Shown: one piece after another, positions 1 through 64,000 of the stretch
How positions within the stretch are numbered: the stretch's first letter is position 1
Layout of the letters: the number at the start of each line of letters is the position of its first letter
From: a virus
DNA: 64,000 bases
Strand: one strand, 5' to 3'
IMG/VR virus record: IMGVR_UViG_3300028833_000003
Position numbers and translations under genes: made by a program
The notes under the pieces: model-generated
What the model saw: the letters and a program-made list of their open reading frames with translations, nothing else
Database searches by the model: none
Told to the model about the DNA's origin: nothing

Positions 1-645
1 CAGGCAAGCTATTTACACTCAGCCAGAGATCTGGTGGCGTAAAGGCATCGTCGTAATTAGTATAAATGTTGCGTAGCAACCACGCAACCCGTCCGTGGGC
101 AGAATAGATGGGGTAAATTGAGTGTAAAAACTGGATACATGACCCAGTATAAAAAGGTGTCGCGCTTATAAGCCGCAAGTTCGCAATAGCTTATACAGTT
201 GCCCACTCTGTAAAAGGAGGCGCGCCGATAGACCGCAAGTGAAATAGTCTATTAAGGTGCCCAAATGCGGTAATTAGCGTGTAAGTTTTGAACAACTAAG
301 ACTGAGGAGCTCTGGGTCGCGCGCTATGAAGAATGGGTTAAATGGAGTTTGAGGAACAGCCAAGCGCAAACTGTATGGCTTTGTATGTGCCAGATTGCTC
401 GGCGCTTAATAAAAGAAGAGCAAAGTAAGCTCCTAGTTGCTGATAAAGTGAGTATAGTAAGGTTCTCATACTAGGATTGACCGAATCCCGCAGGTGGGAA
501 AGCACAACATCCCAGCCCGGTCAAGACAGGGTTAAGCCATCACGTGTGCCAGTGGATGCGGCGTACCGATAGGAAGTTCGGAGTAGGTCACTTTTGGAGA
601 TATTCAGAAATGCCGAATAGGCTATCCGGAAATTCTCCACTTTAT
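1..645 (+). ncRNA. Candidate large structured non-coding RNA directly upstream of the tRNA array (5' end cut by the window)
   Basis: The supplied track has no ORF of 60 aa or more here. GC is visibly above the AT-rich background. There are many hairpins, including GCAA loops. A tandem motif has compensatory stem changes. The region shares ATGCGGTAAT and GCGCGC strings with 5093-5566. Confidence 0.4.
152..263 (+). repeat. Tandem duplication of a ~52-nt RNA motif (AAAAGG-n-GCGCGC-stem-CCGCAAGT-stem-TGCCCA)
   Basis: Unit 1 is 152-205 and unit 2 is 212-263. The internal helix TATAAGC/GCTTATA (167-173/189-195) is replaced by ATAGAC/GTCTAT (228-233/247-252), so pairing is kept while the sequence differs. 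Confidence 0.6.
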
Positions 646-720
646 GCCCTGTTGGACAATCGGTAAAGTCGGCGGCCCTTCAAGCCACAGTGCCGGGTTC
701 AACTCCCGGACAGGGTACCA
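646..720 (+). tRNA. tRNA, nominal anticodon UUC (Glu-like), with non-canonical C33
   Basis: Hand-folded cloverleaf. Acceptor GCCCTGT/ACAGGGT, T arm CCGGG-TTCAACT-CCCGG, A73 and encoded CCA. The anticodon stem GCGGC/GCCAC has one C-A mismatch. The loop CCTTCAA puts TTC at positions 34-36 with C at position 33. Confidence 0.6.
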
Positions 721-768
721 CCTTTCTTAATAGCTGGTGTTTCCTTTCGTAGTGGCACATGCCACTAT

Positions 769-845
769 CTGGGTGTAGCGCAGTTTGGTAGCGTACTTGA
801 TTTGGGATCAAGGGGTCGTGGGTTCAAATCCCACCACCCAGACCA
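769..845 (+). tRNA. tRNA-Pro(TGG)
   Basis: Acceptor CTGGGTG/CACCCAG (C1-G72), D arm GCGC-AGTTTGGTA-GCGT, anticodon arm CTTGA-TTTGGGA-TCAAG, T arm GTGGG-TTCAAAT-CCCAC, A73, CCA encoded. Confidence 0.9.
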
Positions 846-1001
846 TTGCCCTTAAATGGGACGCCCTTTAAAGTTGTTTGCGGTAGTCGAATAACCTTCG
901 CTATGGCGAAGTAAAATATCCATAGCATTATATGGAACTAAATCTATCCCGAGTTCCTGCGGTTCAAGGATAGGGTTTGCGGCAACCTTAGCGCCGCGCA
1001 T

Positions 1002-1073
1002 AGGTCGGTAGTGTAATTGGTAGCACGCTAATCTCCAAAATTAGTTGTTTAGGTTCAAGTCCTAACCTTCCTG
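1002..1073 (+). tRNA. tRNA-Trp(CCA)-like, possibly a pseudogene
   Basis: D arm GTGT-AATTGGTA-GCAC, anticodon arm CTAAT-CTCCAAA-ATTAG, T arm TTAGG-TTCAAGT-CCTAA, G73. The acceptor AGGTCGG/CCTTCCT has two central mismatches and no CCA is encoded. A canonical Trp tRNA lies at 8155. Confidence 0.45.
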
Positions 1074-1078
1074 CTTAT

Positions 1079-1155
1079 GGTGCCATAGTTCAGCTGGTCA
1101 GAACGCCTGCCTGTCACGCAGGAGGTCGCGGGTTCGAACCCCGCTGGCATCGCCA
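1079..1155 (+). tRNA. tRNA-Asp(GTC)
   Basis: Acceptor GGTGCCA/TGGCATC, anticodon arm CCTGC-CTGTCAC-GCAGG, T arm GCGGG-TTCGAAC-CCCGC, G73, CCA encoded. Confidence 0.9.
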
Positions 1156-1314
1156 TTAAATGTCGGTAGGCAAGTATTAAAAGCCGAGAAGAGAATAAAG
1201 CCTATGTGATAGAACACTTTGAGGTCCAACTCAACAGGGTGTAGTAGTCCCAATTAAGAAGGATGTGCAATCTATCGAGGATGCGCGTGATTGTAACTGC
1301 ACGCCCGACAATAT

Positions 1315-1390
1315 GCCCGGTTAGCTCAGTCGGTAGAGCAGCTGGCTGTTAACCAGCGTGTCGGGGGTTCAAGTCCCTCACCGGGCGCCA
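1315..1390 (+). tRNA. tRNA-Asn(GTT)
   Basis: Acceptor GCCCGGT/ACCGGGC, D arm GCTC-AGTCGGTA-GAGC, anticodon arm GCTGG-CTGTTAA-CCAGC, G73, CCA encoded. Confidence 0.9.
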
Positions 1391-1480
1391 CCTTTCCTGA
1401 GCAAATGCGGAGATTAAACCGATGTGCGGTTAGCTGACCTTAAAGCTAATTCTTGCAAGAGTTAAAGGAGAGAAATAACA

Positions 1481-2020
1481 ATGGCTGATGCTAGATTGAA
1501 GATTTTGCCGCCTTGGACAATTGTTATCCGTAAGTTTGAAGCATTGTTCGATGGTGATCCGTAGATTGCATGTAACTGTAACTTCGGCGGTTCTGCTCCA
1601 TCAATTGTATTTGCTTGCAATAACGGTGATAAGGTAGCTGCATTGCAGAAAATTCTTCCTGAGGAAATTAACTTTGGCAATGTCAAGCTCAAAGTAAAGG
1701 TTGATGGTATTCCTTCTAATCGTGCCTTCACCAGTAAGGTTGAACTATTTGATACTGCTTTCAAGGGCAATCCTGCTTATGCTTATTCTGTTTGCCCTGC
1801 TGAGGAAGGTTATCAGTGGATTGGAACAACTTATGTTGTATTCAATAACTGCGTAGTACAGTTCCCGGCTGACAATTTGAATGACTGTCATGGTATTATC
1901 AGTACTCTTTATGAGACTATTGCTGATGAACTTCTAACTGGTCCTGCTGTTCAAGGTGTATTCTTTAATACAAACGTTGAACGCGCTAACCTCGGTAAGC
2001 CGCTGGGTGAGTGGCCGTGA
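1481..2020 (+). CDS. Hypothetical protein (one in-frame TAG at 1562)
   Basis: ATG lies 8 nt after AAGGAGAG. It is in frame with track ORF 1643..2020 across a single TAG. The gene ends in TGA. It uses the AAG/CGT/GCT-rich codon regime shared with other probably highly expressed genes here. Confidence 0.7.
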
Positions 2021-2184
2021 TAGTTGAATTAACAAATCATTGGGTTGAAATGAGCGGCCAATATGAAATTGAAGGAGTAGAAGATCATAATGATTATTTC
2101 CGCTTCTACTTCGGCAATGGTAAGTGGTCAAGAGAGTATAATACATCAATGTACTCTTATAGGATTATACAAAAATGAATTGCG

Positions 2185-2210
2185 GTAATTACTCTTCGGA
2201 GATTACCTTT
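2185..2210 (+). terminator. Hairpin with UUCG loop followed by TTTAT
   Basis: GGTAAT..CTC-TTCG-GAG-ATTACC, then TTTAT. Confidence 0.4.
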
Positions 2211-2236
2211 ATAGGGTGGATGCGTCTGCCCTGTAT

Positions 2237-2311
2237 GCCCGATTAGCTCAACGGATAGAGCACGCGGCTACGGACCGCGGGATGTGGGTTCGATTCCTAC
2301 ATCGGGTGCCA
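2237..2311 (+). tRNA. tRNA-Arg(ACG)
   Basis: Acceptor GCCCGAT/ATCGGGT, anticodon arm CGCGG-CTACGGA-CCGCG, T arm GTGGG-TTCGATT-CCTAC, G73, CCA encoded. Confidence 0.9.
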
Positions 2312-2523
2312 CTTTAATCTAATCCACTCGATATGGCTGTGACTACAAAGCGCGGAAGAGTGGCGGTAGTATAACGCCTTAATTGGCTGAAACGATAGGC
2401 CGATTAAGGATGAAATAAAGCACCAGGATGCAAGAGAGTTATACACTACGTAAAACTTTAATATAGATGTGTGTAGTCGTGCTACCGGTGGCGCGTAACA
2501 ACATAATAGGACACCGGGTACTT

Positions 2524-2601
2524 CGGGATGTAGCACAGTCGGTTTAGTGCAGCGCTCTGATAAGGCGAAGATCACTGGTTCGAGTCCAGTCATCCCGACC
2601 A
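2524..2601 (+). tRNA. tRNA-Ile(GAT)
   Basis: Acceptor CGGGATG/CATCCCG, D arm GCAC-AGTCGGTTTA-GTGC, anticodon loop CTGATAA, T arm ACTGG-TTCGAGT-CCAGT, A73, CCA encoded. Confidence 0.85.
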
Positions 2602-2608
2602 TTTTTAT

Positions 2609-2682
2609 GTGCTATTAGCGTAATGGTAGCGTTGCTGCCTTCCAAGCAGCGGGTGTCAGTTCGAATCTGATATAGCACTCCA
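2609..2682 (+). tRNA. tRNA-Gly(TCC)
   Basis: Acceptor GTGCTAT/ATAGCAC, anticodon arm GCTGC-CTTCCAA-GCAGC, T arm GTCAG-TTCGAAT-CTGAT, U73, CCA encoded. Confidence 0.9.
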
Positions 2683-2787
2683 TGGCCGCAGACACGTCAG
2701 CAAACTGACTTAAATAATTACTGCTAATGTTGCTGTATCGTAAGCACCGGGTTCGGCTCCGGGAAGATAAGCGTGTCTAGTTTTTAT

Positions 2788-2863
2788 GCTCCCTTAGTCC
2801 AACGGCAGAGACAATGCGCTTAGAACGCATCCAGTGTGGGTTCGAATCCCATGGGGAGTACCA
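2788..2863 (+). tRNA. Type-I (short variable loop) tRNA with Leu-box anticodon UAG; identity unresolved
   Basis: Acceptor GCTCCCT/GGGGAGT, anticodon arm ATGCG-CTTAGAA-CGCAT (perfect 5 bp), 5-nt variable loop CCAGT, T arm GTGGG-TTCGAAT-CCCAT, A73, CCA encoded. It is a paralogue of the tRNA at 5016-5092. Confidence 0.75.
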
Positions 2864-2867
2864 ATAT

Positions 2868-2957
2868 GCGCTCGTGGCTGAGAGGTCGAAAGCGGTGCCC
2901 TGCTAAGGCATTGACTCTTTCCCGGGTCCGAAGGTTCGAATCCTTCCGAGCGCGCCA
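2868..2957 (+). tRNA. tRNA-Ser(GCT)
   Basis: Type II tRNA. Acceptor GCGCTCG/CGAGCGC, anticodon arm GTGCC-CTGCTAA-GGCAT, long variable arm, T arm GAAGG-TTCGAAT-CCTTC, G73, CCA encoded. Confidence 0.9.
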
Positions 2958-3027
2958 TTTTAAATTAATTCATCTATCTAAATCTTCATTATAAAATAGA
3001 ATCTCAATATTTCAAAGGGGGATTACT

Positions 3028-3828
3028 ATGTATAATGGATACAAAGAAATTCGTGGGACCACTGACGAAATTAATGAGCTAATGTTTCAAATGGATCCTG
3101 CGGATTGGGCAATCAATGAATATCTTATTATTCACAACACAGATGAAAATCGCACAACTGAAATGCGTTGGACTGGTTCGTAGTTTGTTGCATTAAAATT
3201 ACCGCCATCTTCATATGTAAAAGCACTCAATAGTGAGCAAAGATGTTTGTTGGATTTGCTTAATAATAAAAACATTACTGTTGTTGCTGCACTTGGAACT
3301 TATGGTTCTGGTAAAACTTATTTAGCTTTACAAATGGCACTTTACGGTTTAAAAGAAAAAGGATGGTATGATAAAATCCTTGGTGTGCGCGAAGTCATTG
3401 GTGAAGGTCGAGATATTGGTTTTTTGCCAGGTGAGTAGAAAGCTAAAACAGATAATTTCTTTAAACCGTTAGAACAATAGCTAAATGGTGGAGAGTTTGA
3501 ATTAGATAGCTTAGTGCGGCAAGGGCAATTAGAAACATAGATTCCTTATTTTTTAAAAGGCTGTACTTATAATCAGACTGCGATTGTCGTTGATGAAGCC
3601 GAGGACTTAACTGAAAAACAAATTAAGTTAATTGGTACTCGCGCTGGAAAAGGCAGTCGTGTTATTTTTGCCGGTGACTATAAACAATCATTAGTAAATC
3701 ACACTGAGTCCAATCCACTTGTTAAAATGTGTGATGCATTGCGCGGTAACCCTCTGTTTGGATGCGTAGTATTAAAAGAGGATGTCCGTAGCGAAACTTC
3801 TAAATTATTTGCTGACCTCTTCACTTGA
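3028..3828 (+). CDS. phoH: PhoH-like ATPase (four in-frame TAGs: 3181, 3436, 3478, 3538)
   Basis: Walker A GTYGSGKTY, the GFLPG motif and Walker B VVDEAED lie in one frame only if TAG is read through. ATG follows GGGGGA. The gene ends in TGA at 3826. Confidence 0.85.
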
Positions 3829-3853
3829 AAATTTTAAAAATTTTTGATATAAT
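3825..3853 (+). promoter_or_regulatory. Sigma70-like promoter cassette (TTGAAA-N17-TGaTATAAT)
   Basis: -35 at 3825-3830 and -10 at 3848-3853 with a TG extension. It is followed by the conserved ATATATAGAAAGTGAG leader. Confidence 0.75.
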
Positions 3854-3884
3854 ATATATAGAAAGTGAGAGGGAGGTAAGCCTT

Positions 3885-4052
3885 ATGACCTATGCTGAGT
3901 GTCCTTGGTATGATTGCTACGAATTGTGCGACGGTTGTCCTGAACGAATTGCTTGTAATGAGTATAGAGACTATGTTGATAATGGCGTATGTGAATTTGA
4001 GCATCGTGAGTATGGCGAAGAAGGCTATCCCGACATGGAAGAAGACGATTAA
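3885..4052 (+). CDS. Small Cys-rich acidic protein
   Basis: ATG lies 9 nt after GAGGGAGG, downstream of the promoter. MTYAECPWYDCYELCDGCPERIACNEY... The gene ends in TAA. Confidence 0.55.
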   Translation: MTYAECPWYDCYELCDGCPERIACNEYRDYVDNGVCEFEHREYGEEGYPDMEEDD

Positions 4053-4073
4053 AATCACAGGAGGAAGAGAGCC

Positions 4074-4373
4074 ATGAGCGATACTAAAAACACCTGTTCG
4101 CAGGATTGTTCTAAGACTTGTAAAAATTATTAGCCAGTTACTCCGTAGAAAGATAATTATGGATGGATTTGCGCGAAGTGTGGTCGTGGCATTGCGCCAA
4201 ATCAAATAACTTGTCCTTATTGCGGACCTACTTATACTTGGATTAGTACATCACCTTGGTGGAGCGGTCCATATTATACAACTACTAATGTTTCTAACAC
4301 TATTGATAAAGATAGTGTAACAGCAAGTGCGTCAAATATCACATTAAATGCTAATGCTACTACGCTAACTTGA
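4074..4373 (+). CDS. Zinc-ribbon protein (two in-frame TAGs: 4131, 4146)
   Basis: ATG follows GGAGGAAGAGAG. CAKCG...CPYCG ribbon. The frame is open to TGA at 4371 only if TAG is sense. Confidence 0.55.
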
Positions 4374-4398
4374 AAATTTTAAAAAAATTTGATATAAT
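4370..4398 (+). promoter_or_regulatory. Promoter cassette (TTGAAA-N17-TGaTATAAT)
   Basis: -35 at 4370-4375 and -10 at 4393-4398. Class B leader ATATATGTAAGATAAAGAAAAGGAG. Confidence 0.75.
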
Positions 4399-4430
4399 AT
4401 ATATGTAAGATAAAGAAAAGGAGAAATTAA

Positions 4431-4646
4431 ATGTATTATTACCTTGTAGATTTTCTTGATGAGGATTATAACGAGCATAAAGAATCTGGCCTAATTGGTG
4501 CTCAGTCTTATAGCACTGCTACTGCACAGGTTACTGATTTCTACGGTGAAGGTAATATTATTTCTCTTTATCTTGAACAGTGGAATGATGTTGTAACCGA
4601 GGATGAAGTTCTCGATGGCTTTGAAGAAGCCGATGTGAGGGTTTAA
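4431..4646 (+). CDS. Hypothetical acidic protein
   Basis: Track ORF. ATG lies 8 nt after AAGGAG. TAA stop sits inside a hairpin at 4635-4654. Confidence 0.6.
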   Translation: MYYYLVDFLDEDYNEHKESGLIGAQSYSTATAQVTDFYGEGNIISLYLEQWNDVVTEDEVLDGFEEADVRV

Positions 4647-4658
4647 TCCCTCACTTAT

Positions 4659-4742
4659 GCGGGTATGGTGGAATGGCAGACACCACAGACTTAAAATCTG
4701 TTGCCGCAAGGCGTGCCGGTTCAAGTCCGGCTACCCGCACCA
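4659..4742 (+). tRNA. tRNA-Leu(TAA)
   Basis: Type II tRNA. Acceptor GCGGGTA/TACCCGC, anticodon arm ACAGA-CTTAAAA-TCTGT, variable arm GCC-GCAA-GGC, A73, CCA encoded. Confidence 0.9.
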
Positions 4743-4814
4743 TTAAGGCTCACACAGCAAATTTTAATGCAATAGTATTGGTAAACTATAAGTGCAGGCG
4801 AGCCTTGTTTTTAT

Positions 4815-4896
4815 GCCCGAGTGGCGGAATGGCAGACGCGCTTGACTCAAAATCAAGTTCGAGAGAGTGTGGGTTCAAGTCCCACCTTGGGCACCA
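4815..4896 (+). tRNA. tRNA-Leu(CAA)
   Basis: Type II tRNA. Acceptor GCCCGAG/CTTGGGC, anticodon arm CTTGA-CTCAAAA-TCAAG, long variable arm, A73, CCA encoded. Confidence 0.9.
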
Positions 4897-5015
4897 GATT
4901 GTTGTCCGGCCGGCAACCCAGTGGATGGATTGTTACGCATCCCGTGCTACTACTGCGAGAGGGATCACGCTTAGGCTTTGCATGCGCACCACGGCCCATG
5001 AAGGTAGCACACTAT

Positions 5016-5092
5016 GCTCCCTTAGCCCAATTGGCAGAGGCAGTTGGCTAAGAACCAACACAGTGAGAGTTCGAATCTCTTGGGGAGTACCA
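5016..5092 (+). tRNA. Type-I tRNA with Leu-box anticodon AAG; identity unresolved
   Basis: Same acceptor GCTCCCT/GGGGAGT and A73-CCA as the tRNA at 2788. Anticodon arm GTTGG-CTAAGAA-CCAAC, 5-nt variable loop ACAGT, T arm GAGAG-TTCGAAT-CTCTT. Confidence 0.75.
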
Positions 5093-5566
5093 CCAGGGCA
5101 TGCCTGGTTTATATTGTCTAGCAACAAGGCAATCACACTGCAATGTTGTATGTAGGTAAATGATGGGGAGGAGTTAAAGGCGTCCTCTCTCTGGGGCAAT
5201 GCGGTAATACCTGCGCGCGGGTAGCAAAGTTACCCTACCAGTAGTTAGAAGTCTGTAAAACTTCCATTGGGCTGGCTGAGAGGCCCTGGTCCATCTTCCT
5301 TGCCAACAGTGATAGTCCTGTTTAAGGCAAAAAACATGCGGGTTAGCTAAACGCGATGATGGCTAGTTTTAGGGTTTTACGCCACGCTTTTAAGGACTTT
5401 GGCATTGATAAGCAAATTTGCTTGTCTATACTAGTTAATGCCGCAGTTCTAATTTGTCTGCACACTCGATTGGTAGTGTCCCACAAAAAAACTTGTTGAA
5501 GAGTGAAGTTGGTGGTTTTAGCTCTTAAAAAATATCTTATATGCGCTAAGATAAGGGCGCTTAATA
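5093..5566 (+). ncRNA. Candidate structured non-coding RNA (~470 nt) between the tRNA array and the next gene
   Basis: No credible ORF on either strand even with TAG read through. The track ORFs here run through tRNAs. The region is GC-enriched and hairpin-rich. It begins with CCAGG-GCATG-CCTGG. It shares ATGCGGTAAT and GCGCGC strings with 1-645. Confidence 0.4.
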
Positions 5567-5587
5567 GTGAAGGAGAGGAACTTAACT

Positions 5588-5902
5588 ATGAAATTTTTTT
5601 CTGAGGTAACGAATAGGGTTTATGATTCTGTTGATGCACTTAACGCCGCCGAAAAAAAGGTAGCCGATGAGAAGCGTGCTCGTGAGGAAGCCGAAGCTAA
5701 GAAAAAGGAAACTCGTGAAGCCCGCGCAAAGGAAGTTGAAGCTGCCCTTGAACTTGCTTCCAAGACTCGCTCAGATGCTTTGGAGAAGTTGAATGCTTTT
5801 GTGAAGGACTATGGTGCCTTCCATACTTCCATCAAGAATGTTGATTCACTGTTTGGATCAGAGCATGCATTGAGTACCCTGTTTGATCTGTTCAACTATT
5901 GA
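5588..5902 (+). CDS. Lys/Glu/Ala-rich coiled-coil protein
   Basis: ATG lies 9 nt after GAAGGAGAGG and is internal to track ORF 5567. It uses the AAG-rich codon regime. TGA stop, then a terminator. Confidence 0.6.
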   Translation: MKFFSEVTNRVYDSVDALNAAEKKVADEKRAREEAEAKKKETREARAKEVEAALELASKTRSDALEKLNAFVKDYGAFHTSIKNVDSLFGSEHALSTLFDLFNY

Positions 5903-5914
5903 TTAGATGCCTCT

Positions 5915-5939
5915 GGCGGCAGGCAAAAAGCCGCCTTTA
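5915..5939 (+). terminator. Rho-independent terminator-like hairpin
   Basis: GGCGGC-AGGCAAAAA-GCCGCC followed by TTTAT. Confidence 0.5.
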
Positions 5940-5942
5940 TAT

Positions 5943-6018
5943 GGGGATGTAGCTCAGTTGGTAGAGCGCCTGCCTTGCAAGCAGGAGGTAGAGGGTTCGA
6001 TCCCCTTCATCTCCACCA
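5943..6018 (+). tRNA. tRNA-Ala(TGC)
   Basis: Acceptor GGGGATG/CATCTCC with G3-U70, anticodon arm CCTGC-CTTGCAA-GCAGG, A73, CCA encoded. Confidence 0.9.
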
Positions 6019-6019
6019 G

Positions 6020-6136
6020 AAGACCTGTCAGCAATTATCTTTTTGCATTAGGAGCACGGGGTTCCAGGTTCGAATCCTGGGTCGGGGATTATTCCCCGGC
6101 TAGCTCAACTGGTAGAGCACGTTATTAGCGGGTCTT
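6020..6136 (+). ncRNA. Circularly permuted tRNA-like module (YrlA/Y-RNA-like candidate 1)
   Basis: Order of elements: closing helix AAGACC (6020-6025) with GGTCTT (6131-6136); T arm CCAGG-TTCGAAT-CCTGG (6064-6080); capped acceptor helix GTCGGGG (6081-6087), loop ATTATT, CCCCGGC (6094-6100); TA; D arm GCTC-AACTGGTA-GAGC (6103-6118). Confidence 0.5.
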
Positions 6137-6170
6137 GTATTTTAAAAGTATCAAAAGGAGAGGTTACACT

Positions 6171-6593
6171 ATGAGGAAAGTAATTAGTTTAATAATGGTG
6201 ATGCTTATGTTATTCTTGCCATTAACAAGTTAGGCATCTTGTGCATCCCCATCTGTCGAATCTTTGGTTTCATTTACACCTAAAATTAGCTGGCAATACG
6301 CCACAGAAGATAGTTTGTTTAGCAAATTTTATCCTGAGTGGGTAGATACATTCTTATTCAGGTCTGAGTGGAAAATTATAGACGCATTTGAAATTAGTCT
6401 GCAAGCACCGCATCGTCTTGTTACTATGTATTGGGCGGTAATGCCAGAGAATGTAAAAGATTTCGGTGTCTTGTTTGTGGGTAATAACCAGTTCATCTTG
6501 CGCTCTGCGTTTGTATATGATGAAACCCATCTTATGATTAATTTCACAAATGTATTACCTGGCGATTATCTTATGGTAATAGTTGCGCGATAA
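6171..6593 (+). CDS. Secreted protein with N-terminal signal peptide (one in-frame TAG at 6231)
   Basis: ATG lies 9 nt after AGGAGAGG. MRKVISLIMVMLMLFLPLTS-TAG-ASCASPS... It is in frame with track ORF 6264..6593 and ends in TAA. Confidence 0.6.
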
Positions 6594-6608
6594 TTTTCGC
6601 GCATAAAT

Positions 6609-6682
6609 GCGGCTATAGTATAGTGGTAATACGCGGCCTTGCCAAGGCTGAATCACGGGTTCAAATCCCGTTAGCCGCTCCA
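6609..6682 (+). tRNA. tRNA-Gly(GCC)
   Basis: Acceptor GCGGCTA/TAGCCGC, anticodon arm CGGCC-TTGCCAA-GGCTG, T arm ACGGG-TTCAAAT-CCCGT, U73, CCA encoded. Confidence 0.9.
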
Positions 6683-6686
6683 TTCA

Positions 6687-6719
6687 ATAGACCTGTTCAT
6701 ACAACAGGTCTATATTTTA
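6687..6719 (+). terminator. Strong hairpin followed by a T-run, inside the tRNA array
   Basis: ATAGACCTGTT-CATAC-AACAGGTCTAT, then ATTTTAT. Confidence 0.6.
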
Positions 6720-6720
6720 T

Positions 6721-6796
6721 GCGCGTGTAGCTCAGTCGGTAGAGCACGTGACTTTTAATCACGGCGTCGGGAGTTCGATCCTCCCCACGCGCACCA
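6721..6796 (+). tRNA. tRNA-Lys(TTT)
   Basis: Acceptor GCGCGTG/CACGCGC, anticodon arm CGTGA-CTTTTAA-TCACG, T arm GGGAG-TTCGATC-CTCCC, A73, CCA encoded. Confidence 0.9.
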
Positions 6797-6799
6797 TAT

Positions 6800-6874
6800 G
6801 GCTTGGTAGCTGAGACGGATTAGCAGCGGACTGAAAATCCGCATAGGTTGGATCGTTACCAACCCAAGCCACCA
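6800..6874 (+). tRNA. tRNA-Phe(GAA) with an unusual T loop (A54/U58)
   Basis: Acceptor GGCTTGG/CCAAGCC, anticodon arm GCGGA-CTGAAAA-TCCGC, T arm GTTGG-ATCGTTA-CCAAC, A73, CCA encoded. Confidence 0.85.
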
Positions 6875-6967
6875 GGGAGTCGGGAAGCTGTGTCATTAGT
6901 ATCACGTGCTACGGTGACAATGCAGTGAAACAATTGCGCATAATACCGAATAGAGACACTCCCACCA
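6875..6967 (+). ncRNA. Structured spacer RNA closed by an acceptor-like helix and ending in ACCA
   Basis: GGGAGT (6875-6880) pairs with ACTCCC (6958-6963), followed by ACCA (6964-6967). Internal hairpins are TGTCA...TGACA and GCAGT-GAAACA-ATTGC. No D or T arm consensus is present. Confidence 0.35.
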
Positions 6968-6995
6968 TTTTAAATAATCAATAGGAGGCCATTCT

Positions 6996-7205
6996 ATGAG
7001 TTTTAAAGACGCCTATAAAGCCATGCGTGAAGGTAAAGCTATTTCTAATACTGAGCATCCTGATGATCAGTGGGTTTGGAAGAATGACTAGATGATTTTC
7101 CAAAGTGGTGATGGCATTAGCTATCCGGTTAATGATATGCTATCTATTGAATATCTCCTCGATTAGATTGTACAAGATATTTGGTTTGTTGTAGAAGAAG
7201 AATAA
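6996..7205 (+). CDS. Small DUF2829-like protein (two in-frame TAGs: 7089, 7164)
   Basis: ATG lies 8 nt after AGGAGG. MSFKDAYKAMREGKAI...W...DIWFVV recalls the DUF2829 pattern (F..A...m..GK...W ... D.W). The family assignment is from memory only. Confidence 0.5.
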
Positions 7206-7217
7206 ACTTCTTCTTAT

Positions 7218-7292
7218 GTGGAGTGTCGTCTAATGGTAAGACAGCAGATTGTGGCTCTGCGAACGCAGGTTCGATTCCTGTCATTCCACCCA
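7218..7292 (+). tRNA. tRNA-His(GTG)
   Basis: G-1 opposite C73, acceptor TGGAGTG/CATTCCA, anticodon arm GCAGA-TTGTGGC-TCTGC, CCA encoded. Confidence 0.9.
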
Positions 7293-7365
7293 GCTAGCGG
7301 TGAGGGCAATTGACGAATGGGGCTAGCGGAATCCGCACGCGACGTCGGTAAAAAAGCTCCTATAT

Positions 7366-7440
7366 GCGCTGAACCCTCGTCGGTCGGGGAGAGGTCTGCA
7401 AAACCTCTGTTAGTGGGTTCAACTCCCACTCAGCGCTCCA
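7366..7440 (+). tRNA. tRNA-Cys(GCA)
   Basis: Acceptor GCGCTGA/TCAGCGC, anticodon arm GAGGT-CTGCAAA-ACCTC, T arm GTGGG-TTCAACT-CCCAC, U73, CCA encoded. Confidence 0.9.
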
Positions 7441-7456
7441 ATTAAAGAGGGGAGCG

Positions 7457-8140
7457 ATGCATATGTTATTAAGAAAAGGAATGCGTGGAGAATCGGTTCG
7501 ATAGTTACAAACACGTTTAACTGAATTAGGTTTCCTCAATAGTAAGATTGATGGAGTATTTGGTCCAGTAACTTAGAACGCAGTTATGAATTTTCAAATG
7601 CAAGCAAATTTAGGAGTTGATGGTATTGTTGGTCCAAAAACAGAAGCAGCATTAAATGATGTGAATGCGCCGCATTATGTTATACCAACTTCAACTGCGG
7701 TTCCTGCTACTGGCACTGCGCAAATGATGGATTGGTGGAAAAGTGATATTTCTAAAATCTTTGCGCGTGGTGTAGTGGCAACTATTACAGATGTAGATAC
7801 TGGCTTAGCTTGGCACGAAGTACGTAAAGGCGGCTCTAACCACGCTGACGTTCAACCATGTACTGCCGCAGATACTGCTGTATTGAAATAGGCTTATGGT
7901 GGAAAATGGTCATGGGCTAGACGCGCAATTTTTGTAACGATCAATGGTGTTAATTATGCCGCATCAATGAATGGGATGCCACACAGCGGACAATCTATTT
8001 TAGATAATAATTTCCCTGGACATCATTGTATCCACTTTACTAATAGCCGCACACATAATACAAATAAAGTGTGTCCAGACCATCGTAAAGCTATTGAAAA
8101 AGCAGCAAAAGCAAATTTAGGTGATAATTCGGTGGGTTAA
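7457..8140 (+). CDS. Peptidoglycan-binding (PG_binding_1-like) protein with an uncharacterised C-terminal domain (three in-frame TAGs: 7502, 7574, 7889)
   Basis: G..V.-TAG-LQ..L..LGF....DG.FG..T-TAG-.AV..FQ....L..DG.VG..T matches the PG_binding_1 repeat pattern. The frame is open from ATG 7457 to TAA 8138 only if TAG is sense. Confidence 0.75.
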
Positions 8141-8153
8141 TTAACCCACTTTA
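8132..8153 (+). terminator. Palindromic hairpin overlapping the stop codon
   Basis: GTGGGTTAA/TTAACCCAC followed by TTTAT. Confidence 0.45.
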
Positions 8154-8154
8154 T

Positions 8155-8229
8155 AGGGGAATGGTGTAATTGGCAGCATGTCGGTCTCCAAAACCGCTGG
8201 TCTAGGTTCGAGTCCTAGTTCCCCTGCCA
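8155..8229 (+). tRNA. tRNA-Trp(CCA)
   Basis: Acceptor AGGGGAA/TTCCCCT, anticodon loop CTCCAAA, T arm CTAGG-TTCGAGT-CCTAG, G73, CCA encoded. Confidence 0.9.
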
Positions 8230-8233
8230 TTAT

Positions 8234-8308
8234 GCGGGTATAGTTCAACGGATAGAATAACAGACTTCTAATCTGTACATCAGGGTTCAATTCCCTGTAC
8301 CCGTACCA
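8234..8308 (+). tRNA. tRNA-Arg(TCT)
   Basis: Acceptor GCGGGTA/TACCCGT, anticodon arm ACAGA-CTTCTAA-TCTGT, T arm CAGGG-TTCAATT-CCCTG, A73, CCA encoded. Confidence 0.9.
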
Positions 8309-8309
8309 G

Positions 8310-8338
8310 TTGATTTTTTTAAAAATTTTTGATATAAT
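8310..8338 (+). promoter_or_regulatory. Promoter cassette (TTGATT-N17-TGaTATAAT)
   Basis: -35 at 8310-8315 and -10 at 8333-8338. Class B leader ATATATGTAAGATAAAGAAAGG. Confidence 0.75.
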
Positions 8339-8375
8339 ATATATGTAAGATAAAGAAAGGAAGGGCAAACAGTAA

Positions 8376-8714
8376 ATGAAAATTACTCTGTTTGTGGATG
8401 ATGAACGCAGACCTCACAGAGAAGATGCGCATAGTTGGATACTTGTTAGAACTGGTAAGCTTGCAATTGATTTACTTGATGCTCTTCGTAAAATTAATTC
8501 TAAGAATGTTTTTGATATATATCTTGACCATGACCTTGGCTCTGGCATAAGCGGTTATGATGTAGCAAAATATATTGTAGATAACAATATCACAGAAGTG
8601 CAACATGTATATGTAATAAGTATGAATCCAGTTGGTGCGCAGAATATTTGTGATTTGCTTAATCATTACGGTTGGTCGGCAAAGCGAGTGGGGCTAGATG
8701 TTATTGGATTATAA
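8376..8714 (+). CDS. Receiver-like domain protein resembling the cyclic-phosphate-processing REC (cREC) domain of RNA-repair systems
   Basis: MKITLFVDDERRP...WILVRT...AIDLL......IYLDHDLG...SGYDVAKYIV......VYVISMNPVG..NI matches the remembered cREC pattern. No TAG. It runs directly into the suppressor tRNA. Confidence 0.55.
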   Translation: MKITLFVDDERRPHREDAHSWILVRTGKLAIDLLDALRKINSKNVFDIYLDHDLGSGISGYDVAKYIVDNNITEVQHVYVISMNPVGAQNICDLLNHYGWSAKRVGLDVIGL

Positions 8715-8807
8715 AGCCCCTTAGTTCAACGGTAGAACACCGGTCTCTAAAACCGTTATATCCCTCTGAAGGAGGTAGTCTGGGTTCGAATCCCAGAGGG
8801 GCCGCCA
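8715..8807 (+). tRNA. Amber-suppressor tRNA, anticodon CUA, with a long (23-nt) variable region
   Basis: Acceptor AGCCCCT/AGGGGCC (A1-C72 mismatch, then 6 bp), U8, D arm GTTC-AACGGTA-GAAC, anticodon stem CGGT/ACCG with loop CTCTAAA, variable region 8757-8779 with a CCTC/GAGG stem, T arm CTGGG-TTCGAAT-CCCAG, G73, CCA encoded. Confidence 0.8.
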
Positions 8808-8811
8808 ATCA

Positions 8812-8921
8812 TCGACACGTACAGCAAATATAAAGAGTAATCTTTATGTCATGGGTTCAACTCCCATCCTGCACACAGTGCATGTAGCTTAGTTGGTAGA
8901 GCGAAAGAATATAAGTGTCGA
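8812..8921 (+). ncRNA. Circularly permuted tRNA-like module (YrlA/Y-RNA-like candidate 2)
   Basis: Order of elements: closing helix TCGACAC (8812-8818) with GTGTCGA (8915-8921); hairpin ATAAAGA-GTAA-TCTTTAT; T arm ATGGG-TTCAACT-CCCAT (8851-8867); capped acceptor CCTGCAC (8868-8874), loop ACA, GTGCATG (8878-8884); TA; D arm GCTT-AGTTGGTA-GAGC (8887-8902). AAAGA (8904-8908) is complementary to TCTTT (8841-8845). Confidence 0.55.
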
Positions 8922-8932
8922 GTAAATTTTTA

Positions 8933-9025
8933 TAGACAGCATACTGCAATGAAATATTGGATAATATAACAGTTTTTATGCAACTATTATTAGAAGGTTC
9001 AAGTCCTTCGCTTATGCGCTGTCTA
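8933..9025 (+). ncRNA. Second structured module: bulged closing helix plus an orphan T arm
   Basis: TAGACAGCATA (8933-8943) pairs with TATGC-GC-GCTGTCTA (9013-9025) with a 2-nt bulge. T arm GAAGG-TTCAAGT-CCTTC lies at 8993-9009. There is an internal ATAATA/TATTAT hairpin. No D arm or anticodon arm is present. Confidence 0.4.
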
Positions 9026-9123
9026 GAATTTTATTAGGACATAATTAATCAACGCATTGTCCTTAAAATTGAATAAATATTAGGGTGTACATACCTAAAA
9101 TTTCCATGGAAAGGACGATGCTT

Positions 9124-9579
9124 ATGGCAGCTACAATTTTATTTACCAAGCCTGAAACTCAAGAGCTTGCTAATATATACCAAGAGTATGCGTTGCAAAA
9201 TGCTGAATTGGTAGCTAAGAAAGAACTTGCGTTGATTGGCATAGCCATTAACAATGCTGCGGCGAAAGGCGCCACTAGCATTAATTACAAGGCTTCAAAA
9301 GACTTTACTACTTTACAGGGTACTTATTATAATAAGGCTGTAGAGATTATGAACGCAGATTTCCAAAATGCTGGTTATTCTGCTGAAGCAACCACTGACC
9401 GCAATGGTTATGCAATTGCATTCTCTTTTGATTGGTCTGTAATTGATGGCGATGTTCCTGGTGGTAATACTAATCCATCTGCACCAGCAGCAGAGGAAAA
9501 TTGGGAAGAAATTCCTGATCCAGCCCCAGCAGACCCAGCAGAAGGAGAGCCAACCGAAACTCCAACAGATGGCGAGTAA
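9124..9579 (+). CDS. Hypothetical protein with a Pro/Glu/Ala-rich acidic tail
   Basis: Track ORF 9085..9579. In-frame ATGs lie at 9106, 9118 and 9124, and 9124 has the best spacing from GGAAAGGA. TAA stop. Confidence 0.55.
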   Translation: MAATILFTKPETQELANIYQEYALQNAELVAKKELALIGIAINNAAAKGATSINYKASKDFTTLQGTYYNKAVEIMNADFQNAGYSAEATTDRNGYAIAFSFDWSVIDGDVPGGNTNPSAPAAEENWEEIPDPAPADPAEGEPTETPTDGE

Positions 9580-9686
9580 TTGATTGATTAATGATAGGCT
9601 CCAACAGCAAGACAAGAAACACATTCATTTTTAACAAGAAAACGATAGGTGCTATAGGGAGCCTAGATTTTTATGAGGTATAAATA

Positions 9687-9839
9687 ATGATAACAGTAAG
9701 TTAGATTTTTGTTTTTCTTTTAATGTTTGATGCAGCCTGGGTATTCTATGGACTGCTACATAAAAAAAATATGTGGAAATGGATTTGTCTTTATTGGATA
9801 CTCCTCACATTAAAAAATGCAAGTGATCTAATTTTTTGA
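9687..9839 (+). CDS. Small single-pass membrane protein (one in-frame TAG at 9702)
   Basis: ATG lies 8 nt after GAGG. MITVS-TAG-IFVFLLMFDAAWVFYGLLHKKNMWKW... Ends in TGA at 9837. Confidence 0.35.
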
Positions 9840-9852
9840 GGAGATGAAAAAG

Positions 9853-10098
9853 ATGTATTCAAGAGCACACATTAGATGTAATGGCCCACAGGAAACTGCG
9901 CAATTAGTAAGTTTATTAAATACTGATGGTACAACCAATAAGTATATCTTAGAAACGGCAGATAGTGCTTATCGTGTAAATGCAAGAAGTTTCTTAGGTG
10001 CGGTATATTTTACTACTGAGCATGCTGATGATACTTGGTTAGTAAATACTGATAATGATGGTTGGTATCCTATTGGTATTGATAACTTCCGTATCTAA
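9853..10098 (+). CDS. Hypothetical protein (weak HPr-like resemblance, catalytic His absent)
   Basis: Track ORF 9844..10098. The second ATG (9853) lies 9 nt after GAGGAG. ...RVNARSFLGAVYF recalls the HPr ...KS.mg.m.L segment. Confidence 0.55.
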   Translation: MYSRAHIRCNGPQETAQLVSLLNTDGTTNKYILETADSAYRVNARSFLGAVYFTTEHADDTWLVNTDNDGWYPIGIDNFRI

Positions 10099-10121
10099 TT
10101 GGGACAAAATAGTCCCCATAA

Positions 10122-10198
10122 TGGGGTGTAGCCAAGTTGGCCAAGGCATGGGACTTTGACTCCCACATTCGCAGGTTCGAGTCCTGCCACCCCAGCCA
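10122..10198 (+). tRNA. tRNA-Gln(TTG)
   Basis: Acceptor TGGGGTG/CACCCCA (U1-A72), anticodon arm TGGGA-CTTTGAC-TCCCA, T arm GCAGG-TTCGAGT-CCTGC, G73, CCA encoded. Confidence 0.9.
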
Positions 10199-10202
10199 AT
10201 AT

Positions 10203-10277
10203 GCCGTCGTGGCTCAATGGTAGAGCAGCTGATTTGTAATCAGCAGGTTGTAGGTTCGACTCCTATCGGCGGCTCCA
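10203..10277 (+). tRNA. tRNA-Thr(TGT)
   Basis: Acceptor GCCGTCG/CGGCGGC, anticodon arm GCTGA-TTTGTAA-TCAGC, T arm GTAGG-TTCGACT-CCTAT, U73, CCA encoded. Confidence 0.85.
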
Positions 10278-10541
10278 AGAGAGCATACTCTTAACCAATG
10301 TCGATTGCAGGTGGTATCGTTAAATCCACCCCAGGCGGACCAGAGGATAATGCAGACGTGCAAAAATGCCCCAAACCCAGTGCGGTTTGTCAGTCGTCAC
10401 AATCGGGACAAGCTGGTCTAAAGATGGAAAGCCGGCTCATTACAGCAATGTTAGCCAGAGTAGTATAAAAGGCAAGTACAGCGCAGATGACAATGCGAAG
10501 ATTTCGGTTCGACTCCGAACTAAAAATCCATCTTGAAATAT
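10278..10541 (+). ncRNA. Candidate structured non-coding RNA (~260 nt) between tRNA-Thr and tRNA-Ser
   Basis: No ORF. Helices: AAGAG/CTCTT, GGTGG-TATCGTTAAAT-CCACC, GACCAG (10339-10344) with CTGGTC (10413-10418), TTGTC/GACAA, AGATGGA (10422-10428) with TCCATCT (10526-10532), and a T-arm-like TTCGG-TTCGACT-CCGAA. Confidence 0.4.
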
Positions 10542-10630
10542 GGGCGTGTGGCCGAGAGGCTGAAGGCTATGGTCCTGAAAACCATCGTGGTGATGAGCCA
10601 CCGTAGGTTCGAATCCTACCGCGCTCGCCA
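10542..10630 (+). tRNA. tRNA-Ser(TGA) with non-canonical C33
   Basis: Type II tRNA. Acceptor GGGCGTG/CGCGCTC, anticodon arm ATGGT-CCTGAAA-ACCAT (perfect stem; the loop has C at position 33), long variable arm, T arm GTAGG-TTCGAAT-CCTAC, G73, CCA encoded. Confidence 0.8.
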
Positions 10631-10634
10631 GTAT

Positions 10635-10667
10635 AAAGACTACAATAAGTAGTCTTTTATTTTTTTA
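10635..10667 (+). terminator. Rho-independent terminator ending the tRNA array
   Basis: AAAGACTAC-AATAA-GTAGTCTTT followed by TATTTTTTT. Confidence 0.8.
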
Positions 10668-10696
10668 CAAATATAATGACCGAGGAGGATTTTAAT

Positions 10697-11338
10697 ATGA
10701 AAGTTCAACATGCTGTTGGTAATGCTGCCGCAATTGCAGCACTTCCTGTTACCCCAGGTAAAATTTATTTTTCTAAAGACACCAAAAAGATTTTCTTTGA
10801 TACTGCTGATGGTCGTATTGAAATCAACAGTGATGTAGTCGCACAAGTAGCTAATTTACTTGCTGCAGTAAATGTTTTAAATGGCGATGCTAATGTAGCA
10901 GGCTCAGTTGCTAATGTTGCAAATGCCGCTGCCGCACGTAAGGTCGCTGAAATTGTTGGCGATGCTGATGAAAATTTAGATACTCTTGAAGAAATCGCTA
11001 CTTGGATTAGTTCTGATGAAGGCGGAAAAGCTGCTGCCGCATTAGCTAGTCGCGTAGAGACTGTTGAAAATACTTTACAGGGCATGAGTGATCATGGTTC
11101 TCGTATTAGTGGTTTAGAGTCCTCAATGCAATTAGTTGTTACTAATAGCCAGTTGGCTAATTATGCTTTAAAAACTGATTTGAATGATTTAGTAACAAAT
11201 ACCGCATTGACCACTGCTCTTGCTGATTATGTACAAAATGCAGCTTTAGCTACCTATGCTACCAAAGCTGCACTTGATGCTTTGGATACTCGTGTTACTG
11301 CTCTTGAAACCGCTAATGATGAAGGTGCTGGTGCTTAA
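10697..11338 (+). CDS. Ala-rich coiled-coil fibre-like protein
   Basis: ATG lies 7 nt after GAGGAGGA and is internal to track ORF 10676. Heptad-like Ala/Leu/Asn-rich repeats. TAA overlaps the next ATG (TAATG). Confidence 0.6.
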   Translation: MKVQHAVGNAAAIAALPVTPGKIYFSKDTKKIFFDTADGRIEINSDVVAQVANLLAAVNVLNGDANVAGSVANVANAAAARKVAEIVGDADENLDTLEEIATWISSDEGGKAAAALASRVETVENTLQGMSDHGSRISGLESSMQLVVTNSQLANYALKTDLNDLVTNTALTTALADYVQNAALATYATKAALDALDTRVTALETANDEGAGA

Positions 11339-12480
11339 TGGAACCAGTTGCAGGTGTTATTACAGCTTCAGGTTGGAGTTTTGGTTTTAATCGTTATTAT
11401 ATGGAAAGTAATCAAGCACCTATAATTAGCGGATATAGTAGGCGTTGTAAAAGTTCTTCAACTGGTAATGGAAAAGCATATTTTTCTAATATCCCCGCCA
11501 ATTATCATCCAATTAGTTTGGTTTTAAGTGTAGGTAGTTGGAGTACAAGTTAGAATACGCCTAGTGCTGGTATGGCATATGTTTTGTATGATTATGATAC
11601 ACCATCACATTATGTTGTACTTTGGACTGGAGTGGCTTCAAGCGCATGGTCAGAGATTGTTAATTCTATCTGCGCGAATTGGAACCAAGATGGTACTTAT
11701 TACGACGGAGATTATCTATATATTAATGATATGCGTATTTGGAATACTTTAGCTGGTGCTTCAACAATTATTTTGCATGTTTATACTACCGCATCAAAAA
11801 CTGAATATTCAACTCATATTCATTAGACATATGGCTCAAATGTCGGTATGTTGTATTATGCTAAAGATAATAAAGCACCAATTAACTGTTAGATTAAATG
11901 GCCTGCAGCAAATAATCGTTCTACATATAATACAACGCCATATTTTAAAGCAGTCGCTACTGATGAAGATGGCGATTAGATTCAATATAAATTTGAAACA
12001 TACCAATACAATAATGGTGGAACTCCGACATTAATTCAAGAATCAACAACTACTCCAGCCAATAGCGGCACAGAGGTAGTATGGCATGCGACAACAGCAT
12101 GTACAGGAGATGCTTAGAATAAATATATTATAAAAGTTACACCTATTGATACTAATGATGTAGCTGGTGCTTCAGTACAATATGTATTTATTGAAGAAAG
12201 CCCTCCTGTTGTACCAATTGGTTTAATTACACTTGTGAATTTAGAAACATATCGTAATTATACTAATACAATGTATAATTGGTATGGCATGACTTTGCCG
12301 ACTTGGACTACAAAAGCAATTGGAGATCCGATTTTACACAGCGATGTTGCAGAGTTAAAAACTAAAATAGAAGGTTTGCCAAATACTGCTAGTGGTGCTG
12401 TTTCATTAGCTTCACAATATACGACAATTCGTACAAATACATCATTAAATAATATGAAAACTGCATTAACACGTGCATAA
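11338..12480 (+). CDS. Hypothetical protein, probably virion-associated (five in-frame TAGs: 11551, 11824, 11890, 11977, 12115)
   Basis: Track ORFs 11338, 11572 and 12235 share one frame. Only TAG separates them. TAA at 12478 is followed by a strong terminator. Confidence 0.6.
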
Positions 12481-12481
12481 A

Positions 12482-12515
12482 TTAAGCCCCTCATTTGAGG
12501 GGCTTAATTTTTTTT
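12482..12515 (+). terminator. Rho-independent terminator
   Basis: TTAAGCCCCTCA-TT-TGAGGGGCTTAA followed by T8. Confidence 0.9.
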
Positions 12516-12542
12516 GCCTTTTTTATTTTTTTATGTTATAAT
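12514..12542 (+). promoter_or_regulatory. Promoter (TTGCCT-N17-TGtTATAAT)
   Basis: -10 at 12537-12542 with a TG extension. The -35 is weaker than in the other cassettes. Confidence 0.55.
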
Positions 12543-12574
12543 ATAAATGAAAAATAAAAAGGAGGTTAATTTAT

Positions 12575-12961
12575 ATGAAACGCCTTATTACTCTTTTTTT
12601 GACATTATGTTTATTTATATATCCACTCGCGGCATATGCGACAGAAGTAGAATCATAGACTGTAAATTTAGATGGCGTAGAACTAATTATTCCAGAACCT
12701 GACCCATGTCTTACCAGTGTTCGTATTGATTGGAAGATGGGACGTCCAAGCGTAGTAGAAGAAAATACTCCTCTTACTTTAACGAGTACATTAGAGGGTA
12801 TTAGAATTGATGAATTAGTTTTATCATATCAATGGTATTATGACAAACATGATGGTCAAGGTTTTGTTCCAATTTCGGGCGCAAATTCTAAATCATATAG
12901 TTTCCCAGCAACCGCCGCAACTTTAAGTTATGATTATAAATTAATTGTTACTTATCAATAA
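12575..12961 (+). CDS. Secreted protein with signal peptide (one in-frame TAG at 12656)
   Basis: ATG lies 9 nt after AAGGAGG. MKRLITLFLTLCLFIYPLAAYA... It is in frame with track ORF 12737 and ends in TAA. Confidence 0.6.
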
Positions 12962-12965
12962 ATAA

Positions 12966-12999
12966 CAGGGCTGTATAAAACAGCCCTTGATTTTTTTTA
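12966..12999 (+). terminator. Rho-independent terminator
   Basis: CAGGGCTGT-ATAAA-ACAGCCCTTG followed by a T-run. The 3' arm doubles as the -35 of the next promoter. Confidence 0.85.
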
Positions 13000-13015
13000 T
13001 TTTTTTTGATATAAT
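12987..13015 (+). promoter_or_regulatory. Promoter cassette (TTGATT-N17-TGaTATAAT)
   Basis: -35 at 12987-12992 and -10 at 13010-13015. Leader ATATATAGAAAATCAATAGGAGG. Confidence 0.75.
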
Positions 13016-13046
13016 ATATATAGAAAATCAATAGGAGGTTCTATAT

Positions 13047-13607
13047 ATGAAAGCATATCTCGCTGGTAGTATTTTTTATCTTGGCGATAAATTTAGAAAT
13101 GAATACTTCTCTTAGAAATTGCGCGAGGCTTTCCCAGATTTAGATTTATATAATCCATTAGAAAATACTGCGATTAATGATAAAACTAAATTTGCCGATG
13201 CGAGAGCTATTGCTGATGGAGACAATGAACGTTTAAACAATAGTGATATTCTAATTGCTTGTATTGATGGAGATGTATTACCAAGTGGCACATGTTCAGA
13301 AATTGGAAAATTCCATGAAAAAATTGCACGCGGCGACCATAAGTTACTTGTGGGAATTTGTACTGATACACGTCAGCAATATCTCACTCATAGTGCAGAA
13401 AAAGATAGCACATACAACGAACCCGGTGAGTGCCAATATTGTTATGAAAATCTATATGTTACTGGACTCATTAAGCAAGCGGGCACTTTGGTAACAAATA
13501 TTGAAGATGCTATTAAAGCTATTTCTATTTGGTTAGATCAAAAGGATATAAAAGCTTTTATTAATGATTATCATACATTTTGGGAGGAAGGGTCTGAATG
13601 GCGGTAA
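13047..13607 (+). CDS. Nucleoside 2-deoxyribosyltransferase-like protein (one in-frame TAG at 13113)
   Basis: MKAYLAGSIF...D...ACIDG......GTCSEIG follows the deoxyribosyltransferase-fold pattern. It is in frame with track ORF 13119. Confidence 0.6.
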
Positions 13608-14884
13608 ATTATTCTTTACGAGAAAAACCTCGTAATTGGAAAGACGCAATTGGTTATACTCTATAGTTTGTATTTGCGGTCCTAACCGCAACTATTTTAA
13701 TCGCAACTATCTGCGGAACCAGCATCGCGGCAGGTCTCGTCGCAGCAGGTATCGGCACATTAACTTTTTTGTGTATCACAGGTTTTAAAGCGCCAATAGT
13801 GATTAGTAATAGCGGCGCTACGGTATCTGCGGTAGTAGGTGCATTAGCTCTATCTAGTGCAGTTGAAACTAATTTCGCTGGTGTTATTTTAGGTGGCGCG
13901 GTAATCGCAGTTATTTATGGAGCAGCAGCATTGGCAATTAAGAAATGGGGCATTCAATGGTTACAGAAGCTAATTCCGCCACTAATTTCGGGGACAACCA
14001 TATTAGTAATCGGTATTACATTGGCTGCATTTATTCCGACATACGCACTTGTGGGTGGCAGCTATTCGTTATGGGGCATCCTTATTGCGGGGATTACAGC
14101 AATAACCACAGTTCTGTGTATGCATTATGGGAAGAGCTTAGTCAAGACAATGCCTTTCTTAATTGGTTTGCTAGTAGGGTACATTGTCAGTTTTGTCCTA
14201 ACTTTAACAAATGTTGCTCCATTAGTCAACATGGACGCATTGAAGATTTCAAGTGTCTTTACTGTTCCCCAATTTGCCTTCTTGCAAACGAACTTCAATA
14301 CTTTCGATTGGTCAGCTCTACCGCAAATCATTCTCTCATTTGGAATGGTAGCACTTGCGGCAATGACTGAGCACATTGGAGATATGACGACTGCTTCTGC
14401 TGTAACTGGATATAATCTATTAGAAACTCCTGGTTTGCATCGCACATTACTTGGTGATGGCGTAGGTAGTTTAATGGGTACTATTGTTGGCGGATAGCCC
14501 AATACCACTTATAGTGAATATACTTCTACAATGGCAATTAGCGGAGTTTATAGCACTTGGTACACATTATATACTGCTATTGTTTTAATCGCACTTGGTT
14601 TTATTGCACCATTTAATGCTTTCTTAATGGCATTACCTAATGCGGTATTTGCTGGTGTATCAATAGTAGCATATGGTATGATTGCTCTTGCTGGTTTGCG
14701 CACTATTGTAAATGCAAATATTGATTTTAGCAATAGTAAAAATCAAATTATATTTGCGGCAATGGTAACAACCGGATTGAGTGGTTTAGCAATTACATAT
14801 GGAGCATTTAATTTAACAGGCATTGCGCTTGCAATGATTGTCGGTGTGCTATTGAATGTAATTTTAAAAAATAAGGGAGAGTAA
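13598..14884 (+). CDS. NCS2-family nucleobase (uracil/xanthine-type) permease (two in-frame TAGs: 13664, 14495)
   Basis: About 12 hydrophobic segments. Motifs include ...PNTTY.E......A..GVYS.W and TEHIGD. Track ORFs 13769 and 14531 are in one frame with ATG 13598, which follows GGGAGGAAGGG. TAG 13664 falls at the family Q of the QH motif. Confidence 0.85.
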
Positions 14885-14902
14885 TCTCCCTTGATTTTTT
14901 TT
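14875..14902 (+). terminator. Rho-independent terminator overlapping the stop codon
   Basis: GGGAGA-GTAA-TCTCCC followed by TTGATTTTTTTT. Confidence 0.8.
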
Positions 14903-14919
14903 AAAATTTTTGGTATAAT
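14891..14919 (+). promoter_or_regulatory. Promoter cassette (TTGATT-N17-TGgTATAAT)
   Basis: -35 at 14891-14896 and -10 at 14914-14919. Class B leader ATATATGTAAGATAAAGAAAAG. Confidence 0.75.
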
Positions 14920-14986
14920 ATATATGTAAGATAAAGAAAAGTCCTACGGTCTTGAAAAAGACTAAGAGAAAAAGGAGAGAAAAAAA

Positions 14987-16519
14987 ATGAGTGAATTTCT
15001 TAACAGCTTAAAGGTTGCTACTAACATGACCCATACGACTAATGGCGCTCTTACCTATAAGTCTACGCTTAACAAGGTGTATGATTTGTTCGCTCAGGGT
15101 GCGGCTATGCGTAATGGCGATGAATCTATGTGTCGTTCTTTGTTTATGTCTGCATATCATGAAAATCCTACGCTGGCATTAAAGTGTCTGTTCTATTTGC
15201 GTGATATTCGTGGCGGTCAAGGCGAGCGGCGCTTCTTCCGCATTGCTATTCGTTCACTGGCTCAGAAGTATCAAAAGGAAATGTCTAATCTGGTAAAGTA
15301 TATTCCTGAATTTGGTCGGTGGGATGACCTATATACTCTTGTAGATACCCCTCTGGAAAATGAAGCATTTGCTTTTATGAAGAAGCAGATTATGCTGGAC
15401 TTGGACAGCAAGACCCCTTCTTTGCTTGCTAAGTGGCTGAAGTCTGAGAATACCTCTTCTCAGGAGTCTGTGCGCTTGGCAACTAAGACTCGTCTGGCTT
15501 TCGGTCTGTCTGCGCGGCGTTATCGTAAGATGCTGTCTCTGCTTCGTAATCGTATTAACATCGTTGAAACTCTGATGTCTCAGAACCGCTGGGACGAGAT
15601 TGAGTTTGATAAGCTGCCTTCTCGGGCTGGTATTATTTATAAGAATGCATTCGCACGCCATGACATTACTAAGGCTCGTTATGAAGCATTTATTAAGGAT
15701 GAGAACACTAAGGTCAATACCGGAACTCTTTATCCTTATGATGTTGTTCATGAAGTATCTAAGTTGTGGAAGGGTTGGTATAACTATAAGCTGACTAAGG
15801 ACGTCAATGACGTTGAACGTTTGGCCATCAATAAGTATTGGGATAATCTGACCGATTATTTCAATGGTGCAACTCTGAACGCGCTGGCTGTTGTAGATAC
15901 CTCCGGTTCTATGACTAGTGGGTCTGGAAATATTGCTCCTATTGATGTCGCTATCGCTCTCGGTATGTATTGCGCTGACCGTGCGCAGGGACCTTTCCAT
16001 AATCACTTTGTTTCTTTCAGCCGCCGTCCTGAGTTGATTGAAATTGAGGGTGTGGATTTCTGCGAGAAGGTAAGCAATATCTATCGTCAGAACCTGTGTG
16101 AGAATACCAACATCGAAGCTACCTTTGATTTGCTTCTTAACACTGCAAAGCGCGCTCATCTGCGTCAGGATCAGCTTCCTCAGTCTCTGATTATCATCAG
16201 CGATATGCAGTTTGACCGGGCAACTGGCCGCTACTGTAATGATGATGAAATGGATGCATGGGCTAACACTTTGTTTGAAACTATTAATCAGCGCTGGGAA
16301 AATGCCGGATATGAGATGCCTCATCTTATCTTCTGGAACGTAAATGCTGCTTCTGGTGGCGGAAACATTCCTATGCGCGACAGTGGAAATGTTACTTACG
16401 TCAGCGGTGCTTCTCCTGTTATTCTGGAACAGGTGCTTACGGGCAAGACTGGCCAGGATGTCATGCTGGACAAGCTGATGTCTGAACGCTACGCTGTTAT
16501 CAAGTCTATTACTGAGTAA
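14987..16519 (+). CDS. DUF2828/TROVE-like protein with a C-terminal vWA domain (Ro60-related candidate)
   Basis: N-terminus T.NGALTY.ST.N...DLF......R........LF..AY.ENP.LALKCLFYLRDIRGGQGERR.F matches the remembered DUF2828 pattern. VDTSGSM is a vWA MIDAS-type motif. No TAG. AAG/CGT/CTG codon regime. Confidence 0.7.
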   Translation: MSEFLNSLKVATNMTHTTNGALTYKSTLNKVYDLFAQGAAMRNGDESMCRSLFMSAYHENPTLALKCLFYLRDIRGGQGERRFFRIAIRSLAQKYQKEMSNLVKYIPEFGRWDDLYTLVDTPLENEAFAFMKKQIMLDLDSKTPSLLAKWLKSENTSSQESVRLATKTRLAFGLSARRYRKMLSLLRNRINIVETLMSQNRWDEIEFDKLPSRAGIIYKNAFARHDITKARYEAFIKDENTKVNTGTLYPYDVVHEVSKLWKGWYNYKLTKDVNDVERLAINKYWDNLTDYFNGATLNALAVVDTSGSMTSGSGNIAPIDVAIALGMYCADRAQGPFHNHFVSFSRRPELIEIEGVDFCEKVSNIYRQNLCENTNIEATFDLLLNTAKRAHLRQDQLPQSLIIISDMQFDRATGRYCNDDEMDAWANTLFETINQRWENAGYEMPHLIFWNVNAASGGGNIPMRDSGNVTYVSGASPVILEQVLTGKTGQDVMLDKLMSERYAVIKSITE

Positions 16520-16527
16520 CTTATATA

Positions 16528-16561
16528 CAAGGCTGAGTAAATCTCAGCCTTGATTTTTTTT
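16528..16561 (+). terminator. Rho-independent terminator
   Basis: CAAGGCTGAG-TAAAT-CTCAGCCTTG followed by a T-run. Confidence 0.9.
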
Positions 16562-16578
16562 ATATTTTTTGGTATAAT
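16550..16578 (+). promoter_or_regulatory. Promoter cassette (TTGATT-N17-TGgTATAAT)
   Basis: -35 at 16550-16555 and -10 at 16573-16578. Confidence 0.75.
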
Positions 16579-16598
16579 ATATAAGGAAGGTGAAAGAA

Positions 16599-16805
16599 AT
16601 GAAAGAGTTTGAATTTTTGCCAAAGCAAATTTTCCTTGAATGGTATGAAACAAATCGTATTAAACCTGGTAAATATTATTGGGTTGTAGAAGAAGAAGAT
16701 GGGTGGCAACGTCAATTGCGTTATCCCATTATGAATTATCGTCCAGATTTGGCAGCGGCTGCCACGAATCCTCAATATATAGGAGTGAATTATTATGCTC
16801 TTTAA
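16599..16805 (+). CDS. Hypothetical protein
   Basis: ATG lies 8 nt after AAGGAAGG and is internal to track ORF 16590. TAA stop. Confidence 0.5.
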   Translation: MKEFEFLPKQIFLEWYETNRIKPGKYYWVVEEEDGWQRQLRYPIMNYRPDLAAAATNPQYIGVNYYAL

Positions 16806-17598
16806 TAAAACGCAGGAACAAAAACAGAAAATTCTTGACAAGGTTCAAAATCATCATTATTTCGTCGAAAATTATTTGCCAGATGAAGTAATTTTTACAG
16901 CACTAATTGGTAGTCAAAATTATAATTTAGATACTGAGAATAGTGATATTGACACTATTACATTTATTTTGCCGTCTTTATCTTCCTTTTATACAACAGA
17001 ACAATTAATTTCAAAAGAATATGAACTTGAAGATGGCAAAGCAGTAATTAAAGATATTCGTTTATTTTTTAAGCTTTTGCGCAAAAGTTCGCCCAATAGT
17101 ATTGAATGGATTTGCAGCCATTATATGTATATTAATCCAACATATGAAACTGTTATTGAGCGGATGCGCAATGATTGCAATCTATTAAGCAGCTGCGATA
17201 TACTCAATATGCTACATGCAATTGCTGGCACCGCAACACAGTTACATGGTAGAAATATGACTATTGGTAAGCGTTTCTCACATGTTTTACGTTTAGATGA
17301 TATGATGTACACTTATACAGTTAATTTTGAAAATGGCGATTTCTTAGCGCTGCGGCCTGGCGATATGCGCATGGCATTAGATGCAAAAACTGGTCATTGT
17401 AATTTAACTGATGATGAAATCAAAAGTGAATGTGATAAATTAACCACAAAGATTAATCAAGAAGTTACTGATTATCATTTAACTTCTATCGACATTAATC
17501 GCATGGCGCTTGCGCGAGCACTTTTAAAATTTCATGAAAGACGCTTATTTGAGACTTACTTGCATACCCAGGGATTTGAAAAAATTAAAAAAATTTGA
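16795..17598 (+). CDS. RlaP-like (RNA-ligase-associated Pol-beta-fold) nucleotidyltransferase
   Basis: ALIGSQNYNLDTENSDIDTITF is the GS..Y......SD.D nucleotidyltransferase signature. It overlaps the upstream gene by 11 nt and follows GGAG. No TAG. Confidence 0.65.
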   Translation: MLFNKTQEQKQKILDKVQNHHYFVENYLPDEVIFTALIGSQNYNLDTENSDIDTITFILPSLSSFYTTEQLISKEYELEDGKAVIKDIRLFFKLLRKSSPNSIEWICSHYMYINPTYETVIERMRNDCNLLSSCDILNMLHAIAGTATQLHGRNMTIGKRFSHVLRLDDMMYTYTVNFENGDFLALRPGDMRMALDAKTGHCNLTDDEIKSECDKLTTKINQEVTDYHLTSIDINRMALARALLKFHERRLFETYLHTQGFEKIKKI

Positions 17599-17604
17599 TA
17601 TAAT
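17576..17604 (+). promoter_or_regulatory. Promoter cassette (TTGAAA-N17-TGaTATAAT) embedded in the 3' end of the preceding gene
   Basis: -35 at 17576-17581 and -10 at 17599-17604. Leader ATATATAGAAAGTGAGGGA. Confidence 0.7.
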
Positions 17605-17630
17605 ATATATAGAAAGTGAGGGATTAAGTG

Positions 17631-17918
17631 ATGGCTATGAAGGTTTGGTTTGAAGATGCTAATGGCAATGAGCGGATTATTAAAAATACTGCTTTGACCT
17701 GGGCAGAGGTTGATCAAGCTATCAATGAATTTATTCGGCGATGCAATATCAATAAGATAAACCAAGCTAAGCGGTTGTATGGCGACCAGTATGATGAGTC
17801 TAAGGTTAATCTCTTCAAACGGTATTATACTCGGGTATGGAAGCAAGAGGATGGCCGAACCAAGATTGACGTAGGTTCTCATAGTGAGTTCTTCTTATGG
17901 GAGGGAACGTATGAGTAA
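17631..17918 (+). CDS. Hypothetical protein
   Basis: ATG lies 7 nt after GAGGGA. Track ORF 17628..17918. Confidence 0.5.
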   Translation: MAMKVWFEDANGNERIIKNTALTWAEVDQAINEFIRRCNINKINQAKRLYGDQYDESKVNLFKRYYTRVWKQEDGRTKIDVGSHSEFFLWEGTYE

Positions 17919-18435
17919 AAGTTGGTTTTTGCATGAAATTGATTATAGTCGTATTCCTCCAAGAGATAATGGCTATTGGGAAATTCGTGGCAATAAGCCT
18001 CAACCTAACACAATCATTCAAGTATATAACATGATGGGCGGTCATCATGATTATAAAGTTACTGAATTGGATGAATTTATTTACTCTGATTGGGAGACAG
18101 TAGGACGTCGTAGATATACAGAAAATCAGAAATCAGATTATGGATGGATTGATTTAGAAGGTAATTTTTATGGTTGTGATTGGGCCGAACATAGAGATTG
18201 CGCATATATATGTTTTGGCCTAACTGAGTTAGATGCTGAACGCCAAGGCTATGTAAAAATTTATTATGATAAATCTAATGCCAAATATGATAATTATCAT
18301 TACCGTCCTGATGGTTTAGGCTGGTACTGCGATCGTCCCTTAACTGATGCGCAGATAGCTAAATTAAATGAACGAGGTTTCTCTGCCAACAGAGAAAGAG
18401 AGGATTTGTTATATGACGACGGATATGATGATTAA
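17911..18435 (+). CDS. Hypothetical protein
   Basis: ATG follows GGGAGGGAACGT and is internal to track ORF 17884. It overlaps the upstream stop. Confidence 0.55.
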   Translation: MSKSWFLHEIDYSRIPPRDNGYWEIRGNKPQPNTIIQVYNMMGGHHDYKVTELDEFIYSDWETVGRRRYTENQKSDYGWIDLEGNFYGCDWAEHRDCAYICFGLTELDAERQGYVKIYYDKSNAKYDNYHYRPDGLGWYCDRPLTDAQIAKLNERGFSANREREDLLYDDGYDD

Positions 18436-18604
18436 ACGAATTAATGAATTAGAAAGCACTGTACAAAGGTATGAAGCAGAAAATTTCGCATTGCGTGTGG
18501 AGCTTAATAGGCTTCGAGATGAATCAGCAACAATACAACAGCAAGCCGAATTTGGCAAAGCAACTGAAACTTTTATTAAAGAAATCAAAAGGATTATGAG
18601 GTGA
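18413..18604 (+). CDS. Small coiled-coil protein
   Basis: ATG lies 9 nt after GAGAGGA and is internal to track ORF 18368. TGA stop lies 4 nt before the ligase start. Confidence 0.45.
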   Translation: MTTDMMIKRINELESTVQRYEAENFALRVELNRLRDESATIQQQAEFGKATETFIKEIKRIMR

Positions 18605-18608
18605 GATT

Positions 18609-20012
18609 ATGGCATATTGTGGATATGTAGTTAAGGTAGAACATCTTCGTAAGCATACCAATGCGGACCGTCTGCAAATTGCTACTTTTTTTGGTAATGA
18701 TACTATTGTTGGTATGAACACTCAGTACGGTGATATTGGTGTTTATTTCCCTGTTGATGGTCAGTTATCTGAGCGCTTTTGTGAGGTAAATGACCTTGTG
18801 CGCCGCAAGGATGAAAACGGTAAGCAGGTTGGCGGTTATCTTGACCCTGATAAGCGTAACATAAAGGCCTTGAAGCTGCGTGGTGAAAAGTCTGATGGTC
18901 TTTATCTGCCTATTACTTGTTTAGCTGACTTCTGCAAGATTTCTGATTTGAAGGTTGGTGACACTATTGATACTGTCAATGGTGAGCTGATTTGCCAGAA
19001 GTACATTCCTCATTCTAATGCTCGCACTCATGCTGGCGGTGCGAAGGGTGTAAAGAAGGTCAAGGCCAACATCGCACCTACTTTCTATGAACATGTTGAT
19101 ACTGCTCAGTTGGCTTATAACCTCAACGCTTTTAAGCCTGGTGATACTGTTCAGCTGACCTTGAAGATGCATGGCACTTCTGGTCGTACTGGGTATCTAC
19201 CTCTGGTACATGTAAAGCAAACTTGGTTTGATAAGTTGTTCCATCGTCCTGGCAAGGAATATAAGGAGTATGGTTATATTACTGGCACTCGTCGTGTAGT
19301 CCTGGATGGGAAGCGCACTGGTGGTTTCTATGACTCTGATGATTTCCGTGAAGCTATGGCTGCCAAGTTCGATGGTAAGCTCCGTAAGGGCGAAGTTGCC
19401 TATTATGAAATCGTTGGATTCCAGGGACCTAATGGTGCTCCTATTATGAGCCAGGTTCAGAACTCTAAGGTAAAGGACCCTGAATTTACTAAGCAGTATG
19501 GTTCAGTAACTACTTTCTCTTATGGTTGTGAGCAAGATGGTGGCTATGAAGCTAAGAGCATCCTTGATCCTGGCGTAGAATTTAACAAGGCTCCTTGCTG
19601 TGAAGTGTATGTCTATCGTATGACTATGGTCAATGAAGATGGTGATGTAGTAGAATATTCTCCTGCTCAGATTAAGGAGCGTTGTGAGCAGATGGGTATT
19701 CATACTGTAATGGAATTTGAAACCTTCATAATTCCTGATATGATTCAGCTACCTGACGATGTTGGGTCTTTACAGGCGGTCGATGCTGGCGAATATGTTC
19801 TTCGTAAGGTTGAGCAGTATTTCGATGGTCCTGACCCTATCGGTAAGACCCATGTGCGCGAAGGAGTAGTTGCTCGTATCCTTAACCGTACTAACTTCGC
19901 AGTTTATAAGCACAAGAACTTCTCTTTCAAGGTGTTGGAAGGCATTGCCAAGGATGAAGCTACCGCGCCTGACATTGAAGAGGCTCAGGAAATAATGGAA
20001 GATGGAGTTTAA
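18609..20012 (+). CDS. RNA ligase (Rnl2/Rnl5-like nucleotidyltransferase) with an N-terminal tRNA-binding-type OB domain
   Basis: N-terminus VVKVEHLRKHTNADRLQI resembles the hPNADkL tRNA-binding OB motif. TLKMHGTSG fits the ligase motif I (K.HG). No TAG. All ten Lys codons in the first ~100 codons are AAG. Confidence 0.7.
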   Translation: MAYCGYVVKVEHLRKHTNADRLQIATFFGNDTIVGMNTQYGDIGVYFPVDGQLSERFCEVNDLVRRKDENGKQVGGYLDPDKRNIKALKLRGEKSDGLYLPITCLADFCKISDLKVGDTIDTVNGELICQKYIPHSNARTHAGGAKGVKKVKANIAPTFYEHVDTAQLAYNLNAFKPGDTVQLTLKMHGTSGRTGYLPLVHVKQTWFDKLFHRPGKEYKEYGYITGTRRVVLDGKRTGGFYDSDDFREAMAAKFDGKLRKGEVAYYEIVGFQGPNGAPIMSQVQNSKVKDPEFTKQYGSVTTFSYGCEQDGGYEAKSILDPGVEFNKAPCCEVYVYRMTMVNEDGDVVEYSPAQIKERCEQMGIHTVMEFETFIIPDMIQLPDDVGSLQAVDAGEYVLRKVEQYFDGPDPIGKTHVREGVVARILNRTNFAVYKHKNFSFKVLEGIAKDEATAPDIEEAQEIMEDGV

Positions 20013-20015
20013 TTT

Positions 20016-20339
20016 ATGAATAGAGAACAATATAGACGTTGGGCTAAAACTAATAAAAAACATTTTACAGACACTTGTCCTTATTGCAAACGTGATACTC
20101 GTTTTATCTTCGCTGAGGATGTACCTGGCGAAGTAACTGTAAAATGTGCTGTATGTGATGCGGTTGTTAATTCAGAACCTGAACTTAAAGAATTTGGCGT
20201 GAAGGGCGTGTATATGCCCTTCCCGCTTCGCACACTGGAAGCAATTATTCTATCTGCGAGGATGCAAAAGCAAAAAGAACAAGAGCAGAAGGAGAAAATG
20301 CTGAAAGATGAAATATCTGATAGTGCTCGGATATCGTGA
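20016..20339 (+). CDS. Zinc-ribbon protein with a Lys/Glu-rich tail
   Basis: Track ORF. CPYC...CAVC. Confidence 0.5.
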   Translation: MNREQYRRWAKTNKKHFTDTCPYCKRDTRFIFAEDVPGEVTVKCAVCDAVVNSEPELKEFGVKGVYMPFPLRTLEAIILSARMQKQKEQEQKEKMLKDEISDSARIS

Positions 20340-20637
20340 CTCAAATACGCATAAAACAACTTATACTAATGGTTTTTGTAAAGAGATGCTCGATGGTAAT
20401 GCGGCTAGAATACTCGCGCGTCAGAAAGAAATTGAATATCTGCGCTCATTAAATGTATGGAAACGAGTTGTAGAAAATGCACCTACTTTAGAAGCTGCCG
20501 CAGAAACTTTTAAAGATATGATAGCTTATATGGTATGCTGGCTACATAATTACGTCAATTTACCAGTTGTGCAAGTGTTACCATGGGAAATTATTTATCA
20601 AGAGTATATATTCTATAAGGAGGAGTATCATGACTAA
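20308..20637 (+). CDS. Hypothetical protein
   Basis: Track ORF. It overlaps the upstream gene. Confidence 0.5.
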   Translation: MKYLIVLGYRDSNTHKTTYTNGFCKEMLDGNAARILARQKEIEYLRSLNVWKRVVENAPTLEAAAETFKDMIAYMVCWLHNYVNLPVVQVLPWEIIYQEYIFYKEEYHD

Positions 20638-20755
20638 GGAACAGAAAGTCGAGCAGCTTCAAGCGCGTAAAAAGAGGATCCTGTCGCGTGGTTATTATAA
20701 TATGAGAATTGCGAATAAAATTGATCGCAAAATTAGGAGGATTCAAAATGGATGA
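20630..20755 (+). CDS. Small basic protein
   Basis: ATG lies 6 nt after AAGGAGGAG and is internal to track ORF 20567. Confidence 0.4.
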   Translation: MTKEQKVEQLQARKKRILSRGYYNMRIANKIDRKIRRIQNG

Positions 20756-20957
20756 ATTTTTTAAAGTAATTGGAGTATTAGTGCTACTTGCGCTTCTTAT
20801 CTTCCTCGGTCCGCTCGTTGTGATGATTGGTTGGAATTGTGCGCGAGAAGCATGGCCAATGCTTCCAGTACTGTCTTATTGGCAGGTATTTTGGATGACA
20901 AATGGTTTGAGCCTGATTTTTAAAACAACCACAACTGGTCGCTACAAAAATGATTAA
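20748..20957 (+). CDS. Two-pass membrane protein
   Basis: ATG lies 7 nt after AGGAGGA and is internal to track ORF 20709. Two hydrophobic segments. Confidence 0.5.
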   Translation: MDEFFKVIGVLVLLALLIFLGPLVVMIGWNCAREAWPMLPVLSYWQVFWMTNGLSLIFKTTTTGRYKND

Positions 20958-20960
20958 TTA

Positions 20961-20989
20961 ATCAAGGGATTTACTCCCTTGATTTTTTT
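20961..20989 (+). terminator. Rho-independent terminator
   Basis: ATCAAGGGA-TTTAC-TCCCTTGAT followed by a T-run. Confidence 0.9.
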
Positions 20990-21007
20990 ATAATTTTTTG
21001 ATATAAT
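20979..21007 (+). promoter_or_regulatory. Promoter cassette (TTGATT-N17-TGaTATAAT)
   Basis: -35 at 20979-20984 and -10 at 21002-21007. Leader ATATATAGAAAGCGAGGGAAG. Confidence 0.75.
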
Positions 21008-21032
21008 ATATATAGAAAGCGAGGGAAGAAGT

Positions 21033-21773
21033 ATGAACTACTATGCAATGGGTGACATTCATGGCCGTGCAGATTTGTTCTGGAATGCAGTAGAATTTAT
21101 GAGTCATGATGCTGCGCCAGGTAAGTGGCATTGTTATTTTCTTGGCGATGCCTGTGACCGTGGCCCTGATGGTTGGGAACTCATTAAAATCCTATTGGAC
21201 AATCCTAACCTATTTACATATCTCTTGGGCAATCATGAAGATATGTTACTCAAAGCAATTGCATCATTAAAATCAGTAGCGCGATTTCATAATCTAGACA
21301 TCACTGATTATGATGCAATAAGAGAGAATACTTATTCTCAAAACGTGGCACTTTGTGATTATAATGGCGGCGACCCAACTATGAGAGCGGCGCTGAAAGA
21401 CCCAAAGCTCAATGAATATGTTTTAAAGCTAAGACAGCTTCCACTTACTGCATCTCATGGAGTAATTGATATGTGCCATGCCGGTTGTACCATTGGCGAT
21501 TGGGAGCGGTTAAAGGACGTTCGCAATGATGAGGCTATTGACATCTTCTGCTGGGACCGTGAGCATTTTGGGGCACCCTGGTATGAAAATCGTATTTTGC
21601 TTCATGGCCATACTCCAATAGTTAGCAGCCATTTTAGACCTTGGAAAGATTATGGCCCATATAAGACTGGCGAAAAAGTAAATCTTGATGCTGGCGCAGT
21701 TTGGACCAATGAACTTTATCTTTATGATTTTCAACAGCAAGATGTTGTAGTAATTCACGCTATTGAAAATTAA
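21033..21773 (+). CDS. Lambda-type Ser/Thr protein phosphatase (metallophosphoesterase)
   Basis: GDIHG ... GDACDRGPDG ... GNHE ... GHTP motifs in canonical order. Confidence 0.8.
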   Translation: MNYYAMGDIHGRADLFWNAVEFMSHDAAPGKWHCYFLGDACDRGPDGWELIKILLDNPNLFTYLLGNHEDMLLKAIASLKSVARFHNLDITDYDAIRENTYSQNVALCDYNGGDPTMRAALKDPKLNEYVLKLRQLPLTASHGVIDMCHAGCTIGDWERLKDVRNDEAIDIFCWDREHFGAPWYENRILLHGHTPIVSSHFRPWKDYGPYKTGEKVNLDAGAVWTNELYLYDFQQQDVVVIHAIEN

Positions 21774-21791
21774 TAAAAAATTTGGTATAAT
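21763..21791 (+). promoter_or_regulatory. Promoter cassette (TTGAAA-N17-TGgTATAAT)
   Basis: -35 at 21763-21768 (inside the stop region of the previous gene) and -10 at 21786-21791. Class B leader. Confidence 0.7.
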
Positions 21792-21826
21792 ATATATGTA
21801 AGATAAAGAAAGGGGTTTGGTAAGAA

Positions 21827-22036
21827 ATGAAAGATACTTGCTATTGTATTTATCGTCATGATGACCCTGACAATCCATTCTTTTTTGAAGATGCTGATTC
21901 TGCAATGTTCGTAATGAAGTACATTAATCCTGAGTACCGTGATAGATATAAGGTTGAAAAGTGTATGTCTCCGTTTATGGACCCTTGCGAAGCGATTGAT
22001 AGAATTAACATGTTTGAAAATAAATATGGAGAGTGA
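21827..22036 (+). CDS. Hypothetical protein
   Basis: Track ORF. ATG follows AAAGGGG. Confidence 0.5.
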   Translation: MKDTCYCIYRHDDPDNPFFFEDADSAMFVMKYINPEYRDRYKVEKCMSPFMDPCEAIDRINMFENKYGE

Positions 22037-22041
22037 GATAT

Positions 22042-22308
22042 ATGGCACGTGGAGTTAATGCTTTTGAATCTCATGACTTTTATTGTATGTGCTGCGGCAA
22101 TAAAGGTATTCCGCTATCACGACAGGTTGGCAAAAACCGCGGCGCGCAACATCGCAAACTTCTATATTGTATCTACTGTCAAAAGCGCGTAAATCATATC
22201 GAATGTCGTAATGAGCAAGAAGTCAAAGCGTTCAAGGAGGATTTTGAAAATGGACTCTATCTTGATGAAGCAGTCGCAGAACTTAACTATGCAGATGCCC
22301 ATGCGTAA
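22042..22308 (+). CDS. Zinc-ribbon protein
   Basis: ATG lies about 11 nt after GGAGAG and is internal to track ORF 22033. CMCCG...CIYC. Confidence 0.5.
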   Translation: MARGVNAFESHDFYCMCCGNKGIPLSRQVGKNRGAQHRKLLYCIYCQKRVNHIECRNEQEVKAFKEDFENGLYLDEAVAELNYADAHA

Positions 22309-22792
22309 GCCTATTCTATACATTATGTGCGGCATTCCTGGTAGCGGTAAATCTACCCTCGCTGAGAAGCTGATGCGCGACAAGGCTGATGAAGATATTC
22401 GATATGTTTCTCGTGATGAAATTCGGTTCCATTTACTTAAAGAAGGAGAAGATTACTTCTCTCATGAAGATGAAGTATATGATCGTTTTGTTGGAACCAT
22501 TGCTAATACCCTGATTGATGGATTTGATGTCATTGCAGACGCAACTCACTGCAATCATGGCTCTCGGGCGAAGCTGTATAATTATCTGCGACTGTGGCAT
22601 ATGCCGCCCGAAGATTATGATGTTGTGTTTATCCAGATGACTACTTCTTTTGAAGAGTGCATGAAGCGTAATGATTTGCGCGAAGGTGTGACTCATGTGC
22701 CAAAGTCTGTTATGAAGCGCATGTGGGCGCAGAGCACTTATCCTACTAAGCATGAATTCTCTAATGTTAAGGACGTGATCTATCATGAGTGA
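22301..22792 (+). CDS. P-loop kinase (polynucleotide-kinase-like, AAA_33 type)
   Basis: MRKPILYIMCGIPGSGKSTLA contains the Walker A motif. The start is chosen at ATGCGTAA, which overlaps the upstream stop; in-frame ATGs also lie at 22289 and 22295. It overlaps the next gene by 8 nt. Confidence 0.65.
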   Translation: MRKPILYIMCGIPGSGKSTLAEKLMRDKADEDIRYVSRDEIRFHLLKEGEDYFSHEDEVYDRFVGTIANTLIDGFDVIADATHCNHGSRAKLYNYLRLWHMPPEDYDVVFIQMTTSFEECMKRNDLREGVTHVPKSVMKRMWAQSTYPTKHEFSNVKDVIYHE

Positions 22793-23390
22793 AATTTTTT
22801 TCACTTCTGACACTCACTTCTGCCACGAACAAGATTTTCTTTATGCACCACGCGGATGCTCATCTACTGAGGAAATGACAGAAAAGATTGTAAATCGTTG
22901 GAATGAAGTTGTAGGAAAAAATGATATTGTTTATCATCTCGGTGATGTGCTGATGGGACATTATGATGTTAATATCCTATCCAGACTCAATGGTTCGATT
23001 AAATTAATTAGAGGCAATCATGACACCGATAAGAAATTGCGCGACATCTACGCGATTGGTAAATTGGCTACTGATAATATACTTACTAGCGAACTTATAA
23101 AGTTCGGCAAACTTTCGCTATTCTTGTGCCACTATCCAGTCCTTACTGCCAATTTCGATGATAGGCATTTCAGTCAGCACGTGATTTCCCTGCATGGGCA
23201 CACACATCAATCAAAGAACTGGTTATTCCCCTCTAACCCGTTCATATATCATGTGGGCCTTGATTCACACGATTGTTATCCGGTTCATATTGAAACCATC
23301 ATTCAAGACATTAAGAACCGATGGAATGAATTGGGTACAATCAACGGCATACACCCTCTCGTCTCTGTAATGCCGGAATATCCCCTGTAA
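22785..23390 (+). CDS. Calcineurin-like metallophosphoesterase (candidate 2',3'-phosphate end-healing partner of the kinase)
   Basis: SDTHF.H ... GD ... GNHD ... HGH motifs. It is translationally coupled to the kinase. Confidence 0.75.
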   Translation: MSEIFFTSDTHFCHEQDFLYAPRGCSSTEEMTEKIVNRWNEVVGKNDIVYHLGDVLMGHYDVNILSRLNGSIKLIRGNHDTDKKLRDIYAIGKLATDNILTSELIKFGKLSLFLCHYPVLTANFDDRHFSQHVISLHGHTHQSKNWLFPSNPFIYHVGLDSHDCYPVHIETIIQDIKNRWNELGTINGIHPLVSVMPEYPL

Positions 23391-23396
23391 ATGACT

Positions 23397-23423
23397 GAGC
23401 CTACACAAAGTAGGCTCTTTTTG
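23397..23423 (+). terminator. Rho-independent terminator
   Basis: GAGCCTAC-ACAAA-GTAGGCTC followed by TTTTTGT. Confidence 0.85.
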
Positions 23424-23507
23424 TATCTACCACACCCTGAACTGCGATAACGGCCGGTGCCCCGGTCGGATGCACGCTAGCAAATTTTTTTACCAAAAAG
23501 GGCATAT

Positions 23508-23536
23508 TTGACTTTTTCCATTTTTTTTGCTATAAT
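23508..23536 (+). promoter_or_regulatory. Near-consensus sigma70 promoter (TTGACT-N17-TGcTATAAT)
   Basis: -35 at 23508-23513 and -10 at 23531-23536. It lacks the ATATAT leader of the other cassettes. Confidence 0.75.
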
Positions 23537-23558
23537 AATTTCAAAGGAGTGAATTAAA

Positions 23559-24008
23559 ATGAAGCCAATAGTGTTTGATAAAATAGACCACACTACAATT
23601 TGTAAGCGACAGGTCAGAAATAAAATTTATACTGGTAAAGCAATCTGCCATCCGCACGATTATGATTTTGAAAGCACGCTTGTAGGATAGAACTATGCTT
23701 ATAGTCGTTCTCTTATTGCTGAGCTATGTGATAATCGTGATGCAAAAGCAGAGCAATTAAAAGTGTTAAAGCATGTGTATAATATTATGGAACAAAATAA
23801 AAATGTGCGCTTAGAAAGCGAGGAGTGCTATATCCTTCGTCGGCAGATTACTGTAACTGAGCGCGACTTACAGGAACTGCGCGATCTTATTCGCGCGATG
23901 AGAAAAGACTTACGCAACACTATTGAAGGGAGAGACAAAATGTATGCACGACTTCGAGAAATCAGACGAGAACAAAATGTATCTAATTATGACACCGAGC
24001 GCGTTTAA
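23559..24008 (+). CDS. Hypothetical protein (one in-frame TAG at 23688)
   Basis: ATG lies 10 nt after AAAGGAG. It is in frame with track ORF 23763 and ends in TAA. Confidence 0.5.
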
Positions 24009-24387
24009 ACAAATTGTATGGCATGGAGAATTGGCGCACCTAATGGAAAATATGAAAGCCAATGACCATAAGGTATATGTATATTCAGAAGTATATGAAG
24101 ATTATGTATCTAGTTTTGAAAGTATGCCGCACTCTGAGGATATATTAAAATATTATTATGATTTACATTTTATTCCACAAAGAACAAATACAACAGATGA
24201 TATACGTTGTTTTGTAAATACATATTGTCCAGACAATGTATTAATTGTTGTATATAGTTTAGCAGAATTTAATTACCTCAATCGACTATTTAGCAATGAT
24301 GAATTAATTCCTTATACAGATCCGCGTATATATGATTGGCCCATAGATAAAATTTTGTTAGACGTTAATAACAGATTTGGGGGCTAA
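23977..24387 (+). CDS. Hypothetical protein (start uncertain)
   Basis: Track ORF 23923..24387. In-frame ATGs lie at 23977 and 23989 and both have weak RBSs. Confidence 0.45.
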   Translation: MYLIMTPSAFKQIVWHGELAHLMENMKANDHKVYVYSEVYEDYVSSFESMPHSEDILKYYYDLHFIPQRTNTTDDIRCFVNTYCPDNVLIVVYSLAEFNYLNRLFSNDELIPYTDPRIYDWPIDKILLDVNNRFGG

Positions 24388-24395
24388 AATTTGAA

Positions 24396-24427
24396 AAGTC
24401 AAGTAGGGAGATACTTGACTTTTTTTT
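24396..24427 (+). terminator. Rho-independent terminator
   Basis: AAGTCAAGTA-GGGAGA-TACTTGACTT followed by a T-run. Confidence 0.85.
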
Positions 24428-24443
24428 ATTTTTATGTTATAAT
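24415..24443 (+). promoter_or_regulatory. Promoter (TTGACT-N17-TGtTATAAT)
   Basis: The -35 (24415-24420) is formed by the terminator's 3' arm. -10 at 24438-24443. Confidence 0.7.
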
Positions 24444-24468
24444 ATAAATGTGAAAGGATGAAAAGAGT

Positions 24469-24678
24469 ATGAGTAATTTAGAAAAAGTTGAATTTACGTG
24501 TCCAGAATGTGGCACACAATGGACAGAATGGCAAGACCCAAGTGATGATTGGTTTAAACTGGCTACCAATCAAACTTTATGCGCAAACTGTGGCAAAGAA
24601 GTAATGAAACGGATTATCGACAAAATGGAGGATTCAGATAATGAAGTTTTATCTAGCTGGCCCCGTAATCACGGATAA
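24469..24678 (+). CDS. Zinc-ribbon protein
   Basis: Track ORF. CPEC...CANC. Confidence 0.5.
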   Translation: MSNLEKVEFTCPECGTQWTEWQDPSDDWFKLATNQTLCANCGKEVMKRIIDKMEDSDNEVLSSWPRNHG

Positions 24679-25183
24679 TAAAGAAATTAAACAACAGATG
24701 GAAAAATTAGAAAAAGCCATCTATTGTATGAGATTGCCAGCCATTAATCCCGGCGAATGTGATATGCGCGATGATTATCCCGAGGTTTATAGACCTGGCA
24801 AGCATAAAGTACCAAATGCCTGGGGCATTGATATGGCGACTTGGGGTCAATGTGTATTTACAATGGACGTGGTTGCCATTGATGAATGTGATTGGATGGT
24901 ACTCGCGGACTATGGACGACAGGCCACAGCCGGCACTAGCTGGGAAGCAGGATATGCGTTCGCCAAAGGAGTAAAAATCCTTGTTGTGCAGATGCCGGGC
25001 GTAAAAGAAAGTAGTCTTATGACGCAAGGCTGCGCTGCGAATATCTGTAAATATGAAGACTTTATTAGTGGTCTTGACTGCGATGAAGATAATTGGCGTG
25101 AATGGGATACAATTTGGGATGCTAAATTCAACCAGTTTTTCTTTGAGCGCGGTCGTGTGAAAAAAGAAATAACGCTAAACTGA
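24641..25183 (+). CDS. Nucleoside 2-deoxyribosyltransferase-like protein (second copy of the fold)
   Basis: MKFYLAGPV ... DWMVLADYG....AGTSWEAGYAFAKGVKILVV. Confidence 0.6.
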   Translation: MKFYLAGPVITDNKEIKQQMEKLEKAIYCMRLPAINPGECDMRDDYPEVYRPGKHKVPNAWGIDMATWGQCVFTMDVVAIDECDWMVLADYGRQATAGTSWEAGYAFAKGVKILVVQMPGVKESSLMTQGCAANICKYEDFISGLDCDEDNWREWDTIWDAKFNQFFFERGRVKKEITLN

Positions 25184-25195
25184 GGAGATAATTAA

Positions 25196-27100
25196 GTGAG
25201 TATTCATTTAGATTATGGTGTAAAAGATATAAAAACACTGGAAGGGATGGAAGCAATTCGTACCAGACCTGGTATGTATATTGGTTCTGTTGGCCCAGAA
25301 GGTGTTTGGCAAATTACATTGGAAATTATTTCTAATGCAATAGATGAATATCTGGTTGGTGCATGTGATAATATCGCTGTTACTATTGAGCCGCCATATG
25401 TAACCATCAGTGATAATGGCCGTGGCGTTCCTTTTGGTAAAAATGCTGATGGCGAAGAAGTATTAATTAATATTTATACAAAACTACATACTGGCGCTAA
25501 ATTTGATAGTGATGGTAATACTGGTTATAATACTTCTGGCGGTATGAACGGCGTTGGCGCGAAAGCTACTAACGCACTATCTTCCTTTTTTAGAGTAGAT
25601 AGTTTCCGTGATGGGAAACATGCACATGCTATTTTTAAGCAAGGACAACTTCAAGAGTATAAAGTAGAACCATATGATGGAAAGGGTCATGGCACTAATG
25701 TGCGGTTTATCCCAGATGATAGCATTTTTACAGAAGGTATTGATTGCGACGTAACTCGCCTTCGTAAGCAACTTTGGGAACTCGCATATTTGTCTCCCGG
25801 TCTTCATTTTGCTCTCACCGTTGATGGGAAATGTGAGCAAATTGAGAGCAAAAATGGTCTTCTTGATTATCTGGACGTCTTAACTCAAAATCATAATAAA
25901 TTAACCCAATCCTTTTCCGCAGAAACACAGCAAGATAGGATGCGGGTGCGGTTGGCATTGGTATATACTGATACATATAGTGATACGTATAAGCTCTTTA
26001 CCAATAGTATCCCAAATACATCTGGTACGCATTTGACTGGTTTCCGTACCGCACTTACGCAAACAATCAATAAGTTTGCGCGTGCAAAGGGATTGCTAAA
26101 AGAAAAAGAAGATAATTTCACATCTGATGATTTAAAGGAAGGTTTAACGCTTATCCTTTCTTTAACAATGCCTGACCCAATATTTAGTGGGCAGACCAAA
26201 GATGTATTGACATCTGCGGAAGGCAGAACAATAGTTCAAAGTCTGTGCGCGAGTGAGTTAAATAATTGGTTCGCACAGAATGAAAAAGATGCGAAGGCTA
26301 TTGTTAATAAAGCATTACTAGCACGTAAAGCAAGAGAGAGCGCACGCAAAGCAAAGGAAAATACTCGTAACGCTGCAGTTAAGAACACAAGAATTACATT
26401 ACCTGGTAAATTGGCAGATTGTAGCTCTAAAAATCGTAGCAGTTGTGAAGTATTTATTGTAGAGGGCGATAGCGCGGCTGGTAGTGCGAAAGAAGCGCGT
26501 GATCGCAACACTCAGGCAATTCTGCCAATCCGTGGTAAAATTCTAAATGTATTAAAAGCGGATTTAAACAAAGCTATGAGCAATGAAGAAATCAAGAGTA
26601 TGATAGTTGGATTTGGTCTGCAAGTGCAGGGCAATAAAATTATTCTTGATGAATCAAAACTCCGTTATGGTAAAATTATTATTATGGCCGATGCTGATGT
26701 GGATGGCGACCATATTAGATGTTTGTTTTTGACTTTCATTTGGAAGTTTTGTCCAGAACTTATTACCAAGGGATATATCTATGCCGCAGTGCCCCCATTG
26801 TTTAGAATTATCAAAGGCAAAGAATCATTTTATATTAAAGATGAAGCGGCATTGGCTGAGTATCAAAATAAAAATGCGTCAAGTAAATATCAAGTAAAAC
26901 GTTTTAAAGGCTTAGGCGAAATGCCAGTAGAAGATTTGGAAGAATCTACTATGTCTATCCAAAACCGCACTTTAAAACAAATTACAATGAGTGATGTGCT
27001 GGGCGCAGCAGCTATGTTTAATAATCTGATGGGAGAGAGCAGCATTGCAAGAAAGAAATTCATCGAAGAAAACGCTGAACGGGCACAGCTTGATATATAA
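25196..27100 (+). CDS. Type IIA DNA topoisomerase, ATPase/Toprim subunit (GyrB/ParE-like)
   Basis: GHKL ATPase motifs (LEIISNAIDE, DNGRGVP, GGMNGVGA), Toprim EGDSA and PLRGKILNV-like IRGKILNV. GTG start follows GAGGAG. Confidence 0.9.
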   Translation: MSIHLDYGVKDIKTLEGMEAIRTRPGMYIGSVGPEGVWQITLEIISNAIDEYLVGACDNIAVTIEPPYVTISDNGRGVPFGKNADGEEVLINIYTKLHTGAKFDSDGNTGYNTSGGMNGVGAKATNALSSFFRVDSFRDGKHAHAIFKQGQLQEYKVEPYDGKGHGTNVRFIPDDSIFTEGIDCDVTRLRKQLWELAYLSPGLHFALTVDGKCEQIESKNGLLDYLDVLTQNHNKLTQSFSAETQQDRMRVRLALVYTDTYSDTYKLFTNSIPNTSGTHLTGFRTALTQTINKFARAKGLLKEKEDNFTSDDLKEGLTLILSLTMPDPIFSGQTKDVLTSAEGRTIVQSLCASELNNWFAQNEKDAKAIVNKALLARKARESARKAKENTRNAAVKNTRITLPGKLADCSSKNRSSCEVFIVEGDSAAGSAKEARDRNTQAILPIRGKILNVLKADLNKAMSNEEIKSMIVGFGLQVQGNKIILDESKLRYGKIIIMADADVDGDHIRCLFLTFIWKFCPELITKGYIYAAVPPLFRIIKGKESFYIKDEAALAEYQNKNASSKYQVKRFKGLGEMPVEDLEESTMSIQNRTLKQITMSDVLGAAAMFNNLMGESSIARKKFIEENAERAQLDI

Positions 27101-27716
27101 TGCCTGGCATCATGCAAAGACAATTCGCAAACATCGACGATGGGTGCGGCGATACTGTTTTAAAATAGGACTATATAAGAGAGGATTGATGCATGACTTC
27201 TCTAAATATTCTCCTATTGAATTTTTCACTTCAATAAAGTATTATACTGGTACAACTTCACCGATTATTGAAGAGAAAAATCAAACAGGTGGATACTCTT
27301 TGGCATGGTTGCATCACAAAGGGCACAATCCTCATCACTATGAATATTGGATGGACAATTTTGATAAAAGCAAACAATATAATTTAACTCCGCAATGTCA
27401 TTGTATGCCTTTTGAAGACTTTGCGGAACTAGTATGCGACTACCTTGGCGCCGCTCGCGCCTACGGTAAAAACTTCTCATATGCACATGAGTTAGATTGG
27501 TGGAGAGATAGACGCACTCGTATATCTATGCATCCAGCTAATGGTTTAATGTTAGATATTATATTTCATGATTTAGCAGAAGCAGAAGCTATTAATGAAG
27601 TAAAAGAATTGTTTGCTAGGGATTATCTTGAAGCAGTATATAATGCAAATTGTCCAGTATATCTACGCACTAAAAATTACAAAGGAATACCACCATATAT
27701 TCCATATGGAGACTAA
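27045..27716 (+). CDS. His-rich DUF5662-like protein (start uncertain)
   Basis: Motifs HDFSKYSP.EF and WLHHKGHNPHHYEYW. Both possible starts are TTG (27045 or 27090). There is no in-frame ATG before the conserved region. Confidence 0.5.
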   Translation: MQERNSSKKTLNGHSLIYNAWHHAKTIRKHRRWVRRYCFKIGLYKRGLMHDFSKYSPIEFFTSIKYYTGTTSPIIEEKNQTGGYSLAWLHHKGHNPHHYEYWMDNFDKSKQYNLTPQCHCMPFEDFAELVCDYLGAARAYGKNFSYAHELDWWRDRRTRISMHPANGLMLDIIFHDLAEAEAINEVKELFARDYLEAVYNANCPVYLRTKNYKGIPPYIPYGD

Positions 27717-27717
27717 A

Positions 27718-28344
27718 ATGCAACATATAGAGATATATACAGATGGTAGTGCCGCAAAAGCACGAAGTGGATGGGGATTTGTAGCAGTAGTAGATAATAA
27801 AATAATTACAAAAGCACAAAGTTTGCCAAAAGGCACAACTAACCAACATGCAGAATTGGTCGCCGCATTACAAGCATTAGATTGGTGGCGAGAACATTAC
27901 CATGATGTATCATGTACAATTTATAGTGATAGCGCTTATCTAGTAAATTGTTACATTGATGGTTGGTGGAAAAATTGGGTAAATAATGGTTGGTATAATA
28001 CTTCTAAACAACCAGTAGTAAATAAAGAGGTGTGGCAATTACTGGTGCCGTATTTTACCAATCCATATGTCCATATATGTAAAGTAACCGCGCATGTTGG
28101 TCATACTTATAATGAACTAGCTGATAAGCTAGCTCGTGGTATTGCTGTACCCAATTTTCAAGAAGAAATTAATTTGACAAAAACAAATAAATATGATATA
28201 ATAAGTATAGAATTAAGTAATATTTTACTTGGTTTTCATGCAAATAAAAAATCTTATAATGAAACAATTCATGCAATTATGAATATTATGATTAGGGAAG
28301 GAGTACAAATGGATGGAGAATATTATTCAAACACCGATAATTGA
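27718..28344 (+). CDS. rnhA: Ribonuclease HI with a C-terminal extension
   Basis: IEIYTDGS...GWG ... NQHAEL.A...AL ... IYSDS.Y ... H.GH..NE.AD.LA. ATG lies 5 nt after GGAGA. Confidence 0.85.
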   Translation: MQHIEIYTDGSAAKARSGWGFVAVVDNKIITKAQSLPKGTTNQHAELVAALQALDWWREHYHDVSCTIYSDSAYLVNCYIDGWWKNWVNNGWYNTSKQPVVNKEVWQLLVPYFTNPYVHICKVTAHVGHTYNELADKLARGIAVPNFQEEINLTKTNKYDIISIELSNILLGFHANKKSYNETIHAIMNIMIREGVQMDGEYYSNTDN

Positions 28345-30685
28345 AGAAGTAGAACAATCCTTCCTTGATTATTCTATGTCAGTTATCACAGATCGTGCAA
28401 TTCCAGCGGCAGAGGATGGTTTAAAACCTGTTCAACGTCGTATCTTATGGGGAATGCTTGAAGGTGGTTTTAAATCTGATAAACCTACTGTTAAGTGCGC
28501 TCGGCCTGTTGGTGATGTCATGGGTAAGTATCATCCTCATGGTGACTCATCTATTTATGGCGCTCTTGTTACGATGTCTCAACCTTGGACAATGCGGTAT
28601 CCGCTGATTGATTTCCAGGGTAATAATGGCAGTAGAGATGGTGATAACCCTGCCGCATATCGTTATACTGAGTGTCGTTTGTCAAAAGTAAGTGAAGCAA
28701 CCCTTGAACACATCAAAGATGATGCTGTTGATTGGGTTGATAACTTTGATGAAACAGAAAAAGAACCAGTATATTTGCCTGGTAAATTCCCAAACTTAAT
28801 GTGTAATGGTACTACTGGTATTGCGGTTGCTATGGCATGTAATTTTGCACCACATAATTTAAAAGAAATTATGGATGCCGCAATTTGGGTCGAAGAAAAT
28901 GGCAAAGAGAATGTTATCGCAGATGATTTAATGCAATTCGTTAAAGGTCCAGATTTCCCAACTGGTGGTATTATTGTTAATCAAAAGGAATTGAAAAGCG
29001 TATATAGCACTGGTAAGGGAAGAGTGCGACTTCGCGGCGAATATACAATCGAAAATAAAAATGGATATGAAACGATTGTATTTACATCTATTCCATATAA
29101 AGTATCAAAAGAACAACTGAGTAGTGAAATTGATGCCTTGTGCGAAGAAGGTAAATTAACTGGTATTTCTGAAATTCGTGATGAAACAAATAAAAAAGGT
29201 GTTCGTTTTGTTATCGAATGTAATAAAGGTATTAGCGGAGATGTAATTGCTAAAAAATTATATTCTTTAACAGACTTAGAGACAGTATTCAGCGTTAATA
29301 ATGTAGCACTTGTCAATCATAAACCGCAGCAACTTACTCTTTATCAGATGATTAAGGTGTATCTTGATCATCAGCGTGATGTGTTTATTAGAATGACACA
29401 GCATGAATACAATGAATTACAAATCAAGATTGAAGTTCTTAATGGTTTAATTAGAGCGAATGAAGATATTGATAATGTAATTCAGTTGATTAAGAAGAGT
29501 AAAGATAAAACTGATGCACGAAATAAGTTAATTGAAAAATATCAGTTGAGTGCGCGGCAGGCAGATGCTATTTTGGATATGAAACTTAGCAGACTGTCTC
29601 AAATGGAAACGATGGATTTGTTAAATGACCGTGCTGAAAAAGAAAAAAGATGTTTATATCTTAACGAGATTTTAACAAATGATAGCTTTGCAAGCGCACA
29701 ATTGGTATTGTCATTAAAAGCATTTAGAGATAAATTTGCTGATGAAAGACGAACCAAAATCATTCAAGTAAATGAAGACCCAGAAGAAAAAGAAATTGAA
29801 GGTATCCAGCCAGAAGATTGCGTTGTTTGTGTAACGGAAAACGGCAATGTAAAAAGAGTTCCAAGCGCGAGTTTCAGAGCACAACGTCGTAATGGCAAAG
29901 GCGTAAGAACACAAGACGATATTAGTGTTATGACTTTGCGCACTAATACAATAGATGCGTTACTTATCTTCTCATCTTATGGTAAAGTATATCGTCTGCC
30001 AGTAATTGATATTCCTGTTGGTAATAATGTCGCGCGAGGAGTAAATGTAGCAACATTGGTGCCGATGGAGCAAGGTGAAAAATTTGTAACTGTCGCATCT
30101 GTTGATCATGGTGATAAAACTAGTTTTGTATGGTTCTTAACTGCAAATGGTTTGATTAAGAAAACACCTATTAGTGAATATCTTAATATTAAGCGTAAAA
30201 CTGGCATTGTAGCAACTACACTTCGTGAAAATGATCATTTGGTTAAAGTCTTTATTACAGATAATCATCCAATTTTGATTGTGACAAAAGAAGGTAAGGC
30301 AATTAAAATTGATGGTACAGAGGTTGCTCCATCGTCAAGAATATCTTCTGGTGTTAAAGGTATTGGATTAAATGAAACTGACAAGTGCGTAACAATGATA
30401 CCTTTGACCAAAAGTCAAGTAATTATTTTCACAAAAACTGGTGGAGCAAAACGGATGGATGCAACCGAATTTGTGATGCAACATCGTGGTGGAAAAGGTA
30501 TTATTTGCTTAAAGAATGAAGAAATTGTTGATATACTTGGTGTCGAGGAAGATAGTAATGTACTGATAACTGGTTCTGCGCAGGCGATATGCATTGCTGT
30601 AAATGATATTCCAAAAGCAAGTCGTACCGCAGGTATAGTAAAAGTAATTAAAAACAGTGATATAGTATCAACTGCGAGAGTTTAA
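28313..30685 (+). CDS. Type IIA DNA topoisomerase, breakage-reunion subunit (GyrA/ParC-like)
   Basis: SFLDYSMSVITDRAIP, DGLKPVQRRILW, KYHPHGD, and RYTE with the catalytic-Tyr context. Confidence 0.9.
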   Translation: MENIIQTPIIEEVEQSFLDYSMSVITDRAIPAAEDGLKPVQRRILWGMLEGGFKSDKPTVKCARPVGDVMGKYHPHGDSSIYGALVTMSQPWTMRYPLIDFQGNNGSRDGDNPAAYRYTECRLSKVSEATLEHIKDDAVDWVDNFDETEKEPVYLPGKFPNLMCNGTTGIAVAMACNFAPHNLKEIMDAAIWVEENGKENVIADDLMQFVKGPDFPTGGIIVNQKELKSVYSTGKGRVRLRGEYTIENKNGYETIVFTSIPYKVSKEQLSSEIDALCEEGKLTGISEIRDETNKKGVRFVIECNKGISGDVIAKKLYSLTDLETVFSVNNVALVNHKPQQLTLYQMIKVYLDHQRDVFIRMTQHEYNELQIKIEVLNGLIRANEDIDNVIQLIKKSKDKTDARNKLIEKYQLSARQADAILDMKLSRLSQMETMDLLNDRAEKEKRCLYLNEILTNDSFASAQLVLSLKAFRDKFADERRTKIIQVNEDPEEKEIEGIQPEDCVVCVTENGNVKRVPSASFRAQRRNGKGVRTQDDISVMTLRTNTIDALLIFSSYGKVYRLPVIDIPVGNNVARGVNVATLVPMEQGEKFVTVASVDHGDKTSFVWFLTANGLIKKTPISEYLNIKRKTGIVATTLRENDHLVKVFITDNHPILIVTKEGKAIKIDGTEVAPSSRISSGVKGIGLNETDKCVTMIPLTKSQVIIFTKTGGAKRMDATEFVMQHRGGKGIICLKNEEIVDILGVEEDSNVLITGSAQAICIAVNDIPKASRTAGIVKVIKNSDIVSTARV

Positions 30686-30772
30686 AAATAAATATTAATT
30701 ATAGGAACCCATATTGGGATTATAATCAAATTACATTAGAAAACATAATGTCTGATAAATGGTTAATAAAGG

Positions 30773-31936
30773 ATGAGTAAAATGCTTTGTATTGAACCTA
30801 TGAAAATCAATAAAATCCCAGAAGGTAAAGAAGATCTTCTACCATCTATTTGTGCATCTGGTGAATATTTTGCACAAATTAAAAAGGATGGCTATTGGTA
30901 TCAATTTGAAAAACAAGAAGGCGTGGCTTATCTTTGGAGTCGCACAACTTCAAAAGTAACAGGAACACTTGCTGAAAAAGGCGCCAATGTTCCTCATATT
31001 ATGGAGATTCTCGCGCCGCTTCCAGCTGGCACAGTTATTATTGGTGAAATCTATTATCCTGGTAAAGAATCAAAAGATGTAACACCAATAATGGGAGCAT
31101 TACCTGAGAAAGCGGTTGAACGGCAGCAAGGTGAATATGGTCCATTACATTATTATATTCACGATATGATTTATTATAATGGACGTAATCTTATGGATGT
31201 CGGTGCGGCAGTGCGCTATGATTTACTTAAAAAGGTTTATGAAAAATATCGTCTTGGCGATTTTGAAGTAAATGATGAGCAGATTATTGAATTAGCAGAG
31301 CGCTTTGATGATGATATTTTAAATAAAATTAATGAAGTGCTTGCCGCGGGTGAAGAAGGTATGGTTCTTAAAAAGAAGACTGCCCCATATACGCCTGGTA
31401 AGCGACCTGCATGGGATACAATTAAAGTTAAAAAGACCGATGGTTGTGATGCCATTCTTATGGGCTTTAATGCGCCAACAGTAGTATATGATGGAAAATT
31501 GGACATTGGAGAAAATTATACTGGCGCAGATGCTGATAATTGGTCTTATTGGGCAACGTTTGAATTGACAAATGCTGATACAACAAAATTGATTGAGCGT
31601 AAGCCTATTGGTGACAGGTCTATTGAATTAGAAGAAAAACAAGTAATTTATCCTGTTACAAAAGCATTTTACTATGGATGGCCAACAGCAATTAAGATTG
31701 GTGCATATGATAAGGATAATAAAGTTGTACAAATTGGCACCGTATCTTCCGGCTTAACCGAAGAATTAATGCAAGATTTTGTGCAACATCCATTTAAATA
31801 TCTTAATACTGTTGTAGAATTGCGCGGAATGGAAAAACATAATGAAGACCACACACTGCGGCACTTCTATTTTAAAGGTTTCCGTGATGATAAAGATCCA
31901 ACTGAATGTACTATTGATTCAATTTTTGGAGGTTAA
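30773..31936 (+). CDS. ATP-dependent DNA ligase
   Basis: Motif I AQIKKDGYW (K.DG), EGMVLKK, and a C-terminal OB-like region. Confidence 0.8.
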   Translation: MSKMLCIEPMKINKIPEGKEDLLPSICASGEYFAQIKKDGYWYQFEKQEGVAYLWSRTTSKVTGTLAEKGANVPHIMEILAPLPAGTVIIGEIYYPGKESKDVTPIMGALPEKAVERQQGEYGPLHYYIHDMIYYNGRNLMDVGAAVRYDLLKKVYEKYRLGDFEVNDEQIIELAERFDDDILNKINEVLAAGEEGMVLKKKTAPYTPGKRPAWDTIKVKKTDGCDAILMGFNAPTVVYDGKLDIGENYTGADADNWSYWATFELTNADTTKLIERKPIGDRSIELEEKQVIYPVTKAFYYGWPTAIKIGAYDKDNKVVQIGTVSSGLTEELMQDFVQHPFKYLNTVVELRGMEKHNEDHTLRHFYFKGFRDDKDPTECTIDSIFGG

Positions 31937-31937
31937 G

Positions 31938-32102
31938 ATGTATATTATTGTATGGCAGGATGAATTTGAGCATATAATTATTGATACCCATGCTCCTGTC
32001 TTTGATGATTATTATCTCGCAGTTGATTATGTTTCACGCAAAAATGAAAAATTTGCCGAATCATCTTATTATCACAAGCGTTGGATTTATGAGGTCAAAT
32101 AA
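31938..32102 (+). CDS. Hypothetical small protein
   Basis: ATG lies 6 nt after GGAGG and is internal to track ORF 31842. Confidence 0.45.
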   Translation: MYIIVWQDEFEHIIIDTHAPVFDDYYLAVDYVSRKNEKFAESSYYHKRWIYEVK

Positions 32103-32109
32103 AAAATAA

Positions 32110-32138
32110 TTGACTTTATAAAAAATTTTTGATATAAT
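32110..32138 (+). promoter_or_regulatory. Promoter cassette (TTGACT-N17-TGaTATAAT)
   Basis: -35 at 32110-32115 and -10 at 32133-32138. Leader ATATATGAAGATAAGGAAAGG. Confidence 0.75.
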
Positions 32139-32171
32139 ATATATGAAGATAAGGAAAGGAAGAAAAAAATC

Positions 32172-32372
32172 GTGACTAAGAAACAACGCAAGCGCTTGGC
32201 ACAACAGTTGGCTGAACTTGAACATATCATCCAGACTAGTGAAGATCGAAACGCAGTAAGAGATGCGCAAGAGCGTATGATGCAAATGCAAGAGGCCGCA
32301 GATATGAATACGGAAGATATGTGCGCGGTTGATGAAATGGTCCAGGATATTTTACAAACCTTGACTTATTAA
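32172..32372 (+). CDS. Hypothetical acidic protein (GTG start)
   Basis: Track ORF, downstream of GGAAAGGAAG. Confidence 0.45.
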   Translation: MTKKQRKRLAQQLAELEHIIQTSEDRNAVRDAQERMMQMQEAADMNTEDMCAVDEMVQDILQTLTY

Positions 32373-32389
32373 AAAATTTTTGGTATAAT
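32361..32389 (+). promoter_or_regulatory. Promoter cassette (TTGACT-N17-TGgTATAAT)
   Basis: -35 at 32361-32366 (inside the 3' end of the previous gene) and -10 at 32384-32389. It is followed by a 105-nt leader. Confidence 0.7.
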
Positions 32390-32494
32390 AAATGTAGTTA
32401 ATAATTGAGGGGCAAAAAAATCCACCCGTCAGATTATTATAAATACTATAAAAAATAGTGGTAAAACCACAGGAAAAAAAGGAGAAATGTTGTT

Positions 32495-32773
32495 ATGGCT
32501 ATGAGTGAGAATTCTAAGAAGGTTATTACGTATCTGCAGGGTCTGGATAAGAACGCTAATGTGACTGCCGGTGATGTGGCAGACGCTCTGGGCCTTGAAA
32601 AGCGCAGTGTTGATGGTGTCTTTACTTCCGCTATTCAGCGCAAGCATCTTGGTGAGCGCGTTGAAGCTGAAATTGAATTGGACGATGGCACCCACAAGAA
32701 GGTTAAGTTCCTGCACTTGAACGCTGATGGTTATGCGTTTGATCCTAACGCTGAGCCAGTTGCGGCTGAATAA
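32495..32773 (+). CDS. Small winged-helix-like DNA-binding protein
   Basis: ATG follows AAAGGAG. ...VTAGDVADALGLEKRSVDGVFTSAIQRK... AAG/CTG codon regime, then a terminator. Confidence 0.5.
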   Translation: MAMSENSKKVITYLQGLDKNANVTAGDVADALGLEKRSVDGVFTSAIQRKHLGERVEAEIELDDGTHKKVKFLHLNADGYAFDPNAEPVAAE

Positions 32774-32790
32774 TTTAGTGTAATTAGTTA

Positions 32791-32824
32791 GGGGAGACGA
32801 TACTACATTGTCTCCCCTATTTTA
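32791..32824 (+). terminator. Rho-independent terminator
   Basis: GGGGAGAC-11 nt-GTCTCCCC followed by TATTTT. Confidence 0.75.
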
Positions 32825-32829
32825 CTCGA

Positions 32830-33837
32830 ATGGTTTAGATTGTTATATCTGTTATTGCCGCAATTTTAATTCTGGCCGCGATTATAATTGATTCTAAATT
32901 ATCTCAATAGCGCAAGGATTTAGTGCAGGAAATCACAGAATTAAAAACGCGCACAGAAGAATTAGTTAAAACTCGTGATGAATTGTAGGATGCAAATGAA
33001 AAATTAATGCACACCCGCAATGAAAATGAGCAATATATCGGATGGCAAGAATCAAAAATTGCATCTACAAAGACATCTATTGAAGTGATGCAATTAGCTG
33101 TAAAAAATGCTGAAAAAGGTGCTAATCTTCGTATCGAGGAATTAAAAAAACAAATAGAAAAAGAATATGATTATGCTAAATTTGAAGCCAAGGAAGATTA
33201 TCTTAAATTACAAGAAACACTAAGTCAAGATACTCAAAAGCAATTAGAAACAGATTTACAAAAATTACAAGAAGTAAATGATAATATAAATACGCAACAA
33301 GCTATTTTAGATGCTTTGCGCTCAAAGGCCATCGCGGCACGTAATATTAACATTGCAAGAGAAAAAGAAAAAGATGGAATTGCATTTTATCAGTTGCAAT
33401 TAACGCCAGAAGCAAAGCATGATAGTGAAGTAATGCGTTCTTTTGAATATCAATTAAGTCGTCCTGATGTAATTAATAAACTTATTTGGAAAGTGTTTTA
33501 TGAAAAACCATATACTAGTTTAGTCGGTCGAGTATTAGGCACTGCTACACATACTGGTGTTTATAAAATTACTGAATTAGAAAGCGGTAAAGTATATGTT
33601 GGTCAAGCAGTCGATGTTGCAGAAAGATGGCGTCAGCATATCAAGCGCGGCTTAGGCGCAGAACCAGTAACACAAAATAAGTTATATCCTGCTATGCACA
33701 AATTAGGTCCAGAGAATTTCACTTTTGAATTAATCGAAGATTGTCCAAGAGAAGAATTAAATGAGCGTGAGCGCTATTGGATTGATTTTTATGGCGGGAA
33801 AGAATTTGGATATAATGTTACCGGAGGCAACAAATGA
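32830..33837 (+). CDS. Membrane-anchored coiled-coil protein with a C-terminal GIY-YIG/T5orf172-type nuclease domain (three in-frame TAGs: 32836, 32908, 32986)
   Basis: C-terminus GVYKITELESGKVYVGQAVDVAERWRQH...YWIDFYGG fits GIY-YIG. It is in frame with track ORF 33007. The start is uncertain because there is no RBS and TAG is codon 3. Confidence 0.55.
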
Positions 33838-34118
33838 AAAGAATTATTGATACACGCGGCACAGGAAAAACATATAGACTATTGGAACACGCGCAAGCAG
33901 TTGGCGGTATTGTTGTATGTAGTCATCCAGAAGGTATGAAAGTTAAAGCTGAATCATATGGTTTTGATAATATTACTTGTATGAGTTATGGCGAATATGC
34001 CAATGAAAATTTTTTACCTGGTAGCCGTACTCCAATTTTTATTGATGAATTGGAAGCATTTCTTACGTATAATATTAGTAATTATATAGAAGGCTATACT
34101 ATTAGTGTTGATTATTGA
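33834..34118 (+). CDS. Hypothetical protein with a P-loop-like GTGKT
   Basis: Track ORF. ATGA overlap with the upstream gene. Confidence 0.5.
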   Translation: MKRIIDTRGTGKTYRLLEHAQAVGGIVVCSHPEGMKVKAESYGFDNITCMSYGEYANENFLPGSRTPIFIDELEAFLTYNISNYIEGYTISVDY

Positions 34119-34143
34119 CTTTTTTAAAAAAATTTGGTATAAT
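34115..34143 (+). promoter_or_regulatory. Promoter cassette (TTGACT-N17-TGgTATAAT)
   Basis: -35 at 34115-34120 and -10 at 34138-34143. Leader ATATATAGAAAATGAAGAAAGGG. Confidence 0.75.
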
Positions 34144-34175
34144 ATATATAGAAAATGAAGAAAGGGTTTTAAAAA

Positions 34176-34529
34176 ATGTCTAAAAGCGAAGAGTTCTTGA
34201 ATTTCTGGAATTATTTGGTTCATGATGTAGCAGGTGATATTGATGTGCCTGAGAATGTGCAGGCATACATTGATGCACTAAGTGGTAATGAGAAAAAGGA
34301 GAAACCCTTATTTACCGATAATGGTAAAGTAATTTTGCAATGGTTGCAAGGTGCGCCGGACGCTTATTATAAATCAAAAGACATTGCTGAACAAGTTGGT
34401 TTGGCATCGAAGTCTGTGGCTGGCGCAATGAGAAAGTTGATTACAGATGGATTTGTTGAAAAAGTAGGCAAAGATCCAGTACTGTATATGATTACATCAA
34501 AAGGAAAAGAAATTAATATTGAGGAGTAA
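34176..34529 (+). CDS. Winged-helix (MarR-like) DNA-binding protein
   Basis: ...SKDIAEQVGLASKSVAGAMRKLITDGFVEKVG... Confidence 0.55.
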   Translation: MSKSEEFLNFWNYLVHDVAGDIDVPENVQAYIDALSGNEKKEKPLFTDNGKVILQWLQGAPDAYYKSKDIAEQVGLASKSVAGAMRKLITDGFVEKVGKDPVLYMITSKGKEINIEE

Positions 34530-34534
34530 TGATT

Positions 34535-35485
34535 ATGAAAAAGACAATGAACAATGTGCATCTCGAAGGTTATGTGTATGATATTGACATGAAGGAAGCA
34601 GTTACTGGTGAAAGATCAAAAGTTCCTGGCACTAAGTATCTGCGCGGCACCATTCAGATTTGTACTGATGAAGTTGGCGCGAATGTATGCCCAGTTTATA
34701 TTTCTTATGCTACTCCTGTGACACCGGCTGGTCGTGCAAATGAGACTTATAACATCTTGTCTAAGCTCATGAGTGGGGAATACTCTACTTGGATGAATGG
34801 TGGCAAGGATAATGCCTGCCGTGTTCGTATTGATACTAGCATTGGCGTAAATGATTTTTATGCAACTGATGGAACTCTTGTTTCTCAGGTTCGTAATGAG
34901 AACGGTTTCCTCCATATTATGACCGAGGATTTCAATGAGGATACCAATCAGCGCGCTTCTTTCCAGGTTGATACGGTTATTACGAATGTAATTGAGAAGG
35001 AAGCAGACCCTGAGAGAGAGATGCCTGCACATGCTTTGATTAAGGGTTATACGTTTAATTACAATGGGTCTAAGATTATGCCTGTTGATTTTATGATTAC
35101 TAAGCCCGATGGTATTCGGTTCTTCCTTAGTATCGGTGCTTCTAATGCTAAGCCTTATTTCACGAAGTTGAGTGGTCATCAGACTTCTCGTACTGCTCAA
35201 ATTAAGGTTGAGGAAGAAAGCGCATTTGGTGACCCAATTGTTCGTTTCCGTTCTATTTCTCGGAAGGCATATGTCGTTGATAGTTGCTTGAAGCAGCCTT
35301 ATCTGTGGGATGATGCTGAAACGATTACTGCGGCTGAGTTTAAGAGTAAGTTGGCTGACCGTGATGTTGAGCTTGCTGCTTTAAAGCAGAGTTCAGATGA
35401 GTATCGTAAGAACCGTGCGGCTGGTGGTACTGCAACTGCTACAACCACGGCTGCCGCAAGCACTAATGCACTTTATGATTTTTAA
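34535..35485 (+). CDS. Candidate single-stranded DNA-binding protein
   Basis: ATG lies 8 nt after GAGGAG. Its position is upstream of the recombination ATPase. It has an Ala/Thr-rich linker ending in LYDF, like SSB C-terminal tips, and uses the high-expression codon regime. The function is inferred. Confidence 0.5.
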   Translation: MKKTMNNVHLEGYVYDIDMKEAVTGERSKVPGTKYLRGTIQICTDEVGANVCPVYISYATPVTPAGRANETYNILSKLMSGEYSTWMNGGKDNACRVRIDTSIGVNDFYATDGTLVSQVRNENGFLHIMTEDFNEDTNQRASFQVDTVITNVIEKEADPEREMPAHALIKGYTFNYNGSKIMPVDFMITKPDGIRFFLSIGASNAKPYFTKLSGHQTSRTAQIKVEEESAFGDPIVRFRSISRKAYVVDSCLKQPYLWDDAETITAAEFKSKLADRDVELAALKQSSDEYRKNRAAGGTATATTTAAASTNALYDF

Positions 35486-35502
35486 TTAAGGAGGGCACAT
35501 AA

Positions 35503-36507
35503 ATGGCTAATGCATTGCTCTCTATTAAACCCCACGAAGTGTCTAAGGACCTTCGTGGGTATAGTGTCCTTTTGTACGGCACACCCAAAAGCGGTAAAAC
35601 TTCTACCGCAGTTCAGTTCCCTAAACATTTGCTTCTTGCTTTTGAAAAGGGTTATAGCGCAATTCCCGGCGCGATGGTTCAGCCAATTAACTCTTGGAAT
35701 GAGTTTAAAGCAACTTTGATTGACCTTCGAGACGAGGATGTTAAAAAGACTTATGAAACCATCATTATTGATACAGCGGATATTGCTTATGATTACTGCT
35801 GTGAATATGTTGCTAGCTCTTATGATAAAGCATCTATTAGCGAAATCCCTTACGGTAAGGGATACGAGCTTGTCATGACCGAATTTGATAAAGGTATCCG
35901 TAAAATCCTACAAATGGGTTACGGCCTTGTTCTTATCTCTCACGCTCAGGAACGCACTGATAAAGATGTTGATGGTTCAGATATTGTGCGGTTGATGCCT
36001 ACTCTTGATAAACGTGGGCGCTTGATTTGCGAACGTACTTGTGACATTGTTGGTCTTATTAAGCCTGCTCGTGGAGCAGACGGTATTGTTCGTAGCAGAA
36101 TGTATATGCGCGAAACACCAGAATATCAGGCCGGTTCTCGTTTCAAGTATATGGTCGATAGCATTGACCTTAGTTATGATAATCTTGTAAAAGCCATCTC
36201 AGATGCTATTGAAAAAGAAGAGCAGATGACTGGTGGAAAATATGTAACTGCAACACGTGAGCAAGTTTATACTGAGGCTCCTAAGCCCGATGATGAAGAT
36301 GATTTGCTCGCAGCCCAAGAAGAATTTAAAACTGTTGCTAGTCAGCTATTGACAAAAAATCAGGCTAATCGCACCAAGATTGCCGCAGTAATTCTCCAAT
36401 ATCTCGGCAGAGATGAGAGCGGAGCACCGCGGAAAGTCACTGAAACCGAGGTAAAGGATGTTCCTGCAATTAGACTGATTAATAAAGACCTCGGCAGTTT
36501 GCTATAA
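35503..36507 (+). CDS. AAA_24/Sak4-like RecA-fold recombination ATPase
   Basis: VLLYGTPKSGKTS (Walker A), IIIDTAD (Walker B), LVLISHAQER. Confidence 0.7.
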   Translation: MANALLSIKPHEVSKDLRGYSVLLYGTPKSGKTSTAVQFPKHLLLAFEKGYSAIPGAMVQPINSWNEFKATLIDLRDEDVKKTYETIIIDTADIAYDYCCEYVASSYDKASISEIPYGKGYELVMTEFDKGIRKILQMGYGLVLISHAQERTDKDVDGSDIVRLMPTLDKRGRLICERTCDIVGLIKPARGADGIVRSRMYMRETPEYQAGSRFKYMVDSIDLSYDNLVKAISDAIEKEEQMTGGKYVTATREQVYTEAPKPDDEDDLLAAQEEFKTVASQLLTKNQANRTKIAAVILQYLGRDESGAPRKVTETEVKDVPAIRLINKDLGSLL

Positions 36508-36522
36508 ACAATATTTCAAATC

Positions 36523-36553
36523 AACCGAGACAAAAATCTCGGTTGATTTTTTT
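36523..36553 (+). terminator. Rho-independent terminator
   Basis: AACCGAGA-CAAAAA-TCTCGGTT followed by GATTTTTTT. Confidence 0.85.
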
Positions 36554-36571
36554 CTAAAATTATGATATAAT
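36543..36571 (+). promoter_or_regulatory. Promoter cassette (TTGATT-N17-TGaTATAAT)
   Basis: -35 at 36543-36548 and -10 at 36566-36571. Confidence 0.75.
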
Positions 36572-36592
36572 ATATATAAGGAAGGTGAGATA

Positions 36593-37117
36593 GTGGCGCA
36601 TTATGTGCATTGTGTATTTTGTAATGAGCGTTTTGATCGTGATAAAGTGCCATGTGTAGCAATAAGTCAGCGACGCTATGCTCATACGGATTGTGCAACT
36701 GCCGCCGAAGCAGGAAAATCAAAAGAAGAGCATGATTATGATGAATTAGTTGCATATATTAAGAAATTATTTGATATAACACAATTATCACCAAAGATAA
36801 ATAAACAAATTCAAGTATATCATGATGAAAATAATTTTTCTTATAGCGGCATCCATAAATCATTGGTTTATTTTTATGAAGTAAAAGGTAATTCAATAGC
36901 AAAAGCAAATGGCGGTATTGGTATTGTCCCGTATGTATATGATGTGGCAAAACAATATTACACTGCAATTTGGATTGCTAATCAGCAAAATAAAGAAAAA
37001 GCACAAGCAATTTTACCAGAAATGGTACAGACGAAAACAGTAGTAATTACAATTCCTCGTCCAGTACCAAAAAAGAAAGCACCATTTAGTTTTTTGGACG
37101 AGGAGGCAGTTGAATAA
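36593..37117 (+). CDS. Hypothetical protein with an N-terminal Cys/His cluster (possible helicase loader or replication organiser by position)
   Basis: Track ORF with a GTG start after AAGGAAGG. HCVFC...C...HTDC. It lies directly upstream of the helicase. Confidence 0.5.
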   Translation: MAHYVHCVFCNERFDRDKVPCVAISQRRYAHTDCATAAEAGKSKEEHDYDELVAYIKKLFDITQLSPKINKQIQVYHDENNFSYSGIHKSLVYFYEVKGNSIAKANGGIGIVPYVYDVAKQYYTAIWIANQQNKEKAQAILPEMVQTKTVVITIPRPVPKKKAPFSFLDEEAVE

Positions 37118-38658
37118 TGGCATCTAAATATGTAGATACAACTGCAATTATCCAGGTAATTGGTAATATATTTAATAATCCAACATTGTTGGATAATACT
37201 GAACAGGAATACAGTTTATCAGAAGCAGACTTCCCAGAAGACTTCCACAAAGTGTTAATCGGTGCAATTTATAAACTATATACAAGTGGAGTTAATCCTA
37301 TACGATTAACTGATATAGTAGATTATTTGGAAAGTCGGCCCAAAAGTAAAGCAATTTTTGAAGTTAATCATGGTGAAGATTATTTGCATCATATCTCTAA
37401 AAATGCAAATGCTTTAACATTTAACTATTATTATGCAAGATTAAAAAAATTTTCTCTTTTAAGAGCGTATGATGATTTGGGTTTTAAATTAGAAGAATAT
37501 TATGACCCAGACACATTAGATAGTAAGAAAAAAGAAGAACAAGAAGAATGGCTTGATAATACTTCACTTGAAAGAATTGCTGATTGTTTTGAAGCAAAAA
37601 TTGAGTCCATTCGAGAACAATATACTACTGATACATCTTATAATCATTCATATAGCGCTGGCGATGGCATTGTTGAATTGATTAAGAAACTGGAAGAGCA
37701 TCCAGATGTTGGTGTTCCACTGTATGGGCAGTATATATCAACAATAACGAGAGGCGCGCGACTTGGAAAATTATACCTTAGATCCGCTCCAACGGGCGTT
37801 GGTAAAACTCGTAGTATGGTGGCGGATGCTTGTTATATCGGCTGTAATAAGATATATGATAAAGATTTTGGTATGTGGATCAACAACGGACAAGCGCTAC
37901 CAACAGTGTTTATCGCTACTGAACAGGATAAAGAAGAGATACAGACTTTGATGCTGGCTTTCTTATCCAGCGTTGATGAAAGACATATCTTAATGGGACA
38001 GTATGAAAATGATGAGCGTGAGAGAGTTATGGAAGCGGCAAAAATTATTCAAGAGTCACCAATGTGGATTGAAGAGCTACCGCAATTCAATTTGCAAGAC
38101 GTAGAGAATACTGTCAAACGCGCAATTAGAGAACATGATGTAAGATATATCTTTCATGATTACATTCATACCAGTTTAAAGATTTTGGAAGAAATTAGTA
38201 AGCGCGCTGGTAAAATAGCATTACGTGAAGATAATATTTTGTTTATGTTATCAGCCCGCTTAAAAGAAATTTGTGAAAAACATAATGTTTTTATGATGAC
38301 CGCAACACAGTTGAACGGCGATTGGAAAGACAGTAAAACACCTGACCAGAATTTGCTGCGTGGCGCAAAAGCAATAGCAGATAAGATTGACTATGGTAGT
38401 ATTTTATTGCCAGTCACAGATGATGATTTAACTAAAATTCAAAGCATTATTGGCGCGAACCCACGATGGACCGCGCCGAACCTGAAATTGTCTGTTTATA
38501 AAAATAGACGAGGAGAATATAAAAGTGTATTATTGTGGTGTAAAGCTGACTTAGGCACTTGTCATATCGACCCGATGTTTATGACAGATTATTCATTTAA
38601 TTTGATTCCTATTGAAGATTTAAAAATTATGTTTGAAGAAGAGGAGCGTGTATTTTAA
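37117..38658 (+). CDS. DnaB-like replicative DNA helicase
   Basis: The C-terminal RecA-like domain has APTGVGKT (Walker A) and IFHDY (Walker B-like). The N-terminal domain is DnaB-like. Confidence 0.85.
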   Translation: MASKYVDTTAIIQVIGNIFNNPTLLDNTEQEYSLSEADFPEDFHKVLIGAIYKLYTSGVNPIRLTDIVDYLESRPKSKAIFEVNHGEDYLHHISKNANALTFNYYYARLKKFSLLRAYDDLGFKLEEYYDPDTLDSKKKEEQEEWLDNTSLERIADCFEAKIESIREQYTTDTSYNHSYSAGDGIVELIKKLEEHPDVGVPLYGQYISTITRGARLGKLYLRSAPTGVGKTRSMVADACYIGCNKIYDKDFGMWINNGQALPTVFIATEQDKEEIQTLMLAFLSSVDERHILMGQYENDERERVMEAAKIIQESPMWIEELPQFNLQDVENTVKRAIREHDVRYIFHDYIHTSLKILEEISKRAGKIALREDNILFMLSARLKEICEKHNVFMMTATQLNGDWKDSKTPDQNLLRGAKAIADKIDYGSILLPVTDDDLTKIQSIIGANPRWTAPNLKLSVYKNRRGEYKSVLLWCKADLGTCHIDPMFMTDYSFNLIPIEDLKIMFEEEERVF

Positions 38659-38660
38659 AA

Positions 38661-38906
38661 ATGGCAACGATTGCGAAAGAATTGGTTTATAGCAAAGGAC
38701 ACAAGAAAGTAATTCGCGGACGTGAATTGCAATATGTGATGCCTCTTGAAGAATATCGTGCTATCGCTGGTCAGGGACCGAAGAATATGAATTCTCCTGA
38801 TTATGTGCTGGATTATCTTAATGAAGCTGGTGGCTTTCTTGGAACTGTCACTAAAATCGTAACAGAAGATACGCCCATCCATATTATTCATAACTTAGAG
38901 GAGTAA
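38661..38906 (+). CDS. Hypothetical protein
   Basis: Track ORF, tightly packed between the helicase and primase genes. Confidence 0.5.
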   Translation: MATIAKELVYSKGHKKVIRGRELQYVMPLEEYRAIAGQGPKNMNSPDYVLDYLNEAGGFLGTVTKIVTEDTPIHIIHNLEE

Positions 38907-38908
38907 TT

Positions 38909-40012
38909 ATGTATTATTATGACAAGGACGAAATCAAAAATAAACTCACTACTGATATGATTTTTGAGTGTGTCCAGGATTGTGGCGGTTCTCCTAACCG
39001 CACCCCATTCGGCTTTATATCCGCCACAATCTGTCATAATAAATATGGAGAAGGTTCTCACAAATTGTATTATTATGAGAATACTCGTTTGTTTAGATGT
39101 TATACAGGTTGTGACGCGACATTTGATATTTTTGAATTAATTACTAAAATTCATAAGATTAATCATCCGGAAGATACTGAATGGTCTTTGTATAGCTCAG
39201 TTTGTTGGGTAGCGCAAAAGTTTCATTTTGCTCCTACAAATACAGTAACAAAAGAAGCAGGTAAAGAATTACCAGAGTGGGGATTATTTGAACGGCGCGC
39301 ACAATTTAAATTAACAGAAGAACAACCTCGTATTCAGTTACCAGAATTTCCAAAAACTATTTTATATAATTTGCCACGCCCGATTGTTCCTGACTGGATA
39401 AATGAAGGCATGACGCAAGAAGCAATCAATCATCATATGATTGGTTATTATGCACCAACAGAGCAATTAACTATTCCGCACTTTGATATAGATGATAGAT
39501 TTATAGGATTGCGCGGGCGAGCACTCGGTGAAGATGGTGCGCAATATGGTAAATATCGCCCAATGATGATTAGTGGTAGAATGTATAATCATCCATTGGG
39601 TTTAAATTTATATAATATTAATAATGCTAAAACCGCAATACAAAAGATACGTAAAGCAATTATCTTTGAAGGCGAGAAAAGCGCCATTTTATATGAATCA
39701 TATTTTGGACAAGAAAATGATATTTCTGTTGCGTGTTGCGGTTCTAACATTAGTAGTTATCAAATTAAATTATTATTAGACCTCGGAGTGGAAGAAATTA
39801 TTATCGCGTTTGATAGACAGTTTCAAACGCGAGGGGATGAAGAATTTAAACATCTAACTCGAAATCTAACTTCCATAAACAAAAAATATAGGCCGTATGT
39901 ATTAATCTCTTTTATCTTTGATAAAACGGATTTACTGCCCTATAAAGCATCCCCAATAGATTTAGGTAAAGACGTTTTTTTGAAGATGTTTAAGGAGAGA
40001 ATTATTCTATGA
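38909..40012 (+). CDS. DnaG-like DNA primase (zinc finger plus Toprim)
   Basis: CH..........H......C..GC zinc-binding segment. Toprim IIFEGEKSA and AFDRQ. Confidence 0.8.
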   Translation: MYYYDKDEIKNKLTTDMIFECVQDCGGSPNRTPFGFISATICHNKYGEGSHKLYYYENTRLFRCYTGCDATFDIFELITKIHKINHPEDTEWSLYSSVCWVAQKFHFAPTNTVTKEAGKELPEWGLFERRAQFKLTEEQPRIQLPEFPKTILYNLPRPIVPDWINEGMTQEAINHHMIGYYAPTEQLTIPHFDIDDRFIGLRGRALGEDGAQYGKYRPMMISGRMYNHPLGLNLYNINNAKTAIQKIRKAIIFEGEKSAILYESYFGQENDISVACCGSNISSYQIKLLLDLGVEEIIIAFDRQFQTRGDEEFKHLTRNLTSINKKYRPYVLISFIFDKTDLLPYKASPIDLGKDVFLKMFKERIIL

Positions 40013-41760
40013 AATATAAGTTGATTAATGAACAAACATATAGTGATTGGATAGAACAGGTTTTACACAATCGTGGTTTAACTGATAGAGAGATACATCT
40101 TTATTTAAATCCATATGAGTCATTGGAGCACGATTGGCGTGAATTATCACATATAGGAGATGCGGCGTATCAAGTAGCAATGGCAATCGCGCAGCAAAAG
40201 AAGGTATATGTACAAGTCGATTGCGACTGCGATGGCTATACCTCTGCCGCGGCACTATTAAATTATTTATGGTCATTATTTCCAGCTACTATTGAAAATA
40301 ACTGGACGTGGGGACTTCATGCTAATAAAGAACATGGCATTGAAGTAGAAGCAGTAAAAACATTAATCCCCTCTGGCTTACATATGGTAATTGCGCCTGA
40401 TAGTTCAAGTAATGAGCATGACATACATAAAGAACTATTAAATGATTGGAATATTAAAACAATAGTATTAGACCACCATGAAGCAACACCTGATGCAGAA
40501 GACCCCGCGTATATTGTAAATAATCAAATGTGCAATTATCCAAATAAAACATTAAGTGGCGTTGGCATTGTTTATAAATTCTGTGAAGCATTTGATGAGA
40601 TGTTTGGTTTTAATAATCATACGCAGATTTTAGACTTAGTTGCTCTTGGTATGATTGGTGATATGATGGATATGCGTTCATTAGAAACTCGATATTTAAT
40701 TACTGAAGGTCTAGCATATCCGCAAAATCCATATTTTACTGGAATGTTAATGAAACAGCAATACCAGCTGCAAGATAATTTTACGCCATTTAATATAGCA
40801 TTTTATGTTGTGCCATATATTAATGCAATTACAAGAGTAGGAACACAAGAAGAAAAAGAATTAATCTTTCAAGCATTATTAGATTTTAAAGCGCATAATT
40901 TAATTGTTTCTACAAAACGTGGTGACGCACCTGGGACTATGACTGAACTAGTAACACAAGCTGTGCGGGTGTGCGGCAATGTGAAGGCACGACAGGAACG
41001 AGAAAAGAAAGCAGTAATTGACCAATTAGATGATATGATTGTAAATAATCGTCTTACAGATTATCCAGTGATTATTTGTGAGATGAAAGAACCAATAGAT
41101 GCAAATCTCACTGGCTTAGTTGCTAACTATGTAATGGCTAAATACGGTAAGCCAACACTTATTCTTAATTGGCGCGATGACCATTGGGCTGGTAGCGGTC
41201 GCGCATTTCCAATAGCCGAAGTAGAGAATTGGCGTAATTTTTTTGAGAACGATTGCTCAGTTATATATGCGCAAGGACATGCTAATGCTTTTGGTATCGC
41301 AATGACTGCGGAGCAATTACAAGAATTAAAACAGCAAATGAACACTTGGTCTTTTGTAATTACTCCTATTCATGACGTTGATTTTGTATTTAATGCTAAA
41401 TCTGAATTGTTGGTACATTGTATTAAACGTCTTACTGAACGCGGCGATTTGTGGGGACAAGGAGTAAGCGAACCAGAAATTTGTGTTGAGCATGTAAAAA
41501 TAGATGCGAAACAAATTCATTTATTTTCTCCTGATAAAAAACCTACCATTCGTTTCGATTTGCCGCACAATATCGCAGGAATGATTTTTAATACAACGCA
41601 AACAGTATATGATAAATTAGTCAGTATGATACCTGAGATGGGTGCGATTGAATTAAGGATTATTGGTAAGGCATCATTAAATAATTATAATGGGAATATT
41701 ACACAACAAATCATAATCTCTGACTATGAAGTAACAAATGTGATAGACCTTGACTTTTAA
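40009..41760 (+). CDS. DHH-family RecJ-like exonuclease
   Basis: VDCDCDGYTSAA (motif I/II), VLDHHE (DHH), GVGIVYKF. Confidence 0.75.
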   Translation: MKYKLINEQTYSDWIEQVLHNRGLTDREIHLYLNPYESLEHDWRELSHIGDAAYQVAMAIAQQKKVYVQVDCDCDGYTSAAALLNYLWSLFPATIENNWTWGLHANKEHGIEVEAVKTLIPSGLHMVIAPDSSSNEHDIHKELLNDWNIKTIVLDHHEATPDAEDPAYIVNNQMCNYPNKTLSGVGIVYKFCEAFDEMFGFNNHTQILDLVALGMIGDMMDMRSLETRYLITEGLAYPQNPYFTGMLMKQQYQLQDNFTPFNIAFYVVPYINAITRVGTQEEKELIFQALLDFKAHNLIVSTKRGDAPGTMTELVTQAVRVCGNVKARQEREKKAVIDQLDDMIVNNRLTDYPVIICEMKEPIDANLTGLVANYVMAKYGKPTLILNWRDDHWAGSGRAFPIAEVENWRNFFENDCSVIYAQGHANAFGIAMTAEQLQELKQQMNTWSFVITPIHDVDFVFNAKSELLVHCIKRLTERGDLWGQGVSEPEICVEHVKIDAKQIHLFSPDKKPTIRFDLPHNIAGMIFNTTQTVYDKLVSMIPEMGAIELRIIGKASLNNYNGNITQQIIISDYEVTNVIDLDF

Positions 41761-41778
41761 ATAAAAATATGATATAAT
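41750..41778 (+). promoter_or_regulatory. Promoter cassette (TTGACT-N17-TGaTATAAT)
   Basis: -35 at 41750-41755 (within the last codons of the RecJ-like gene) and -10 at 41773-41778. Confidence 0.7.
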
Positions 41779-41808
41779 AAATATAGAAAATAGTAGGAGA
41801 TTATGTGT

Positions 41809-42999
41809 ATGATTTTAACTGCTAAACAAGAACAAGGATTGAAAATCGCGGTTGAACGTTATCATAATAATGAACCATATACAGTAATCGCAGGCTATGC
41901 TGGCACTGGTAAATCTACTCTTATTAGATTTATCATTGCCGCATTAGATTTAGATGAACATTTTGTAACCTATGTGGCATATACGGGAAAAGCCGCGCAA
42001 GTGTTGCGGAACAAGGGTTGCCCTAATGCTCGTACAGCACACAAGTTGCTCTATCGTTCAGTTCCTAAAAAGGATGGAACATTTTTTCATCTACCTGTTG
42101 AGTCATTAGCGCCATATCAATTAGTTGTTGTTGATGAAGTTTCTATGCTCCCTAAGAAAATGTGGGAGCAATTATTGTCATATGGTGTTCATGTTATTGC
42201 TTTGGGCGATCCTGGCCAGTTGCCACCTGTTGCGGCAGAAGATAATGGTGTATTGGAGCATCCGCAAATCTTTTTGGACGAAGTAATGCGGCAAGCAGAA
42301 GAAAGCGAAATTATTCGTTTAACTATGGACATTCGAGAAGGGAAGCCTTTACAATACCAACATGGACAAGAAGTGCGTGTTGTAGATCGTAATGAATTTT
42401 TAAAGCCAGGTTTCCTCTTTTGGGCCGACCAAGTATTGGTTGGAAAAAATGCTACCAGACGTTTGCTTAATATGTCAATGCGGCAAGGGCTATGGAAAGA
42501 GCAATATCAAGAGGAACCAATCGTAGGAGATAAATTAATTTGTTTGCGCAACGATTGGGATAGAAGTAATGCTTCTGGTGATGCAATGGTTAATGGTATG
42601 ACTGGGCATTTAAAATATATTAGATATGCTACTGCCAAAACAGAAATTAACCCTTTTATGAAGCGCACACCCATTATTGATTTCCAACCTGACTATGAAG
42701 ATGCTGGGTTATTTGACTCAGTAGAAGTTGATTATAAGTTACTTACTACTGGCGAACCAACAGTGGTAAGAGGATTTAATGGTAATTGGGGAAAAATACC
42801 TAAGTTATATCATCCTCATGAATTTGATTATGGGTATGCGATTACGACGCATAAAAGCCAGGGTAGTGAATTTGACAAAGTAATTGTTTTAGAAGAGTTT
42901 TTGAAAAGTGAAAGTCGTGAAGACCATATTAAATGGTTATATACCGCGGCAACACGTGCGGCAAAGAAGTTGATTATTGTTAAGAATTTTCACCCTTGA
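41809..42999 (+). CDS. RecD/Dda-like SF1 DNA helicase
   Basis: GYAGTGKST (Walker A), VVDEVSM, ITTHKSQGSEFD. The second ATG (41809) has better RBS spacing than 41803. Confidence 0.8.
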   Translation: MILTAKQEQGLKIAVERYHNNEPYTVIAGYAGTGKSTLIRFIIAALDLDEHFVTYVAYTGKAAQVLRNKGCPNARTAHKLLYRSVPKKDGTFFHLPVESLAPYQLVVVDEVSMLPKKMWEQLLSYGVHVIALGDPGQLPPVAAEDNGVLEHPQIFLDEVMRQAEESEIIRLTMDIREGKPLQYQHGQEVRVVDRNEFLKPGFLFWADQVLVGKNATRRLLNMSMRQGLWKEQYQEEPIVGDKLICLRNDWDRSNASGDAMVNGMTGHLKYIRYATAKTEINPFMKRTPIIDFQPDYEDAGLFDSVEVDYKLLTTGEPTVVRGFNGNWGKIPKLYHPHEFDYGYAITTHKSQGSEFDKVIVLEEFLKSESREDHIKWLYTAATRAAKKLIIVKNFHP

Positions 43000-43024
43000 T
43001 TTTTTTAAAAAAGTATGATATAAT
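42996..43024 (+). promoter_or_regulatory. Promoter cassette (TTGATT-N17-TGaTATAAT)
   Basis: -35 at 42996-43001 (overlaps the stop codon) and -10 at 43019-43024. Confidence 0.75.
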
Positions 43025-43057
43025 ATATATAGAATAAGGAAGAAAGAGGATTGTTGT

Positions 43058-46000
43058 ATGGCATTTTTTAACGATCATAATCACACGATGTATAGCAATC
43101 TTCGGTTAATTGATAGTATAAATAAACCGAAAGACTTAATTGATTATGCAATTCAATTAGGTCTTTCTGGTATTGCAATTACAGACCATGAAGCATTGTG
43201 TTGTCATATCGAAGTAAATCAGTATGCGCAGAAAATAAAAGAGCAGCATCCTGATTTTAAAATTGCATTAGGAAATGAAATTTATTTAACTGATACAAGA
43301 GAACCTCGGCAGAATTATTATCATTTTATTTTGATTGCAAAAGATGCACTTGGGCATAAGGCATTGCGTATTTTGAGTTCAAAAGCATGGTATAATACGT
43401 ATTATGCAAGTATGGAAAGAGTTCCAACTTTGAAAAGTGAATTGGCCGAAGTAATGCAGGAGTATAAGGGACATGTAATCGCAACAACTGCATGTATTGG
43501 CGGCGAGCTTGGACAAAATTTTTTACATCAACGGATAATGCTGAAAGCCGGTTTAGCAGATACGCAAGCTGAACAAAACATTCGTGAGTATTTGGATTTT
43601 TGCATTAATCTTTTTGGTGACGATTTTTATATTGAAGTTGCACCTGGCGAAAGTGAAGAGCAGATTTATGTAAATAAAAGATTATGGGAAATTGCGCAGG
43701 AATATAATTTAAAGATTGTCCCTGGAACAGATAGTCATTATTTGAAAAAAGAATTGCGGTTTGCGCATAAAGCATATCTTAATTCAAAAGATGGCGAACG
43801 TGAAGTTGATACATTTTATGAATATGCGTATTTAATGAGCGAAGAAGAGTGCCGTCAGCATCTACATGCAAGTTTTGATGATAATACGATTGACTGGATG
43901 TTTGAATGCACTCAAACGATGCAGAATAGCATACAAGATTATTCTTTGGAGCGTCCGCAGCAAATCCCAACAGTTAAGATTGACCCACCTGCTCCATGTG
44001 CATGGTGGGGAGTAAATAATCCATTTGCTGATGATTTTGGTAAAGGCGGATGCTATGAACTAATTGGTTCATTATTCACATCAAAAGAGCCCCAGGAACG
44101 TCAATGGATTAATGATGTGTGGGATGCTTTGGCTGATAAGATTGGTTATTGGGGAGAACATGAAGATTATGTGGCAAGAATTCAAACAGAAGCTGAGGTC
44201 ATCAGATACATTGGAGATCGCCTTGGGACTTGTCTATTTGCTTATTTCAATACCTTTAAGCATTATATTGATTTGTTCTGGGATTGTGGTTCTATCGTTG
44301 GCCCTGGTCGTGGCAGTGCTACGGGATTTTTATCAAATTATCTGCTTGGTATTACGCAACTTGACCCAATGAAATGGGATTTACCTTGGTGGAGATTTTT
44401 GAATAAAGAACGCGCGGAATTGCCTGATATTGATATTGACTTGGCGCCAAGCGTTCGTCCTGAAATTTTTGAGAAGATTAGAGAAGAACGTGGCGAACTT
44501 GGATGTGTTCAGGTTGTTACGTTTGGAACAGAAGGGACAAAAAGTGCAATTCAAACAGCATGCCGTGGATATAGAGCGCAAGATGATTTTGGTAAAGAGT
44601 TATATCCTGATGGTATTGATGTTGATGTGGCAAACTATCTTAGTTCTTTAATTCCACAAGAACGTGGATTTTTGTGGAGTTTGCATGATTGTATTTATGG
44701 AAATGAAGAGTTAAATCGTAAGCCTGTTGGTTTATTGATATTGGAATTAGATAAGTATCCAGGATTGTTGAATATTATTGAAAATATTGAAGGTATTGTT
44801 AAGCAGCGTGGTATTCATGCATCTGGTGTAATTTTATATGATGCAGAACATATTTATGACACCGCCGCGATTATGCGTAGTAAAGAAGGAGATTTAACTA
44901 CTTGTTATGACTTGCATATGTGTGAGGCAGCTGGCGATACTAAATATGACTTCTTGGTAACAGAAGTTTGTGATAAAATTATCAAATGTTATGAACTTTT
45001 GAAAGAACATTATGAAATTCCAAATATCAACTTGCGGTCATTTTATGATCACTATCTTCATCCCGAACATATTGATGTAAATAATCCTATTATTTGGGAT
45101 CATCTTGCAAAAGGTGACGTATTAGATGTGTTCCAATTCAATAGCGGTGTTGGATTAGCGATGGCAAAAGCAATTAAAGCAACTAATCCTTTAGAAATGA
45201 CTGCTGCGAACGCTATGATACGTCTAATGTCAGAACCTGGCGTTGAAAGCCAGCAGGATAGATATATTAGAATTAGAGATGGCGGCATTGGTTTATTTGA
45301 TAAAGAAATGCGTCAAGCACATTTACCAGAGAATATGATTGAAGCAATGCATAAGTATTGTGATACATATTATGGATGTTGTGCAATTCAAGAGCAAATG
45401 ATGCAAATTCTAATGGATGACAATATCGCTCATTTCACATTGAAAGAAGCAAATGATGCACGTAAAATCGTAGCAAAGAAACAAATGAAACGTATCCCAG
45501 AGTTGCGGCAGAAAGTATATAATGCTATTGGAGATACGAAAAAAGCAGACTATATTTGGGAAGTTGCAGTGCGGCCACAGCTGGGATATGCGTTTAGTTT
45601 GAATCATAGTTTGCCTTATAGCTTTGTTGGCATTCAAACCATTATTTTAGCAACTCAGTTTAGTCCAGTATATTGGAATGCAGCATGTTTGATTGTAAAT
45701 AGTGGTGCGGTCGATCCAGAGGAGAAGGGTCAAACTGATTACGCGAAAATTGCGAAAGCAGTTAATGATATTAAAGATCGTGGAATTGTTGTATCACCTA
45801 TTGACATTAATGTATCAGAATATGGTTTCACGCCGAACGCCGCAACTAATTCAATTATGTTCGGTATGAAAGGATTGTTGAATGTAGGTGAAGATGTTAT
45901 CACAACTATCATCAACAATCGTCCGTATGTAAGTTTTGAAGATTTTTACAATAGAGTAAAATTAACAAAACAACCAATGATTGCATTAATTAAATCTGGT

Positions 46001-46936
46001 GCATTTGATAAATTTGAAGATCGAAAGAAATTGATGGCAAAATATTTGTGGTTAGTCTGTGATAAAAAGAAAAAGATTAATTTACAGAATATGGCTGGGT
46101 TAATTAGACGTGATATGTTACCAGACGAATTAAAGAAACAACGAGCAGTATTTGAGTTTAATCGTTATTTAAGAGATAAGTGTGCTAAACAACCAGGAGT
46201 TTATCAATTAGATGATAGAGCATTAGGTTTTCTTGAAAAGTATGATGCAGAGTTCCCATTAACAATTGAAAATAATACATACTTATTAGATGCAAAGTTG
46301 TGGGAGCGCGAGTATAAAGTTCAAATGGACATTGTGCGCGAATGGATGAAAGACAATCAAGAAGATGCACTTTATCGGTTGAATAAAGAAATCTTTTTGG
46401 AAGATTGGAACAAATATGCGAGTGGCAATTATTCATCTTGGGAAATGGAAGTAATGTGTTTCTATGATCATCCTCACGAATTGATAAATGTAAGTAAATA
46501 TAAGTATGGTATTATGAATTACTTTGATTTACCAGAAGAGCCAATCGTAGAAACGTTGTGGCGTGGTCGTATCCCGATTTATAAGTTGTCGCGCATATTT
46601 GGTACAGTTATCGCAAAGAATAAAACAAAATCTCAGGTAACACTTTTGACACCAGAAGGTGTTGTAACAGTTAAATTCACAAAAGAATATTTTGCAATGT
46701 TTGATAGACAAATTAGTCAAAAGAACCTTGATGGAACAAAACATGTCGTTGAAAAATCTTGGTTCAATCGTGGTAGTATGATTATGGTTACTGGAATGCG
46801 GCGCGGTGATGAGTTTGTAGCAAAGAAGTATTCTGCAACACCTGGTCATCAGCTGTATAAAATTATTAAAGTCAATACTGATGGCACAATCGTCCTGCAA
46901 GACCAGCGAGCGCAAGGAGATTTAGAAGATGAATGA
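43058..46936 (+). CDS. dnaE: DNA polymerase III alpha-type replicative polymerase (PHP plus Pol IIIa core plus OB)
   Basis: The PHP N-terminus has HNHTMYS and ITDHE, followed by Pol III alpha fingers/palm motifs (GPGRGSA, PDIDIDL). 1,292 aa with no TAG. Confidence 0.9.
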   Translation: MAFFNDHNHTMYSNLRLIDSINKPKDLIDYAIQLGLSGIAITDHEALCCHIEVNQYAQKIKEQHPDFKIALGNEIYLTDTREPRQNYYHFILIAKDALGHKALRILSSKAWYNTYYASMERVPTLKSELAEVMQEYKGHVIATTACIGGELGQNFLHQRIMLKAGLADTQAEQNIREYLDFCINLFGDDFYIEVAPGESEEQIYVNKRLWEIAQEYNLKIVPGTDSHYLKKELRFAHKAYLNSKDGEREVDTFYEYAYLMSEEECRQHLHASFDDNTIDWMFECTQTMQNSIQDYSLERPQQIPTVKIDPPAPCAWWGVNNPFADDFGKGGCYELIGSLFTSKEPQERQWINDVWDALADKIGYWGEHEDYVARIQTEAEVIRYIGDRLGTCLFAYFNTFKHYIDLFWDCGSIVGPGRGSATGFLSNYLLGITQLDPMKWDLPWWRFLNKERAELPDIDIDLAPSVRPEIFEKIREERGELGCVQVVTFGTEGTKSAIQTACRGYRAQDDFGKELYPDGIDVDVANYLSSLIPQERGFLWSLHDCIYGNEELNRKPVGLLILELDKYPGLLNIIENIEGIVKQRGIHASGVILYDAEHIYDTAAIMRSKEGDLTTCYDLHMCEAAGDTKYDFLVTEVCDKIIKCYELLKEHYEIPNINLRSFYDHYLHPEHIDVNNPIIWDHLAKGDVLDVFQFNSGVGLAMAKAIKATNPLEMTAANAMIRLMSEPGVESQQDRYIRIRDGGIGLFDKEMRQAHLPENMIEAMHKYCDTYYGCCAIQEQMMQILMDDNIAHFTLKEANDARKIVAKKQMKRIPELRQKVYNAIGDTKKADYIWEVAVRPQLGYAFSLNHSLPYSFVGIQTIILATQFSPVYWNAACLIVNSGAVDPEEKGQTDYAKIAKAVNDIKDRGIVVSPIDINVSEYGFTPNAATNSIMFGMKGLLNVGEDVITTIINNRPYVSFEDFYNRVKLTKQPMIALIKSGAFDKFEDRKKLMAKYLWLVCDKKKKINLQNMAGLIRRDMLPDELKKQRAVFEFNRYLRDKCAKQPGVYQLDDRALGFLEKYDAEFPLTIENNTYLLDAKLWEREYKVQMDIVREWMKDNQEDALYRLNKEIFLEDWNKYASGNYSSWEMEVMCFYDHPHELINVSKYKYGIMNYFDLPEEPIVETLWRGRIPIYKLSRIFGTVIAKNKTKSQVTLLTPEGVVTVKFTKEYFAMFDRQISQKNLDGTKHVVEKSWFNRGSMIMVTGMRRGDEFVAKKYSATPGHQLYKIIKVNTDGTIVLQDQRAQGDLEDE

Positions 46937-47579
46937 GAATGTAAAAACTATCATTGCTATATGCGGTAAATCTGGGTCTGGTAAAGACTCACTTGAAAAA
47001 TTAATGTGTAAGTTGGTTCCTATCGCGCATCCAATAGTCAGTCATACTACCCGCCCCAAGCGGGAGTATGAAACTGACGGCGTAGATTATCATTATGTTA
47101 CTGATGAACAATTCTTAGATTTGGTCGTTCAAGGACAAATGCTAGAAGCAAGTTATTTCAATCATTGGCATTATGGAACTAGTTTGTCCTCTCTACAAGA
47201 CGGATTAAATGTTGGAGTATTTAATCCAGATGGGCTAGATGCTCTTTTGGAAAGCTCACGAGAGCGTAAAGATTTATTTGTACTATGCTATTATCTGGAT
47301 GTAGATGGCAAAACACGCTTGCTGCGTCAGCTGAACCGAGAAGAGCACCCTGATGTTGATGAAATTATTCGTCGATATAGCACTGATGAAGTTGATTTTG
47401 GTGATATTAATCTATTCCCAATTACTGCACTAATTAATGATACTCCAACTGACTTATATGATAATATTTTAATTATCTTAGATGATATTAAAAATTATAC
47501 TTCTCTTTTTGAAAAAGATGAATATTATGATACAGTAAGAAAGGTCATTCACGCGCGAGACAATGACGGTGCATGGTAA
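46929..47579 (+). CDS. Guanylate-kinase-like nucleotide kinase
   Basis: CGKSGSGKDS P-loop. HTTRPKREYETDGVDYHYV is the GK signature. Confidence 0.7.
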   Translation: MNENVKTIIAICGKSGSGKDSLEKLMCKLVPIAHPIVSHTTRPKREYETDGVDYHYVTDEQFLDLVVQGQMLEASYFNHWHYGTSLSSLQDGLNVGVFNPDGLDALLESSRERKDLFVLCYYLDVDGKTRLLRQLNREEHPDVDEIIRRYSTDEVDFGDINLFPITALINDTPTDLYDNILIILDDIKNYTSLFEKDEYYDTVRKVIHARDNDGAW

Positions 47580-47647
47580 GCGCGGCGGACCTATAAAGAT
47601 AATTTATTTATTTAAAATCCCAAAAATCTTATAGGAGGGATTTAAAA

Positions 47648-49885
47648 ATGGGTTTAGAAATTATAAAACGTAATGGTAATTTAGTTCCTTTTGATAAACA
47701 GCGTATTATTGATGCAATTAATAAAGCATTTATTGAAGTCGATGGAAAACTATTTGAAACTGACACTTCACGTAGTATCGCTGATGATGTAGAAAAATAT
47801 GTTGCAATGTAGGGCGAACCAATTCACGTTGAAGCAATTCAAAATATGATTGAGTTCTACCTTATGCAAAGCGAACGTAGAGACGTTGCTAAGGCTTATA
47901 TTCGTTATAGATATAAAAGAGAAATTGCACGTTCATATAACGCAGAGTTTATTGAAGAGATTGGTAAGAAATTACAAGCAAAAAATATTGAAAATCAGAA
48001 CGCGAATGTAGATGAACATTCATTTGGTGGCAGAAAAGGTGAAGCTACAAATTTGTTGATGAAACAGTATGCGCTTGACTTTCTTATTAGTCCTCGTCAC
48101 GCATATAATCACTTGCATAATCGTATCTATATCCACGATTTAGATGCCTATGCAGTTGGTATGCACAACTGTTTATCAATTCCTTTTGATGATTTGCTTG
48201 CGAAAGGCTTTAATACGCGACAAACTGATATTCGTCCTGCAAACAGTATTAATACTGCTTTCCAACTTGTCGCTGTTATATTCCAGTTACAGAGCTTACA
48301 ACAGTTCGGTGGCGTCTCAGCAACTCATTTAGATTGGACAATGGTTCCATATGTTCAAAAGTCATTTGCTAAACATTTTAAAAAGGGCTTGCGCTGGACT
48401 GAAAAAGCGCCTGCCGATTATATTGAAAATGTTCCTGATATGATACCTATTGAGTCACCTATCGCGCAGGACTGGGTTAATGCTTATAAATATGCTATGG
48501 CTATGACAGAGCAAGAATTAAAGCAAGCCGTAGAAGGTATGTATCATAATCTCAATACTTTACAGTCACGCAGTGGCAATCAGTTACCTTTCACTTCTAT
48601 TAATTACGGCACATGCACGCTTCCAGAAGGCCGTTTGGTTATTGAAGCATTATTGAATGGTTCTATTGATGGTGTAGGTAAATTACATCGTACTCCTATT
48701 TTCCCTTGCGGTATTTTCCAAATGATGAAGGGTGTTAATAGAACACCTCGTGACCCAAATTATGATTTATATAGATTAGCATTGCAATCAACAGCAAAAC
48801 GTTTATATCCTAACTATGCTAATGTTGATTGGAGCGGCAATGCCGGTTATGACCCAGCTGATCCAAAAACTTATTTCAGCACTATGGGTTGCCGCACTAG
48901 TAATGGTTTAGATATAAATGCAGAACCTGGTACTAATCCTCAGACCAAAGATGGCCGTGGGAATATCTGCCCAGTAACTATCATTCTCCCTACTATTGCT
49001 ATGGAAGCAAAAGCAGCGTATAAAGATGATAACATTACTAATGATACGATTATTGATTATTTTATGAGATTTTTAGGCAGCGCCATTGAAGATGCAAGAG
49101 ATTGTTTATTAGAACGTTTTGACTATATTTGTTCGCAATCTCCTGAATCTGCCAAATTTATGTATGAAAATGGCACAATGCTCGGGTATCATCCAGAAGA
49201 AGGCATCCGTTCTGCTTTAAAACATGGTACAATTGTTATTGGTCAGCTCGGTTTGGCAGAGTGCTTGGAAATTTTAATTGGTAAAAACCAGACTACCGAT
49301 GAAGGTATGGCTTTGGCCAAACAAATAGAACAATTATTTAAAGAGCGTTGTGCAGAGTATAAGCAACAGTATAAATTAAATTTTGGTGTTTATTATACCC
49401 CTGCTGAGAATCTTTGCTATACTGCTATGAAATATTTCAAACAACAGTATGGTGAAATTAAAAATGTATCTGACCATGAATATTTTACCAATAGCATCCA
49501 TGTACCAGTATGGGAGCATGTTGGTGTGCTTGATAAAATTGAAATTGAAAGTCAATTAACTGGTTATAGTAATGCAGGTTGTATCACTTACGTAGAACTT
49601 GATAGCGGCATTGCTAATAACTTAGACGCTTTGGATTAGATTGTCCAGTTTGCTATGGACAAAGATATTCCATATCTTGCTATTAATGTTCCTAATGACA
49701 CTTGTTTAGAGTGTGGTTATACTGGTGAATTTAATGATAAATGCCCGATGTGTGGCAGCACGCATTTACAGCAATTGCGGCGTGTTACTGGTTATTTAAC
49801 TGGCGATTATAAAACCGCATTTAACTGGGGCAAACAAAAAGAAACAGAAGCAAGAGTAAAACACGTTAATGAATTAAAGGAGTGA
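47648..49885 (+). CDS. nrdD: Anaerobic ribonucleoside-triphosphate reductase NrdD (two in-frame TAGs: 47810, 49637)
   Basis: N-terminal ATP-cone (IIKRNGNLVPFDKQRI). The C-terminal Zn ribbon and glycyl-radical segment (CLECGY...CPMCGS...RRVTGYL) are in frame only through TAG 49637. Track ORFs 47846 and 49655 share the frame. Confidence 0.9.
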
Positions 49886-49889
49886 GAAC

Positions 49890-50372
49890 ATGCGCTACGC
49901 AGGAATTATATATGATGATACCGCCGCAGCGCCGGGTTTAAGTCTCACATTCTTTACCCAAGGTTGTCCTATTCATTGCCCGGGTTGCCATAACCCGGGC
50001 ACTTGGGACCCAGATGGCGGACGTGAATTTACACCAGAAGTATTAAGTAGAGTATTAGATGGACTTACTAAAAATGGTGTAACTCGTAATTTTTGTATTA
50101 TGGGCGGAGAACCGTTAGCTCCATATAATGTTTTTCTTACACATCTATTGGTAAAAACAGTAAGAGAAAAATATCCGCAAATTCAAATTTATTTATGGAC
50201 TGGTTATACATTGGATCAAGTAAAAGAAAATGCAAAGAGCAATCCACATATTGACGCAATTCTATCTAATATAGATTGCATCATTGATGGACCATTCATT
50301 CAATCACAACGTGATATTACATTATTTATGCGCGGTAGTGCCAATCAAAGAATTACATATTTGACGGAATAA
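49890..50372 (+). CDS. nrdG: NrdG, anaerobic RNR activating radical-SAM protein
   Basis: GCPIHCPGCHN cluster motif. Its size and position downstream of nrdD fit NrdG. Confidence 0.85.
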   Translation: MRYAGIIYDDTAAAPGLSLTFFTQGCPIHCPGCHNPGTWDPDGGREFTPEVLSRVLDGLTKNGVTRNFCIMGGEPLAPYNVFLTHLLVKTVREKYPQIQIYLWTGYTLDQVKENAKSNPHIDAILSNIDCIIDGPFIQSQRDITLFMRGSANQRITYLTE

Positions 50373-50389
50373 AAAAAATATGATATAAT
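50361..50389 (+). promoter_or_regulatory. Promoter cassette (TTGACG-N17-TGaTATAAT)
   Basis: -35 at 50361-50366 (inside the nrdG 3' end) and -10 at 50384-50389. Confidence 0.7.
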
Positions 50390-50418
50390 GTACATAGAAA
50401 ATATAAGGAGCTAATAGC

Positions 50419-50898
50419 ATGAAAAAGCATGAAGATGGATACCTCGTAGAGCCAGAAGAATTAGAAGCTCTTGAAAAAGGTGAAAATATTAAATTAGAAG
50501 GCGAAAGCTATCCCATTGATACTGGGTTATCTTTATATTAGGTAAATCAGCAACTCGTTAATCAAATGCCTGTATTATCAAAAGAAATTGCTTATACGAA
50601 ATATTATGATAGTTGGCGCGGTTGGATTAGCGGACATGCTGCTCATTATTATGTTTTTATTTGCCGCGATGGTGGTGAATATACATTCTTTGTAAATCGT
50701 CAAGGTACAGCTAAACCTGGTGTAATTTGGGATAATCTTTGGGATGTTTTTGATCGTATTGGTGATGTCCTTAGTATTGAACCAGCGCCAGAAGGTATGG
50801 ATGATGTTGTAGAAGTATGGATTCGCGCACGCGAAGAAGGTGCGCAGCCACTCGTTTATTATTTCGTAGATTGGGACGAAGGGACGATTGAAGTATGA
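50419..50898 (+). CDS. Hypothetical protein (one in-frame TAG at 50539)
   Basis: ATG lies 9 nt after AAGGAG. It is in frame with track ORF 50566. Confidence 0.5.
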
Positions 50899-51155
50899 AG
50901 AAATTGCTGTGGGATGTAAATCAATTTACTACTCATTCAACGATATATGATACTGATGGTATTTCTCTACAACTATTTGGTCGAGACACGGCAACTCAGC
51001 TTGCCAGTCTTGCAAACTATATTTCGCTCTTAGATGACGATGTACAAATTTTAGTTAATCGCAAAGGCTATGCTAAATTGACTATGCCGCTTGCGCAAGT
51101 ATTAAATACCAAATATTCTAATCAACATAAGATTGAGATTATTGAGGAGGACTAA
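50895..51155 (+). CDS. Hypothetical protein
   Basis: Track ORF with an ATGA overlap. Confidence 0.5.
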   Translation: MKKLLWDVNQFTTHSTIYDTDGISLQLFGRDTATQLASLANYISLLDDDVQILVNRKGYAKLTMPLAQVLNTKYSNQHKIEIIEED

Positions 51156-51156
51156 T

Positions 51157-51414
51157 ATGGCTTATCTTTTGAATACAGTAGAAACGTATCAGGTAGCAAC
51201 TGAGCAAGAAGCACTTAATATGCGTGAAGCGTTTTCTAATCAACCTGAGTATGAATTAGAAAGTTTTAGTTATACTTGTAAATATGATAAAAAGGCTGAT
51301 GAAGACTATGTAGTTGTTAAAGTAAAGAAGTTTGTCAATAAAGAAAAAGATTGCAAACGTGATGTTATAACTAGTATTCTTCCAAGAGCCGGAATAGGAG
51401 ATACCACATGGTAA
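51157..51414 (+). CDS. Hypothetical protein
   Basis: ATG lies 6 nt after GAGGAGGA and is internal to track ORF 51133. Confidence 0.5.
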   Translation: MAYLLNTVETYQVATEQEALNMREAFSNQPEYELESFSYTCKYDKKADEDYVVVKVKKFVNKEKDCKRDVITSILPRAGIGDTTW

Positions 51415-52010
51415 TTGATGCAGAATTTAAATGTGTAAAACAATATGAAGGTTAGGAAGAGCAACTACTTCCTAGACGCGCAACCGCGGGCTCTGCTGGA
51501 TATGATTTTATTGTAGCAGAAGATACAATAGTCCCAGCAATGGAAAAACAATTTTTTGATTTTGAAAAAAGATACCAAGCCTATGTGAAAGAACGGTATC
51601 AGAGCTTTGAAGACTACGCTAAAACTGAAACAGAAGATGGCGCGCTTTCTTTGGATAGGTTAAAGCAATTCTGTAAGTTATGGAAGATTAAACCCACACT
51701 TGTTCCTACTGGCGTTAAGGCAAGAATGCCAAAAGACTATTATCTGCAATTAAGTGTGCGGTCGAGCCTACCTTTAAATGATTGGCTTATTCTTGCTAAT
51801 GGCGTAGGCATTATAGATAGCGATTACTATGATAATCCCGATAATGAAGGGCATATTTTCTTCCAATTAATCAATCTCCATCCTGCTGACATTATTCTCC
51901 ATAAAGGTGATAGGATTGGACAAGGTGTGTTTCTCCCCTACTACACCGTGCTATCTGAAAACACTGTGGTTGATGAACGTACTGGCGGGTTTGGTTCTAC
52001 AAATGGCTAA
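51408..52010 (+). CDS. dut: dUTPase with an insertion of roughly 50 aa (one in-frame TAG at 51453)
   Basis: AGSAGYD (motif 1), RSS (motif 2), GIIDSDY (motif 3), GDRIGQ (motif 4), GGFGSTNG (motif 5). A long insert lies between motifs 1 and 2. Confidence 0.8.
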
Positions 52011-52491
52011 AATTCTCGCATATGACCAGGCTTCGAGAGTATCGGGCTGGTCATTTTTTGTTGATGGGGAGTTAAAAGACTACGGGCACTTTTCCTTTGA
52101 ATTTACAAACTTTGCTCTTCGCTTGCTTAGGATTTGTTAGCAAATGGAGGAGCAAATTAAGAAATACGAGCCAGACGTTATCCTATTAGAAAATATTTCT
52201 CTAGAAGGGAGAGGACCCGTTAATGTATCTACTTTTTAGAAGCTCGCGCAAGTGCAAGGCGCAATGATGATGACTGCGCAAGCGCACGATATTGAAGCAA
52301 AATTAGTTTATCCAAGTGAGTGGAGAGCGAAATGTAATTTCCTTAAAGGTGAAGATAAGCACCGAGATAATTAGAAACGTATCGCTCAATAGTGGGTTCT
52401 ATCAACATTTAATAAAAAATGCACACAAGATGAGGCGGATGCAATATGTATAGGATATAGCGAAACAGCTAATGAAATGATGACGTGGTAA
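52003..52491 (+). CDS. RuvC-like Holliday-junction resolvase (four in-frame TAGs: 52138, 52237, 52372, 52390)
   Basis: ILAYDQAS (Asp1), LLEN (Glu), KLAQVQGA, and QDEADAICIG (C-terminal acidic pair). The frame is open to TAA 52489 only if TAG is sense. Confidence 0.7.
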
Positions 52492-52561
52492 TTAAATGGG
52501 TAGGTCTAGTTGGAAGACATACCCTATTTTTTATATTCAACGAGAGGAGGGTGCTGCCAAT

Positions 52562-53038
52562 ATGGAACAGTATGATTTGCTGGAATACTTTCTAAAATGG
52601 TTTATTCCCTTCGCTTGTGCTGGATTGTTTGCGGTGTGTGTCAAACCACTAATTGATGCTATTAAACGCGGCAAACGCAGTGCGCGCGATGAGGAATTTA
52701 AACGTGCTTTTGAGCATGAAATTGCTCCTGTATAGGAATAGTTACAAACTATTGCTACCAAGAGTGAAAGAGAGGATAGTCGTTTAGAGGGGAAAATTGA
52801 CGGGCTGTCCAAAGAAATTCAGCAGGCCACCGCCGGTTTGCGCGAAGCCATTTTGGTTACTCACTTACGAGATTTAATCGCAGACAGCAAGCGCTATATA
52901 AATCAAGGTTGGTTATCAGCCGATGAGTGGGAAGATTATGATAACAGATATAACGTATATAAAATGCTCGGCGGAAATGGACATATGGATGCTTGGTACC
53001 CCAAAGTAAAAAATTTACCGCAACATCCAGTTATATAA
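52562..53038 (+). CDS. Membrane-anchored coiled-coil protein (two in-frame TAGs: 52733, 52739)
   Basis: ATG lies 10 nt after GAGAGGAGGG. One N-terminal TM segment. Track ORFs 52496 and 52838 share the frame. This is the last plus-strand gene. Confidence 0.55.
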
Positions 53039-53040
53039 AA

Positions 53041-53089
53041 AAAAATAAAGGGACGTAGATAAAAAATCTACGTCCCTTTATTTTTTTTT
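53041..53089. terminator. Bidirectional terminator at the convergence of the plus and minus modules
   Basis: AAAGGGACGTAGAT-AAAAA-ATCTACGTCCCTTT, flanked by an A-run on one side and a T-run on the other. Confidence 0.9.
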
Positions 53090-53492
53090 ACCCTACAACA
53101 GGTGTTTTCTTTTCATTAACCAATGATTCAATATATGCCTTAGTGAATAGATCAAAATCACCTACGACCGCGGTTAGATACTGCTTAGCATCTTCACTTA
53201 ATACTGTAATTACGCTATTGTAAGTTAATTGAAATGCTTCTTTCTGTGCTTCCGCAGTGAAAGCATTTTTATTCTTTAAAGCATTAACATAAGTTTGGTT
53301 CGTCATTTCTACGCAACGAGCAACTGTATCTTCAAACATACTTAAATACTTGTAATATACAGTATCCTCTTGACCAGCTTTATAATTGTCGATCTTTGCG
53401 CGAACCCACTTAACAAAATAAGTAGTCAATATCCCCAAAAAAGGAATGATAACTAACTTAAAAATCTCATTTAAAATTTCAGCCCAATTCAT
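53088..53492 (-). CDS. Holin-like membrane protein (LL-H-type pattern)
   Basis: The chosen start ATG (MNWAEIL...) lies 9 nt after GGAGGA. One N-terminal TM segment (IIPFLGILTTYFV). The long amphipathic C-terminus ending ...YIESLV recalls the Holin_LLH family. No TAG. Confidence 0.55.
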   Translation of the reverse strand: MNWAEILNEIFKLVIIPFLGILTTYFVKWVRAKIDNYKAGQEDTVYYKYLSMFEDTVARCVEMTNQTYVNALKNKNAFTAEAQKEAFQLTYNSVITVLSEDAKQYLTAVVGDFDLFTKAYIESLVNEKKTPVVG

Positions 53493-53712
53493 TGTCATAA
53501 TCCTCCGAATTATCTTCTTCGTTATTATCACTAATTGCTGCTGCATCTTGTATTTCTTTGTATGTTTCACTTATCTTTTTATAATTCTCAATACCTGCTT
53601 TTGCAGTATAACCCAAACGTAAGGAAACATATACTGTTGTTACACCAGCCAAGGCGCTTGAACCAAAAGATGCTAATCCTTGATTAATAACAACAATAGC
53701 AAGAATTGCCAA
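53479..53712 (-). CDS. Two-TM holin-like protein with a charged C-terminus (start unresolved)
   Basis: Track ORF starting at TTG. The frame stays open upstream to 53769 with no ATG or GTG. It has two hydrophobic segments and an acidic tail. No TAG. Confidence 0.45.
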   Translation of the reverse strand: MAILAIVVINQGLASFGSSALAGVTTVYVSLRLGYTAKAGIENYKKISETYKEIQDAAAISDNNEEDNSEDYDNELG

Positions 53713-53764
53713 GAGTGATACAGCATATACGACAATATCTATAATAGTAAGTCGCTTACTCCAT

Positions 53765-55183
53765 TCAAGCGGTCGCTGTTGTCGCTTTCGCTAATTTTTG
53801 GAGCGCTGCTACTAATTCTTTTGCTTCTATCTCACTTGAACACGCCACCTTTACATACCAAGATTTTGGTGTATCAGGTGTGGTAGGTTCAACAGGCACA
53901 GATACAGGAATTAAAAATTCATTCATCATATATCCGGTCTGTCCGTTATACATAATGCGGTCCCATTCAGTGCCATGATCAATAATATCAACAATAGTCC
54001 CAGTTGATATTTTTGCTATTACACCAAAATTAGTGCCCGCGCCAGAACGCATACGCACTGTCGTGCCGCTTTTTGATTTTACTGTTGCCTAGTATAACAC
54101 TGATAAAACCTCCCCTTCTGATGTACCAGCATTTGCTAGTTCTTCTGGTGTATATAAACCCGCGGGGATTGCATAGTGCGTCCAGCCATATGTACCTAAT
54201 TCTTGACGTTTAACGCCAGACTTGCTACCAGCTGCATGCATAAAAGTGCCATCGCCCAGATAAACACCAGTATGTGACATTGGATTAGATGTTGGTGATT
54301 CATGATATAAAGCACAAATCTTATCTTTTGGCATCTAATCAATTGGTCCTTTTCGCACCCAGATACTTGATTTCCATTGTGAAGATGCGCCAGATACTAA
54401 GGAAATACCAATTTGCGCGAAGCATAACTTCGTAAATCCTTGGCAATCATAAACCTACTTACCGAGCCACTTCTTTACAATGTTATAATCAACTTTGTCT
54501 GGATATTGAGCAATACGCGCACGAATAAATTGTTCGGTTGCAATTTGTCCTTGAGCACCATAGATATAACCACAACCTTCTTTACTTAACGCATACTCTC
54601 TGATTACTTTCTCTTTCTCCTATGAGGTCATTACTTCAAATACCTCCTTTACTACTGCACCAGGATAATAAAATTGTAAAATATCCTAATATGTAAAGCC
54701 CATATTTGCCATCTTCTTTGCGCCAACTTGGCTCATACCAACACAATGTCCATTGCGCGCAGTAGTTGTATAGGGGTCATCTTTACTAACTAGCCAAGCG
54801 CGTTCTCCACCCCAGACTTCTTTAGAGCTTTTTATATGTCCGCCATTGCTAGAAGAGAAAGGCACTGGGCTACATAAAGTGTTTTTATATGTTAAAACTA
54901 ATGCATTAGTTGCTTCAACACAACGATAAGTAGCAGCATAAGCATTATCAATTGATCTCGAATATCGATATGCCTAATGCTTAGCGCTATTATCTGTCAT
55001 ATTTTTAATAGTATAAGCATTAGTTCGTGCGGCAATTGCTTGGGCTTTTACAGCTTCATCCGGCCCATTCATTTCACTAGGAACACAACCTAGCAAATAT
55101 GTTTCTGGATGAATATTGATCGTGTCATTAACATTAACGCCCCAAGCTTCCGCATTACTTTCTCTTGTTAAAGTTAATCTCAT
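53765..55183 (-). CDS. Three-domain endolysin: SpoIID-like, NlpC/P60 and SH3 (six in-frame TAGs; plus-strand 'cta' at 54974, 54686, 54620, 54455, 54335, 54089)
   Basis: LLGCVPSEM..P.EAVKAQAIAARTNA and GHCVGMSQVGA...ILQFYYPG are SpoIID-like. YDCQGF ... HTGVYLGDGTFMHA is NlpC/P60. TVRMRSGAGTNFGVI...G..V......W.RI...G.TGYM is SH3. There is no TAA or TGA between the domains. ATG 55183 lies 7 nt after GGAGA and overlaps the upstream TAA. Confidence 0.8.
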
Positions 55184-56343
55184 TATAATTTCTCCAATAA
55201 AAGCGCCCATTGCGCATGTGTTATGGGGGTTTCAACTTCATCTATATTATCTGGGATTTCATAATTTTCATTACGCCCTTGCAATTGATGCATTAATATA
55301 TCGTAATGGTTCTACGTAATTGGAATGTCATAATCCCAATCCAAAGTGTTAATAGCTGGCATAATGGCTGCCATTTGCGCACTTTCTTGTGTTAATCTAT
55401 TAACATGGCCGATAAACTAACGACATAATGTATATGCAGTCATTAAGTCATCAATCTAAAACATAGTTTCATTCTCATCTTCTAATGTATCAATAAAAAC
55501 AAAAGAAGCGCTTCGATAGAATTCATTTGATGTATCTAATGAACAACCTGCTGAACCAACTATTTTAGAGTCTAAAACTGCACATACTTTAACATATAAT
55601 GAAGGTGTTGTGTTAATTTCATTATAGTTTTTTGTACCAAGAAACGATGTTAAAGGAACAATCATAGATGTCTAATTTGTACGTTCCGTATCAATCCAAC
55701 CTAAAGAAACTAATTCTCCACTGTTTGGAGTTAATAATGTTTTATCATTAGGCCCAGCAAATACACCCACAGAATAATGATCAATTGTACCAGTAAAATT
55801 TTCTGGTGGAGACCAGCGCACCGCTACACGATTATAATACTAAGGCCATACTTCTATTTCTACTGGCGCTGGAATAGAAGTATCAATAGTTAAACTACGA
55901 TAGTAAATACGTACATCTACATAACTAATAATAATCGTTCCATTAATTGCGTAAGGCCAAAATGTAATCTAAAAAGTTTGGCTTGTCTTATTAGTCAAAC
56001 CTGTTATTTCATATTCATAACTGCCAAACGTTGAACCATTAATATTGCGAACTGGAAACTCTGAACTTTCTAAATAGTTAGTCCCGAAACCAACTCGTCC
56101 TTTACAATTCATTTCATAGTTAAAATCAATAACAGCTTTTGTAATTTCAACTCCGCCAGGAGGAGGATTACGTAATGTACAATTAATAGAAATAGTAGTG
56201 CCGCAGAATTGTAATTCTTCAACTGCTGCGGCCTGTGGAACATGTATATAAGTCGCCGGAGTTTCGGCGCACTATGAACTACTTTTAATTGGTTGCCCAG
56301 ATGCTATGGGATAATATGTATATTTACAATTTACATTCGCCAT
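55183..56343 (-). CDS. Structural protein with an FN3-like segment (seven in-frame TAGs)
   Basis: One frame is open from ATG 56343 to TAA 55183-55185. 'cta' at 56272, 55969, 55840, 55672, 55456, 55417 and 55312. VAVRWSPPENFTGTIDHYSV is FN3-like. Confidence 0.55.
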
Positions 56344-56366
56344 AGTGCGCCATCACTCCTTATAAA

Positions 56367-56705
56367 TTATTCACCATCATCTGCGTCTAAATCTTCACTA
56401 GAAGAAAAATTAACATACATTTCAAAATTGTCTCCACCATTGTATGTTTCTTGAATAGATGTAATTCTACCTTGAACATCATTTAAATCATAAATATTAT
56501 TACCACTATCACCTTTAATAGTAATACGAGAAACAGTCTGTGGCATTAAAGTATTCAAGAAAGTGGCGGTACTTGCACCAGGAACCAAACTAATATAAGC
56601 ATTGCTTACTAAATCATTCTGTTCCTTGTCATATGTAGTAGTACGACTATAATTTACGAGTTGAATAGCATGAGCTGCGTCACTATTAAAAATAATTGTT
56701 GCCAT
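56367..56705 (-). CDS. Hypothetical protein with an acidic C-terminus
   Basis: ATG lies 8 nt after AAGGAGG and is internal to track ORF 56367..56753. No TAG. Confidence 0.55.
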   Translation of the reverse strand: MATIIFNSDAAHAIQLVNYSRTTTYDKEQNDLVSNAYISLVPGASTATFLNTLMPQTVSRITIKGDSGNNIYDLNDVQGRITSIQETYNGGDNFEMYVNFSSSEDLDADDGE

Positions 56706-56718
56706 TAAAATGACCTCC

Positions 56719-57702
56719 TTATAAATTACCAAATAATAGTATATAACTATCATCTATTGTATTTATATCAGTAGCGCTCGCCCAGCACCATACTGACATA
56801 ATCGCATTAAATAACATATCTTTATTTGTCTATGTTATCTAATTATCTTTAAGTAATTGGCCTACTCTTTTATCAAAATTTGACCGTAAAATTTTTTCAT
56901 CATAACCATCTTTATTTTTTCGCATCTAACAATCCCATAATTTTCCATCACAATCAATAGTGAATGAATCAATGCCTGCCATACAATGCGGAGTTTGTTT
57001 AGGTACTTCTATGGTTCCAAACCATTTATAATAATTCTCTGCATCATAACCGAAATAACGACCAGGCACTTCAATGGTCGGCTTTGCACCGATATCATCA
57101 ATATTAATATATGGTCTTTTTTCTACTAAAGGTATCATTTTATCATGTAATTCCTACGCCCATGCATACCAAACTGTAGAGTCGGTGCGCAAATTAATTT
57201 TAGTTAATGTCGATTTAGTAGATATTTTTAACTAAAAATTATTGGTCGGCATTTTCGTTGGGCAAGAATAAATTAAATGCTCTAGCGCGCGGATTGAATT
57301 TTTATACGCACCTTTCTAACGATTAAAATCATTCATATCTTCTGGACCATCAATATTAAATTGGATATGTAATGTTACATCATATGATAATAATGGCATG
57401 ACGAAATAACGGTATAATTCTGATGTACCGTTTGTAGAAAACATAATATTTTTGATTTGCGGCCATCGCTTTAAAATTGCAGTAATCATTGCTGAAAAAT
57501 ATGGTCCATTAAGTGATGGCTCCATTCCCCATAATCCAATACTGGTAGTTTCTGGGGTGATAGTTTCAAGAATGGTTTTTGTAAATGAACCATTCTTGAA
57601 ACACTCCTAAATGCGTTTATTATCATGCTCTTGATATTGCATACAACAATAAGCACATTTTAAATTACATGCATCGGAAAAATAAATGTTAAGATTTTTC
57701 AT
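56719..57702 (-). CDS. Radical-SAM enzyme with a Twitch/partial-SPASM C-terminal motif (seven in-frame TAGs)
   Basis: N-terminal CNLKCAYC (Cx3Cx2C) at residues 12-19. HCMAGIDSFTIDCDGKLWDC equals C-x12-G-x4-C. Track ORFs 57316 and 56926 share the frame with ATG 57702. 'cta' at 57607, 57316, 57232, 57154, 56926, 56839 and 56830. TAA at 56719. Confidence 0.75.
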
Positions 57703-57793
57703 CTTTTATTTGCACTCCACATAAAGCATTACATAAAACATTACAAAACGAAGTTTCTGTAATATTTTGATTATTATCTTCTTGCCAACGCAT
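57689..57793 (-). CDS. 34-codon Cys-x3-Cys-x3-Cys peptide ORF, translationally coupled to the radical-SAM gene (candidate precursor peptide)
   Basis: MRWQEDNNQNITETSFCNVLCNALCGVQIKDEKS. ATG lies 8 nt after AAGGTG. Its TAA lies 11 nt downstream of the radical-SAM ATG, giving a 14-nt overlap. No TAG. Confidence 0.45.
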   Translation of the reverse strand: MRWQEDNNQNITETSFCNVLCNALCGVQIKDEKS

Positions 57794-57795
57794 TT

Positions 57796-60700
57796 TTATT
57801 TCACCTTAATCCATATTCTATTATTTACAGGAACTGCCTTTTCACCCCAAATTGTGTATTCAGGTACTTCACTAACATAGCCTATAATACAATCAGGATA
57901 CTAAACAATCTCTTCTCTTGTCATAATATCTATCGTACCATTAGGAGCAGCACATACTGCCATACCAGCGTGATAATTTGTTCTATCTTGATATGTATAT
58001 ACTAGAACACGACCAGCAACAGCCACTGGTGTTTTAGCCGTTTCAGTTTCACCTTGCGCAAAACCATAGGTATCAGATACAATAGAAGCGCCTGGTATTA
58101 GACGTTCTTCTGTACGAGTCATAATACCATTGTCATTTTCTTGTACGCAACGTCCAGCTTCTAATTCTGTCGTGCAACGATATTCCGCATAGTCATTCCA
58201 AGCAGCGCCCATTAAAACGCCAGCAGATAAATCAGAATAAATTGCACTACTGCCCAAATATAAACATGCTTTACTACTAGCATTAGCACGCCAAATTATA
58301 GCATCTGTAGTTGGATTTGCAGAAGGACCTGTAAAAACTAATTGTTTTCCTCTTCCAACTGTTATATTTTCAGTTGATGTAATACCAGCTGCCGTTAAAG
58401 CACCTGCAGATGATATATATGCACCTGCTGAAGCACATGGTACAATATTAGTTTGCTCTGCACTACCGCTTGGTGTGGTAGGCGTACCCAATAAATACGC
58501 TGTCCAAGTTGGTGATGTGGCAACTTTAACATTAACAAATTTATCAGTAGTAGTTATCTATGCCCATGTTGGCTCACCACTACCATTTGATTTTAAATAA
58601 TAGTTCTTAGTACCAGCACTAGTAGGAGCGTAGAAACTAGCTGATGTAGTTGCTGTACCATTTAATGTGACAGTACTTCCATCGCCCCATTCAGGCACAC
58701 TAGCACCCATTTTTAAGAATTTACCAGCCGCACCTTTACCTAAACGTGTTGGTGTATTAGCAGCAGACCAATAAATTATATCACCTGCGTGAGTACCAAT
58801 AGATTTAGGAATTGCATAGTCAGAAAAATTTAACTAATCTAATACATTAACCCAACCGCCATTAGTAGTGCTATTTTGAAGAGCACCACCTGCTACGCGT
58901 TTATAATAAATACCATTTGCATTAAATGGAATTGCGAGGTCAGTATAATAACCAGAATTATTTGCATGATTACATCTAATAATATGAGTCCAAGTAGCAC
59001 TAGAAAATGGAGTATCATTTACTTTAACTGCTCCCTATCTAGCAGCACTAATATTGAAATATTGTAAGCCATTCCAACCATAGTCCATACGTGTATTGCT
59101 ACTTAATTGCGTTGATGTAGTTGCAGTTGTAGCATTACCAGACAAAGTACCAGTAATTGTGTATCCACCAGTAATTGTTTTAGCATATGGATCAATAACT
59201 AATGCAGTACCGACACCAGTTTTTGTCGTTCCATCAGCAGATGCAATACCAAAAATACGGAAATTACTATTTAAATTATCTAAAACAATACCCGCTTTTG
59301 TTGTTGCATTTGCGGCAGCACATAAATGAAGTTCTCCACCTTCGCCAGAGCCATCTGGTTTAATATCTATAGTACCATTGAAATAGCTTGGTCCAGCAAC
59401 AGTTAAGTTATATGATGAATTAAAGTTACTATTAACAGCCAATCGAGAAGTAGCTTTAATACCATTGGTTCTAAAAGCGGCGCCTCTACTTTCAGATGTT
59501 ATAAGTCCAATAGTAAAATCAAATAATGAATCTGCTGAAGTATTATATCTGTCACCAATAAAATATGCTTTTTGGCTACCATCATTAAAAATTAATTTTG
59601 GGCCACCTAATGATTCATTATAAGCCGCTGTTGCACCTGTATCTGATCCAGAGACAGTTCCAGTTATCATAACATTGCCATTAAATGTAGTACCAAGTGT
59701 ATTATAGTCTATTGATATTGCATTTTTTGAATATGTAGTTTGCGCAGATGTAGTATAATTAGTATTAAACTATAATAAACCAGATGTATTCAAAATCTAC
59801 CAAGACGCACTAGAATTACGATAAAACTCAAGACCTACGGCAGCTGTTCCAGCACCTTTTAAAACTAATTTACCAGTTTGCGTAGTAGTAGATGAATTAT
59901 CTGCACCATCAATTAATAAACCAGTGGTTGTTGCAGTAATGCGCGCGCTATAATCAGCAGTGCTAGTATTTGTTGCGTGGAAATCAATATATTTACCAAT
60001 TTCCATTACACCATCAGAGCCAATTAATGGCGTACCTCTAAAATAAGCACCAGCTGCTGGGGCTAAATTAGATCTATAATTACTTAAACCAAGAATGGTC
60101 GCTCCGTTGGTTTCATCTAAAATGCGGCGCCAAGATTGCCAAGTGCCATTATTTTTACCGCGCACACTTAACTGTCCAGTTCGATAATCCTAAAAAATTT
60201 CTGTTATCCAAGAATTATTATACCACTGTGAAATTAATGCACCATCTGTCTATTGATAATTCCAAGCAGCTTTAGTCAAGCCAGATACATAGCCTAGTGC
60301 ATTAGTGCCAGGGCCATTACCATCAATACCAAGATTTGTGCTTGTGGTAACTTTAAAATTAGTTAAATTAGATGCGGTGGTAGAAGTATCAGAACTATTA
60401 GCATGATTAACTGTGCCACCATCTACTGCAACAGTTACATCATCATATGCAATCGCTCCAATACTTGTAGTAACATCAGGATAAACTTCAATAGATGTTT
60501 TTTTATCATCCGCTGTTGTATTATTTACTTCCGTACTTGCAAGCAATGTCCATGCATAATTAGCACCTTCTAATAAGTATGCATATGCACGCATATAAGT
60601 ACCACATTTTACATACACATCACATTGCGCAGATTGACCAGAAGCACCTTTACGAGCAATTCTAACATCACCAACTGCAAAACCATAACGCACTATCCAA

Positions 60701-63700
60701 GTAGCGCTTACTGAAGTTGCTGCTGGCGGGTCTGCACTAGCATTATTAGCACGAGCAGAAATTTTAATAACGCCGTATTTACCACCAGAGTATCGAGAAT
60801 GTATAAATAAAATTGCATCTCTATCAACATATGAACCAGTTCCTAAATTAGTAGTAGCTACACGATGCCAAGGATAATGATTAGTATTACCAGAATTAAC
60901 AGTAACATAATTATGATACCAAGTTAATGCTGTTGGAGTACCATTATTAAGATAAATACCTCTACACTCACTGCCAACTGTTGTTGTACCTAATTTAGAT
61001 GCTGCACCAGTCAAATTACCAACAAAACCATTAGTTGCAGTTACGCTGCCTGGGAAAGTGCTATTACCACTAGTATCAAATAATTTAATTTCTTTAGCAA
61101 CTATATTAGAAGTATTGTAACGTCTAACTACAATCTATTCGTTATTACCATCATCGCCAACAGCAATTTCTAATAAACCAGCATTCGCGGTTTCTTCTAA
61201 ATGACGAATCCAACCAGCATCATTATTTCCATTACCATTTAATGGGTCAGCAAATGCAATAGCGTTACTATAAATAAATACACCACGCTTATTACTATTA
61301 TAAGGTAGTTTATCTGGCATACCAGATGTAAGAGCCATACGAATATGGTTTCCTCCCGCTGCGGAACCACCTTGTACCCACAACCCACCTGTCTAAATCG
61401 TTGTTGCACCATTGATAAATAAAACACTACCATCTGTTTGTTCTGCGTGCTAACCAATTGTTAATTTAGGTACTGATATACGCACACCAGTTGCAAGCGT
61501 AGTTCCAGTTGGAGCATGCAAACGTATATTACCTTCTGAATTATAAGACTTAGCATTGTCAGTAACACCAATGTAACAATAGCTTAAACTATTTGCAGAA
61601 CCAAAATTACCAAAATTACTTAAAATAGATGTTTTATCATTTTTATAAGCATCAAATACTGTCCAAGCCCAACCGCCACCGCCATCTTTAACACGAGAAC
61701 TAAAAAATTGACTAGTATTTTCTGAGCCATAAAACTAAGATGTACCTAAAGTTTTATAAGTTTCGCTTAAATCCCCAACATATGATGCGGCAATAGCAGA
61801 ACCGTGCCAAGTACCAGCAGTAATAGTACCAACTTTTGTAATTTCAGTTAAATTTTTTTCTGTTATAATTCTATAATTCTTATTAGCAGTCAAACCAGTA
61901 GCAACTGTTGGTAAATAATATGTTTCATAATAACCGGTAGTAGTAGTCGTAGCAGGATTATTAGGACTATATTGACGCCAATTCCATATGCCTGTTGTTA
62001 CATTAGTTGCATCACCTACATCATACCAGGTTTCAGCTACTCTATTAAGAGCATTATTTCGTAATACTATATCTTTGATATAACGAGAAGTCGAACCCCA
62101 ATAACCATATCCACGTACATCTAGTACATAGTTACCAACTAACGGTGCCATAGTAGTAATAGCATTATCTTGATTAATTGTAAATAAAGCATTTGATTTA
62201 GTTGAGCCATGATTATGCAACCAAATGCCTCGATTACCAGTATCTGTCCCAGCACTATATAAATAAATGTCACCAGCATTGCTTTGTGCTTTTACATTAA
62301 TTTCTTTGCCTGATGTTGTTCTACCAGCAACAATATGAGAATTAGTATGTATTTGTTTTGTTACGCCTAAACCGCCACCAATACGAACTGCCCCGTTATT
62401 ATAGTCAGTAGCATCTTGAGTATATTGTATATTGACTATATTACCCGCTGTGGCATCACCATAGCCCATAATAATCGGGCCACCGTTTATATTTAAATAT
62501 AGTCCTTGTTCTGATTCATTAACTTCAGTTCCACGATTACCATCTGAATCACAACCAGAAATTCCACGGACAATTAAAGCATTTGAACCAGCAGAACCAA
62601 TAATATGCACACTGCCAGTTAAATACGATGCCGCGCCAGTGGCAATACCACCACCAACTACTAATGCGCCAGTTGTAGAAGAAGTTGATGCCGTAGTGGC
62701 TTTAATTTTTACTGTACCCGCTTTATTAATTGTTAATAATCCATTATTACCATAAAGCCCTAATCCAACTGCATTTTCTGCATTGTTAGAACCATAATAA
62801 TGGAACTCAAGTACTGCCTAATTATTAGAACCATTACTCACACCTGTCATTAAGCATGTGTTACCACCGCTAGCTAAATTAGGAACTAAATGATTAATAC
62901 CCCAAGAATAAGTACCACTTTTCACCACAGTTGCTGGCGCGTTTGAGGTTAAATTAATCATACCTTTTGCGGCACTATCTGTGGCATTTGGATTATATTC
63001 TACTGTAGTTTGACCAGTGAATAACGCTCCGCCATTTTCATAAAAACGAATTTGTGCATCTGTTCTTGCAGTTGTACCATTATAAGTTGTATCTTTAACA
63101 TAACTAAATAATAAATCATCTGTATATGAAGAATCTGTATAGGAACCAATTTCCCAAGATCCATTACTAGTTTTTGTTGATACTACTGGTGAATAACCAG
63201 GAATTGAAGTTATTGCAATCAAAGCATTATCTCTGCCTTTATGCCAAGAAGATGCAATACCAGCTCTTGTAATAATATGACTTGTAATAAATTTAGAACC
63301 ATCCCAAGTTAAAGAACCACCTGATAACTTATTCGTTTGATTATAGGTAGTAAATAGTAATCGAGTATTACCATTTAAACCCTAAATTGCTAATGTCCCC
63401 GCGCTATTGACGTCACCCATTTGGGCATCATCACCGACTTTATTCCATGTGTTATTAGCGAAATTCAATGCGCCGGTCATAGTCCCGCCAGCCAATGGTA
63501 AATATTTATTAACTCCTAATGCGGTAATCATATTGGCCTTACTAACCCAGTAAGTTTTGCCACCATTTGCAAATGAATCAATCGCAAGAAAAAATTCTGC
63601 GGCGCTACCTTTTTCTGGTAATGCTACATTATCTTTCCAGCTTAATGGCGCGGTCATCTAACCGCCTTCTATAATTTGCGGTTTAAGAGTAGTAGTATAG

Positions 63701-63756
63701 AGCGTATCAGTTACTCTGGCGCTCCCTTGTATCAATGTATCTTTTAATTGTGCCAA
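57796..63756 (-). CDS. Giant tail fibre (1,986 codons, 15 in-frame TAGs)
   Basis: TTG start lies 7 nt after AAGGAGG (MAQLKDTLIQGSARVTDTLY...). Eight track ORFs (63382, 62818, 61735, 61135, 60250, 59797, 59035, 57901) share one frame and are separated only by TAG. Composition is Gly/Ser/Thr/Asn-rich with repeated G.AGKFL...P.W-type motifs. TAA at 57796. Confidence 0.75.
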
Positions 63757-63768
63757 TGTAATTCCTCC

Positions 63769-64000
63769 TTAACGCTCTATAAATTGTGTAGCATTAACAC
63801 TAAACATTTTTTTACTTATTTGCGCAGGTTTATTTAAATCTTCTTCTGTTTCAGTAAAATGAGAAGCTTCAAATATACCTGTTCTTTTTATTTGTGGTTT
63901 AAACTCATTGTCAGCAATATACCACTATAAATGCCGTACTTTCCATGTAACTGGATTAGACTATCCGTTGGTTACTAGCCCTAAACTTGAATAGTCTCTG
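63769..64000 (-). CDS. 3' end of an upstream structural gene (partial, two in-frame TAGs)
   Basis: The frame is open from the window edge to TAA 63769-63771, with 'cta' at 63961 and 63925. It lies directly upstream of the tail-fibre RBS. Confidence 0.5.

What the first reader, a model, noticed from the sequence alone, without database searches (positions are those of the whole stretch)
1..645. A stop-rich, GC-enriched, hairpin-dense region of at least 645 nt upstream of the tRNA array: candidate large ornate RNA (GOLLD/ROOL-like context)
Seen in sequence:
- There is no plausible ORF.
- A tandem 52-nt motif keeps its helix through different sequences (TATAAGC/GCTTATA versus ATAGAC/GTCTAT).
- There are several GCAA-capped hairpins.
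- The terminal helix GGAGA...TCTCC lies just before the first tRNA.

Established knowledge: as I recall (Weinberg et al. 2009, 2017), GOLLD and ROOL RNAs are 500-800 nt, occur in phages and prophages of Firmicutes, and typically sit next to tRNA genes.

Inference: the size, context and structure fit. I cannot recall the consensus motifs well enough to assign a family.
Basis: partly seen in the sequence, partly recalled or inferred. Interest (0 to 1): 0.65.

Follow-up and report, generated by a model that had tools for sequence, protein, structure and literature searches.

The report
Structured RNA cassettes in phage tRNA array
The stretch is not a GOLLD or ROOL giant RNA but a string of small, separately conserved, highly expressed folded RNAs sitting between tRNA genes of a sheep-rumen phage, and none of them, including a roughly 105-base three-way-junction RNA found in hundreds of gut phage contigs, matches any described RNA family.

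Summary
Window 1-645 is non-coding, G+C-enriched, abundantly transcribed and structured. It is not one ROOL/GOLLD-type RNA. Rfam 15 gives no non-tRNA hit, even at E<=10. The same search finds full-length ROOLs at other positions in the arrays of sister phages.

The region lies inside a tRNA array, not upstream of it, and the window start cuts it off. It is a chain of locally closed modules that recur separately and in different orders in relatives:
- M1 domain, 12-128.
- Two hairpins with a CGCAAGU loop (stems 167-195 and 227-253, period 60 rather than 52).
- A 106-nt three-way-junction RNA, 256-361.
- An H-type pseudoknot, 362-423.
- A tRNA-leader domain M4, 478-590.
- A strain-variable hairpin, 595-639.

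Each module except the small stem-loops at 130-148 and 433-474 and the strain-variable hairpin is backed by compensatory base changes. The three-way-junction family has over 170 distinct copies. It is always on the tRNA strand and in about a fifth of copies ends 8-25 nt before a tRNA.

Rumen metatranscriptomes show 1-430 at about 8-17 times the depth of the neighbouring gene.

Most likely these are stable small RNAs cut out of the tRNA precursor by tRNA-processing enzymes. Their function is unknown.

The parts
12..128 (+). M1: a multi-hairpin domain closed by a 10-bp helix (12-21/119-128). Inner helices are 22-26/31-35, 36-39/49-52, 68-72/76-80 and 88-93/107-112.
   Evidence: Perfect 10-bp inverted repeat (I4). 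Folding energy z=-3.0, with 0 of 200 shuffles as stable. In L033 the closing helix carries 4 compensatory double changes while the interior is about 97% identical. Only 3 homologues are known.
130..148 (+). Small hairpin ACUGG/CCAGU that precedes the AAAAAGGUG leader of the hairpin motif.
   Evidence: Fold (z=-2.2). The sequence ACCCAGUAUAAAAAGGUG recurs in front of most copies of the hairpin motif.
151..196 (+). Hairpin motif, copy 1: leader AAAAAGGUGUCGCGC, stem 167-173/189-195, 15-nt loop CGCAAGUUCGCAAUA.
   Evidence: Direct repeat D3 with spacing 60. Family of 13 distinct copies: 97.8% paired, 6 of 7 pairs with compensatory changes, covariation 0.575 against 0.275+-0.042 in shuffles.
211..253 (+). 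Hairpin motif, copy 2: stem 227-233/247-253, 13-nt loop CGCAAGUGAAAUA. It abuts the three-way-junction RNA.
   Evidence: Same family. In other phages the same hairpin sits directly before a tRNA (L005, L037, L052).
256..361 (+). Three-way-junction (3WJ) RNA. P1 256-258/359-361, P2 259-263/334-338, P3 275-282/319-326, P3a 284-287/294-297 (loop UUGAAC), P3b 300-306/312-318. Conserved joining strand UAAAUGGA 339-346. Putative P4 347-350/354-357.
   Evidence: Near-invariant 35-mer at 329-363. CM R1 scores 97 bits on the window. P1/P2 covariation: 0.254 against 0.116 (A3), and 0.332 against 0.109+-0.008 on 97 independent metagenome copies. P3/P3a/P3b: 12 compensatory pairs against 4.3+-1.5 (A8). 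Invariant U-G, G-U and U-G pairs fit only the + strand. P4 never varies, so it is unproven.
362..423 (+). H-type pseudoknot module. Helix a 362-367/402-407, hairpin 376-379/389-392, helix d 395-400/418-423. Conserved strands CAAAC and AUAAAAGA.
   Evidence: 16 distinct copies: 92% paired, covariation 0.165 against 0.080+-0.016, 4 pairs with compensatory changes. It also occurs apart from the 3WJ RNA (L033, L076, L034, and twice in L041).
433..474 (+). Variable stem-loop (433-437/470-474 and 448-452/465-469) after the pseudoknot.
   Evidence: Fold (z about 0). Relatives have a stem-loop at this place with other sequence (CCUAG...CUAGG against UUCAG...CUGAA). Support is weak.
478..590 (+). M4: a multi-helix domain closed by 478-482/586-590, with inner helix CCGCA/UGCGG and the conserved 3' hairpin CCGAUAGGAAGUUCGG.
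   Evidence: 11 homologues: 24 pairs, 94.7% paired, 12 compensatory pairs against 5.5+-1.5, covariation 0.396 against 0.182. In 6 of the 11 relatives it ends 7-12 nt before a tRNA. Most relatives carry a hairpin like a tRNA T-arm (AUGGUUCGAUUCCAU) where the window has other sequence.
595..639 (+). Strain-variable hairpin (UGGAGA/UCUCCA) inserted between M4 and tRNA-Glu.
   Evidence: z=-3.35. No homologue in 190 loci. Contigs of related strains replace or skip 591-642.
646..720 (+). tRNA-Glu(UUC), the next gene of the array. Its 5' processing would define the 3' end of the RNA upstream.
   Evidence: ARAGORN and Rfam.

Best explanation
Window 1-645 is the larger, 3' part of a tRNA-free gap of about 0.9-1.1 kb inside the tRNA array of a TAG-recoded rumen phage; related phage contigs are about 170-190 kb. 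It is transcribed on the tRNA strand. It consists of a chain of independent, locally closed, structured RNA cassettes: M1, two CGCAAGU-loop hairpins, a 106-nt three-way-junction RNA, an H-type pseudoknot, the M4 domain and a strain-variable hairpin.

Shown:
- Each of the five main cassette types (M1, the hairpin motif, the 3WJ RNA, the pseudoknot, M4) is conserved with compensatory base changes.
- The cassettes are reshuffled among relatives.
- They are always co-oriented with tRNAs.
- They are much more abundant in rumen RNA than the neighbouring gene.

Inferred:
- The cassettes are released from the polycistronic precursor by the enzymes that mature the flanking tRNAs (RNase P at the downstream tRNA 5' end, RNase Z or RNase E at the upstream 3' trailer). 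They then persist as stable small RNAs of about 60-130 nt, like the two non-tRNA stable RNAs of the phage T4 tRNA cluster.
- They serve the phage's tRNA supply and RNA-repair programme, which also includes a Ro60-like protein, an RNA ligase, YrlA-like RNAs and, in sister phages, ROOL. They would act as protein-binding or decoy RNAs.

The biochemical role of each cassette is not known.
For: - No coding capacity.
- No Rfam family other than tRNA.
- Mosaic homology: seven sub-stretches hit different loci at different places.
- The homologous stretch in L056 lies between two tRNAs.
- Covariation: 3WJ, pseudoknot, hairpin, M4, M1.
- The 3WJ family is in 45 IMG/VR contigs, at least 120 metagenome contigs and 5 gut MAG contigs. 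There are 74 + 7 + 99 CM hits.
- Every flanking tRNA is on the same strand: all hits, and 120 of 120.
- 3WJ copies end 8-22 nt before a tRNA in 12 or more cases, and some fill a whole inter-tRNA spacer, for example L089. M4 does the same.
- RNA abundance. In run X3 the unitigs over 1-430 have depth 169-358, against 46 for 401-795, 7 for 768-980 and 20 for the ORF, while DNA runs are flat at 19-41. In X26 the figures are 146-297 against 17. X7 gives 186-376 over 12-703 against 11-43. Three low-depth metatranscriptomes assemble only 1-590.
Against: - RNA ends and strand were not observed. Only assembled contigs without direction were available, so excision into separate small RNAs is an inference.
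- Unitig depth can be inflated where several strains share sequence.
- One RNA contig of 1043 nt spans the region continuously. This is equally compatible with one long RNA.
- The window's own 3WJ copy lacks the extended P1 seen elsewhere and lies 285 nt from the next tRNA.
- No protein partner is specifically linked. The Ro60-like gene is near tRNA arrays in 69 of 80 loci but near a 3WJ in only 7.
Confidence: 0.7

Rival explanations
1. The whole inter-tRNA gap is one new large ornate RNA of about 0.8-1.1 kb. It would be a functional analogue of GOLLD or ROOL with variable peripheral domains.
For: - RNA coverage is high and continuous across 12-703 in X7.
- A single 1043-nt RNA contig covers the region in X27.
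- Blocks A-F are colinear in about 17 loci.
- GOLLD is known to have a variable 5' half (PMC12286853).
Against: - Modules occur alone, duplicated or in another order: L041 has pseudoknot, hairpins, 3WJ, pseudoknot; in L076 and L034 the pseudoknot comes directly after tRNA-Met; in L033 M1 lies elsewhere.
- In other phages the 3WJ stands alone with its own closing helix of 8-12 bp, flanked by tRNAs.
- All supported helices are local.
- Whole-region folding energy is ordinary.
- There is no Rfam hit.
Confidence: 0.12
2. The 3WJ RNA or M4 is a Y-RNA-like partner of the phage's Ro60-like protein. It would act in RNA quality control or repair together with the RNA ligase.
For: - The protein at 14987-16519 (DUF2828 + DUF7788) models as a Ro60/TROVE + vWA fold. 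Its top 11 PDB hits are all Ro60, Rsr or a phage TROVE protein.
- An RNA ligase lies at 18609-20012.
- Ro60-like genes lie within 10 kb of tRNAs in 69 of 80 loci.
- Bacterial and phage Y RNAs are tRNA-like and encoded near Ro60 (PMC4201824).
- M4 relatives carry a hairpin like a tRNA T-arm.
Against: - Only 7 of 80 Ro60-like loci have a 3WJ within 10 kb.
- Neither the 3WJ nor M4 hits the YrlA model.
- Better YrlA-like candidates lie elsewhere in the array: 6056-6125 at 35.7 bits and 8826-8932 at 32.4 bits.
- From my own knowledge, P1 of the 3WJ lacks the bulged-C helix that Ro60 recognises in Y RNAs.
Confidence: 0.1
3. The modules are cis-acting spacer or leader elements only. They would keep neighbouring tRNAs folding independently, protect the precursor from exonucleases or guide its processing, and would have no role once cut off.
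For: They lie directly before tRNA 5' ends and have no specificity for the tRNA that follows: Ile, Leu, Glu, Gln, Ser, Arg, Gly, Thr and Asn all occur.
Against: - About 25 near-invariant unpaired nucleotides are kept across phages whose flanks cannot be aligned. That is more than a spacer needs.
- RNA accumulates well above the flanking sequence.
- Most copies are more than 100 nt from any tRNA.
Confidence: 0.15
4. The stretch is decayed tRNA pseudogenes or recombination scars, or a small protein gene read with recoded stops.
For: - tRNA-like fragments exist in the gaps of relatives.
- The phage reads TAG as sense: there is an in-frame TAG at 1561 and a tRNA(CUA) at 8715-8807.
Against: - Compensatory changes and invariant cores indicate selection on RNA structure.
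- TAA and TGA stops occur in every frame, and the longest TAG-read frame has no ATG.
- Insertions in relatives are not multiples of three, for example 65 nt in L008.
Confidence: 0.02

Closest known systems
ROOL RNA (Rfam RF03087)
   Same: A rumen-derived phage RNA encoded in or beside tRNA islands, abundant and of unknown function. Sister phages of this one carry full-length ROOLs in the same arrays (L028:6797-7381, L029:5153-5728, L014:5892-6475).
   Different: [quoted passage not shown] This region gives no ROOL hit at all, is modular, and occupies a different position in the array from the ROOLs of relatives.
GOLLD RNA
   Same: Encoded in phages and prophages, often near tRNAs, with a variable part and sometimes embedded tRNAs (PMC12286853).
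   Different: No hit to the GOLLD model. No conserved large 3' domain. The modules occur independently.
Stable non-tRNA RNAs of the phage T4 tRNA cluster (species 1 and 2, rnaC/rnaD) - from my own knowledge, not tested here
   Same: Small stable RNAs of unknown function, encoded among phage tRNA genes, co-transcribed with them and matured by tRNA-processing enzymes. This is the mechanism proposed here.
   Different: No sequence or structure comparison could be made. The T4 RNAs were not compared here. Processing of the present RNAs has not been shown.
YrlA / bacterial and phage Y RNAs (Rfam RF02553) with Ro60
   Same: Structured RNAs of about 100 nt closed by a terminal stem, encoded near a Ro60-type protein and near RNA-repair genes. 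A Ro60-like fold is encoded 14 kb downstream.
   Different: There is no YrlA hit in 1-645. The weak YrlA-like hits lie at 6056-6125 and 8826-8932. The window's own 3WJ RNA and M4 copy contain no hairpin like a tRNA T-arm or D-arm. The 3WJ does not track the Ro60-like gene.
DUF3800-I, drum and skipping-rope RNAs (orphan, highly conserved motifs; Weinberg et al. 2017)
   Same: Compact motifs with many invariant nucleotides, not riboswitch-like in context and of unknown function (PMC5737381). A DUF3800-I RNA lies directly after the 3WJ in L041, and a drum RNA lies in the array of L028.
   Different: Different sequence and fold (no Rfam hit). No terminator follows the 3WJ. No DUF3800 gene association was seen among neighbouring ORFs.

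Membership tests
ROOL (RF03087) | Match to the Rfam covariance model at or above 99.1 bits | tested here: not met
   No hit in the 64-kb window at the gathering threshold, nor at E<=10 on 1-1500 or on the complete homologous gap L056:7900-9050. The same tool scores 328-346 bits on ROOLs in L014, L028 and L029.
ROOL (RF03087) | [quoted passage not shown] | tested here: not met
   The region resolves into independent modules of 40-120 nt that recur separately. No long-range helix was found.
ROOL / GOLLD | Genomic context: phage or prophage, near tRNA genes | tested here: met
   25 tRNAs follow in the window. Phage replication genes are present. Relatives are IMG/VR contigs of 170-190 kb.
GOLLD | Match to the Rfam covariance model, with its conserved 3' domain | tested here: not met
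   No hit at the gathering threshold or at E<=10.
HEARO / raiA | Match to the Rfam covariance models | tested here: not met
   No hit at E<=10.
YrlA (RF02553) | Covariance-model match, with a tRNA-like T arm, stem-loop and D arm inside a terminal stem | tested here: not met
   No YrlA hit in 1-645 at E<=10. Sub-threshold hits occur only at 6056-6125, 8826-8932 and 10169-10226.
tRNA / tRNA pseudogene | Cloverleaf detected by ARAGORN or the Rfam tRNA model | tested here: not met
   Neither finds anything in 1-645.
Self-cleaving ribozymes and riboswitches in Rfam | Covariance-model match | tested here: not met
   No hit at E<=10. Cleavage or ligand binding itself cannot be tested with these tools.
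Stable RNAs excised from a phage tRNA operon (T4 type) | Discrete 5' and 3' ends made by tRNA-processing enzymes | not testable with these tools
   Only direction-less assembled contigs were available for the RNA runs. The geometry fits: copies end 8-25 nt before tRNAs.

The most novel reading that the evidence does not exclude
The 106-nt three-way-junction RNA is a new class of phage small RNA with a biochemical job of its own. The same may hold for M4 and the pseudoknot. Its core is GGUGC...GUUAAAUGGAGUUUGARGAACAGCC. Possible jobs are a catalytic or ligand-binding core, a module that docks on tRNAs, or a decoy for host nucleases that attack tRNAs. On this reading it is produced in large amounts from the tRNA array by tRNA punctuation, and the arrays of gut and rumen phages are general expression platforms for a whole set of undescribed functional RNAs.
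Probability: 0.3. Interest if true: 0.8.

Novelty: new variant of a known kind. Interest (0 to 1): 0.6.

Why it matters
Phage tRNA islands are already known to host enigmatic RNAs such as GOLLD and ROOL, whose functions remain open even after cryo-EM structures.

This locus shows that in ruminant-gut phages the same islands carry several further conserved, covarying and highly expressed RNA families. None of them matches any of the 4227 Rfam 15 families, and the three-way-junction RNA also has no match in 50,697 GenBank phage records. They lie next to a Ro60-like protein, an RNA ligase and YrlA-like RNAs.

The three-way-junction RNA is a concrete target. There are over 170 distinct copies, about 25 near-invariant nucleotides and a defined secondary structure, so structure probing, cleavage and binding assays and cryo-EM are all feasible.

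If the cassettes are released by tRNA-processing enzymes, phage tRNA arrays work as operons for non-tRNA small RNAs. That would change how the many 'spacers' in such arrays are annotated.

Tried and rejected
- **Rfam searches.** Gathering threshold on the whole window, E<=10 on 1-1500, on the L056 gap and on L023, and E<=1 on 1-20500. None gave a non-tRNA hit in 1-645.
- **Isolated phages.** BLAST of the region and of the conserved 35-mer against 50,697 GenBank phage records gave nothing, or only chance hits inside protein genes.
- **Literature.** Full-text search for the conserved sequence found 0 papers. The supplements of Weinberg et al. 2017 are not held.
- **Recalled resemblances, dropped.** SRP (4.5S) RNA, 5S rRNA, the hammerhead, twister, pistol and hatchet cores, and RNase P motifs were considered from memory. 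All were dropped because no Rfam model hits and my recalled alignments did not hold up.
- **T-loop reading.** The T-loop and double-T-loop reading of the two UUUGA pentads is not established. Half the copies have G where a T-loop needs A.
- **Protein-coding reading with TAG read through.** Rejected.
- **Ro60-like gene and the 3WJ.** Co-occurrence tested at 7 of 80 loci, so no specific link.
- **Neighbouring ORFs.** Clustering ORFs within 5 kb of 73 3WJ copies gave only the shared synteny of the rumen family and no recurrent functional partner.
- **RNAalifold on MAFFT alignments.** It recovered only P1, P2 and P4, because the variable domains misalign.
- **A helix between CAAACUG and CAGAUU in the pseudoknot module.** It could not be put in a consistent register across homologues and is left out.

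Full report
**1. What is at the coordinates**

Window 1-645 precedes tRNA-Glu (646-720), the first of 25 co-oriented tRNAs that run to 10630. It has no credible ORF. The longest open frames are 60-63 codons. This phage reads TAG as sense: there is an in-frame TAG at 1561 and a tRNA(CUA) at 8715-8807. Even with TAG read through, the best frames reach only 69 (+) and 95 (-) codons without an ATG, against a median of 180 in coding stretches of equal length. G+C is 46.7% against 36.9% in the coding part. As a whole the stretch folds no better than shuffled sequence (z=-0.12 on +, -1.6 on -).

**2. It is not GOLLD, ROOL, HEARO or raiA**

Rfam 15 (4227 models) gives only tRNAs in the 64-kb window at the gathering threshold. 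It gives nothing else in 1-645 at E<=10. The window start cuts the region, so I repeated the search on the complete homologous gap of the closest relative (L056:7900-9050). Again there was nothing. The search does work. In sister phages it finds full-length ROOL RNAs (328-346 bits) at other positions of the same arrays, together with a tmRNA, group I introns and drum, DUF3800-I and abiF RNAs.

**3. Context**

A protein search with the small ORF at 1482-2020 brought in 60 IMG/VR loci from phage contigs of about 170-190 kb. Public runs that hold the sequence are sheep, goat and bovine gut metagenomes. The rest of the window encodes topoisomerase II, DNA ligase, DnaB, RecJ, Dda, a DNA polymerase and NrdD.

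In L056 the sequence homologous to window 1-428 lies between tRNA-Met and tRNA-Thr. So the region is inside the array, and roughly 270 nt of the gap are missing from the window.

**4. The region is a mosaic**

BLAST and nhmmer of sub-stretches hit different relatives at different places and in different orders, always on the tRNA strand. Alignment of the gaps shows islands of near-invariant sequence separated by variable hairpins and insertions.

**5. The three-way-junction RNA (256-361)**

- *Conserved core.* A 35-mer (329-363) is almost invariant among loci that otherwise diverge strongly. It occurs once in the window.
- *Distribution.* The pattern TAAATGGARTTTRARGNNCAGCC is found in 45 IMG/VR contigs. 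GenBank phages have no match.
- *Outside the window's own family.* The motif is closed by a helix of 8-12 bp whose sequence differs from copy to copy.
- *P1 and P2.* On a 33-sequence alignment, P1 (GGU/GCC plus extension) and P2 give a covariation score of 0.254 against 0.116+-0.014 in shuffles and at most 0.10 when the partners are slid.
- *Covariance model.* Model R1 finds 74 copies in 93 sources, one of them in the window (246-371, 97 bits). It finds 99 in 80 metagenome loci. On those 97 independent distinct sequences the score is 0.332 against 0.109+-0.008, with 45 extra pair types against 37+-2 (0 of 500 shuffles). This alignment is fitted to the model, which favours the structure somewhat.
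- *The window's subfamily.* The inner helices P3, P3a and P3b carry 12 pairs with compensatory changes, against 4.3+-1.5 expected.
- *Strand.* The invariant U-G and G-U pairs fit only the + strand.
- *Unproven.* P4 (GUUU-GAR-GAAC) never varies, so it is not established.

**6. The other modules**

- *Hairpin motif.* It has leader AAAAAGGUGCCGCG, a 7-bp stem and loop CGCAAGUUCGCAAUA. It is present twice, 60 nt apart. In 13 distinct copies, 6 of 7 stem pairs show compensatory changes. Elsewhere it sits directly before a tRNA.
- *Pseudoknot (362-423).* It has two interleaved helices and a small hairpin: 92% paired, with a covariation score twice that of shuffles. It also occurs on its own, for example directly after tRNA-Met in L076 and L034, and twice in L041.
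- *M4 (478-590).* It has 24 pairs, 12 of them with compensatory changes, against 5.5+-1.5. In 6 of the 11 relatives it ends 7-12 nt before a tRNA.
- *M1 (12-128).* It is thermodynamically unusual (z=-3.0). In L033 its 10-bp closing helix carries four compensatory double changes around a nearly identical interior.
- *Last hairpin (595-639).* It is very stable (z=-3.35) but has no homologue. It is replaced or absent in related strains.

**7. Relation to tRNAs**

Every tRNA flanking a 3WJ copy is on the same strand: all cases, and 120 of 120 in the independent set. In 12 or more copies of the first set, and in 15 of 70 of the second, a tRNA starts 8-25 nt after the motif. In L089 the motif fills the whole spacer between two tRNAs. 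The tRNA that follows varies. Other spacers of the window's array (846-1001, 1156-1314) are also conserved families.

**8. Expression**

Only assembled contigs of public runs were available, so strand and ends are unknown.

| Run | Kind | Depth over the region | Depth of comparison stretches |
|---|---|---|---|
| X1, X2 | DNA | flat, 19-41 | - |
| X3 | RNA | 169-358 over 1-430; 46 over 401-795 | 7 over 768-980; 20 on the ORF |
| X26 | RNA | 146-297 | 17 |
| X7 | RNA | 186-376 over 12-703 | 11-43 |

Three shallow metatranscriptomes assemble only 1-590 and nothing of the neighbouring gene. One of them does so as a single 1043-nt contig. At least 20 rumen or gut RNA runs hold parts of the region. 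Depth of shared unitigs may add up several strains. The within-run contrast with the DNA profile still shows a strongly accumulating RNA.

**9. Possible partners**

The 510-aa protein at 14987-16519 (DUF2828 + DUF7788, phrog_850 'RNA-binding protein') was modelled with pLDDT 82.8. It matches Ro60, Rsr and a phage TROVE structure in its 11 best PDB hits (E 1e-8 to 7e-6, TM up to 0.6 (0.37-0.60)). An RNA ligase follows at 18609-20012.

Ro60-like genes lie within 10 kb of tRNAs in 69 of 80 IMG/VR loci, but a 3WJ is present in only 7 of them. Weak YrlA-like hits lie elsewhere in the window's array (6056-6125, 8826-8932). So the Ro60-like protein more probably pairs with those RNAs. A link to the modules of 1-645 is possible but unsupported.

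**10. Interpretation**

The evidence fits a chain of independent structured RNA cassettes embedded in a tRNA operon. The most economical mechanism is release by the tRNA-maturing enzymes and persistence as stable small RNAs, as is known (from my own knowledge) for the two non-tRNA RNAs of the T4 tRNA cluster.

The large number of invariant unpaired nucleotides in the 3WJ and M4 argues for a specific partner or tertiary fold rather than a mere spacer role. What that role is cannot be decided here.

The single-large-RNA reading keeps some probability because RNA coverage is continuous. The reshuffling of modules and the absence of any enclosing helix speak against it.

**11. Novelty**

The context is known. 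The RNA families are not: they are absent from Rfam 15, and the three-way-junction RNA is also absent from 50,697 GenBank phage records and from the searchable literature. I rate this as a new variant of a known kind, of moderate to good interest.

Noticed in passing
L028:6797-7381, L029:5153-5728, L014:5892-6475: Full-length ROOL RNAs (328-346 bits) lie in the tRNA arrays of sister phages. They sit at a different array position from the region studied. The window itself has none.
   Followed up: partly
window 14987-16519: A 510-aa DUF2828 + DUF7788 protein models as a Ro60/TROVE + vWA fold, although it has no detectable sequence similarity to solved Ro60 structures. The family is very large (over 7900 hits) and usually lies next to phage tRNA arrays.
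   Followed up: yes
window 6056-6125, 8826-8932, 10169-10226: Sub-threshold YrlA (Y RNA-like) hits lie inside the tRNA array (35.7, 32.4 and 23 bits). They are plausible partners of the Ro60-like protein. Similar elements, with a T arm, a stem-loop and a D arm in that order, are in L023:1927-1982 and in the gaps of L025, L040 and L055.
   Followed up: partly
window 5165-5295: A sub-threshold match to the cow-rumen-3 RNA (42 bits, E=1.4e-6, full model length), with a DUF3800-XI-like piece at 5268-5295.
   Followed up: no
window 1482-2020 and 8715-8807: There is an in-frame TAG at 1561 in a conserved ORF, and a 93-nt tRNA with anticodon CUA and a long variable arm. The phage reads TAG as a sense codon.
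   Followed up: partly
window 846-1001 and 1156-1314: Other inter-tRNA spacers of the array are also conserved families (35 and 8 hits). Sub-units of about 70 nt end 2-3 nt before tRNA-Lys or tRNA-Arg in many relatives. Non-tRNA cassettes seem to be the rule throughout these arrays.
   Followed up: partly
L041:7630-7735; also L006 and L008 at the same place: An insertion between the 3WJ RNA and the pseudoknot scores as a DUF3800-I RNA in L041 (57 bits, above the gathering score).
   Followed up: no
L056:8780-8996 and the same place in about 15 relatives: A further conserved module is absent from the window. Its helix ACGGGA/UCCCGU covaries (ACGAGA/UCUCGU in L026 and L028). It encloses about 100-150 nt and ends in a hairpin-type pseudoknot (CUCAG-UUGCGG-CUGAG-UUAUCAAA-CCGC) just before the next tRNA. 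It has no Rfam hit.
   Followed up: partly
window 591-642: Contigs of related strains replace this 52-nt hairpin by 95 other letters (X7) or delete it, leaving GA (X3). This is an insertion hotspot between M4 and tRNA-Glu.
   Followed up: partly
L029:8327-8679; L056:10507-10721; L029:14063-14248; L041, L028 and L029 (several places): Related phages carry a tmRNA, group I introns, and tRNA-model hits of 118-189 nt that suggest intron-containing tRNAs.
   Followed up: no
window 13119-13607 and 13769-14497: ORFs with nucleoside 2-deoxyribosyltransferase and xanthine/uracil-permease family matches lie between the array and the Ro60-like gene.
   Followed up: no

Follow-up and report, generated by a model that had tools for sequence, protein, structure and literature searches.

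A phage locus with TAG as a sense codon, best read as glutamine, and a suppressor tRNA whose extra arm resembles a glutamine anticodon loop

The window analyzed here, a 64,000-nucleotide stretch of viral DNA with a GC content of 37.9%, belongs to a large tailed phage of low GC content, probably one from the rumen or gut with a Firmicutes host. Among its distant relatives are Phass-1, Enterococcus phages, and SPbeta-like phages; no DNA match to the window was found in INPHARED. Its main features are collected in Table 1. The tRNA with anticodon CUA that the initial annotation had read from the letters was recovered both by ARAGORN and by the Rfam tRNA model (55.8 bits). The RNA-repair and DNA-replication block includes genes for topoisomerase II, ligase, helicases, primase, RecJ, and Pol III alpha.

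Table 1. Positions of the tRNA features, TAG-containing genes, and replication block in the window
Feature	Position	Strand	Remarks
Array of 25 tRNA genes and small ORFs	646..10630	+	Includes suppressor tRNA
Conserved ORF	1481..2020	+	1 TAG (codon 28)
PhoH-like ATPase	3028..3828	+	4 TAGs (codons 52, 137, 151, 171)
PG_binding_1 domain protein	7457..8140	+	3 TAGs
Suppressor tRNA(CUA)	8715..8807	+	93 nt, CCA encoded; anticodon CTA at 8747-8749
Extra (variable-region) arm of suppressor tRNA	8757..8777	+	21 nt; putative pseudo-anticodon arm
380-aa ORF, no assigned function	11338..12480	+	5 TAGs
128-aa ORF, signal-peptide-like N terminus	12575..12961	+	1 TAG (codon 28); in conservative 17
Nucleoside 2-deoxyribosyltransferase	13047..13607	+	1 TAG, within domain
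NCS2 (xanthine/uracil) permease	13598..14884	+	2 TAGs
RNA-repair and DNA-replication block	14987..47579	+	Nearly TAG-free; PHROGs annotation, statistics
Anaerobic ribonucleotide reductase NrdD	47648..49885	+	2 TAGs (codons 55, 664; second at nt 49637)
159-aa ORF, no assigned function	50419..50898	+	1 TAG (codon 41); in conservative 17
dUTPase	51408..52010	+	1 TAG
RuvC-like resolvase	52003..52491	+	4 TAGs
180-aa protein, transmembrane segment, possible lysis regulator	52496..53038	+	2 TAGs
Endolysin (SpoIID, NlpC/P60, SH3)	53765..55210	-	6 TAGs
386-aa ORF, no assigned function	55183..56343	-	7 TAGs
Radical-SAM/Fer4_12 protein	56719..57702	-	7 TAGs
Tail-fibre-like protein, 1986 aa	57796..63756	-	15 TAGs

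When genes were called with translation tables 11, 15, and 4, ORF coverage was 0.755 (75.5%), 0.879 (87.9%), and 0.786, respectively, and mean ORF length was 196 aa under code 11, which broke up ORFs as the initial annotation had held, and 268 aa under code 15. The 74 ORFs of the dominant strand stop at TAA (54) or TGA (20) and never at TAG, in agreement with the earlier statement that no gene ends in TAG; two small and dubious ORFs (6996-7205 and 8915-9076) have their last TAG just 13 codons ahead of the stop, so that a TAG terminator is possible there. This liberal call contains 83 in-frame TAGs in 27 of the 74 ORFs, and a conservative count, confined to genes supported by homology or length, contains 65 in 17 genes. 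The earlier figure of about 74 TAGs in 23 genes falls between the two and matches neither exactly, while its numbers for individual genes (PhoH, NrdD, NCS2 permease, dUTPase, RuvC-like resolvase, endolysin, radical-SAM protein, and tail fibre) were all reproduced. No in-frame TAA or TGA was found in the window genes, about a third of which use TAG, as glutamine in our reading.

Conserved domains run unbroken over the TAGs. The Pfam match of PhoH extends over residues 64 to 261 in one stretch (profile positions 2 to 200 of 205), and its alignment with PDB 3b85 crosses TAGs; NrdD covers the NRDD profile from 2 to 562 of 562 and aligns with PDB 8p23 over residues 5 to 741; and the permease matches Xan_ur_permease over residues 22 to 398 (profile 8 to 385 of 389). 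A shorter match in the PG_binding_1 protein (residues 10 to 66) covers two TAGs. The resolvase is 79% identical to a gene with a RuvC Pfam match in the related locus L001, whose tail fibre homologue has a weak Gp34_trimer match, and tail fibre alignments with L001 and L077 pass the last TAG, at codon 1952. In addition, 25 TAG positions are also TAG in relatives. ORF coverage, Pfam and PDB alignments across TAGs, and TAG conservation bear out the initial reading: judged from sequence, TAG in the window is a sense codon and not a terminator, and termination is by UAA and UGA only.

Comparison with related contigs supports glutamine as the best-supported meaning of TAG, as the initial annotation had proposed in calling the code 15-like. 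Codons of 15 genes were paired with those of 12 related contigs and evaluated by BLOSUM62 likelihood; the relatives were compared as DNA, so that no circular glutamine could enter from database proteins already translated with code 15. Glutamine codons stand opposite TAG in 43 of 125 cases (CAA, 22; CAG, 21) and in 23 of 39 cases in genes at least 60% identical, with codon pairs being partly nonindependent because one window site is set against several relatives. TAG-TAG pairs number 25, glutamate follows glutamine as the next most common partner (14 of 125), and tryptophan was found opposite TAG in none of the compared codons. Glutamine is the top amino acid, with a log-likelihood lead of 20.6 to 44.6 over Glu, 45 to 75 over Ser, 55 to 118 over Tyr, 62 to 129 over Leu, and 72 to 168 over Trp.

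Individual sites point in the same direction. The TAG of the conserved ORF at 1481..2020 is CAG in six of seven related loci, codon 151 of PhoH is CAG or CAA in all three relatives, and codon 664 of NrdD is CAG or CAA in relatives; codon 41 of the 159-aa ORF is GAG in L001 (a 70% relative). In L002, which is 97% identical, five TAG sites have changed, to or from CAG (three), CAA (one), and GAA (one). Many TAGs occupy variable columns, at which PDB homologues carry L, A, E, or R. An independent check on the glutamine meaning comes from SpoIID of Bacillus anthracis (PDB 4rwr), where the glutamine of a conserved Q-x-Y motif is opposite TAG codon 79 of the endolysin.

The acceptor, D, and anticodon arms of the suppressor tRNA are close to those of E. 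coli tRNA-Trp with C35U, and the molecule carries G10, G73, and a mismatch of A1·C72. The body resembles tRNA-Trp more than tRNA-Gln, and its length of 93 nt and long extra arm, on which the initial annotation had not remarked, give it a class II look. Throughout the suppressor family, G-C does not occur at 1:72, and 28 of 28 sequences have G73. Yaniv, Folk, Berg and Soll are said to have reported in 1974 that E. coli su+7 is tRNA-Trp with the anticodon CUA; it inserts mainly glutamine. Like the window tRNA, su+7 is of tRNA-Trp type with C35U, G73, and a 1:72 pair that is weak or mismatched, but it is a 76-nt class I tRNA without an extra arm and its Gln/Trp identity is ambiguous. The Trp-like body with C35U, as in Gln-accepting su+7, and the weak 1:72 pair with G73, as in tRNA-Gln, may favor charging with glutamine. 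Genes for release factors, aminoacyl-tRNA synthetases, or amidotransferases were not found in the scanned parts of the window.

The extra arm has a 7-bp helix of imperfect pairing (UAUAUCC/GGAGGUA), in which an A·G is conserved, and a 7-nt loop, CUCUGAA (8764-8770), with the glutamine anticodon CUG at its center (8766-8768). This loop is that of the tRNA-Gln anticodon arm and is identical to the loops of real tRNA-Gln genes within the same loci. This arm recurs in suppressors from IMG/VR (about 55 distinct sequences) and in phage Phass-1. In a covariance model-based alignment, the helix is 91% paired and both sides change in four of six pairs (arm register and pair table were set manually on 25 variants), a covariation that supports the predicted hairpin. 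The loop reads CU[C/U]UGAA in about 30 of 31 distinct sequences, with a composition by position of C29 U30 C23/U8 U31 G30 A29 A29.

On these grounds, we propose that the extra arm is a glutamine “pseudo-anticodon”, which would act as a glutamine identity element for host GlnRS or for the GluRS/GatCAB pathway. An anticodon-arm mimic is known from the E. coli thrS operator. Pseudo-anticodon arms have been engineered into the variable arm of amber-suppressor allo-tRNAs, and in the psi-His variants, changing the loop from GUG to GAG abolished histidine insertion (Mukai 2020, PMC7590224). Both the allo-tRNAs and the window tRNA are amber suppressors with a 7-nt variable-arm loop that holds the anticodon of the wanted amino acid, but the former are synthetic, with a 9/3 scaffold and HisRS, whereas the latter is a natural 7/5 tRNA with a glutamine anticodon; furthermore, the engineered effect was modest and partly dependent on an added anticodon-binding domain. 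No earlier description of natural tRNAs with such an arm was found in the literature, and the new element is thus a suppressor tRNA extra arm copying the glutamine anticodon loop, TAG recoding itself being already known.

Other meanings of TAG were weighed against glutamine. It is barely conceivable that the TAGs are true stops (in pseudogenes, split genes, or assembly errors) or encode pyrrolysine. ORFs are indeed in pieces under code 11 and ARAGORN labels the tRNA “tRNA-Pyl”, but that call rests on the anticodon only, and the tRNA is without tRNA-Pyl hallmarks, since its D loop is normal (7 nt, with GG) and its variable region has 23 rather than 3 nt; moreover, at least 65 in-frame TAGs contrast with zero in-frame TAA or TGA, TAGs are shared with relatives, and domains continue past them in the same frame. 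Serine, leucine, or tyrosine might be expected from the long variable region of the only tRNA(CUA) in the window, a class II hallmark shared by the supD (Ser) and supF (Tyr) suppressors; tRNA-Tyr was not found in the window, and genuine tRNA-Ser-like CUA suppressors occur in other IMG/VR phages, e.g., L020. These three were nevertheless rejected as highly improbable: their likelihoods lie well below that of glutamine, tRNA-Ser requires G1-C72 and G2-C71, Leu and Tyr tRNAs have A73, and an arm with a 7-nt anticodon-like loop and conserved internal A·G is unlike Ser, Leu, or Tyr arms. Glutamate, tryptophan, or a mixture is unlikely, if less so. Glutamate would result from charging by a nondiscriminating GluRS with failing amidation and ranks second among TAG partners, but BLOSUM62 expects Q-E exchanges at true glutamine sites. 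Tryptophan would be inserted if TrpRS still recognized the Trp-like body; the 5' half of the tRNA is nearest to tRNA-Trp, and su+7 is said to be charged by TrpRS as well as GlnRS. Among theta (HDV-like) ribozyme-associated phage tRNA-Sup genes, Trp is the predicted isotype for 19% and Gln for 69% (Kienbeck 2024, PMC10879173). Against tryptophan stand its absence opposite TAG and its low likelihood, and TAG-CAA exchange with L002 fits synonymous change. Very probably, then, the window belongs to a tailed phage in which UAG is glutamine (genetic code 15), UAA and UGA are stops, and UAG is decoded by the phage's own tRNA(CUA).

For the extra arm, the alternative is that a tRNA-Gln(CUG) gene left it as a relic, by duplication or recombination, or that it is a generic structure, for example with a role in stability, ribosome binding, processing, or nuclease evasion, and without any part in amino acid identity. 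We regard this as a serious possibility, though not as the probable reading. The stretch running from this arm to the T arm is arranged as in the 3' half of a true tRNA-Gln(CUG), which fits such an origin; an ordinary 75-nt tRNA(CUA) suffices in many recoded phages (sometimes adjoining the extra-arm gene), a Trp-type counterpart was seen only once, and the tip of a variable arm is far from the CCA end (discussed in Mukai 2020, PMC7590224). However, the loop has been kept through the divergence of the stems (acceptor, D, T, and arm), in which compensatory changes are seen, with 20 variants of the acceptor and four pair types at arm pair 2, and its sole common change, C/U at the position equivalent to 34, gives CUG or UUG, both glutamine anticodons. 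The arm was observed on CUA tRNAs only, and an engineered variable-arm pseudo-anticodon does alter amber-suppressor charging (Mukai 2020, PMC7590224), which favors the proposed pseudo-anticodon.

TAG is unevenly distributed along the window. TAG/(TAG+CAA+CAG) is 0.017 in the replication block and 0.322 in the tail fibre and lysis block at 53088-63999 (Fisher p = 2.6e-19); off-frame TAG is frequent throughout. The block has about 10,000 codons, 350 CAA or CAG, and at most 6 TAGs, all within the first 53 codons of three ORFs with uncertain starts; Pol III alpha and NrdG of L001 likewise lack TAG. In PhoH, the nucleotide-metabolism genes, the resolvase, and most of all the tail fibre and lysis genes, TAG is found at up to a third of glutamine positions. 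An early/late split of this kind has been reported before in recoded phages. Replication and RNA-repair genes (nearly) avoid TAG and so would be translatable by an unmodified, standard-code host, while the TAG-bearing PhoH, nucleotide-metabolism, resolvase, tail fibre, and lysis proteins could not be made at full length before charged suppressor tRNA is available. Late gene expression may thereby be tied to the code change, a regulatory step that follows the published model. Some TAG-bearing genes, such as those for PhoH, NrdD, and the permease, have no clear late character, so the timing model is only approximate.

Phages recoded to code 15 (TAG to Gln) were reportedly described by Ivanova in 2014. 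The recoding is known in gut and rumen phages (Borges 10.1101/2021.08.26.457843; Peters 2022, PMC9523058), including crAss-like, Lak, Agate, Garnet, and related clades (Yutin 2021, PMC7886860; Borges 10.1101/2021.08.26.457843), and has proteomic proof (Peters 2022, PMC9523058). The initial assignment of the window to this class is upheld by its low GC, suppressor tRNA, and TAG content, rich in lysis and structural genes and scarce in replication genes. The window and code 15 phages share in-frame TAG in conserved genes, the lack of TAG stops, low GC, and their own tRNA(CUA), as well as recoded codons gathered in structural and lysis genes and missing (in the window, nearly missing) from early genes. 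Nevertheless, the window represents a different lineage (Pol III alpha is 37% identical to that of the nearest GenBank phages), shows no RF2 or aminoacyl-tRNA synthetase “code-change module” in its scanned parts, and has TAG in nucleotide-metabolism genes as well. The tRNA-Sup genes of Kienbeck 2024 (PMC10879173) likewise lie inside tRNA arrays of code 15 gut and rumen phages, but are associated with theta (HDV-like) ribozymes, and an Rfam E-value scan gave no HDV-like match adjoining the window tRNA.

Phass-1 (OQ749652), of the “Caudoviricetes code 15 clade” (Babkin et al. 2023, PMC10607447), resembles the window phage in its large size, Firmicutes type, and many tRNAs, and in having NrdD/NrdG and Pol III alpha (only 37% identical). 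Roughly 28% of the Phass-1 ORFs contain TAG, those for dUTPase and lysis proteins among them. The paper describing it does not mention the extra arm (Babkin et al. 2023, PMC10607447). Its 91-nt extra-arm tRNA-Sup-CTA is 91% identical to the window tRNA over positions 14 to 83. In Phass-1, a pair of suppressors (75 and 91 nt) adjoins nrdD, whereas the window has the extra-arm type only, in the tRNA array. In related loci, the suppressor gene is interrupted by group I introns.

TAG is a sense codon in the window, and this observation, initially noticed from the sequence alone, is confirmed by reading frames, stop codons and domain matches. The window has 37.9% G+C, and TAG is the sole stop codon found in frame within otherwise intact conserved genes. 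A conservative count gives 65 in-frame TAGs in 17 genes with homology or length support; a liberal ORF call, made on the dominant strand, raises this to 83 TAGs (27 of 74 ORFs). The initial annotation's figure of about 74 TAGs in 23 genes lies between the two. Its numbers for individual genes hold, namely those for PhoH (4), NrdD (2, the second at nt 49637), the NCS2 permease (2), dUTPase (1), the RuvC-like protein (4), the endolysin (6), the radical-SAM protein (7) and the tail fibre (15). The claim that no gene ends in TAG also stands, with TAA terminating 54, TGA 20 and TAG none of the 74 ORFs, two doubtful small ORFs excepted, in which a TAG terminator is possible because the last TAG lies just 13 codons before the stop.

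ORFs were re-called with each stop codon in turn as sense, retaining non-overlapping ORFs of ≥60 aa, and coverage was calculated with our own ORF-coverage measure. Coverage was highest with TAG as sense (code 15; 0.879), compared with the standard code 11 (0.755) and TGA as sense (code 4; 0.786). Reading TAG as sense rather than under code 11 also increased mean ORF length from 196 to 268 aa and the longest ORF from 1292 to 1986 aa. Recoding has been recognized by a code-15 coding density ≥5-10% above that of code 11 (Borges preprint, 10.1101/2021.08.26.457843; Kienbeck 2024, PMC10879173), a margin that the increase from 0.755 to 0.879 exceeds. Pfam domains of the read-through proteins are continuous across TAG positions, with single matches for PhoH (profile positions 2-200 of 205), NRDD (2-562 of 562), Xan_ur_permease (8-385 of 389), PG_binding_1 (1-57 of 57), ATP-cone, SpoIID, NlpC/P60 and Radical_SAM, and the NrdD of PDB 8p23 was aligned over residues 5-741 of 745. 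Code 11 annotation fragments approximately one-third of the genes, including those for the endolysin, tail fibre, NrdD and PhoH; functional and host-range analyses require code 15. As a TAG-to-Gln recoding, the window is ordinary among gut or rumen phages and of an already known type, since code-15 phages such as Phass-1 (OQ749652; Babkin et al. 2023, PMC10607447) have been published, and the recoding itself matters mostly for correct annotation.

The TAG share, defined by region as TAG/(TAG+CAA+CAG), differs between the replication block and the late block (Fisher p = 2.6e-19; see the table). The low-TAG block encodes topoisomerase II, DNA ligase, helicases, primase, RecJ and Pol III alpha, and its ~10,000 codons include six TAGs, all within the first 53 codons of three ORFs with uncertain starts. 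Off-frame TAG triplets are frequent in all regions (14-23 per 1000), and Pol III alpha and NrdG also lack TAG in L001, a relative about 70% identical to the window. The same early/late split was described by Yutin 2021 (PMC7886860) and in the Borges preprint (10.1101/2021.08.26.457843), and the bias of recoded codons in code-15 phages toward late, structural and lysis genes is present in the window. This split favours, without proving it, a model in which late genes can be translated only after the suppressor becomes active. The window adds a clear example of replication genes that suit the host code alongside lysis and structural genes that do not, and it supports the idea that the code change times late gene expression. 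No release factor, synthetase or amidotransferase was found among the window ORFs scanned. A homing-endonuclease-like ORF with a GIY-YIG domain is located within the otherwise TAG-free replication block, and its true start may be downstream, because its three TAGs all lie in its first 53 codons.

Positions of features in the window, with TAG share by region
Positions	Strand	Feature	Details
646-10,630		25 tRNA genes	one with anticodon CUA
1481-14,884		tRNA-array region	TAG share 27.5%
1481-2020		orf1481	179 aa
2788-2863		putative tRNA-Leu	anticodon UAG
5016-5092		putative tRNA-Leu	anticodon AAG
5165-5295		cow-rumen-3 RNA match (Rfam)	42 bits, E = 7e-7, under gathering score
6056-6125		YrlA (Y RNA-like) match (Rfam)	35.7 bits, sub-threshold
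8376-8714		RNA-repair gene set, part	no TAG
8715-8807	+	suppressor tRNA(CUA)	93 nt, 23-nt variable region
8757-8777	+	extra arm of suppressor tRNA
8764-8770	+	extra-arm loop	CUCUGAA
8766-8768	+	triplet in extra-arm loop	CUG
8826-8932		YrlA (Y RNA-like) match (Rfam)	32.4 bits, sub-threshold, full model covered
10459-10521		partial tRNA-model match	26.4 bits, weak, sub-threshold
14,987-47,579		RNA repair and replication	TAG share 1.7%
14987-16519		DUF2828/DUF7788 protein
14987-23390		RNA-repair gene set, part	no TAG
32830-33837		GIY-YIG domain ORF
47,648-53,038		nucleotide metabolism, resolvase	TAG share 11%
53,088-63,999	-	tail-fibre/lysis block	TAG share 32% (0.322)

Endolysin homologues in a large protein collection have Q at TAG columns. 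Under table 11 the nearest-relative contigs do not yield these proteins, which means that the collection's own translation used Q for TAG; Q in database homologues was discarded as circular evidence for Gln. For this reason, codons were compared directly at the DNA level between 15 window genes and 12 related contigs, comprising L002 (97% identical), L001 and L078 (about 70%), L077 (about 50%) and eight IMG/VR loci with orf1481 or PhoH in common with the window. TAG was opposite TAG in 25 pairs; in the other 125, Gln was the most frequent partner (43; CAA 22, CAG 21), followed by Glu (14), Ala (13) and Lys (7). In genes ≥60% identical, Gln was opposite TAG in 23 of 39 cases. With BLOSUM62 conditional probabilities, Gln ranked first, with deficits in natural-log units of 20.6-44.6 for Glu, 45-75 for Ser, 55-118 for Tyr, 62-129 for Leu and 72-168 for Trp, the codon pairs being not fully independent because one window site was paired with several relatives. 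TAG as Ser, an assignment prompted by the long variable arm of the suppressor tRNA, was rejected on this deficit.

TAG sites show five changes relative to L002, four of them to or from CAG/CAA. Six of seven relatives have CAG at codon 28 of orf1481, and three of three have CAG or CAA at PhoH codon 151. A phage-independent check is provided by endolysin TAG codon 79, which corresponds to the Gln of the conserved Q-x-Y motif in Bacillus anthracis SpoIID (PDB 4rwr). For PhoH and NrdD, alignment with PDB entries does not identify the residue, because their TAGs fall in variable columns (L/A/A, R/F, E/A/A). The likelihood ranking, the partner counts and the SpoIID agreement support the original interpretation of TAG as Gln, and from the codon comparisons we infer, indirectly, that the suppressor tRNA is charged with Gln.

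The only tRNA with anticodon CUA in the window, already recognized in the initial annotation, was detected by both ARAGORN and the Rfam tRNA model (55.8 bits). Its long variable region at first sight suggests Ser, Leu or Tyr, and the Gln claim was put to the test for this reason. The 5' half is nearest to Escherichia coli tRNA-Trp (alignment score 24-25; E. coli sequence confirmed against 5426 genomes), with scores of ≤16 for any window tRNA and 4 for E. coli tRNA-Gln2. The suppressor amounts to a tRNA-Trp with C35U, like the classical su+7 suppressor, which is charged mainly with Gln. Identity of tRNA-Gln involves a weak first pair of the U1-A72 type, G73, G10 and U35, and also G36 and a tRNA-Gln-type body. 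The window tRNA shares the first group of features (A1·C72, G73, G10, U35) but has A at position 36, as its anticodon is CUA, and a Trp-like rather than Gln-like body. In the family, pair 1:72 is UA (9), A·C (7), U·U (5) or AU (5) and never G-C, and position 73 is G in 28 of 28; the combination of a weak or non-G-C 1:72 pair with G73 is common to tRNA-Gln and tRNA-Trp.

The tRNA-Ser type combines a long variable arm with G1-C72, G2-C71, a short arm loop and a tight join to the core, and a class II suppressor of this type is disfavoured by the absence of G-C at 1:72, the 7-nt arm loop and an internal A·G in the arm. The ARAGORN label of tRNA-Pyl reflects the anticodon only; tRNA-Pyl has a variable loop of 3 nt, a small D loop that lacks GG, and accompanying pyl genes, whereas the window tRNA has a 23-nt variable region and the D loop AACGGUA, with no pyl genes among the scanned ORFs. 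In theta-ribozyme tRNA-Sup, the cleavage site of a minimal HDV-like ribozyme abuts the tRNA 3' end (Kienbeck 2024, PMC10879173), and an Rfam scan of positions 1-11000 at E ≤ 1 gave no match to HDV-like families.

An IMG/VR search with the 16-nt anticodon arm retrieved 70 tRNA(CUA) genes, of which 45 are 86-95 nt long, about 39 of those with the window-type variable region. A second IMG/VR scan, with only the two loop sequences fixed, added 33 loci, whose 24 distinct tRNAs show ten further anticodon stems and different D arms. An extra arm of this type also occurs in Phass-1, in a 91-nt tRNA adjoining an ordinary 75-nt tRNA(CUA). In none of the searches made was the arm seen on a tRNA with a non-CUA anticodon.

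In the manual register of the arm hairpin, pair 2 is C-G (17), U-A (4), G-C (3) or A-U (1) and pair 3 is U-A (13), C-G (4) or U-G (3); these inner pairs covary and are followed by a conserved A·G and then by U·G and A-U, and the hairpin closes a 7-nt loop. Sequences were also realigned with a covariance model that included the arm structure. In this alignment, which is biased to the model structure but is nonetheless concordant with the manual pair table, 92.7% of cells are paired versus 75.0% in shuffles (observed value reached in 0 of 500) and 34-53% with partners slid; the arm helix alone is 91% paired, and both sides change in four of six pairs. Thermodynamics would favour a 5-bp stem with a GAA triloop, but the compensatory changes follow the 7-nt-loop register and contradict that fold. 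Among 31 distinct sequences, the loop composition is C29, U30, C23/U8, U31, G30, A29, A29 (CU[C/U]UGAA), matching the anticodon loops of real tRNA-Gln genes at the same loci (CUCUGAA, CUUUGAA and CUUUGAC). The sole frequent variation, C or U at the position equivalent to 34, gives CUG or UUG, the two Gln anticodons, and the extra-arm loop is the only place in the suppressor tRNA where a YUG triplet occurs. The arm, 3-5 nt and the T arm follow the layout of the 3' half of genuine tRNA-Gln(CUG), and a pattern based on the arm-to-T-arm stretch retrieves tRNA-Gln(CUG) and otherwise CUA suppressors only.

Recognition of the anticodon, including G36, was reportedly described by Jahn, Rogers and Söll in 1991. 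Such reading is shared by GlnRS and non-discriminating GluRS (Giegé and Eriani 2023), making a CUA tRNA a poorer and more ambiguous substrate. Retaining the amino acid despite the anticodon change is the problem that a second stem-loop would solve, if the variable region carries a non-decoding copy of the cognate anticodon stem-loop. This pseudo-anticodon could be read by the anticodon-binding domain of host GlnRS or non-discriminating GluRS, which would convert a Trp-like CUA tRNA into an efficient, unambiguous Gln acceptor. A possible route is that the two hairpins exchange the stacking position beneath the D stem, so that the synthetase would meet one of them there and the ribosome the other. 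We regard the interpretation of the extra arm as a Gln pseudo-anticodon, i.e., an identity element restoring recognition, as tentative, with a little less than an even chance of being correct. The main alternative is that the arm is a relic of duplication or a generic structural arm. The arm fits an engineered class of amber suppressor in which a V-arm with a 7-nt loop bears the cognate anticodon: a His anticodon loop was placed in the V-arm of amber-suppressor allo-tRNAs, and changing GUG to GAG in this loop abolished His insertion (Mukai 2020, PMC7590224). This experimental precedent for the V-arm principle comes from engineered tRNAs only. The chief physical objection, discussed in the same paper, is the long distance between a variable-arm tip and the CCA end.

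One locus (L076:7800-7891) encodes a tRNA(CUA) whose D arm resembles that of tRNA-Trp; this tRNA also has G73 and the extra arm GAGGU[GUCCAAA]GCCUC, in which the loop holds CCA, the Trp anticodon. It may be a Trp-identity amber suppressor on the same principle and, as one locus, hints that the pseudo-anticodon principle may be extendable to other identities. An IMG/VR pattern scan combining the CUA anticodon loop with a UCCAAA arm loop gave only chance matches beyond L076, and the Trp-type case therefore stays at n = 1. No description of the arm in natural tRNAs was found by full-text searches or in the main recoded-phage papers, which does not prove newness. Gln charging of phage suppressor tRNAs by host synthetases was explicitly left open by Borges et al. 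(10.1101/2021.08.26.457843). The extra-arm tRNA provides a concrete, mutation-testable hypothesis for suppressor charging and adds interest because this question becomes directly testable. If correct, the pseudo-anticodon would represent a new natural tRNA architecture and would offer genetic-code engineering a ready-made design principle for suppressor tRNAs that are efficient and identity-locked.

In several IMG/VR loci related through the tRNA (L079, L080, L082, L083, L225, L227, L241 and L251), an insert following CUCU splits the extra-arm tRNA gene within its anticodon loop. It measures about 175 nt in L079 and L083 and matches the Rfam group I intron in L080 and L082 (50.5 and 46 bits), and the L083 exons are identical to the window tRNA. 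Splicing could be a further control on suppressor availability. Two other loci, L070 (IMGVR_UViG_3300021400_000485) and L048, have a suppressor tRNA identical to that of the window or differing by 1 nt; as their flanks are almost unrelated to the window, this suggests that the suppressor tRNA moves between phage genomes.

Comparison of 22 kb of the window with INPHARED (megablast) gave no near DNA match. Pol III alpha is 37% identical to that of Enterococcus phages (VRE9, EF1), Phass-1 and SPbeta-like phages, and closer relatives, obtained from Logan and ENA, are metagenomic contigs of 140-176 kb that lack annotation. IMG/VR contains no relative of the radical-SAM protein. The SpoIID/NlpC-P60/SH3 domain composition of the endolysin points to a Gram-positive host. 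The extra-arm tRNA gives no host clue, because its only occurrences in representative bacterial genomes are in four MAG contigs, all phage-like. A rumen origin is indicated by matches to "cow-rumen" RNAs, threshold and sub-threshold, that occur both in the window and in related loci. Related loci contain cow-rumen-3, cow-rumen-4, ROOL and skipping-rope RNAs, which, with the cow-rumen-3 match of the window, suggests such an origin and structured RNAs carried by phages.

The two putative tRNA-Leu genes measure only 76-77 nt, have A73 and a variable loop of 5 nt, and lack the long variable arm normal for bacterial tRNA-Leu; similar short "Leu" tRNAs recur in related IMG/VR loci. One of the two YrlA matches lies directly downstream of the suppressor tRNA, with a similar match in L079, and the YrlA matches and the DUF2828/DUF7788 protein may constitute a Ro/Y-RNA-type module. 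The RNA-repair gene set, plausibly a counter-measure to host tRNA-cleaving defences, encodes an RlaP nucleotidyltransferase, an RNA ligase, a polynucleotide kinase and two phosphoesterases, together with a protein that has a cREC_REC cyclic-phosphate-processing domain and whose gene lies immediately upstream of the suppressor tRNA. Homologues of orf1481, with 63-93% amino acid identity in ≥7 IMG/VR loci, are always located inside tRNA arrays, in loci that also have extra-arm suppressor tRNAs. The partial tRNA-model match between tRNA-Thr and tRNA-Ser(UGA) may be a decayed tRNA gene.

Follow-up and report, generated by a model that had tools for sequence, protein, structure and literature searches.

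The two tRNA genes with the Leu-box anticodons UAG and AAG in the tRNA array described here are very probably functional leucine tRNAs that belong to a phage-borne family which has lost the long variable arm. The preliminary description of the window (the whole 64-kb stretch of DNA that was analysed) had left three readings side by side: type-I leucine acceptors covering CUN, tRNAs charged with another amino acid, and decoys. We favour the first of these because the codons mean leucine, the D-arm is of the leucine type and the family carries leucine anticodons only. The genes add to a kind of tRNA that the databases already contain and are less anomalous than first thought.

The phage in the window is uncultured, comes from the rumen, recodes TAG and has a genome of roughly 169 kb. 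Its host is probably a member of the Bacillota, as judged from MAG labels; a GyrB-alignment scan of genome contigs gave only four phage-like contigs, all binned in Bacillota MAGs. Comparison of the tRNA array with cultured phages by megablast gave scattered tRNA matches and no close genome. When the TAG-free gene at 10676-11338 was used as an anchor, no relatives were found in IMG/VR, and only distant homologues at non-syntenic loci were recovered. One of these distant loci (L146) carries a short tRNA-Leu(UAA) with G1.U72.

Structure and setting of the two short-arm genes

Both genes were called by ARAGORN and by a search of the whole window with Rfam RF00005, for which the gathering score is 29 (Table 1). 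The covariance-model alignment upheld the position of the anticodons given in the preliminary description. In this alignment, tRNA(UAG) has the 7-nt loop CUUAGAA on a perfect 5-bp stem (AUGCG/CGCAU), and tRNA(AAG) has the 7-nt loop CUAAGAA on an equally perfect one (GUUGG/CCAAC). The acceptor stem GCUCCCU/GGGGAGU, with the wobbles G1.U72 and U7.G66, is common to both, as are A73 and the encoded CCA. The variable region is 5 nt long (CCAGU in tRNA(UAG) and ACAGU in tRNA(AAG)) and ends in G-U (U48); neither gene has the long variable arm, a stem-loop of more than 10 nt, of type-II tRNA-Leu. With an identity of 81% (63/78 aligned columns), the two genes may fairly be called paralogous. All of the features first reported for the pair were recovered, together with the two long-arm tRNA-Leu genes of the same array, which ARAGORN also called.

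The D-arm is of the leucine type in both short-arm genes (AAYGGCAGA, A15-U48, G18G19), with a 3-bp D stem, a C13.A22 mismatch and the D loop AAC/AAUU-GGCAGA. It reads UA GUCC AACGGCAGA GAC A in tRNA(UAG) and UA GCCC AAUUGGCAGA GGC A in tRNA(AAG). The long-arm genes have the same architecture, with GUGG AAUGGCAGA CAC in tRNA-Leu(UAA) and GCGG AAUGGCAGA CGC in tRNA-Leu(CAA). The identity set of E. coli-type LeuRS can be read in both short-arm genes: A73, U8-A14, A15-U48, G18G19, A20a and the T loop UUCGAAU.

The tRNA set of the phage is near-complete. ARAGORN found no other tRNA able to read CUN within the window, and the two short-arm genes fill this otherwise empty slot. The downstream copy of a promoter-like site is followed by a small ORF and by the three tRNAs of 4659-5092, and a terminator-like hairpin begins at the CCA end of tRNA(AAG). 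The promoter-like repeat appears as depth spikes in all runs. In metatranscriptome contigs, the word depth was 85-132x at tRNA(AAG) and 5-14x at the PhoH ORF, these being assembler depths that can include DNA.

Table 1. Positions of the tRNA genes and signal-like elements in the window
Feature	Position	Strand	Basis and remarks
tRNA-Arg(ACG), the other A34 tRNA of the array, loop CUACGGA	2237..2311	+	ARAGORN
tRNA-Leu(UAG), short-arm (type-I)	2788..2863	+	ARAGORN; Rfam RF00005, 49.2 bits, E 1.6e-7; family features
Promoter-like site, second copy	3825-3853		
Promoter-like site TTGAAA-17-TATAAT with extended -10 TG	4370..4398	+	11/12 consensus positions; consensus match only
tRNA-Leu(UAA), canonical long-arm type-II, 84 nt	4659..4742	+	ARAGORN; Rfam alignment
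tRNA-Leu(CAA), canonical long-arm type-II, 82 nt	4815..4896	+	ARAGORN; Rfam alignment
tRNA-Leu(AAG), short-arm (type-I)	5016..5092	+	ARAGORN; Rfam RF00005, 48.0 bits, E 3.7e-7
Terminator-like hairpin, then T-rich tail (5 T in 8 bases)	5092..5108	+	Consensus match only

A short-arm tRNA-Leu family in phages

The type-II premise for bacterial tRNA-Leu is true of cells but not of phage-encoded genes, among which short-arm versions are common and, in those listed records that are annotated, labelled tRNA-Leu. We assembled 105 distinct phage tRNAs that were chosen by D-arm and base pairing only, not by anticodon. All of them (100%) carry leucine anticodons, and both codon boxes are covered (UAA 67, UAG 22, CAA 9, GAG 3, CAG 2 and AAG 2). 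All 105 have A73, all but one (104/105) have a variable region of 5 nt, and 64/105 have G1.U72. CCAGU (22/105) and ACAGU (20/105) are the two commonest variable regions. All four helices are kept, with compensatory double changes in 17 of the 21 helix pairs. The window genes show the D-arm of the family (U8 A9, G10-Y-C-C, loop AAY(U)GGYAGA, G-R-C and A26) as well as its 5-nt variable region, A73, leucine anticodon, G1.U72 and full-length similarity. A relaxed version of the D-loop motif was found in 117/131 short and 16/26 long tRNAs with leucine anticodons, but in none of the long Ser (0/47) or long Tyr (0/14) tRNAs and in about 5% of all others. The ratio of short to long genes in the fetched data was 131/26 for Leu, 1/47 for Ser and 1/14 for Tyr.

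Cultured phages carry homologous genes. Over its full length, tRNA(UAG) is 82-86% identical to genes annotated as tRNA-Leu in Otagovirus phages of Pseudomonas, and tRNA(AAG) is 76-81% identical to genes so annotated in 291 records of cultured phages, which include Vequintavirinae and phages of Pseudomonas, Gordonia and Mycobacterium. Homologues of 74-79 nt occur in hundreds of cultured phages (Felix O1/Moogle/Sf14-like phages, Pseudomonas Otagovirus and mycobacteriophage cluster C) and are labelled tRNA-Leu in GenBank wherever the listed records carry annotation. The short form was verified in Enterobacter F1M1E, Pseudomonas PPSC2, Mycobacterium BeanWater, Citrobacter Moogle and all three Leu tRNAs of Shigella phage Sf14. 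The isotype models of tRNAscan-SE 2.0 put Leu first for the Sf14 tRNAs (PMC12482277). A description of short-arm phage tRNA-Leu as such was not found in the full-text literature searched and may exist outside it.

AAG is a minority anticodon that was seen on 36 IMG/VR contigs. Beyond the window gene, IMG/VR contains at least 11 well-formed short-arm tRNAs with this anticodon, 8 of them with the loop CUAAGAA. At one locus of a sister phage clade (L007), Arg(ACG) and Val(UAC) flank a 77-nt tRNA(AAG). The same slot is taken by a type-II tRNA-Leu(GAG) of 86 nt in its sister contigs (L003-L006 and L008). The D loop, T arm and A73 of the two forms are identical, and their acceptor stems are identical (as in L004 and L008) or near-identical, with L003 differing at two positions of the 5' strand.

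These features bear on the possibility that the two genes are decoys or sponges, which would absorb or distract host nucleases or toxins that target tRNAs, or would have some other non-translational role. The RNA-repair-like gene set in the window (RlaP, an RNA ligase-like protein, a P-loop kinase, a phosphoesterase and cREC_REC) suggests a conflict over tRNA cleavage, and one closely related strain contig is without tRNA(UAG), so that some backgrounds at least can do without this gene. Phage tRNAs are also known to counter tRNA-cleaving defences (PMC10264068, PMC11555353). However, the known examples act by staying functional in translation and not as inert decoys. A decoy would have no need for A73, CCA, a Leu-type core and strictly leucine anticodons across 105 diverse members. 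Since the family uses the six leucine anticodons only, A73 and the four helices are kept, and the genes fill exactly the CUN gap of a near-complete decoding set in a phage in which CUN makes up 27-42% of the leucine codons, a decoy role is very unlikely.

Probable leucine charging and reading of CUN codons

SerRS and bacterial TyrRS require the long variable arm and LeuRS does not. Loss of the arm would be tolerated only in tRNA-Leu for this reason. In E. coli, leucylation requires neither the long arm nor the anticodon; this and the leucine identity set have been reviewed (PMC9976931). Not all LeuRS ignore the arm, as that of the archaeal Haloferax requires it (PMC9976931). Among the window proteins scanned, neither a synthetase nor a TadA-like deaminase was found. 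On the known biochemistry and the codon-to-residue alignments, the host LeuRS would charge both short-arm tRNAs with leucine through the elements that they have kept: A73, U8-A14, the A15-U48 Levitt pair, G18G19 in a Leu-type D loop, A20a and the corner of the D and T loops.

The tRNA-Arg(ACG) of the array is the canonical type of TadA substrate. Its loop shares C32, U33, A34 and G36 with the loop of tRNA(AAG) and differs at positions 35 and 37. The preliminary description took A34 in bacteria to be limited to tRNA-Arg(ACG), but a documented exception is the tRNA-Leu(AAG) of Bacilli, streptococci included, which TadA deaminates to I34 (PMC13249217). In the mechanism that we propose, tRNA(UAG) would read CUA and CUG, possibly all CUN, as leucine, and tRNA(AAG) would read CUU by Watson-Crick pairing. 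If A34 is converted to inosine by the host TadA, tRNA(AAG) would read CUC and CUA in addition to CUU. Together with the two long-arm UUR tRNAs, the pair would give the phage a complete leucine decoder set of its own, and the near-complete array would keep translation going when host tRNAs are depleted or cleaved.

It might be supposed that the two tRNAs are charged partly by another synthetase that reads A35 (e.g. IleRS, ValRS or MetRS), deliberately or as a tolerated error, and that CUN codons are thus mistranslated statistically. The isotype scores of the Sf14 UAG relative lie close together (Leu 67.4, Ile2 65.7, Lys 63.4; PMC12482277), and G1.U72 is not among the known leucine elements. The features that are conserved, A73, A15-U48 and G18G19 in a Leu-type D loop, are nevertheless those of leucine identity, and the anticodons UAG, AAG and UAA are without the position-36 nucleotides needed by IleRS, ValRS and MetRS (PMC9976931). 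In addition, the pattern of substitutions at CTA/CTT sites is that of the other leucine codons. We regard such mischarging as highly improbable.

Meaning of CUA and CUU

The codon-to-residue inference proposed in the preliminary description returned leucine both in alignments with E. coli and in related phages. With E. coli K-12 genes as independent references (GyrB, GyrA, DnaE, NrdD and UraA), 40% of 75 CTA/CTT sites faced Leu, compared with 44% for the other four leucine codons, and any other residue reached at most 9%. The Leu rate of CTA/CTT was similar to that of TTA and TTG (Fisher p = 0.78). Leu was the maximum-likelihood amino acid for CTA and for CTT; its margin over Met was small in these E. 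coli-based alignments (3.1-5.3 nats), and it is the exchange with UUR codons at the codon level that excludes Met. In ten related contigs, CTT sites of the window faced TTA/TTG 66 times, CTT 40 times and other CTN 18 times, while CTA sites faced TTR 12 times, other CTN 15 times and CTA 5 times. In the GyrB of 119 related phages, Leu was among the commonest residues at 5/5 CTA and 12/12 CTT sites. It held the majority at 16/17 of these sites; Ile leads at site 632, and the minor residues are mostly I, V, M and F.

As read from these alignments, CUA and CUU still mean leucine, and the two tRNAs create no anomaly of the genetic code. The suspicion that both are charged with another amino acid, so that CUA and/or CUU would no longer be leucine, is barely conceivable: the phage is already off the standard code (it has in-frame TAG in many genes and encodes a tRNA(CUA)) and both tRNAs are without the hallmark arm of cellular tRNA-Leu, but the free exchange with TTA/TTG and the unreduced rate of Leu at these sites contradict it, leaving out CTA and CTT would cut Leu from 7.8% to 5.9% of codons, and a non-leucine identity would not explain why the same tRNA body bears UAA or CAA in other phages. 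With this suspicion removed, the proteins of the phage can be translated, apart from TAG, with CUN as leucine.

Loss of the variable arm and its significance

Why the arm was lost is a separate matter. It is possible, but rather doubtful, that the loss was an adaptation and not neutral, and that it combined escape from nucleases or toxins that target the arm with portability between distant hosts. An arm-less tRNA-Leu marked by G1.U72 would evade host defence nucleases or toxins for which the long arm of type-II tRNAs is the recognition or cleavage site. It would also move between distant hosts without being confused with tRNA-Ser or tRNA-Tyr, and it may have spread in phages because LeuRS alone of the three type-II synthetases ignores the arm. 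The phage in the window fits a lineage under such pressure, with its near-complete array, its RNA-repair-like genes and the changes of variable arms in its relatives, where arms are lost in Leu and gained in suppressor, Thr and Lys tRNAs. Bacterial Schlafen was considered as an arm-specific threat and rejected, since the enzyme described in the literature cleaves several tRNAs in the anticodon arm and is not specific to type-II arms (PMC13056530).

The textbook rule of the long-armed bacterial-type tRNA-Leu fails for tRNA-Leu encoded by phages. One short-arm family, with leucine anticodons only, spans phages of Proteobacteria, Actinobacteria and Bacillota. As a natural in vivo case, the family supports the older in vitro result that the arm is not needed by bacterial LeuRS, and short-arm tRNA-Leu may serve as a compact and host-portable leucine tRNA scaffold.

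Comparison with known systems

The closest likeness is to the short tRNA-Leu of cultured phages, which is carried by Ounavirinae (Felix O1-like, Moogle and Sf14), Otagovirus (phiPsa374 and PPSC2), Vequintavirinae (CR3 and F1M1E), Mycobacterium Bixzunavirus (cluster C) and phages of Streptomyces, Gordonia, Lactobacillus and Bacillus. Full-length identity between these and the window genes is 76-86%, and the two groups share the D arm UAGYCC-AAY(U)GGYAGA-GRC, A26, A73, the leucine anticodons, a 5-nt variable region ending in GU and, usually, G1.U72. Unlike them, the window genes lie in an uncultured, TAG-recoded rumen phage, near two long-arm tRNA-Leu genes. With bacterial type-II tRNA-Leu they have in common A73, C2-G71, the 3-bp D stem with a 13.22 mismatch, the D loop AAU(U)GGYAGA and A15-U48, whereas they differ from it in the variable region (5 nt instead of 12-15 nt) and in G1.U72 in place of G1-C72.

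Animal mitochondrial tRNA-Leu is likewise type I and is recognised via A73 and A14 (PMC9976931). However, its lineage is unrelated, it is served by a LeuRS dedicated to mitochondria and its core is degenerate, whereas the D and T loops of the phage tRNAs are fully canonical. A34 in a bacterial-type tRNA-Leu is known from Lactobacillales, in which tRNA-Leu(AAG) is deaminated by TadA and favours the use of CUU and CUC (PMC13249217). In the window, CUU is the commonest of the CUN codons. AAG and GAG are mutually exclusive there, as they are between L007 and its sister contigs; the Lactobacillales tRNA is type II, in contrast to the short-arm tRNA(AAG) of the window.

Host defences cut long variable arms, and an altered variable loop in the tRNA-Tyr of phage T5 was shown by experiment to resist cleavage by retron-Eco7 and Septu (PMC13096335, PMC11555353). 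Both cases concern a phage version of a type-II tRNA with a variable region unlike that of the host, but in T5 the arm of a tRNA-Tyr is altered, while in the window that of tRNA-Leu is removed. T5 was rejected as a biochemically characterised member of the family, as its tRNA-Leu(UAG) is an ordinary 85-nt type-II tRNA. Finally, the window genes resemble yeast mitochondrial tRNA-Thr(UAG) and the tRNA-Ser/Ala(CAG) of the CUG clade in joining an unusual body to a CUN-box anticodon. In those reassignment systems, however, alignments show the new amino acid at the codons concerned, whereas CUA and CUU in the window align to leucine.

Results

Two tRNA genes with leucine anticodons and short variable regions, tRNA(UAG) and tRNA(AAG), lie among the 25 tRNA genes that ARAGORN found at 646-10630 of the window. 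The Rfam tRNA covariance model scored them at 49.2 and 48.0 bits, respectively (gathering score 29), and its alignment gave the anticodon loops CUUAGAA and CUAAGAA, both on perfect 5-bp stems, and variable regions of 5 nt (CCAGU and ACAGU). The genes are 81% identical and share the acceptor stem GCUCCCU/GGGGAGU, with the wobbles G1.U72 and U7.G66, as well as A73 and an encoded CCA. ARAGORN and the Rfam model thus confirmed the preliminary description, made from the sequence alone, in all details, including the anticodon positions and the long-arm (type II) tRNA-Leu(UAA) and tRNA-Leu(CAA) genes in the same array. No other CUN-reading tRNA was found in the window. Met, Val and Tyr tRNAs were also absent within the window, and the array may extend upstream of its start. 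tRNA-Trp(CCA) occurs twice in the array (1002-1074 and 8155-8229, both +).

Table. tRNA genes and candidate transcription signals of the window
Feature	Coordinates	Strand	Remarks
Short tRNA(UAG)	2788-2863	+	ARAGORN; 76-77 nt
Short tRNA(AAG)	5016-5092	+	ARAGORN; 76-77 nt
Long-arm tRNA-Leu(UAA)	4659-4742	+	ARAGORN; 84 nt
Long-arm tRNA-Leu(CAA)	4815-4896	+	ARAGORN; 82 nt
Suppressor tRNA(CUA)	8715-8807	+	Anticodon CUA
Promoter-like TTGAAA-17-TATAAT, TG extension	3825-3853	+	Consensus match only
Promoter-like TTGAAA-17-TATAAT, TG extension	4370-4398	+	Consensus match only
Hairpin, then T-rich tail (5 T in 8 bases), from the CCA of tRNA(AAG)	5092-5108		Consensus match only

The D arm is GUCC AACGGCAGA GAC in tRNA(UAG) and GCCC AAUUGGCAGA GGC in tRNA(AAG); in the long-arm leucine tRNAs of the window it is GUGG AAUGGCAGA CAC and GCGG AAUGGCAGA CGC. 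Short and long genes are alike in their 3-bp stem, 13.22 mismatch and loop AAY(U)GGCAGA. The D-arm string alone matched more than 119 IMG/VR contigs, and the 80 loci returned held 74 tRNAs with the string, all of 73-76 nt and 72 of them with leucine anticodons. A search pattern with the D arm and T loop as its only fixed parts, and with paired stems as a condition, yielded 105 distinct tRNAs from all fetched loci (UAA 67, UAG 22, CAA 9, GAG 3, CAG 2, AAG 2). A73 was present in all 105 and a 5-nt variable region in 104, and position 1:72 was G.U in 64 and G-C in 35. Pairing was intact in every one of their 66 acceptor-stem and 52 anticodon-stem sequences, and the RNAalifold structure is a cloverleaf in which 17 of 21 pairs show compensatory double changes. 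A body that carries the anticodons of both leucine boxes and none else can only be a leucine tRNA. The relaxed D-loop motif was found in 117 of 131 short and 16 of 26 long leucine-anticodon tRNAs, in none of the long Ser (0/47) or Tyr (0/14) tRNAs and in about 5% of other tRNAs, and is therefore a leucine signature independent of the arm. In two related phage loci (L001, 5346-5421; L002, 9182-9257), ARAGORN called a 76-nt short-arm tRNA with A73 and the serine-box anticodon AGA, its stem register uncertain; its neighbours are genes for short-arm Leu(UAG) and Leu(UAA).

The family extends to cultured phages. tRNA(UAG) matched 66 records, Lactobacillus and Bacillus phages included, with 82-86% identity over its full length to the annotated tRNA-Leu of Pseudomonas Otagovirus phages. 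tRNA(AAG) matched 291 cultured-phage records (Mycobacterium 82, Escherichia 41, Salmonella 32, Vibrio 30, Erwinia 28, others); among the matches listed (30 of 291), 29 are annotated as tRNA-Leu and one record is without annotation. A family member with anticodon UAA matched 205 records. Short-arm leucine-anticodon tRNAs were verified in Enterobacter phage F1M1E, Pseudomonas phage PPSC2, Mycobacterium phage BeanWater and Citrobacter phage Moogle, whose tRNA-Leu/tRNA-Gln segment (261-nt query) had 253 matching records; most are from coliphage, Salmonella and Shigella phages, and Felixounavirus is among them. All three leucine tRNAs of Shigella phage Sf14 are short (77, 78 and 79 nt), its Ser and Tyr tRNAs retain long arms, and the loop CUUAGAA is common to its UAG tRNA and tRNA(UAG) of the window. 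The tRNAscan-SE isotype scoring proposed earlier has been published for these close relatives: the version 2.0 models rank Leu top for all three Sf14 tRNAs (67.4, 49.1 and 60.2; PMC12482277). Phage T5, with a tRNA-Leu(UAG) of 85 nt, was rejected as a family member.

Related loci were also collected through the PhoH gene of the tRNA array (L003-L008). In L007, a 77-nt tRNA(AAG) is flanked by tRNA-Arg(ACG) and tRNA-Val(UAC), a slot that holds an 86-nt type-II tRNA-Leu(GAG) in L003-L006 and L008. L007 is identical to L004 and L008 in the acceptor stem GUGCGUG/CAUGCAC, D loop, T arm and A73 and differs from them only in the D stem, anticodon stem-loop and variable region; L003 differs from L007 at two additional positions of the 5' acceptor strand. 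This is a second, independent case of the switch between long and short arm. A Thr(UGU) or Lys(UUU) anticodon and a long variable insert in an otherwise type-I body are also seen in 88-nt tRNAs of L003 (18802-18889) and L007 (16484-16571); this phage group seems both to have gained and to have lost variable arms.

CUN codons make up 36% of the phage leucine codons (CTT 209, CTA 90, CTG 80 and CTC 61 of 1226), CUU being the commonest of them in the window. Reassignment of CUA and CUU, which had been offered as one explanation of the short genes, was rejected on three comparisons. Against the E. coli K-12 orthologues of GyrB, GyrA, DnaE, NrdD and the permease, which served as a standard-code reference, CTA/CTT faced leucine at 30 of 75 sites (40%), the other four leucine codons at 94 of 213 (44%) and TTA+TTG at 79 of 186 (Fisher p = 0.78 vs CTA/CTT). 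Every non-leucine amino acid accounted for at most 9% of CTA/CTT sites, whereas the codons of those amino acids self-match at 14-59%. A likelihood over 20 amino acids, trained on the remaining codons and applied to CTA and CTT separately, was best for Leu in both, with Met second, 5.3 and 3.1 nats behind. In 119 related phage GyrB proteins, leucine was in the majority at 16 of 17 window CTA+CTT sites; at site 632 Ile came first and Leu second, and minor residues were mostly I, V, M and F. Since these proteins are conceptual translations, codons were compared in ten related contigs: TTA/TTG (66), CTT (40), Ile codons (25) and other CTN (18) stood opposite window CTT, and TTA/TTG (12), other CTN (15) and CTA (5) opposite CTA. 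CTA and CTT exchange freely with UUR, which the canonical long-arm tRNAs read, and so behave as synonymous leucine codons. The codon analysis shows that whatever reads CUA and CUU inserts leucine.

TAG is in frame in many genes (64 in larger genes) and is limited to some of them, such as PhoH (4) and a tail-fibre-like 1986-aa gene at 57796-63756 (-) (15). We set 1-14884 and 47648-63756 against 14987-47000, where TAG occurs in only two ORFs of 150 codons or more, 17779-18435 (1) and 32830-33837 (3), and in none of the replication genes. The CUN share of leucine codons is 42% in TAG-free and 27% in TAG-containing genes. The suppressor tRNA(CUA) looks Gln-like in sequence, with G73, a weak A1.C72 top pair, G2-C71, G10 and the anticodon stem CCGGU/ACCGU; its 23-nt variable insert is the opposite of the arm-less leucine tRNAs. 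In six related contigs, two of the four TAG positions of PhoH are matched by Gln codons, and TAG stands opposite Q in E. coli UraA; K, F, R, D and T are found at the remaining sites, which makes glutamine no more than a candidate for TAG.

The two promoter-like sites are a near-identical repeat, cTTGAAAattttaaaaa(a)tttGATATAATatatat, with sharp depth spikes in all sequencing runs, and the repeat is therefore probably present many times in this and related phages. In three ruminant metatranscriptome runs, contigs over 4966-5300 had a word depth of 85-132, compared with 5-14 over the PhoH ORF; this is compatible with high RNA levels but is not proof, as the depths are those of contigs and DNA may contribute. 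Just downstream of tRNA(AAG), 5165-5295 (+) is a sub-threshold match to the Rfam cow-rumen-3 RNA RF03083 (42 bits vs gathering score 86.7, E 1.9e-7), and it too has high depth in these contigs. One contig of a bovine-rumen RNA run, from a strain about 97% identical, joins 2784 to 2867 and skips exactly the tRNA(UAG) gene (2785-2866), which makes this gene a gain/loss cassette among strains.

The phage is uncultured, is found in sheep, goat and bovine gut metagenomes, and its longest contig with the GyrB of the window is 168,960 bp. Among the proteins of the window are GyrB, GyrA, an ATP-dependent ligase, DnaB and DnaE. Primase-, RecJ-, RecD-, NrdD- and uracil-permease-like proteins were recognised from their sequences, and two of these could be aligned to E. 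coli NrdD and UraA. The MAGs into which contigs of this clade had been binned are labelled Bacillota, Clostridium, Lachnospiraceae and 'Mollicutes', a faint hint of a Bacillota host. RNA-repair-like genes lie near the tRNA array (8376-8714, 14987-16519, 16795-17598, 18609-20012 and 22211-23390); the set comprises cREC_REC (a cyclic-phosphate processing receiver), a DUF2828+DUF7788 protein, an RlaP nucleotidyltransferase, an RNA-ligase-like protein, an AAA_33 P-loop kinase and a metallophosphoesterase. A DUF2828 protein also adjoins the tRNA array in Sf14 and tRNA genes in locus L146. The leucine codons of 14987-16519 (+) are atypical against the rest of the phage (CTG 23, TTA 2), which suggests recent acquisition of this gene.

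Discussion

tRNA(UAG) and tRNA(AAG) add two members to a widespread family of short-arm phage tRNA-Leu. Of the readings in the preliminary description, that of type-I leucine acceptors for CUN fits the exclusively leucine anticodons of the family, the leucine D arm and the meaning of the codons; the exotic ones, reassignment and decoys, found no support. The family has already been annotated but apparently little discussed; it is ordinary for the window and makes a modest general point for tRNA biology.

In E. coli, leucine identity resides in A73, the A15-U48 pair, G18G19, A20a and D/T-loop tertiary contacts; the anticodon and long arm are dispensable, constructs without both arms are still charged, and C2-G71 works against SerRS (PMC9976931). 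All of these elements, C2-G71 included, are present in both window tRNAs, and we infer that the host LeuRS would charge them with leucine. Short and long tRNAs in the fetched data number 131 and 26 for Leu, 1 and 47 for Ser and 1 and 14 for Tyr, an asymmetry that fits loss of the arm only where the synthetase has no need of it.

The long variable arm is where retron-Eco7 and Septu cut E. coli tRNA-Tyr, and T5 tRNA-Tyr evades cleavage via a different variable loop (PMC13096335, PMC11555353); phage tRNAs also evade anticodon nucleases by loop changes (PMC10264068). Given such arm cleavage and the RNA-repair-like genes of the window, the arm-less leucine tRNA could be a counter-defence or a host-portable design, a speculation that we regard as rather unlikely.

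The A34 of tRNA(AAG) is less odd than had been supposed. At least 11 further well-formed short-arm AAG tRNAs were found among 36 IMG/VR contigs, eight of them with the loop CUAAGAA. Bacilli have tRNA-Leu(AAG) genes, which are mutually exclusive with GAG and accompanied by raised CUU/CUC usage, and in streptococci TadA deaminates this tRNA to I34 (PMC13249217). The alternation of AAG in L007 with GAG in L003-L006 and L008 mirrors this exclusivity in Bacilli.
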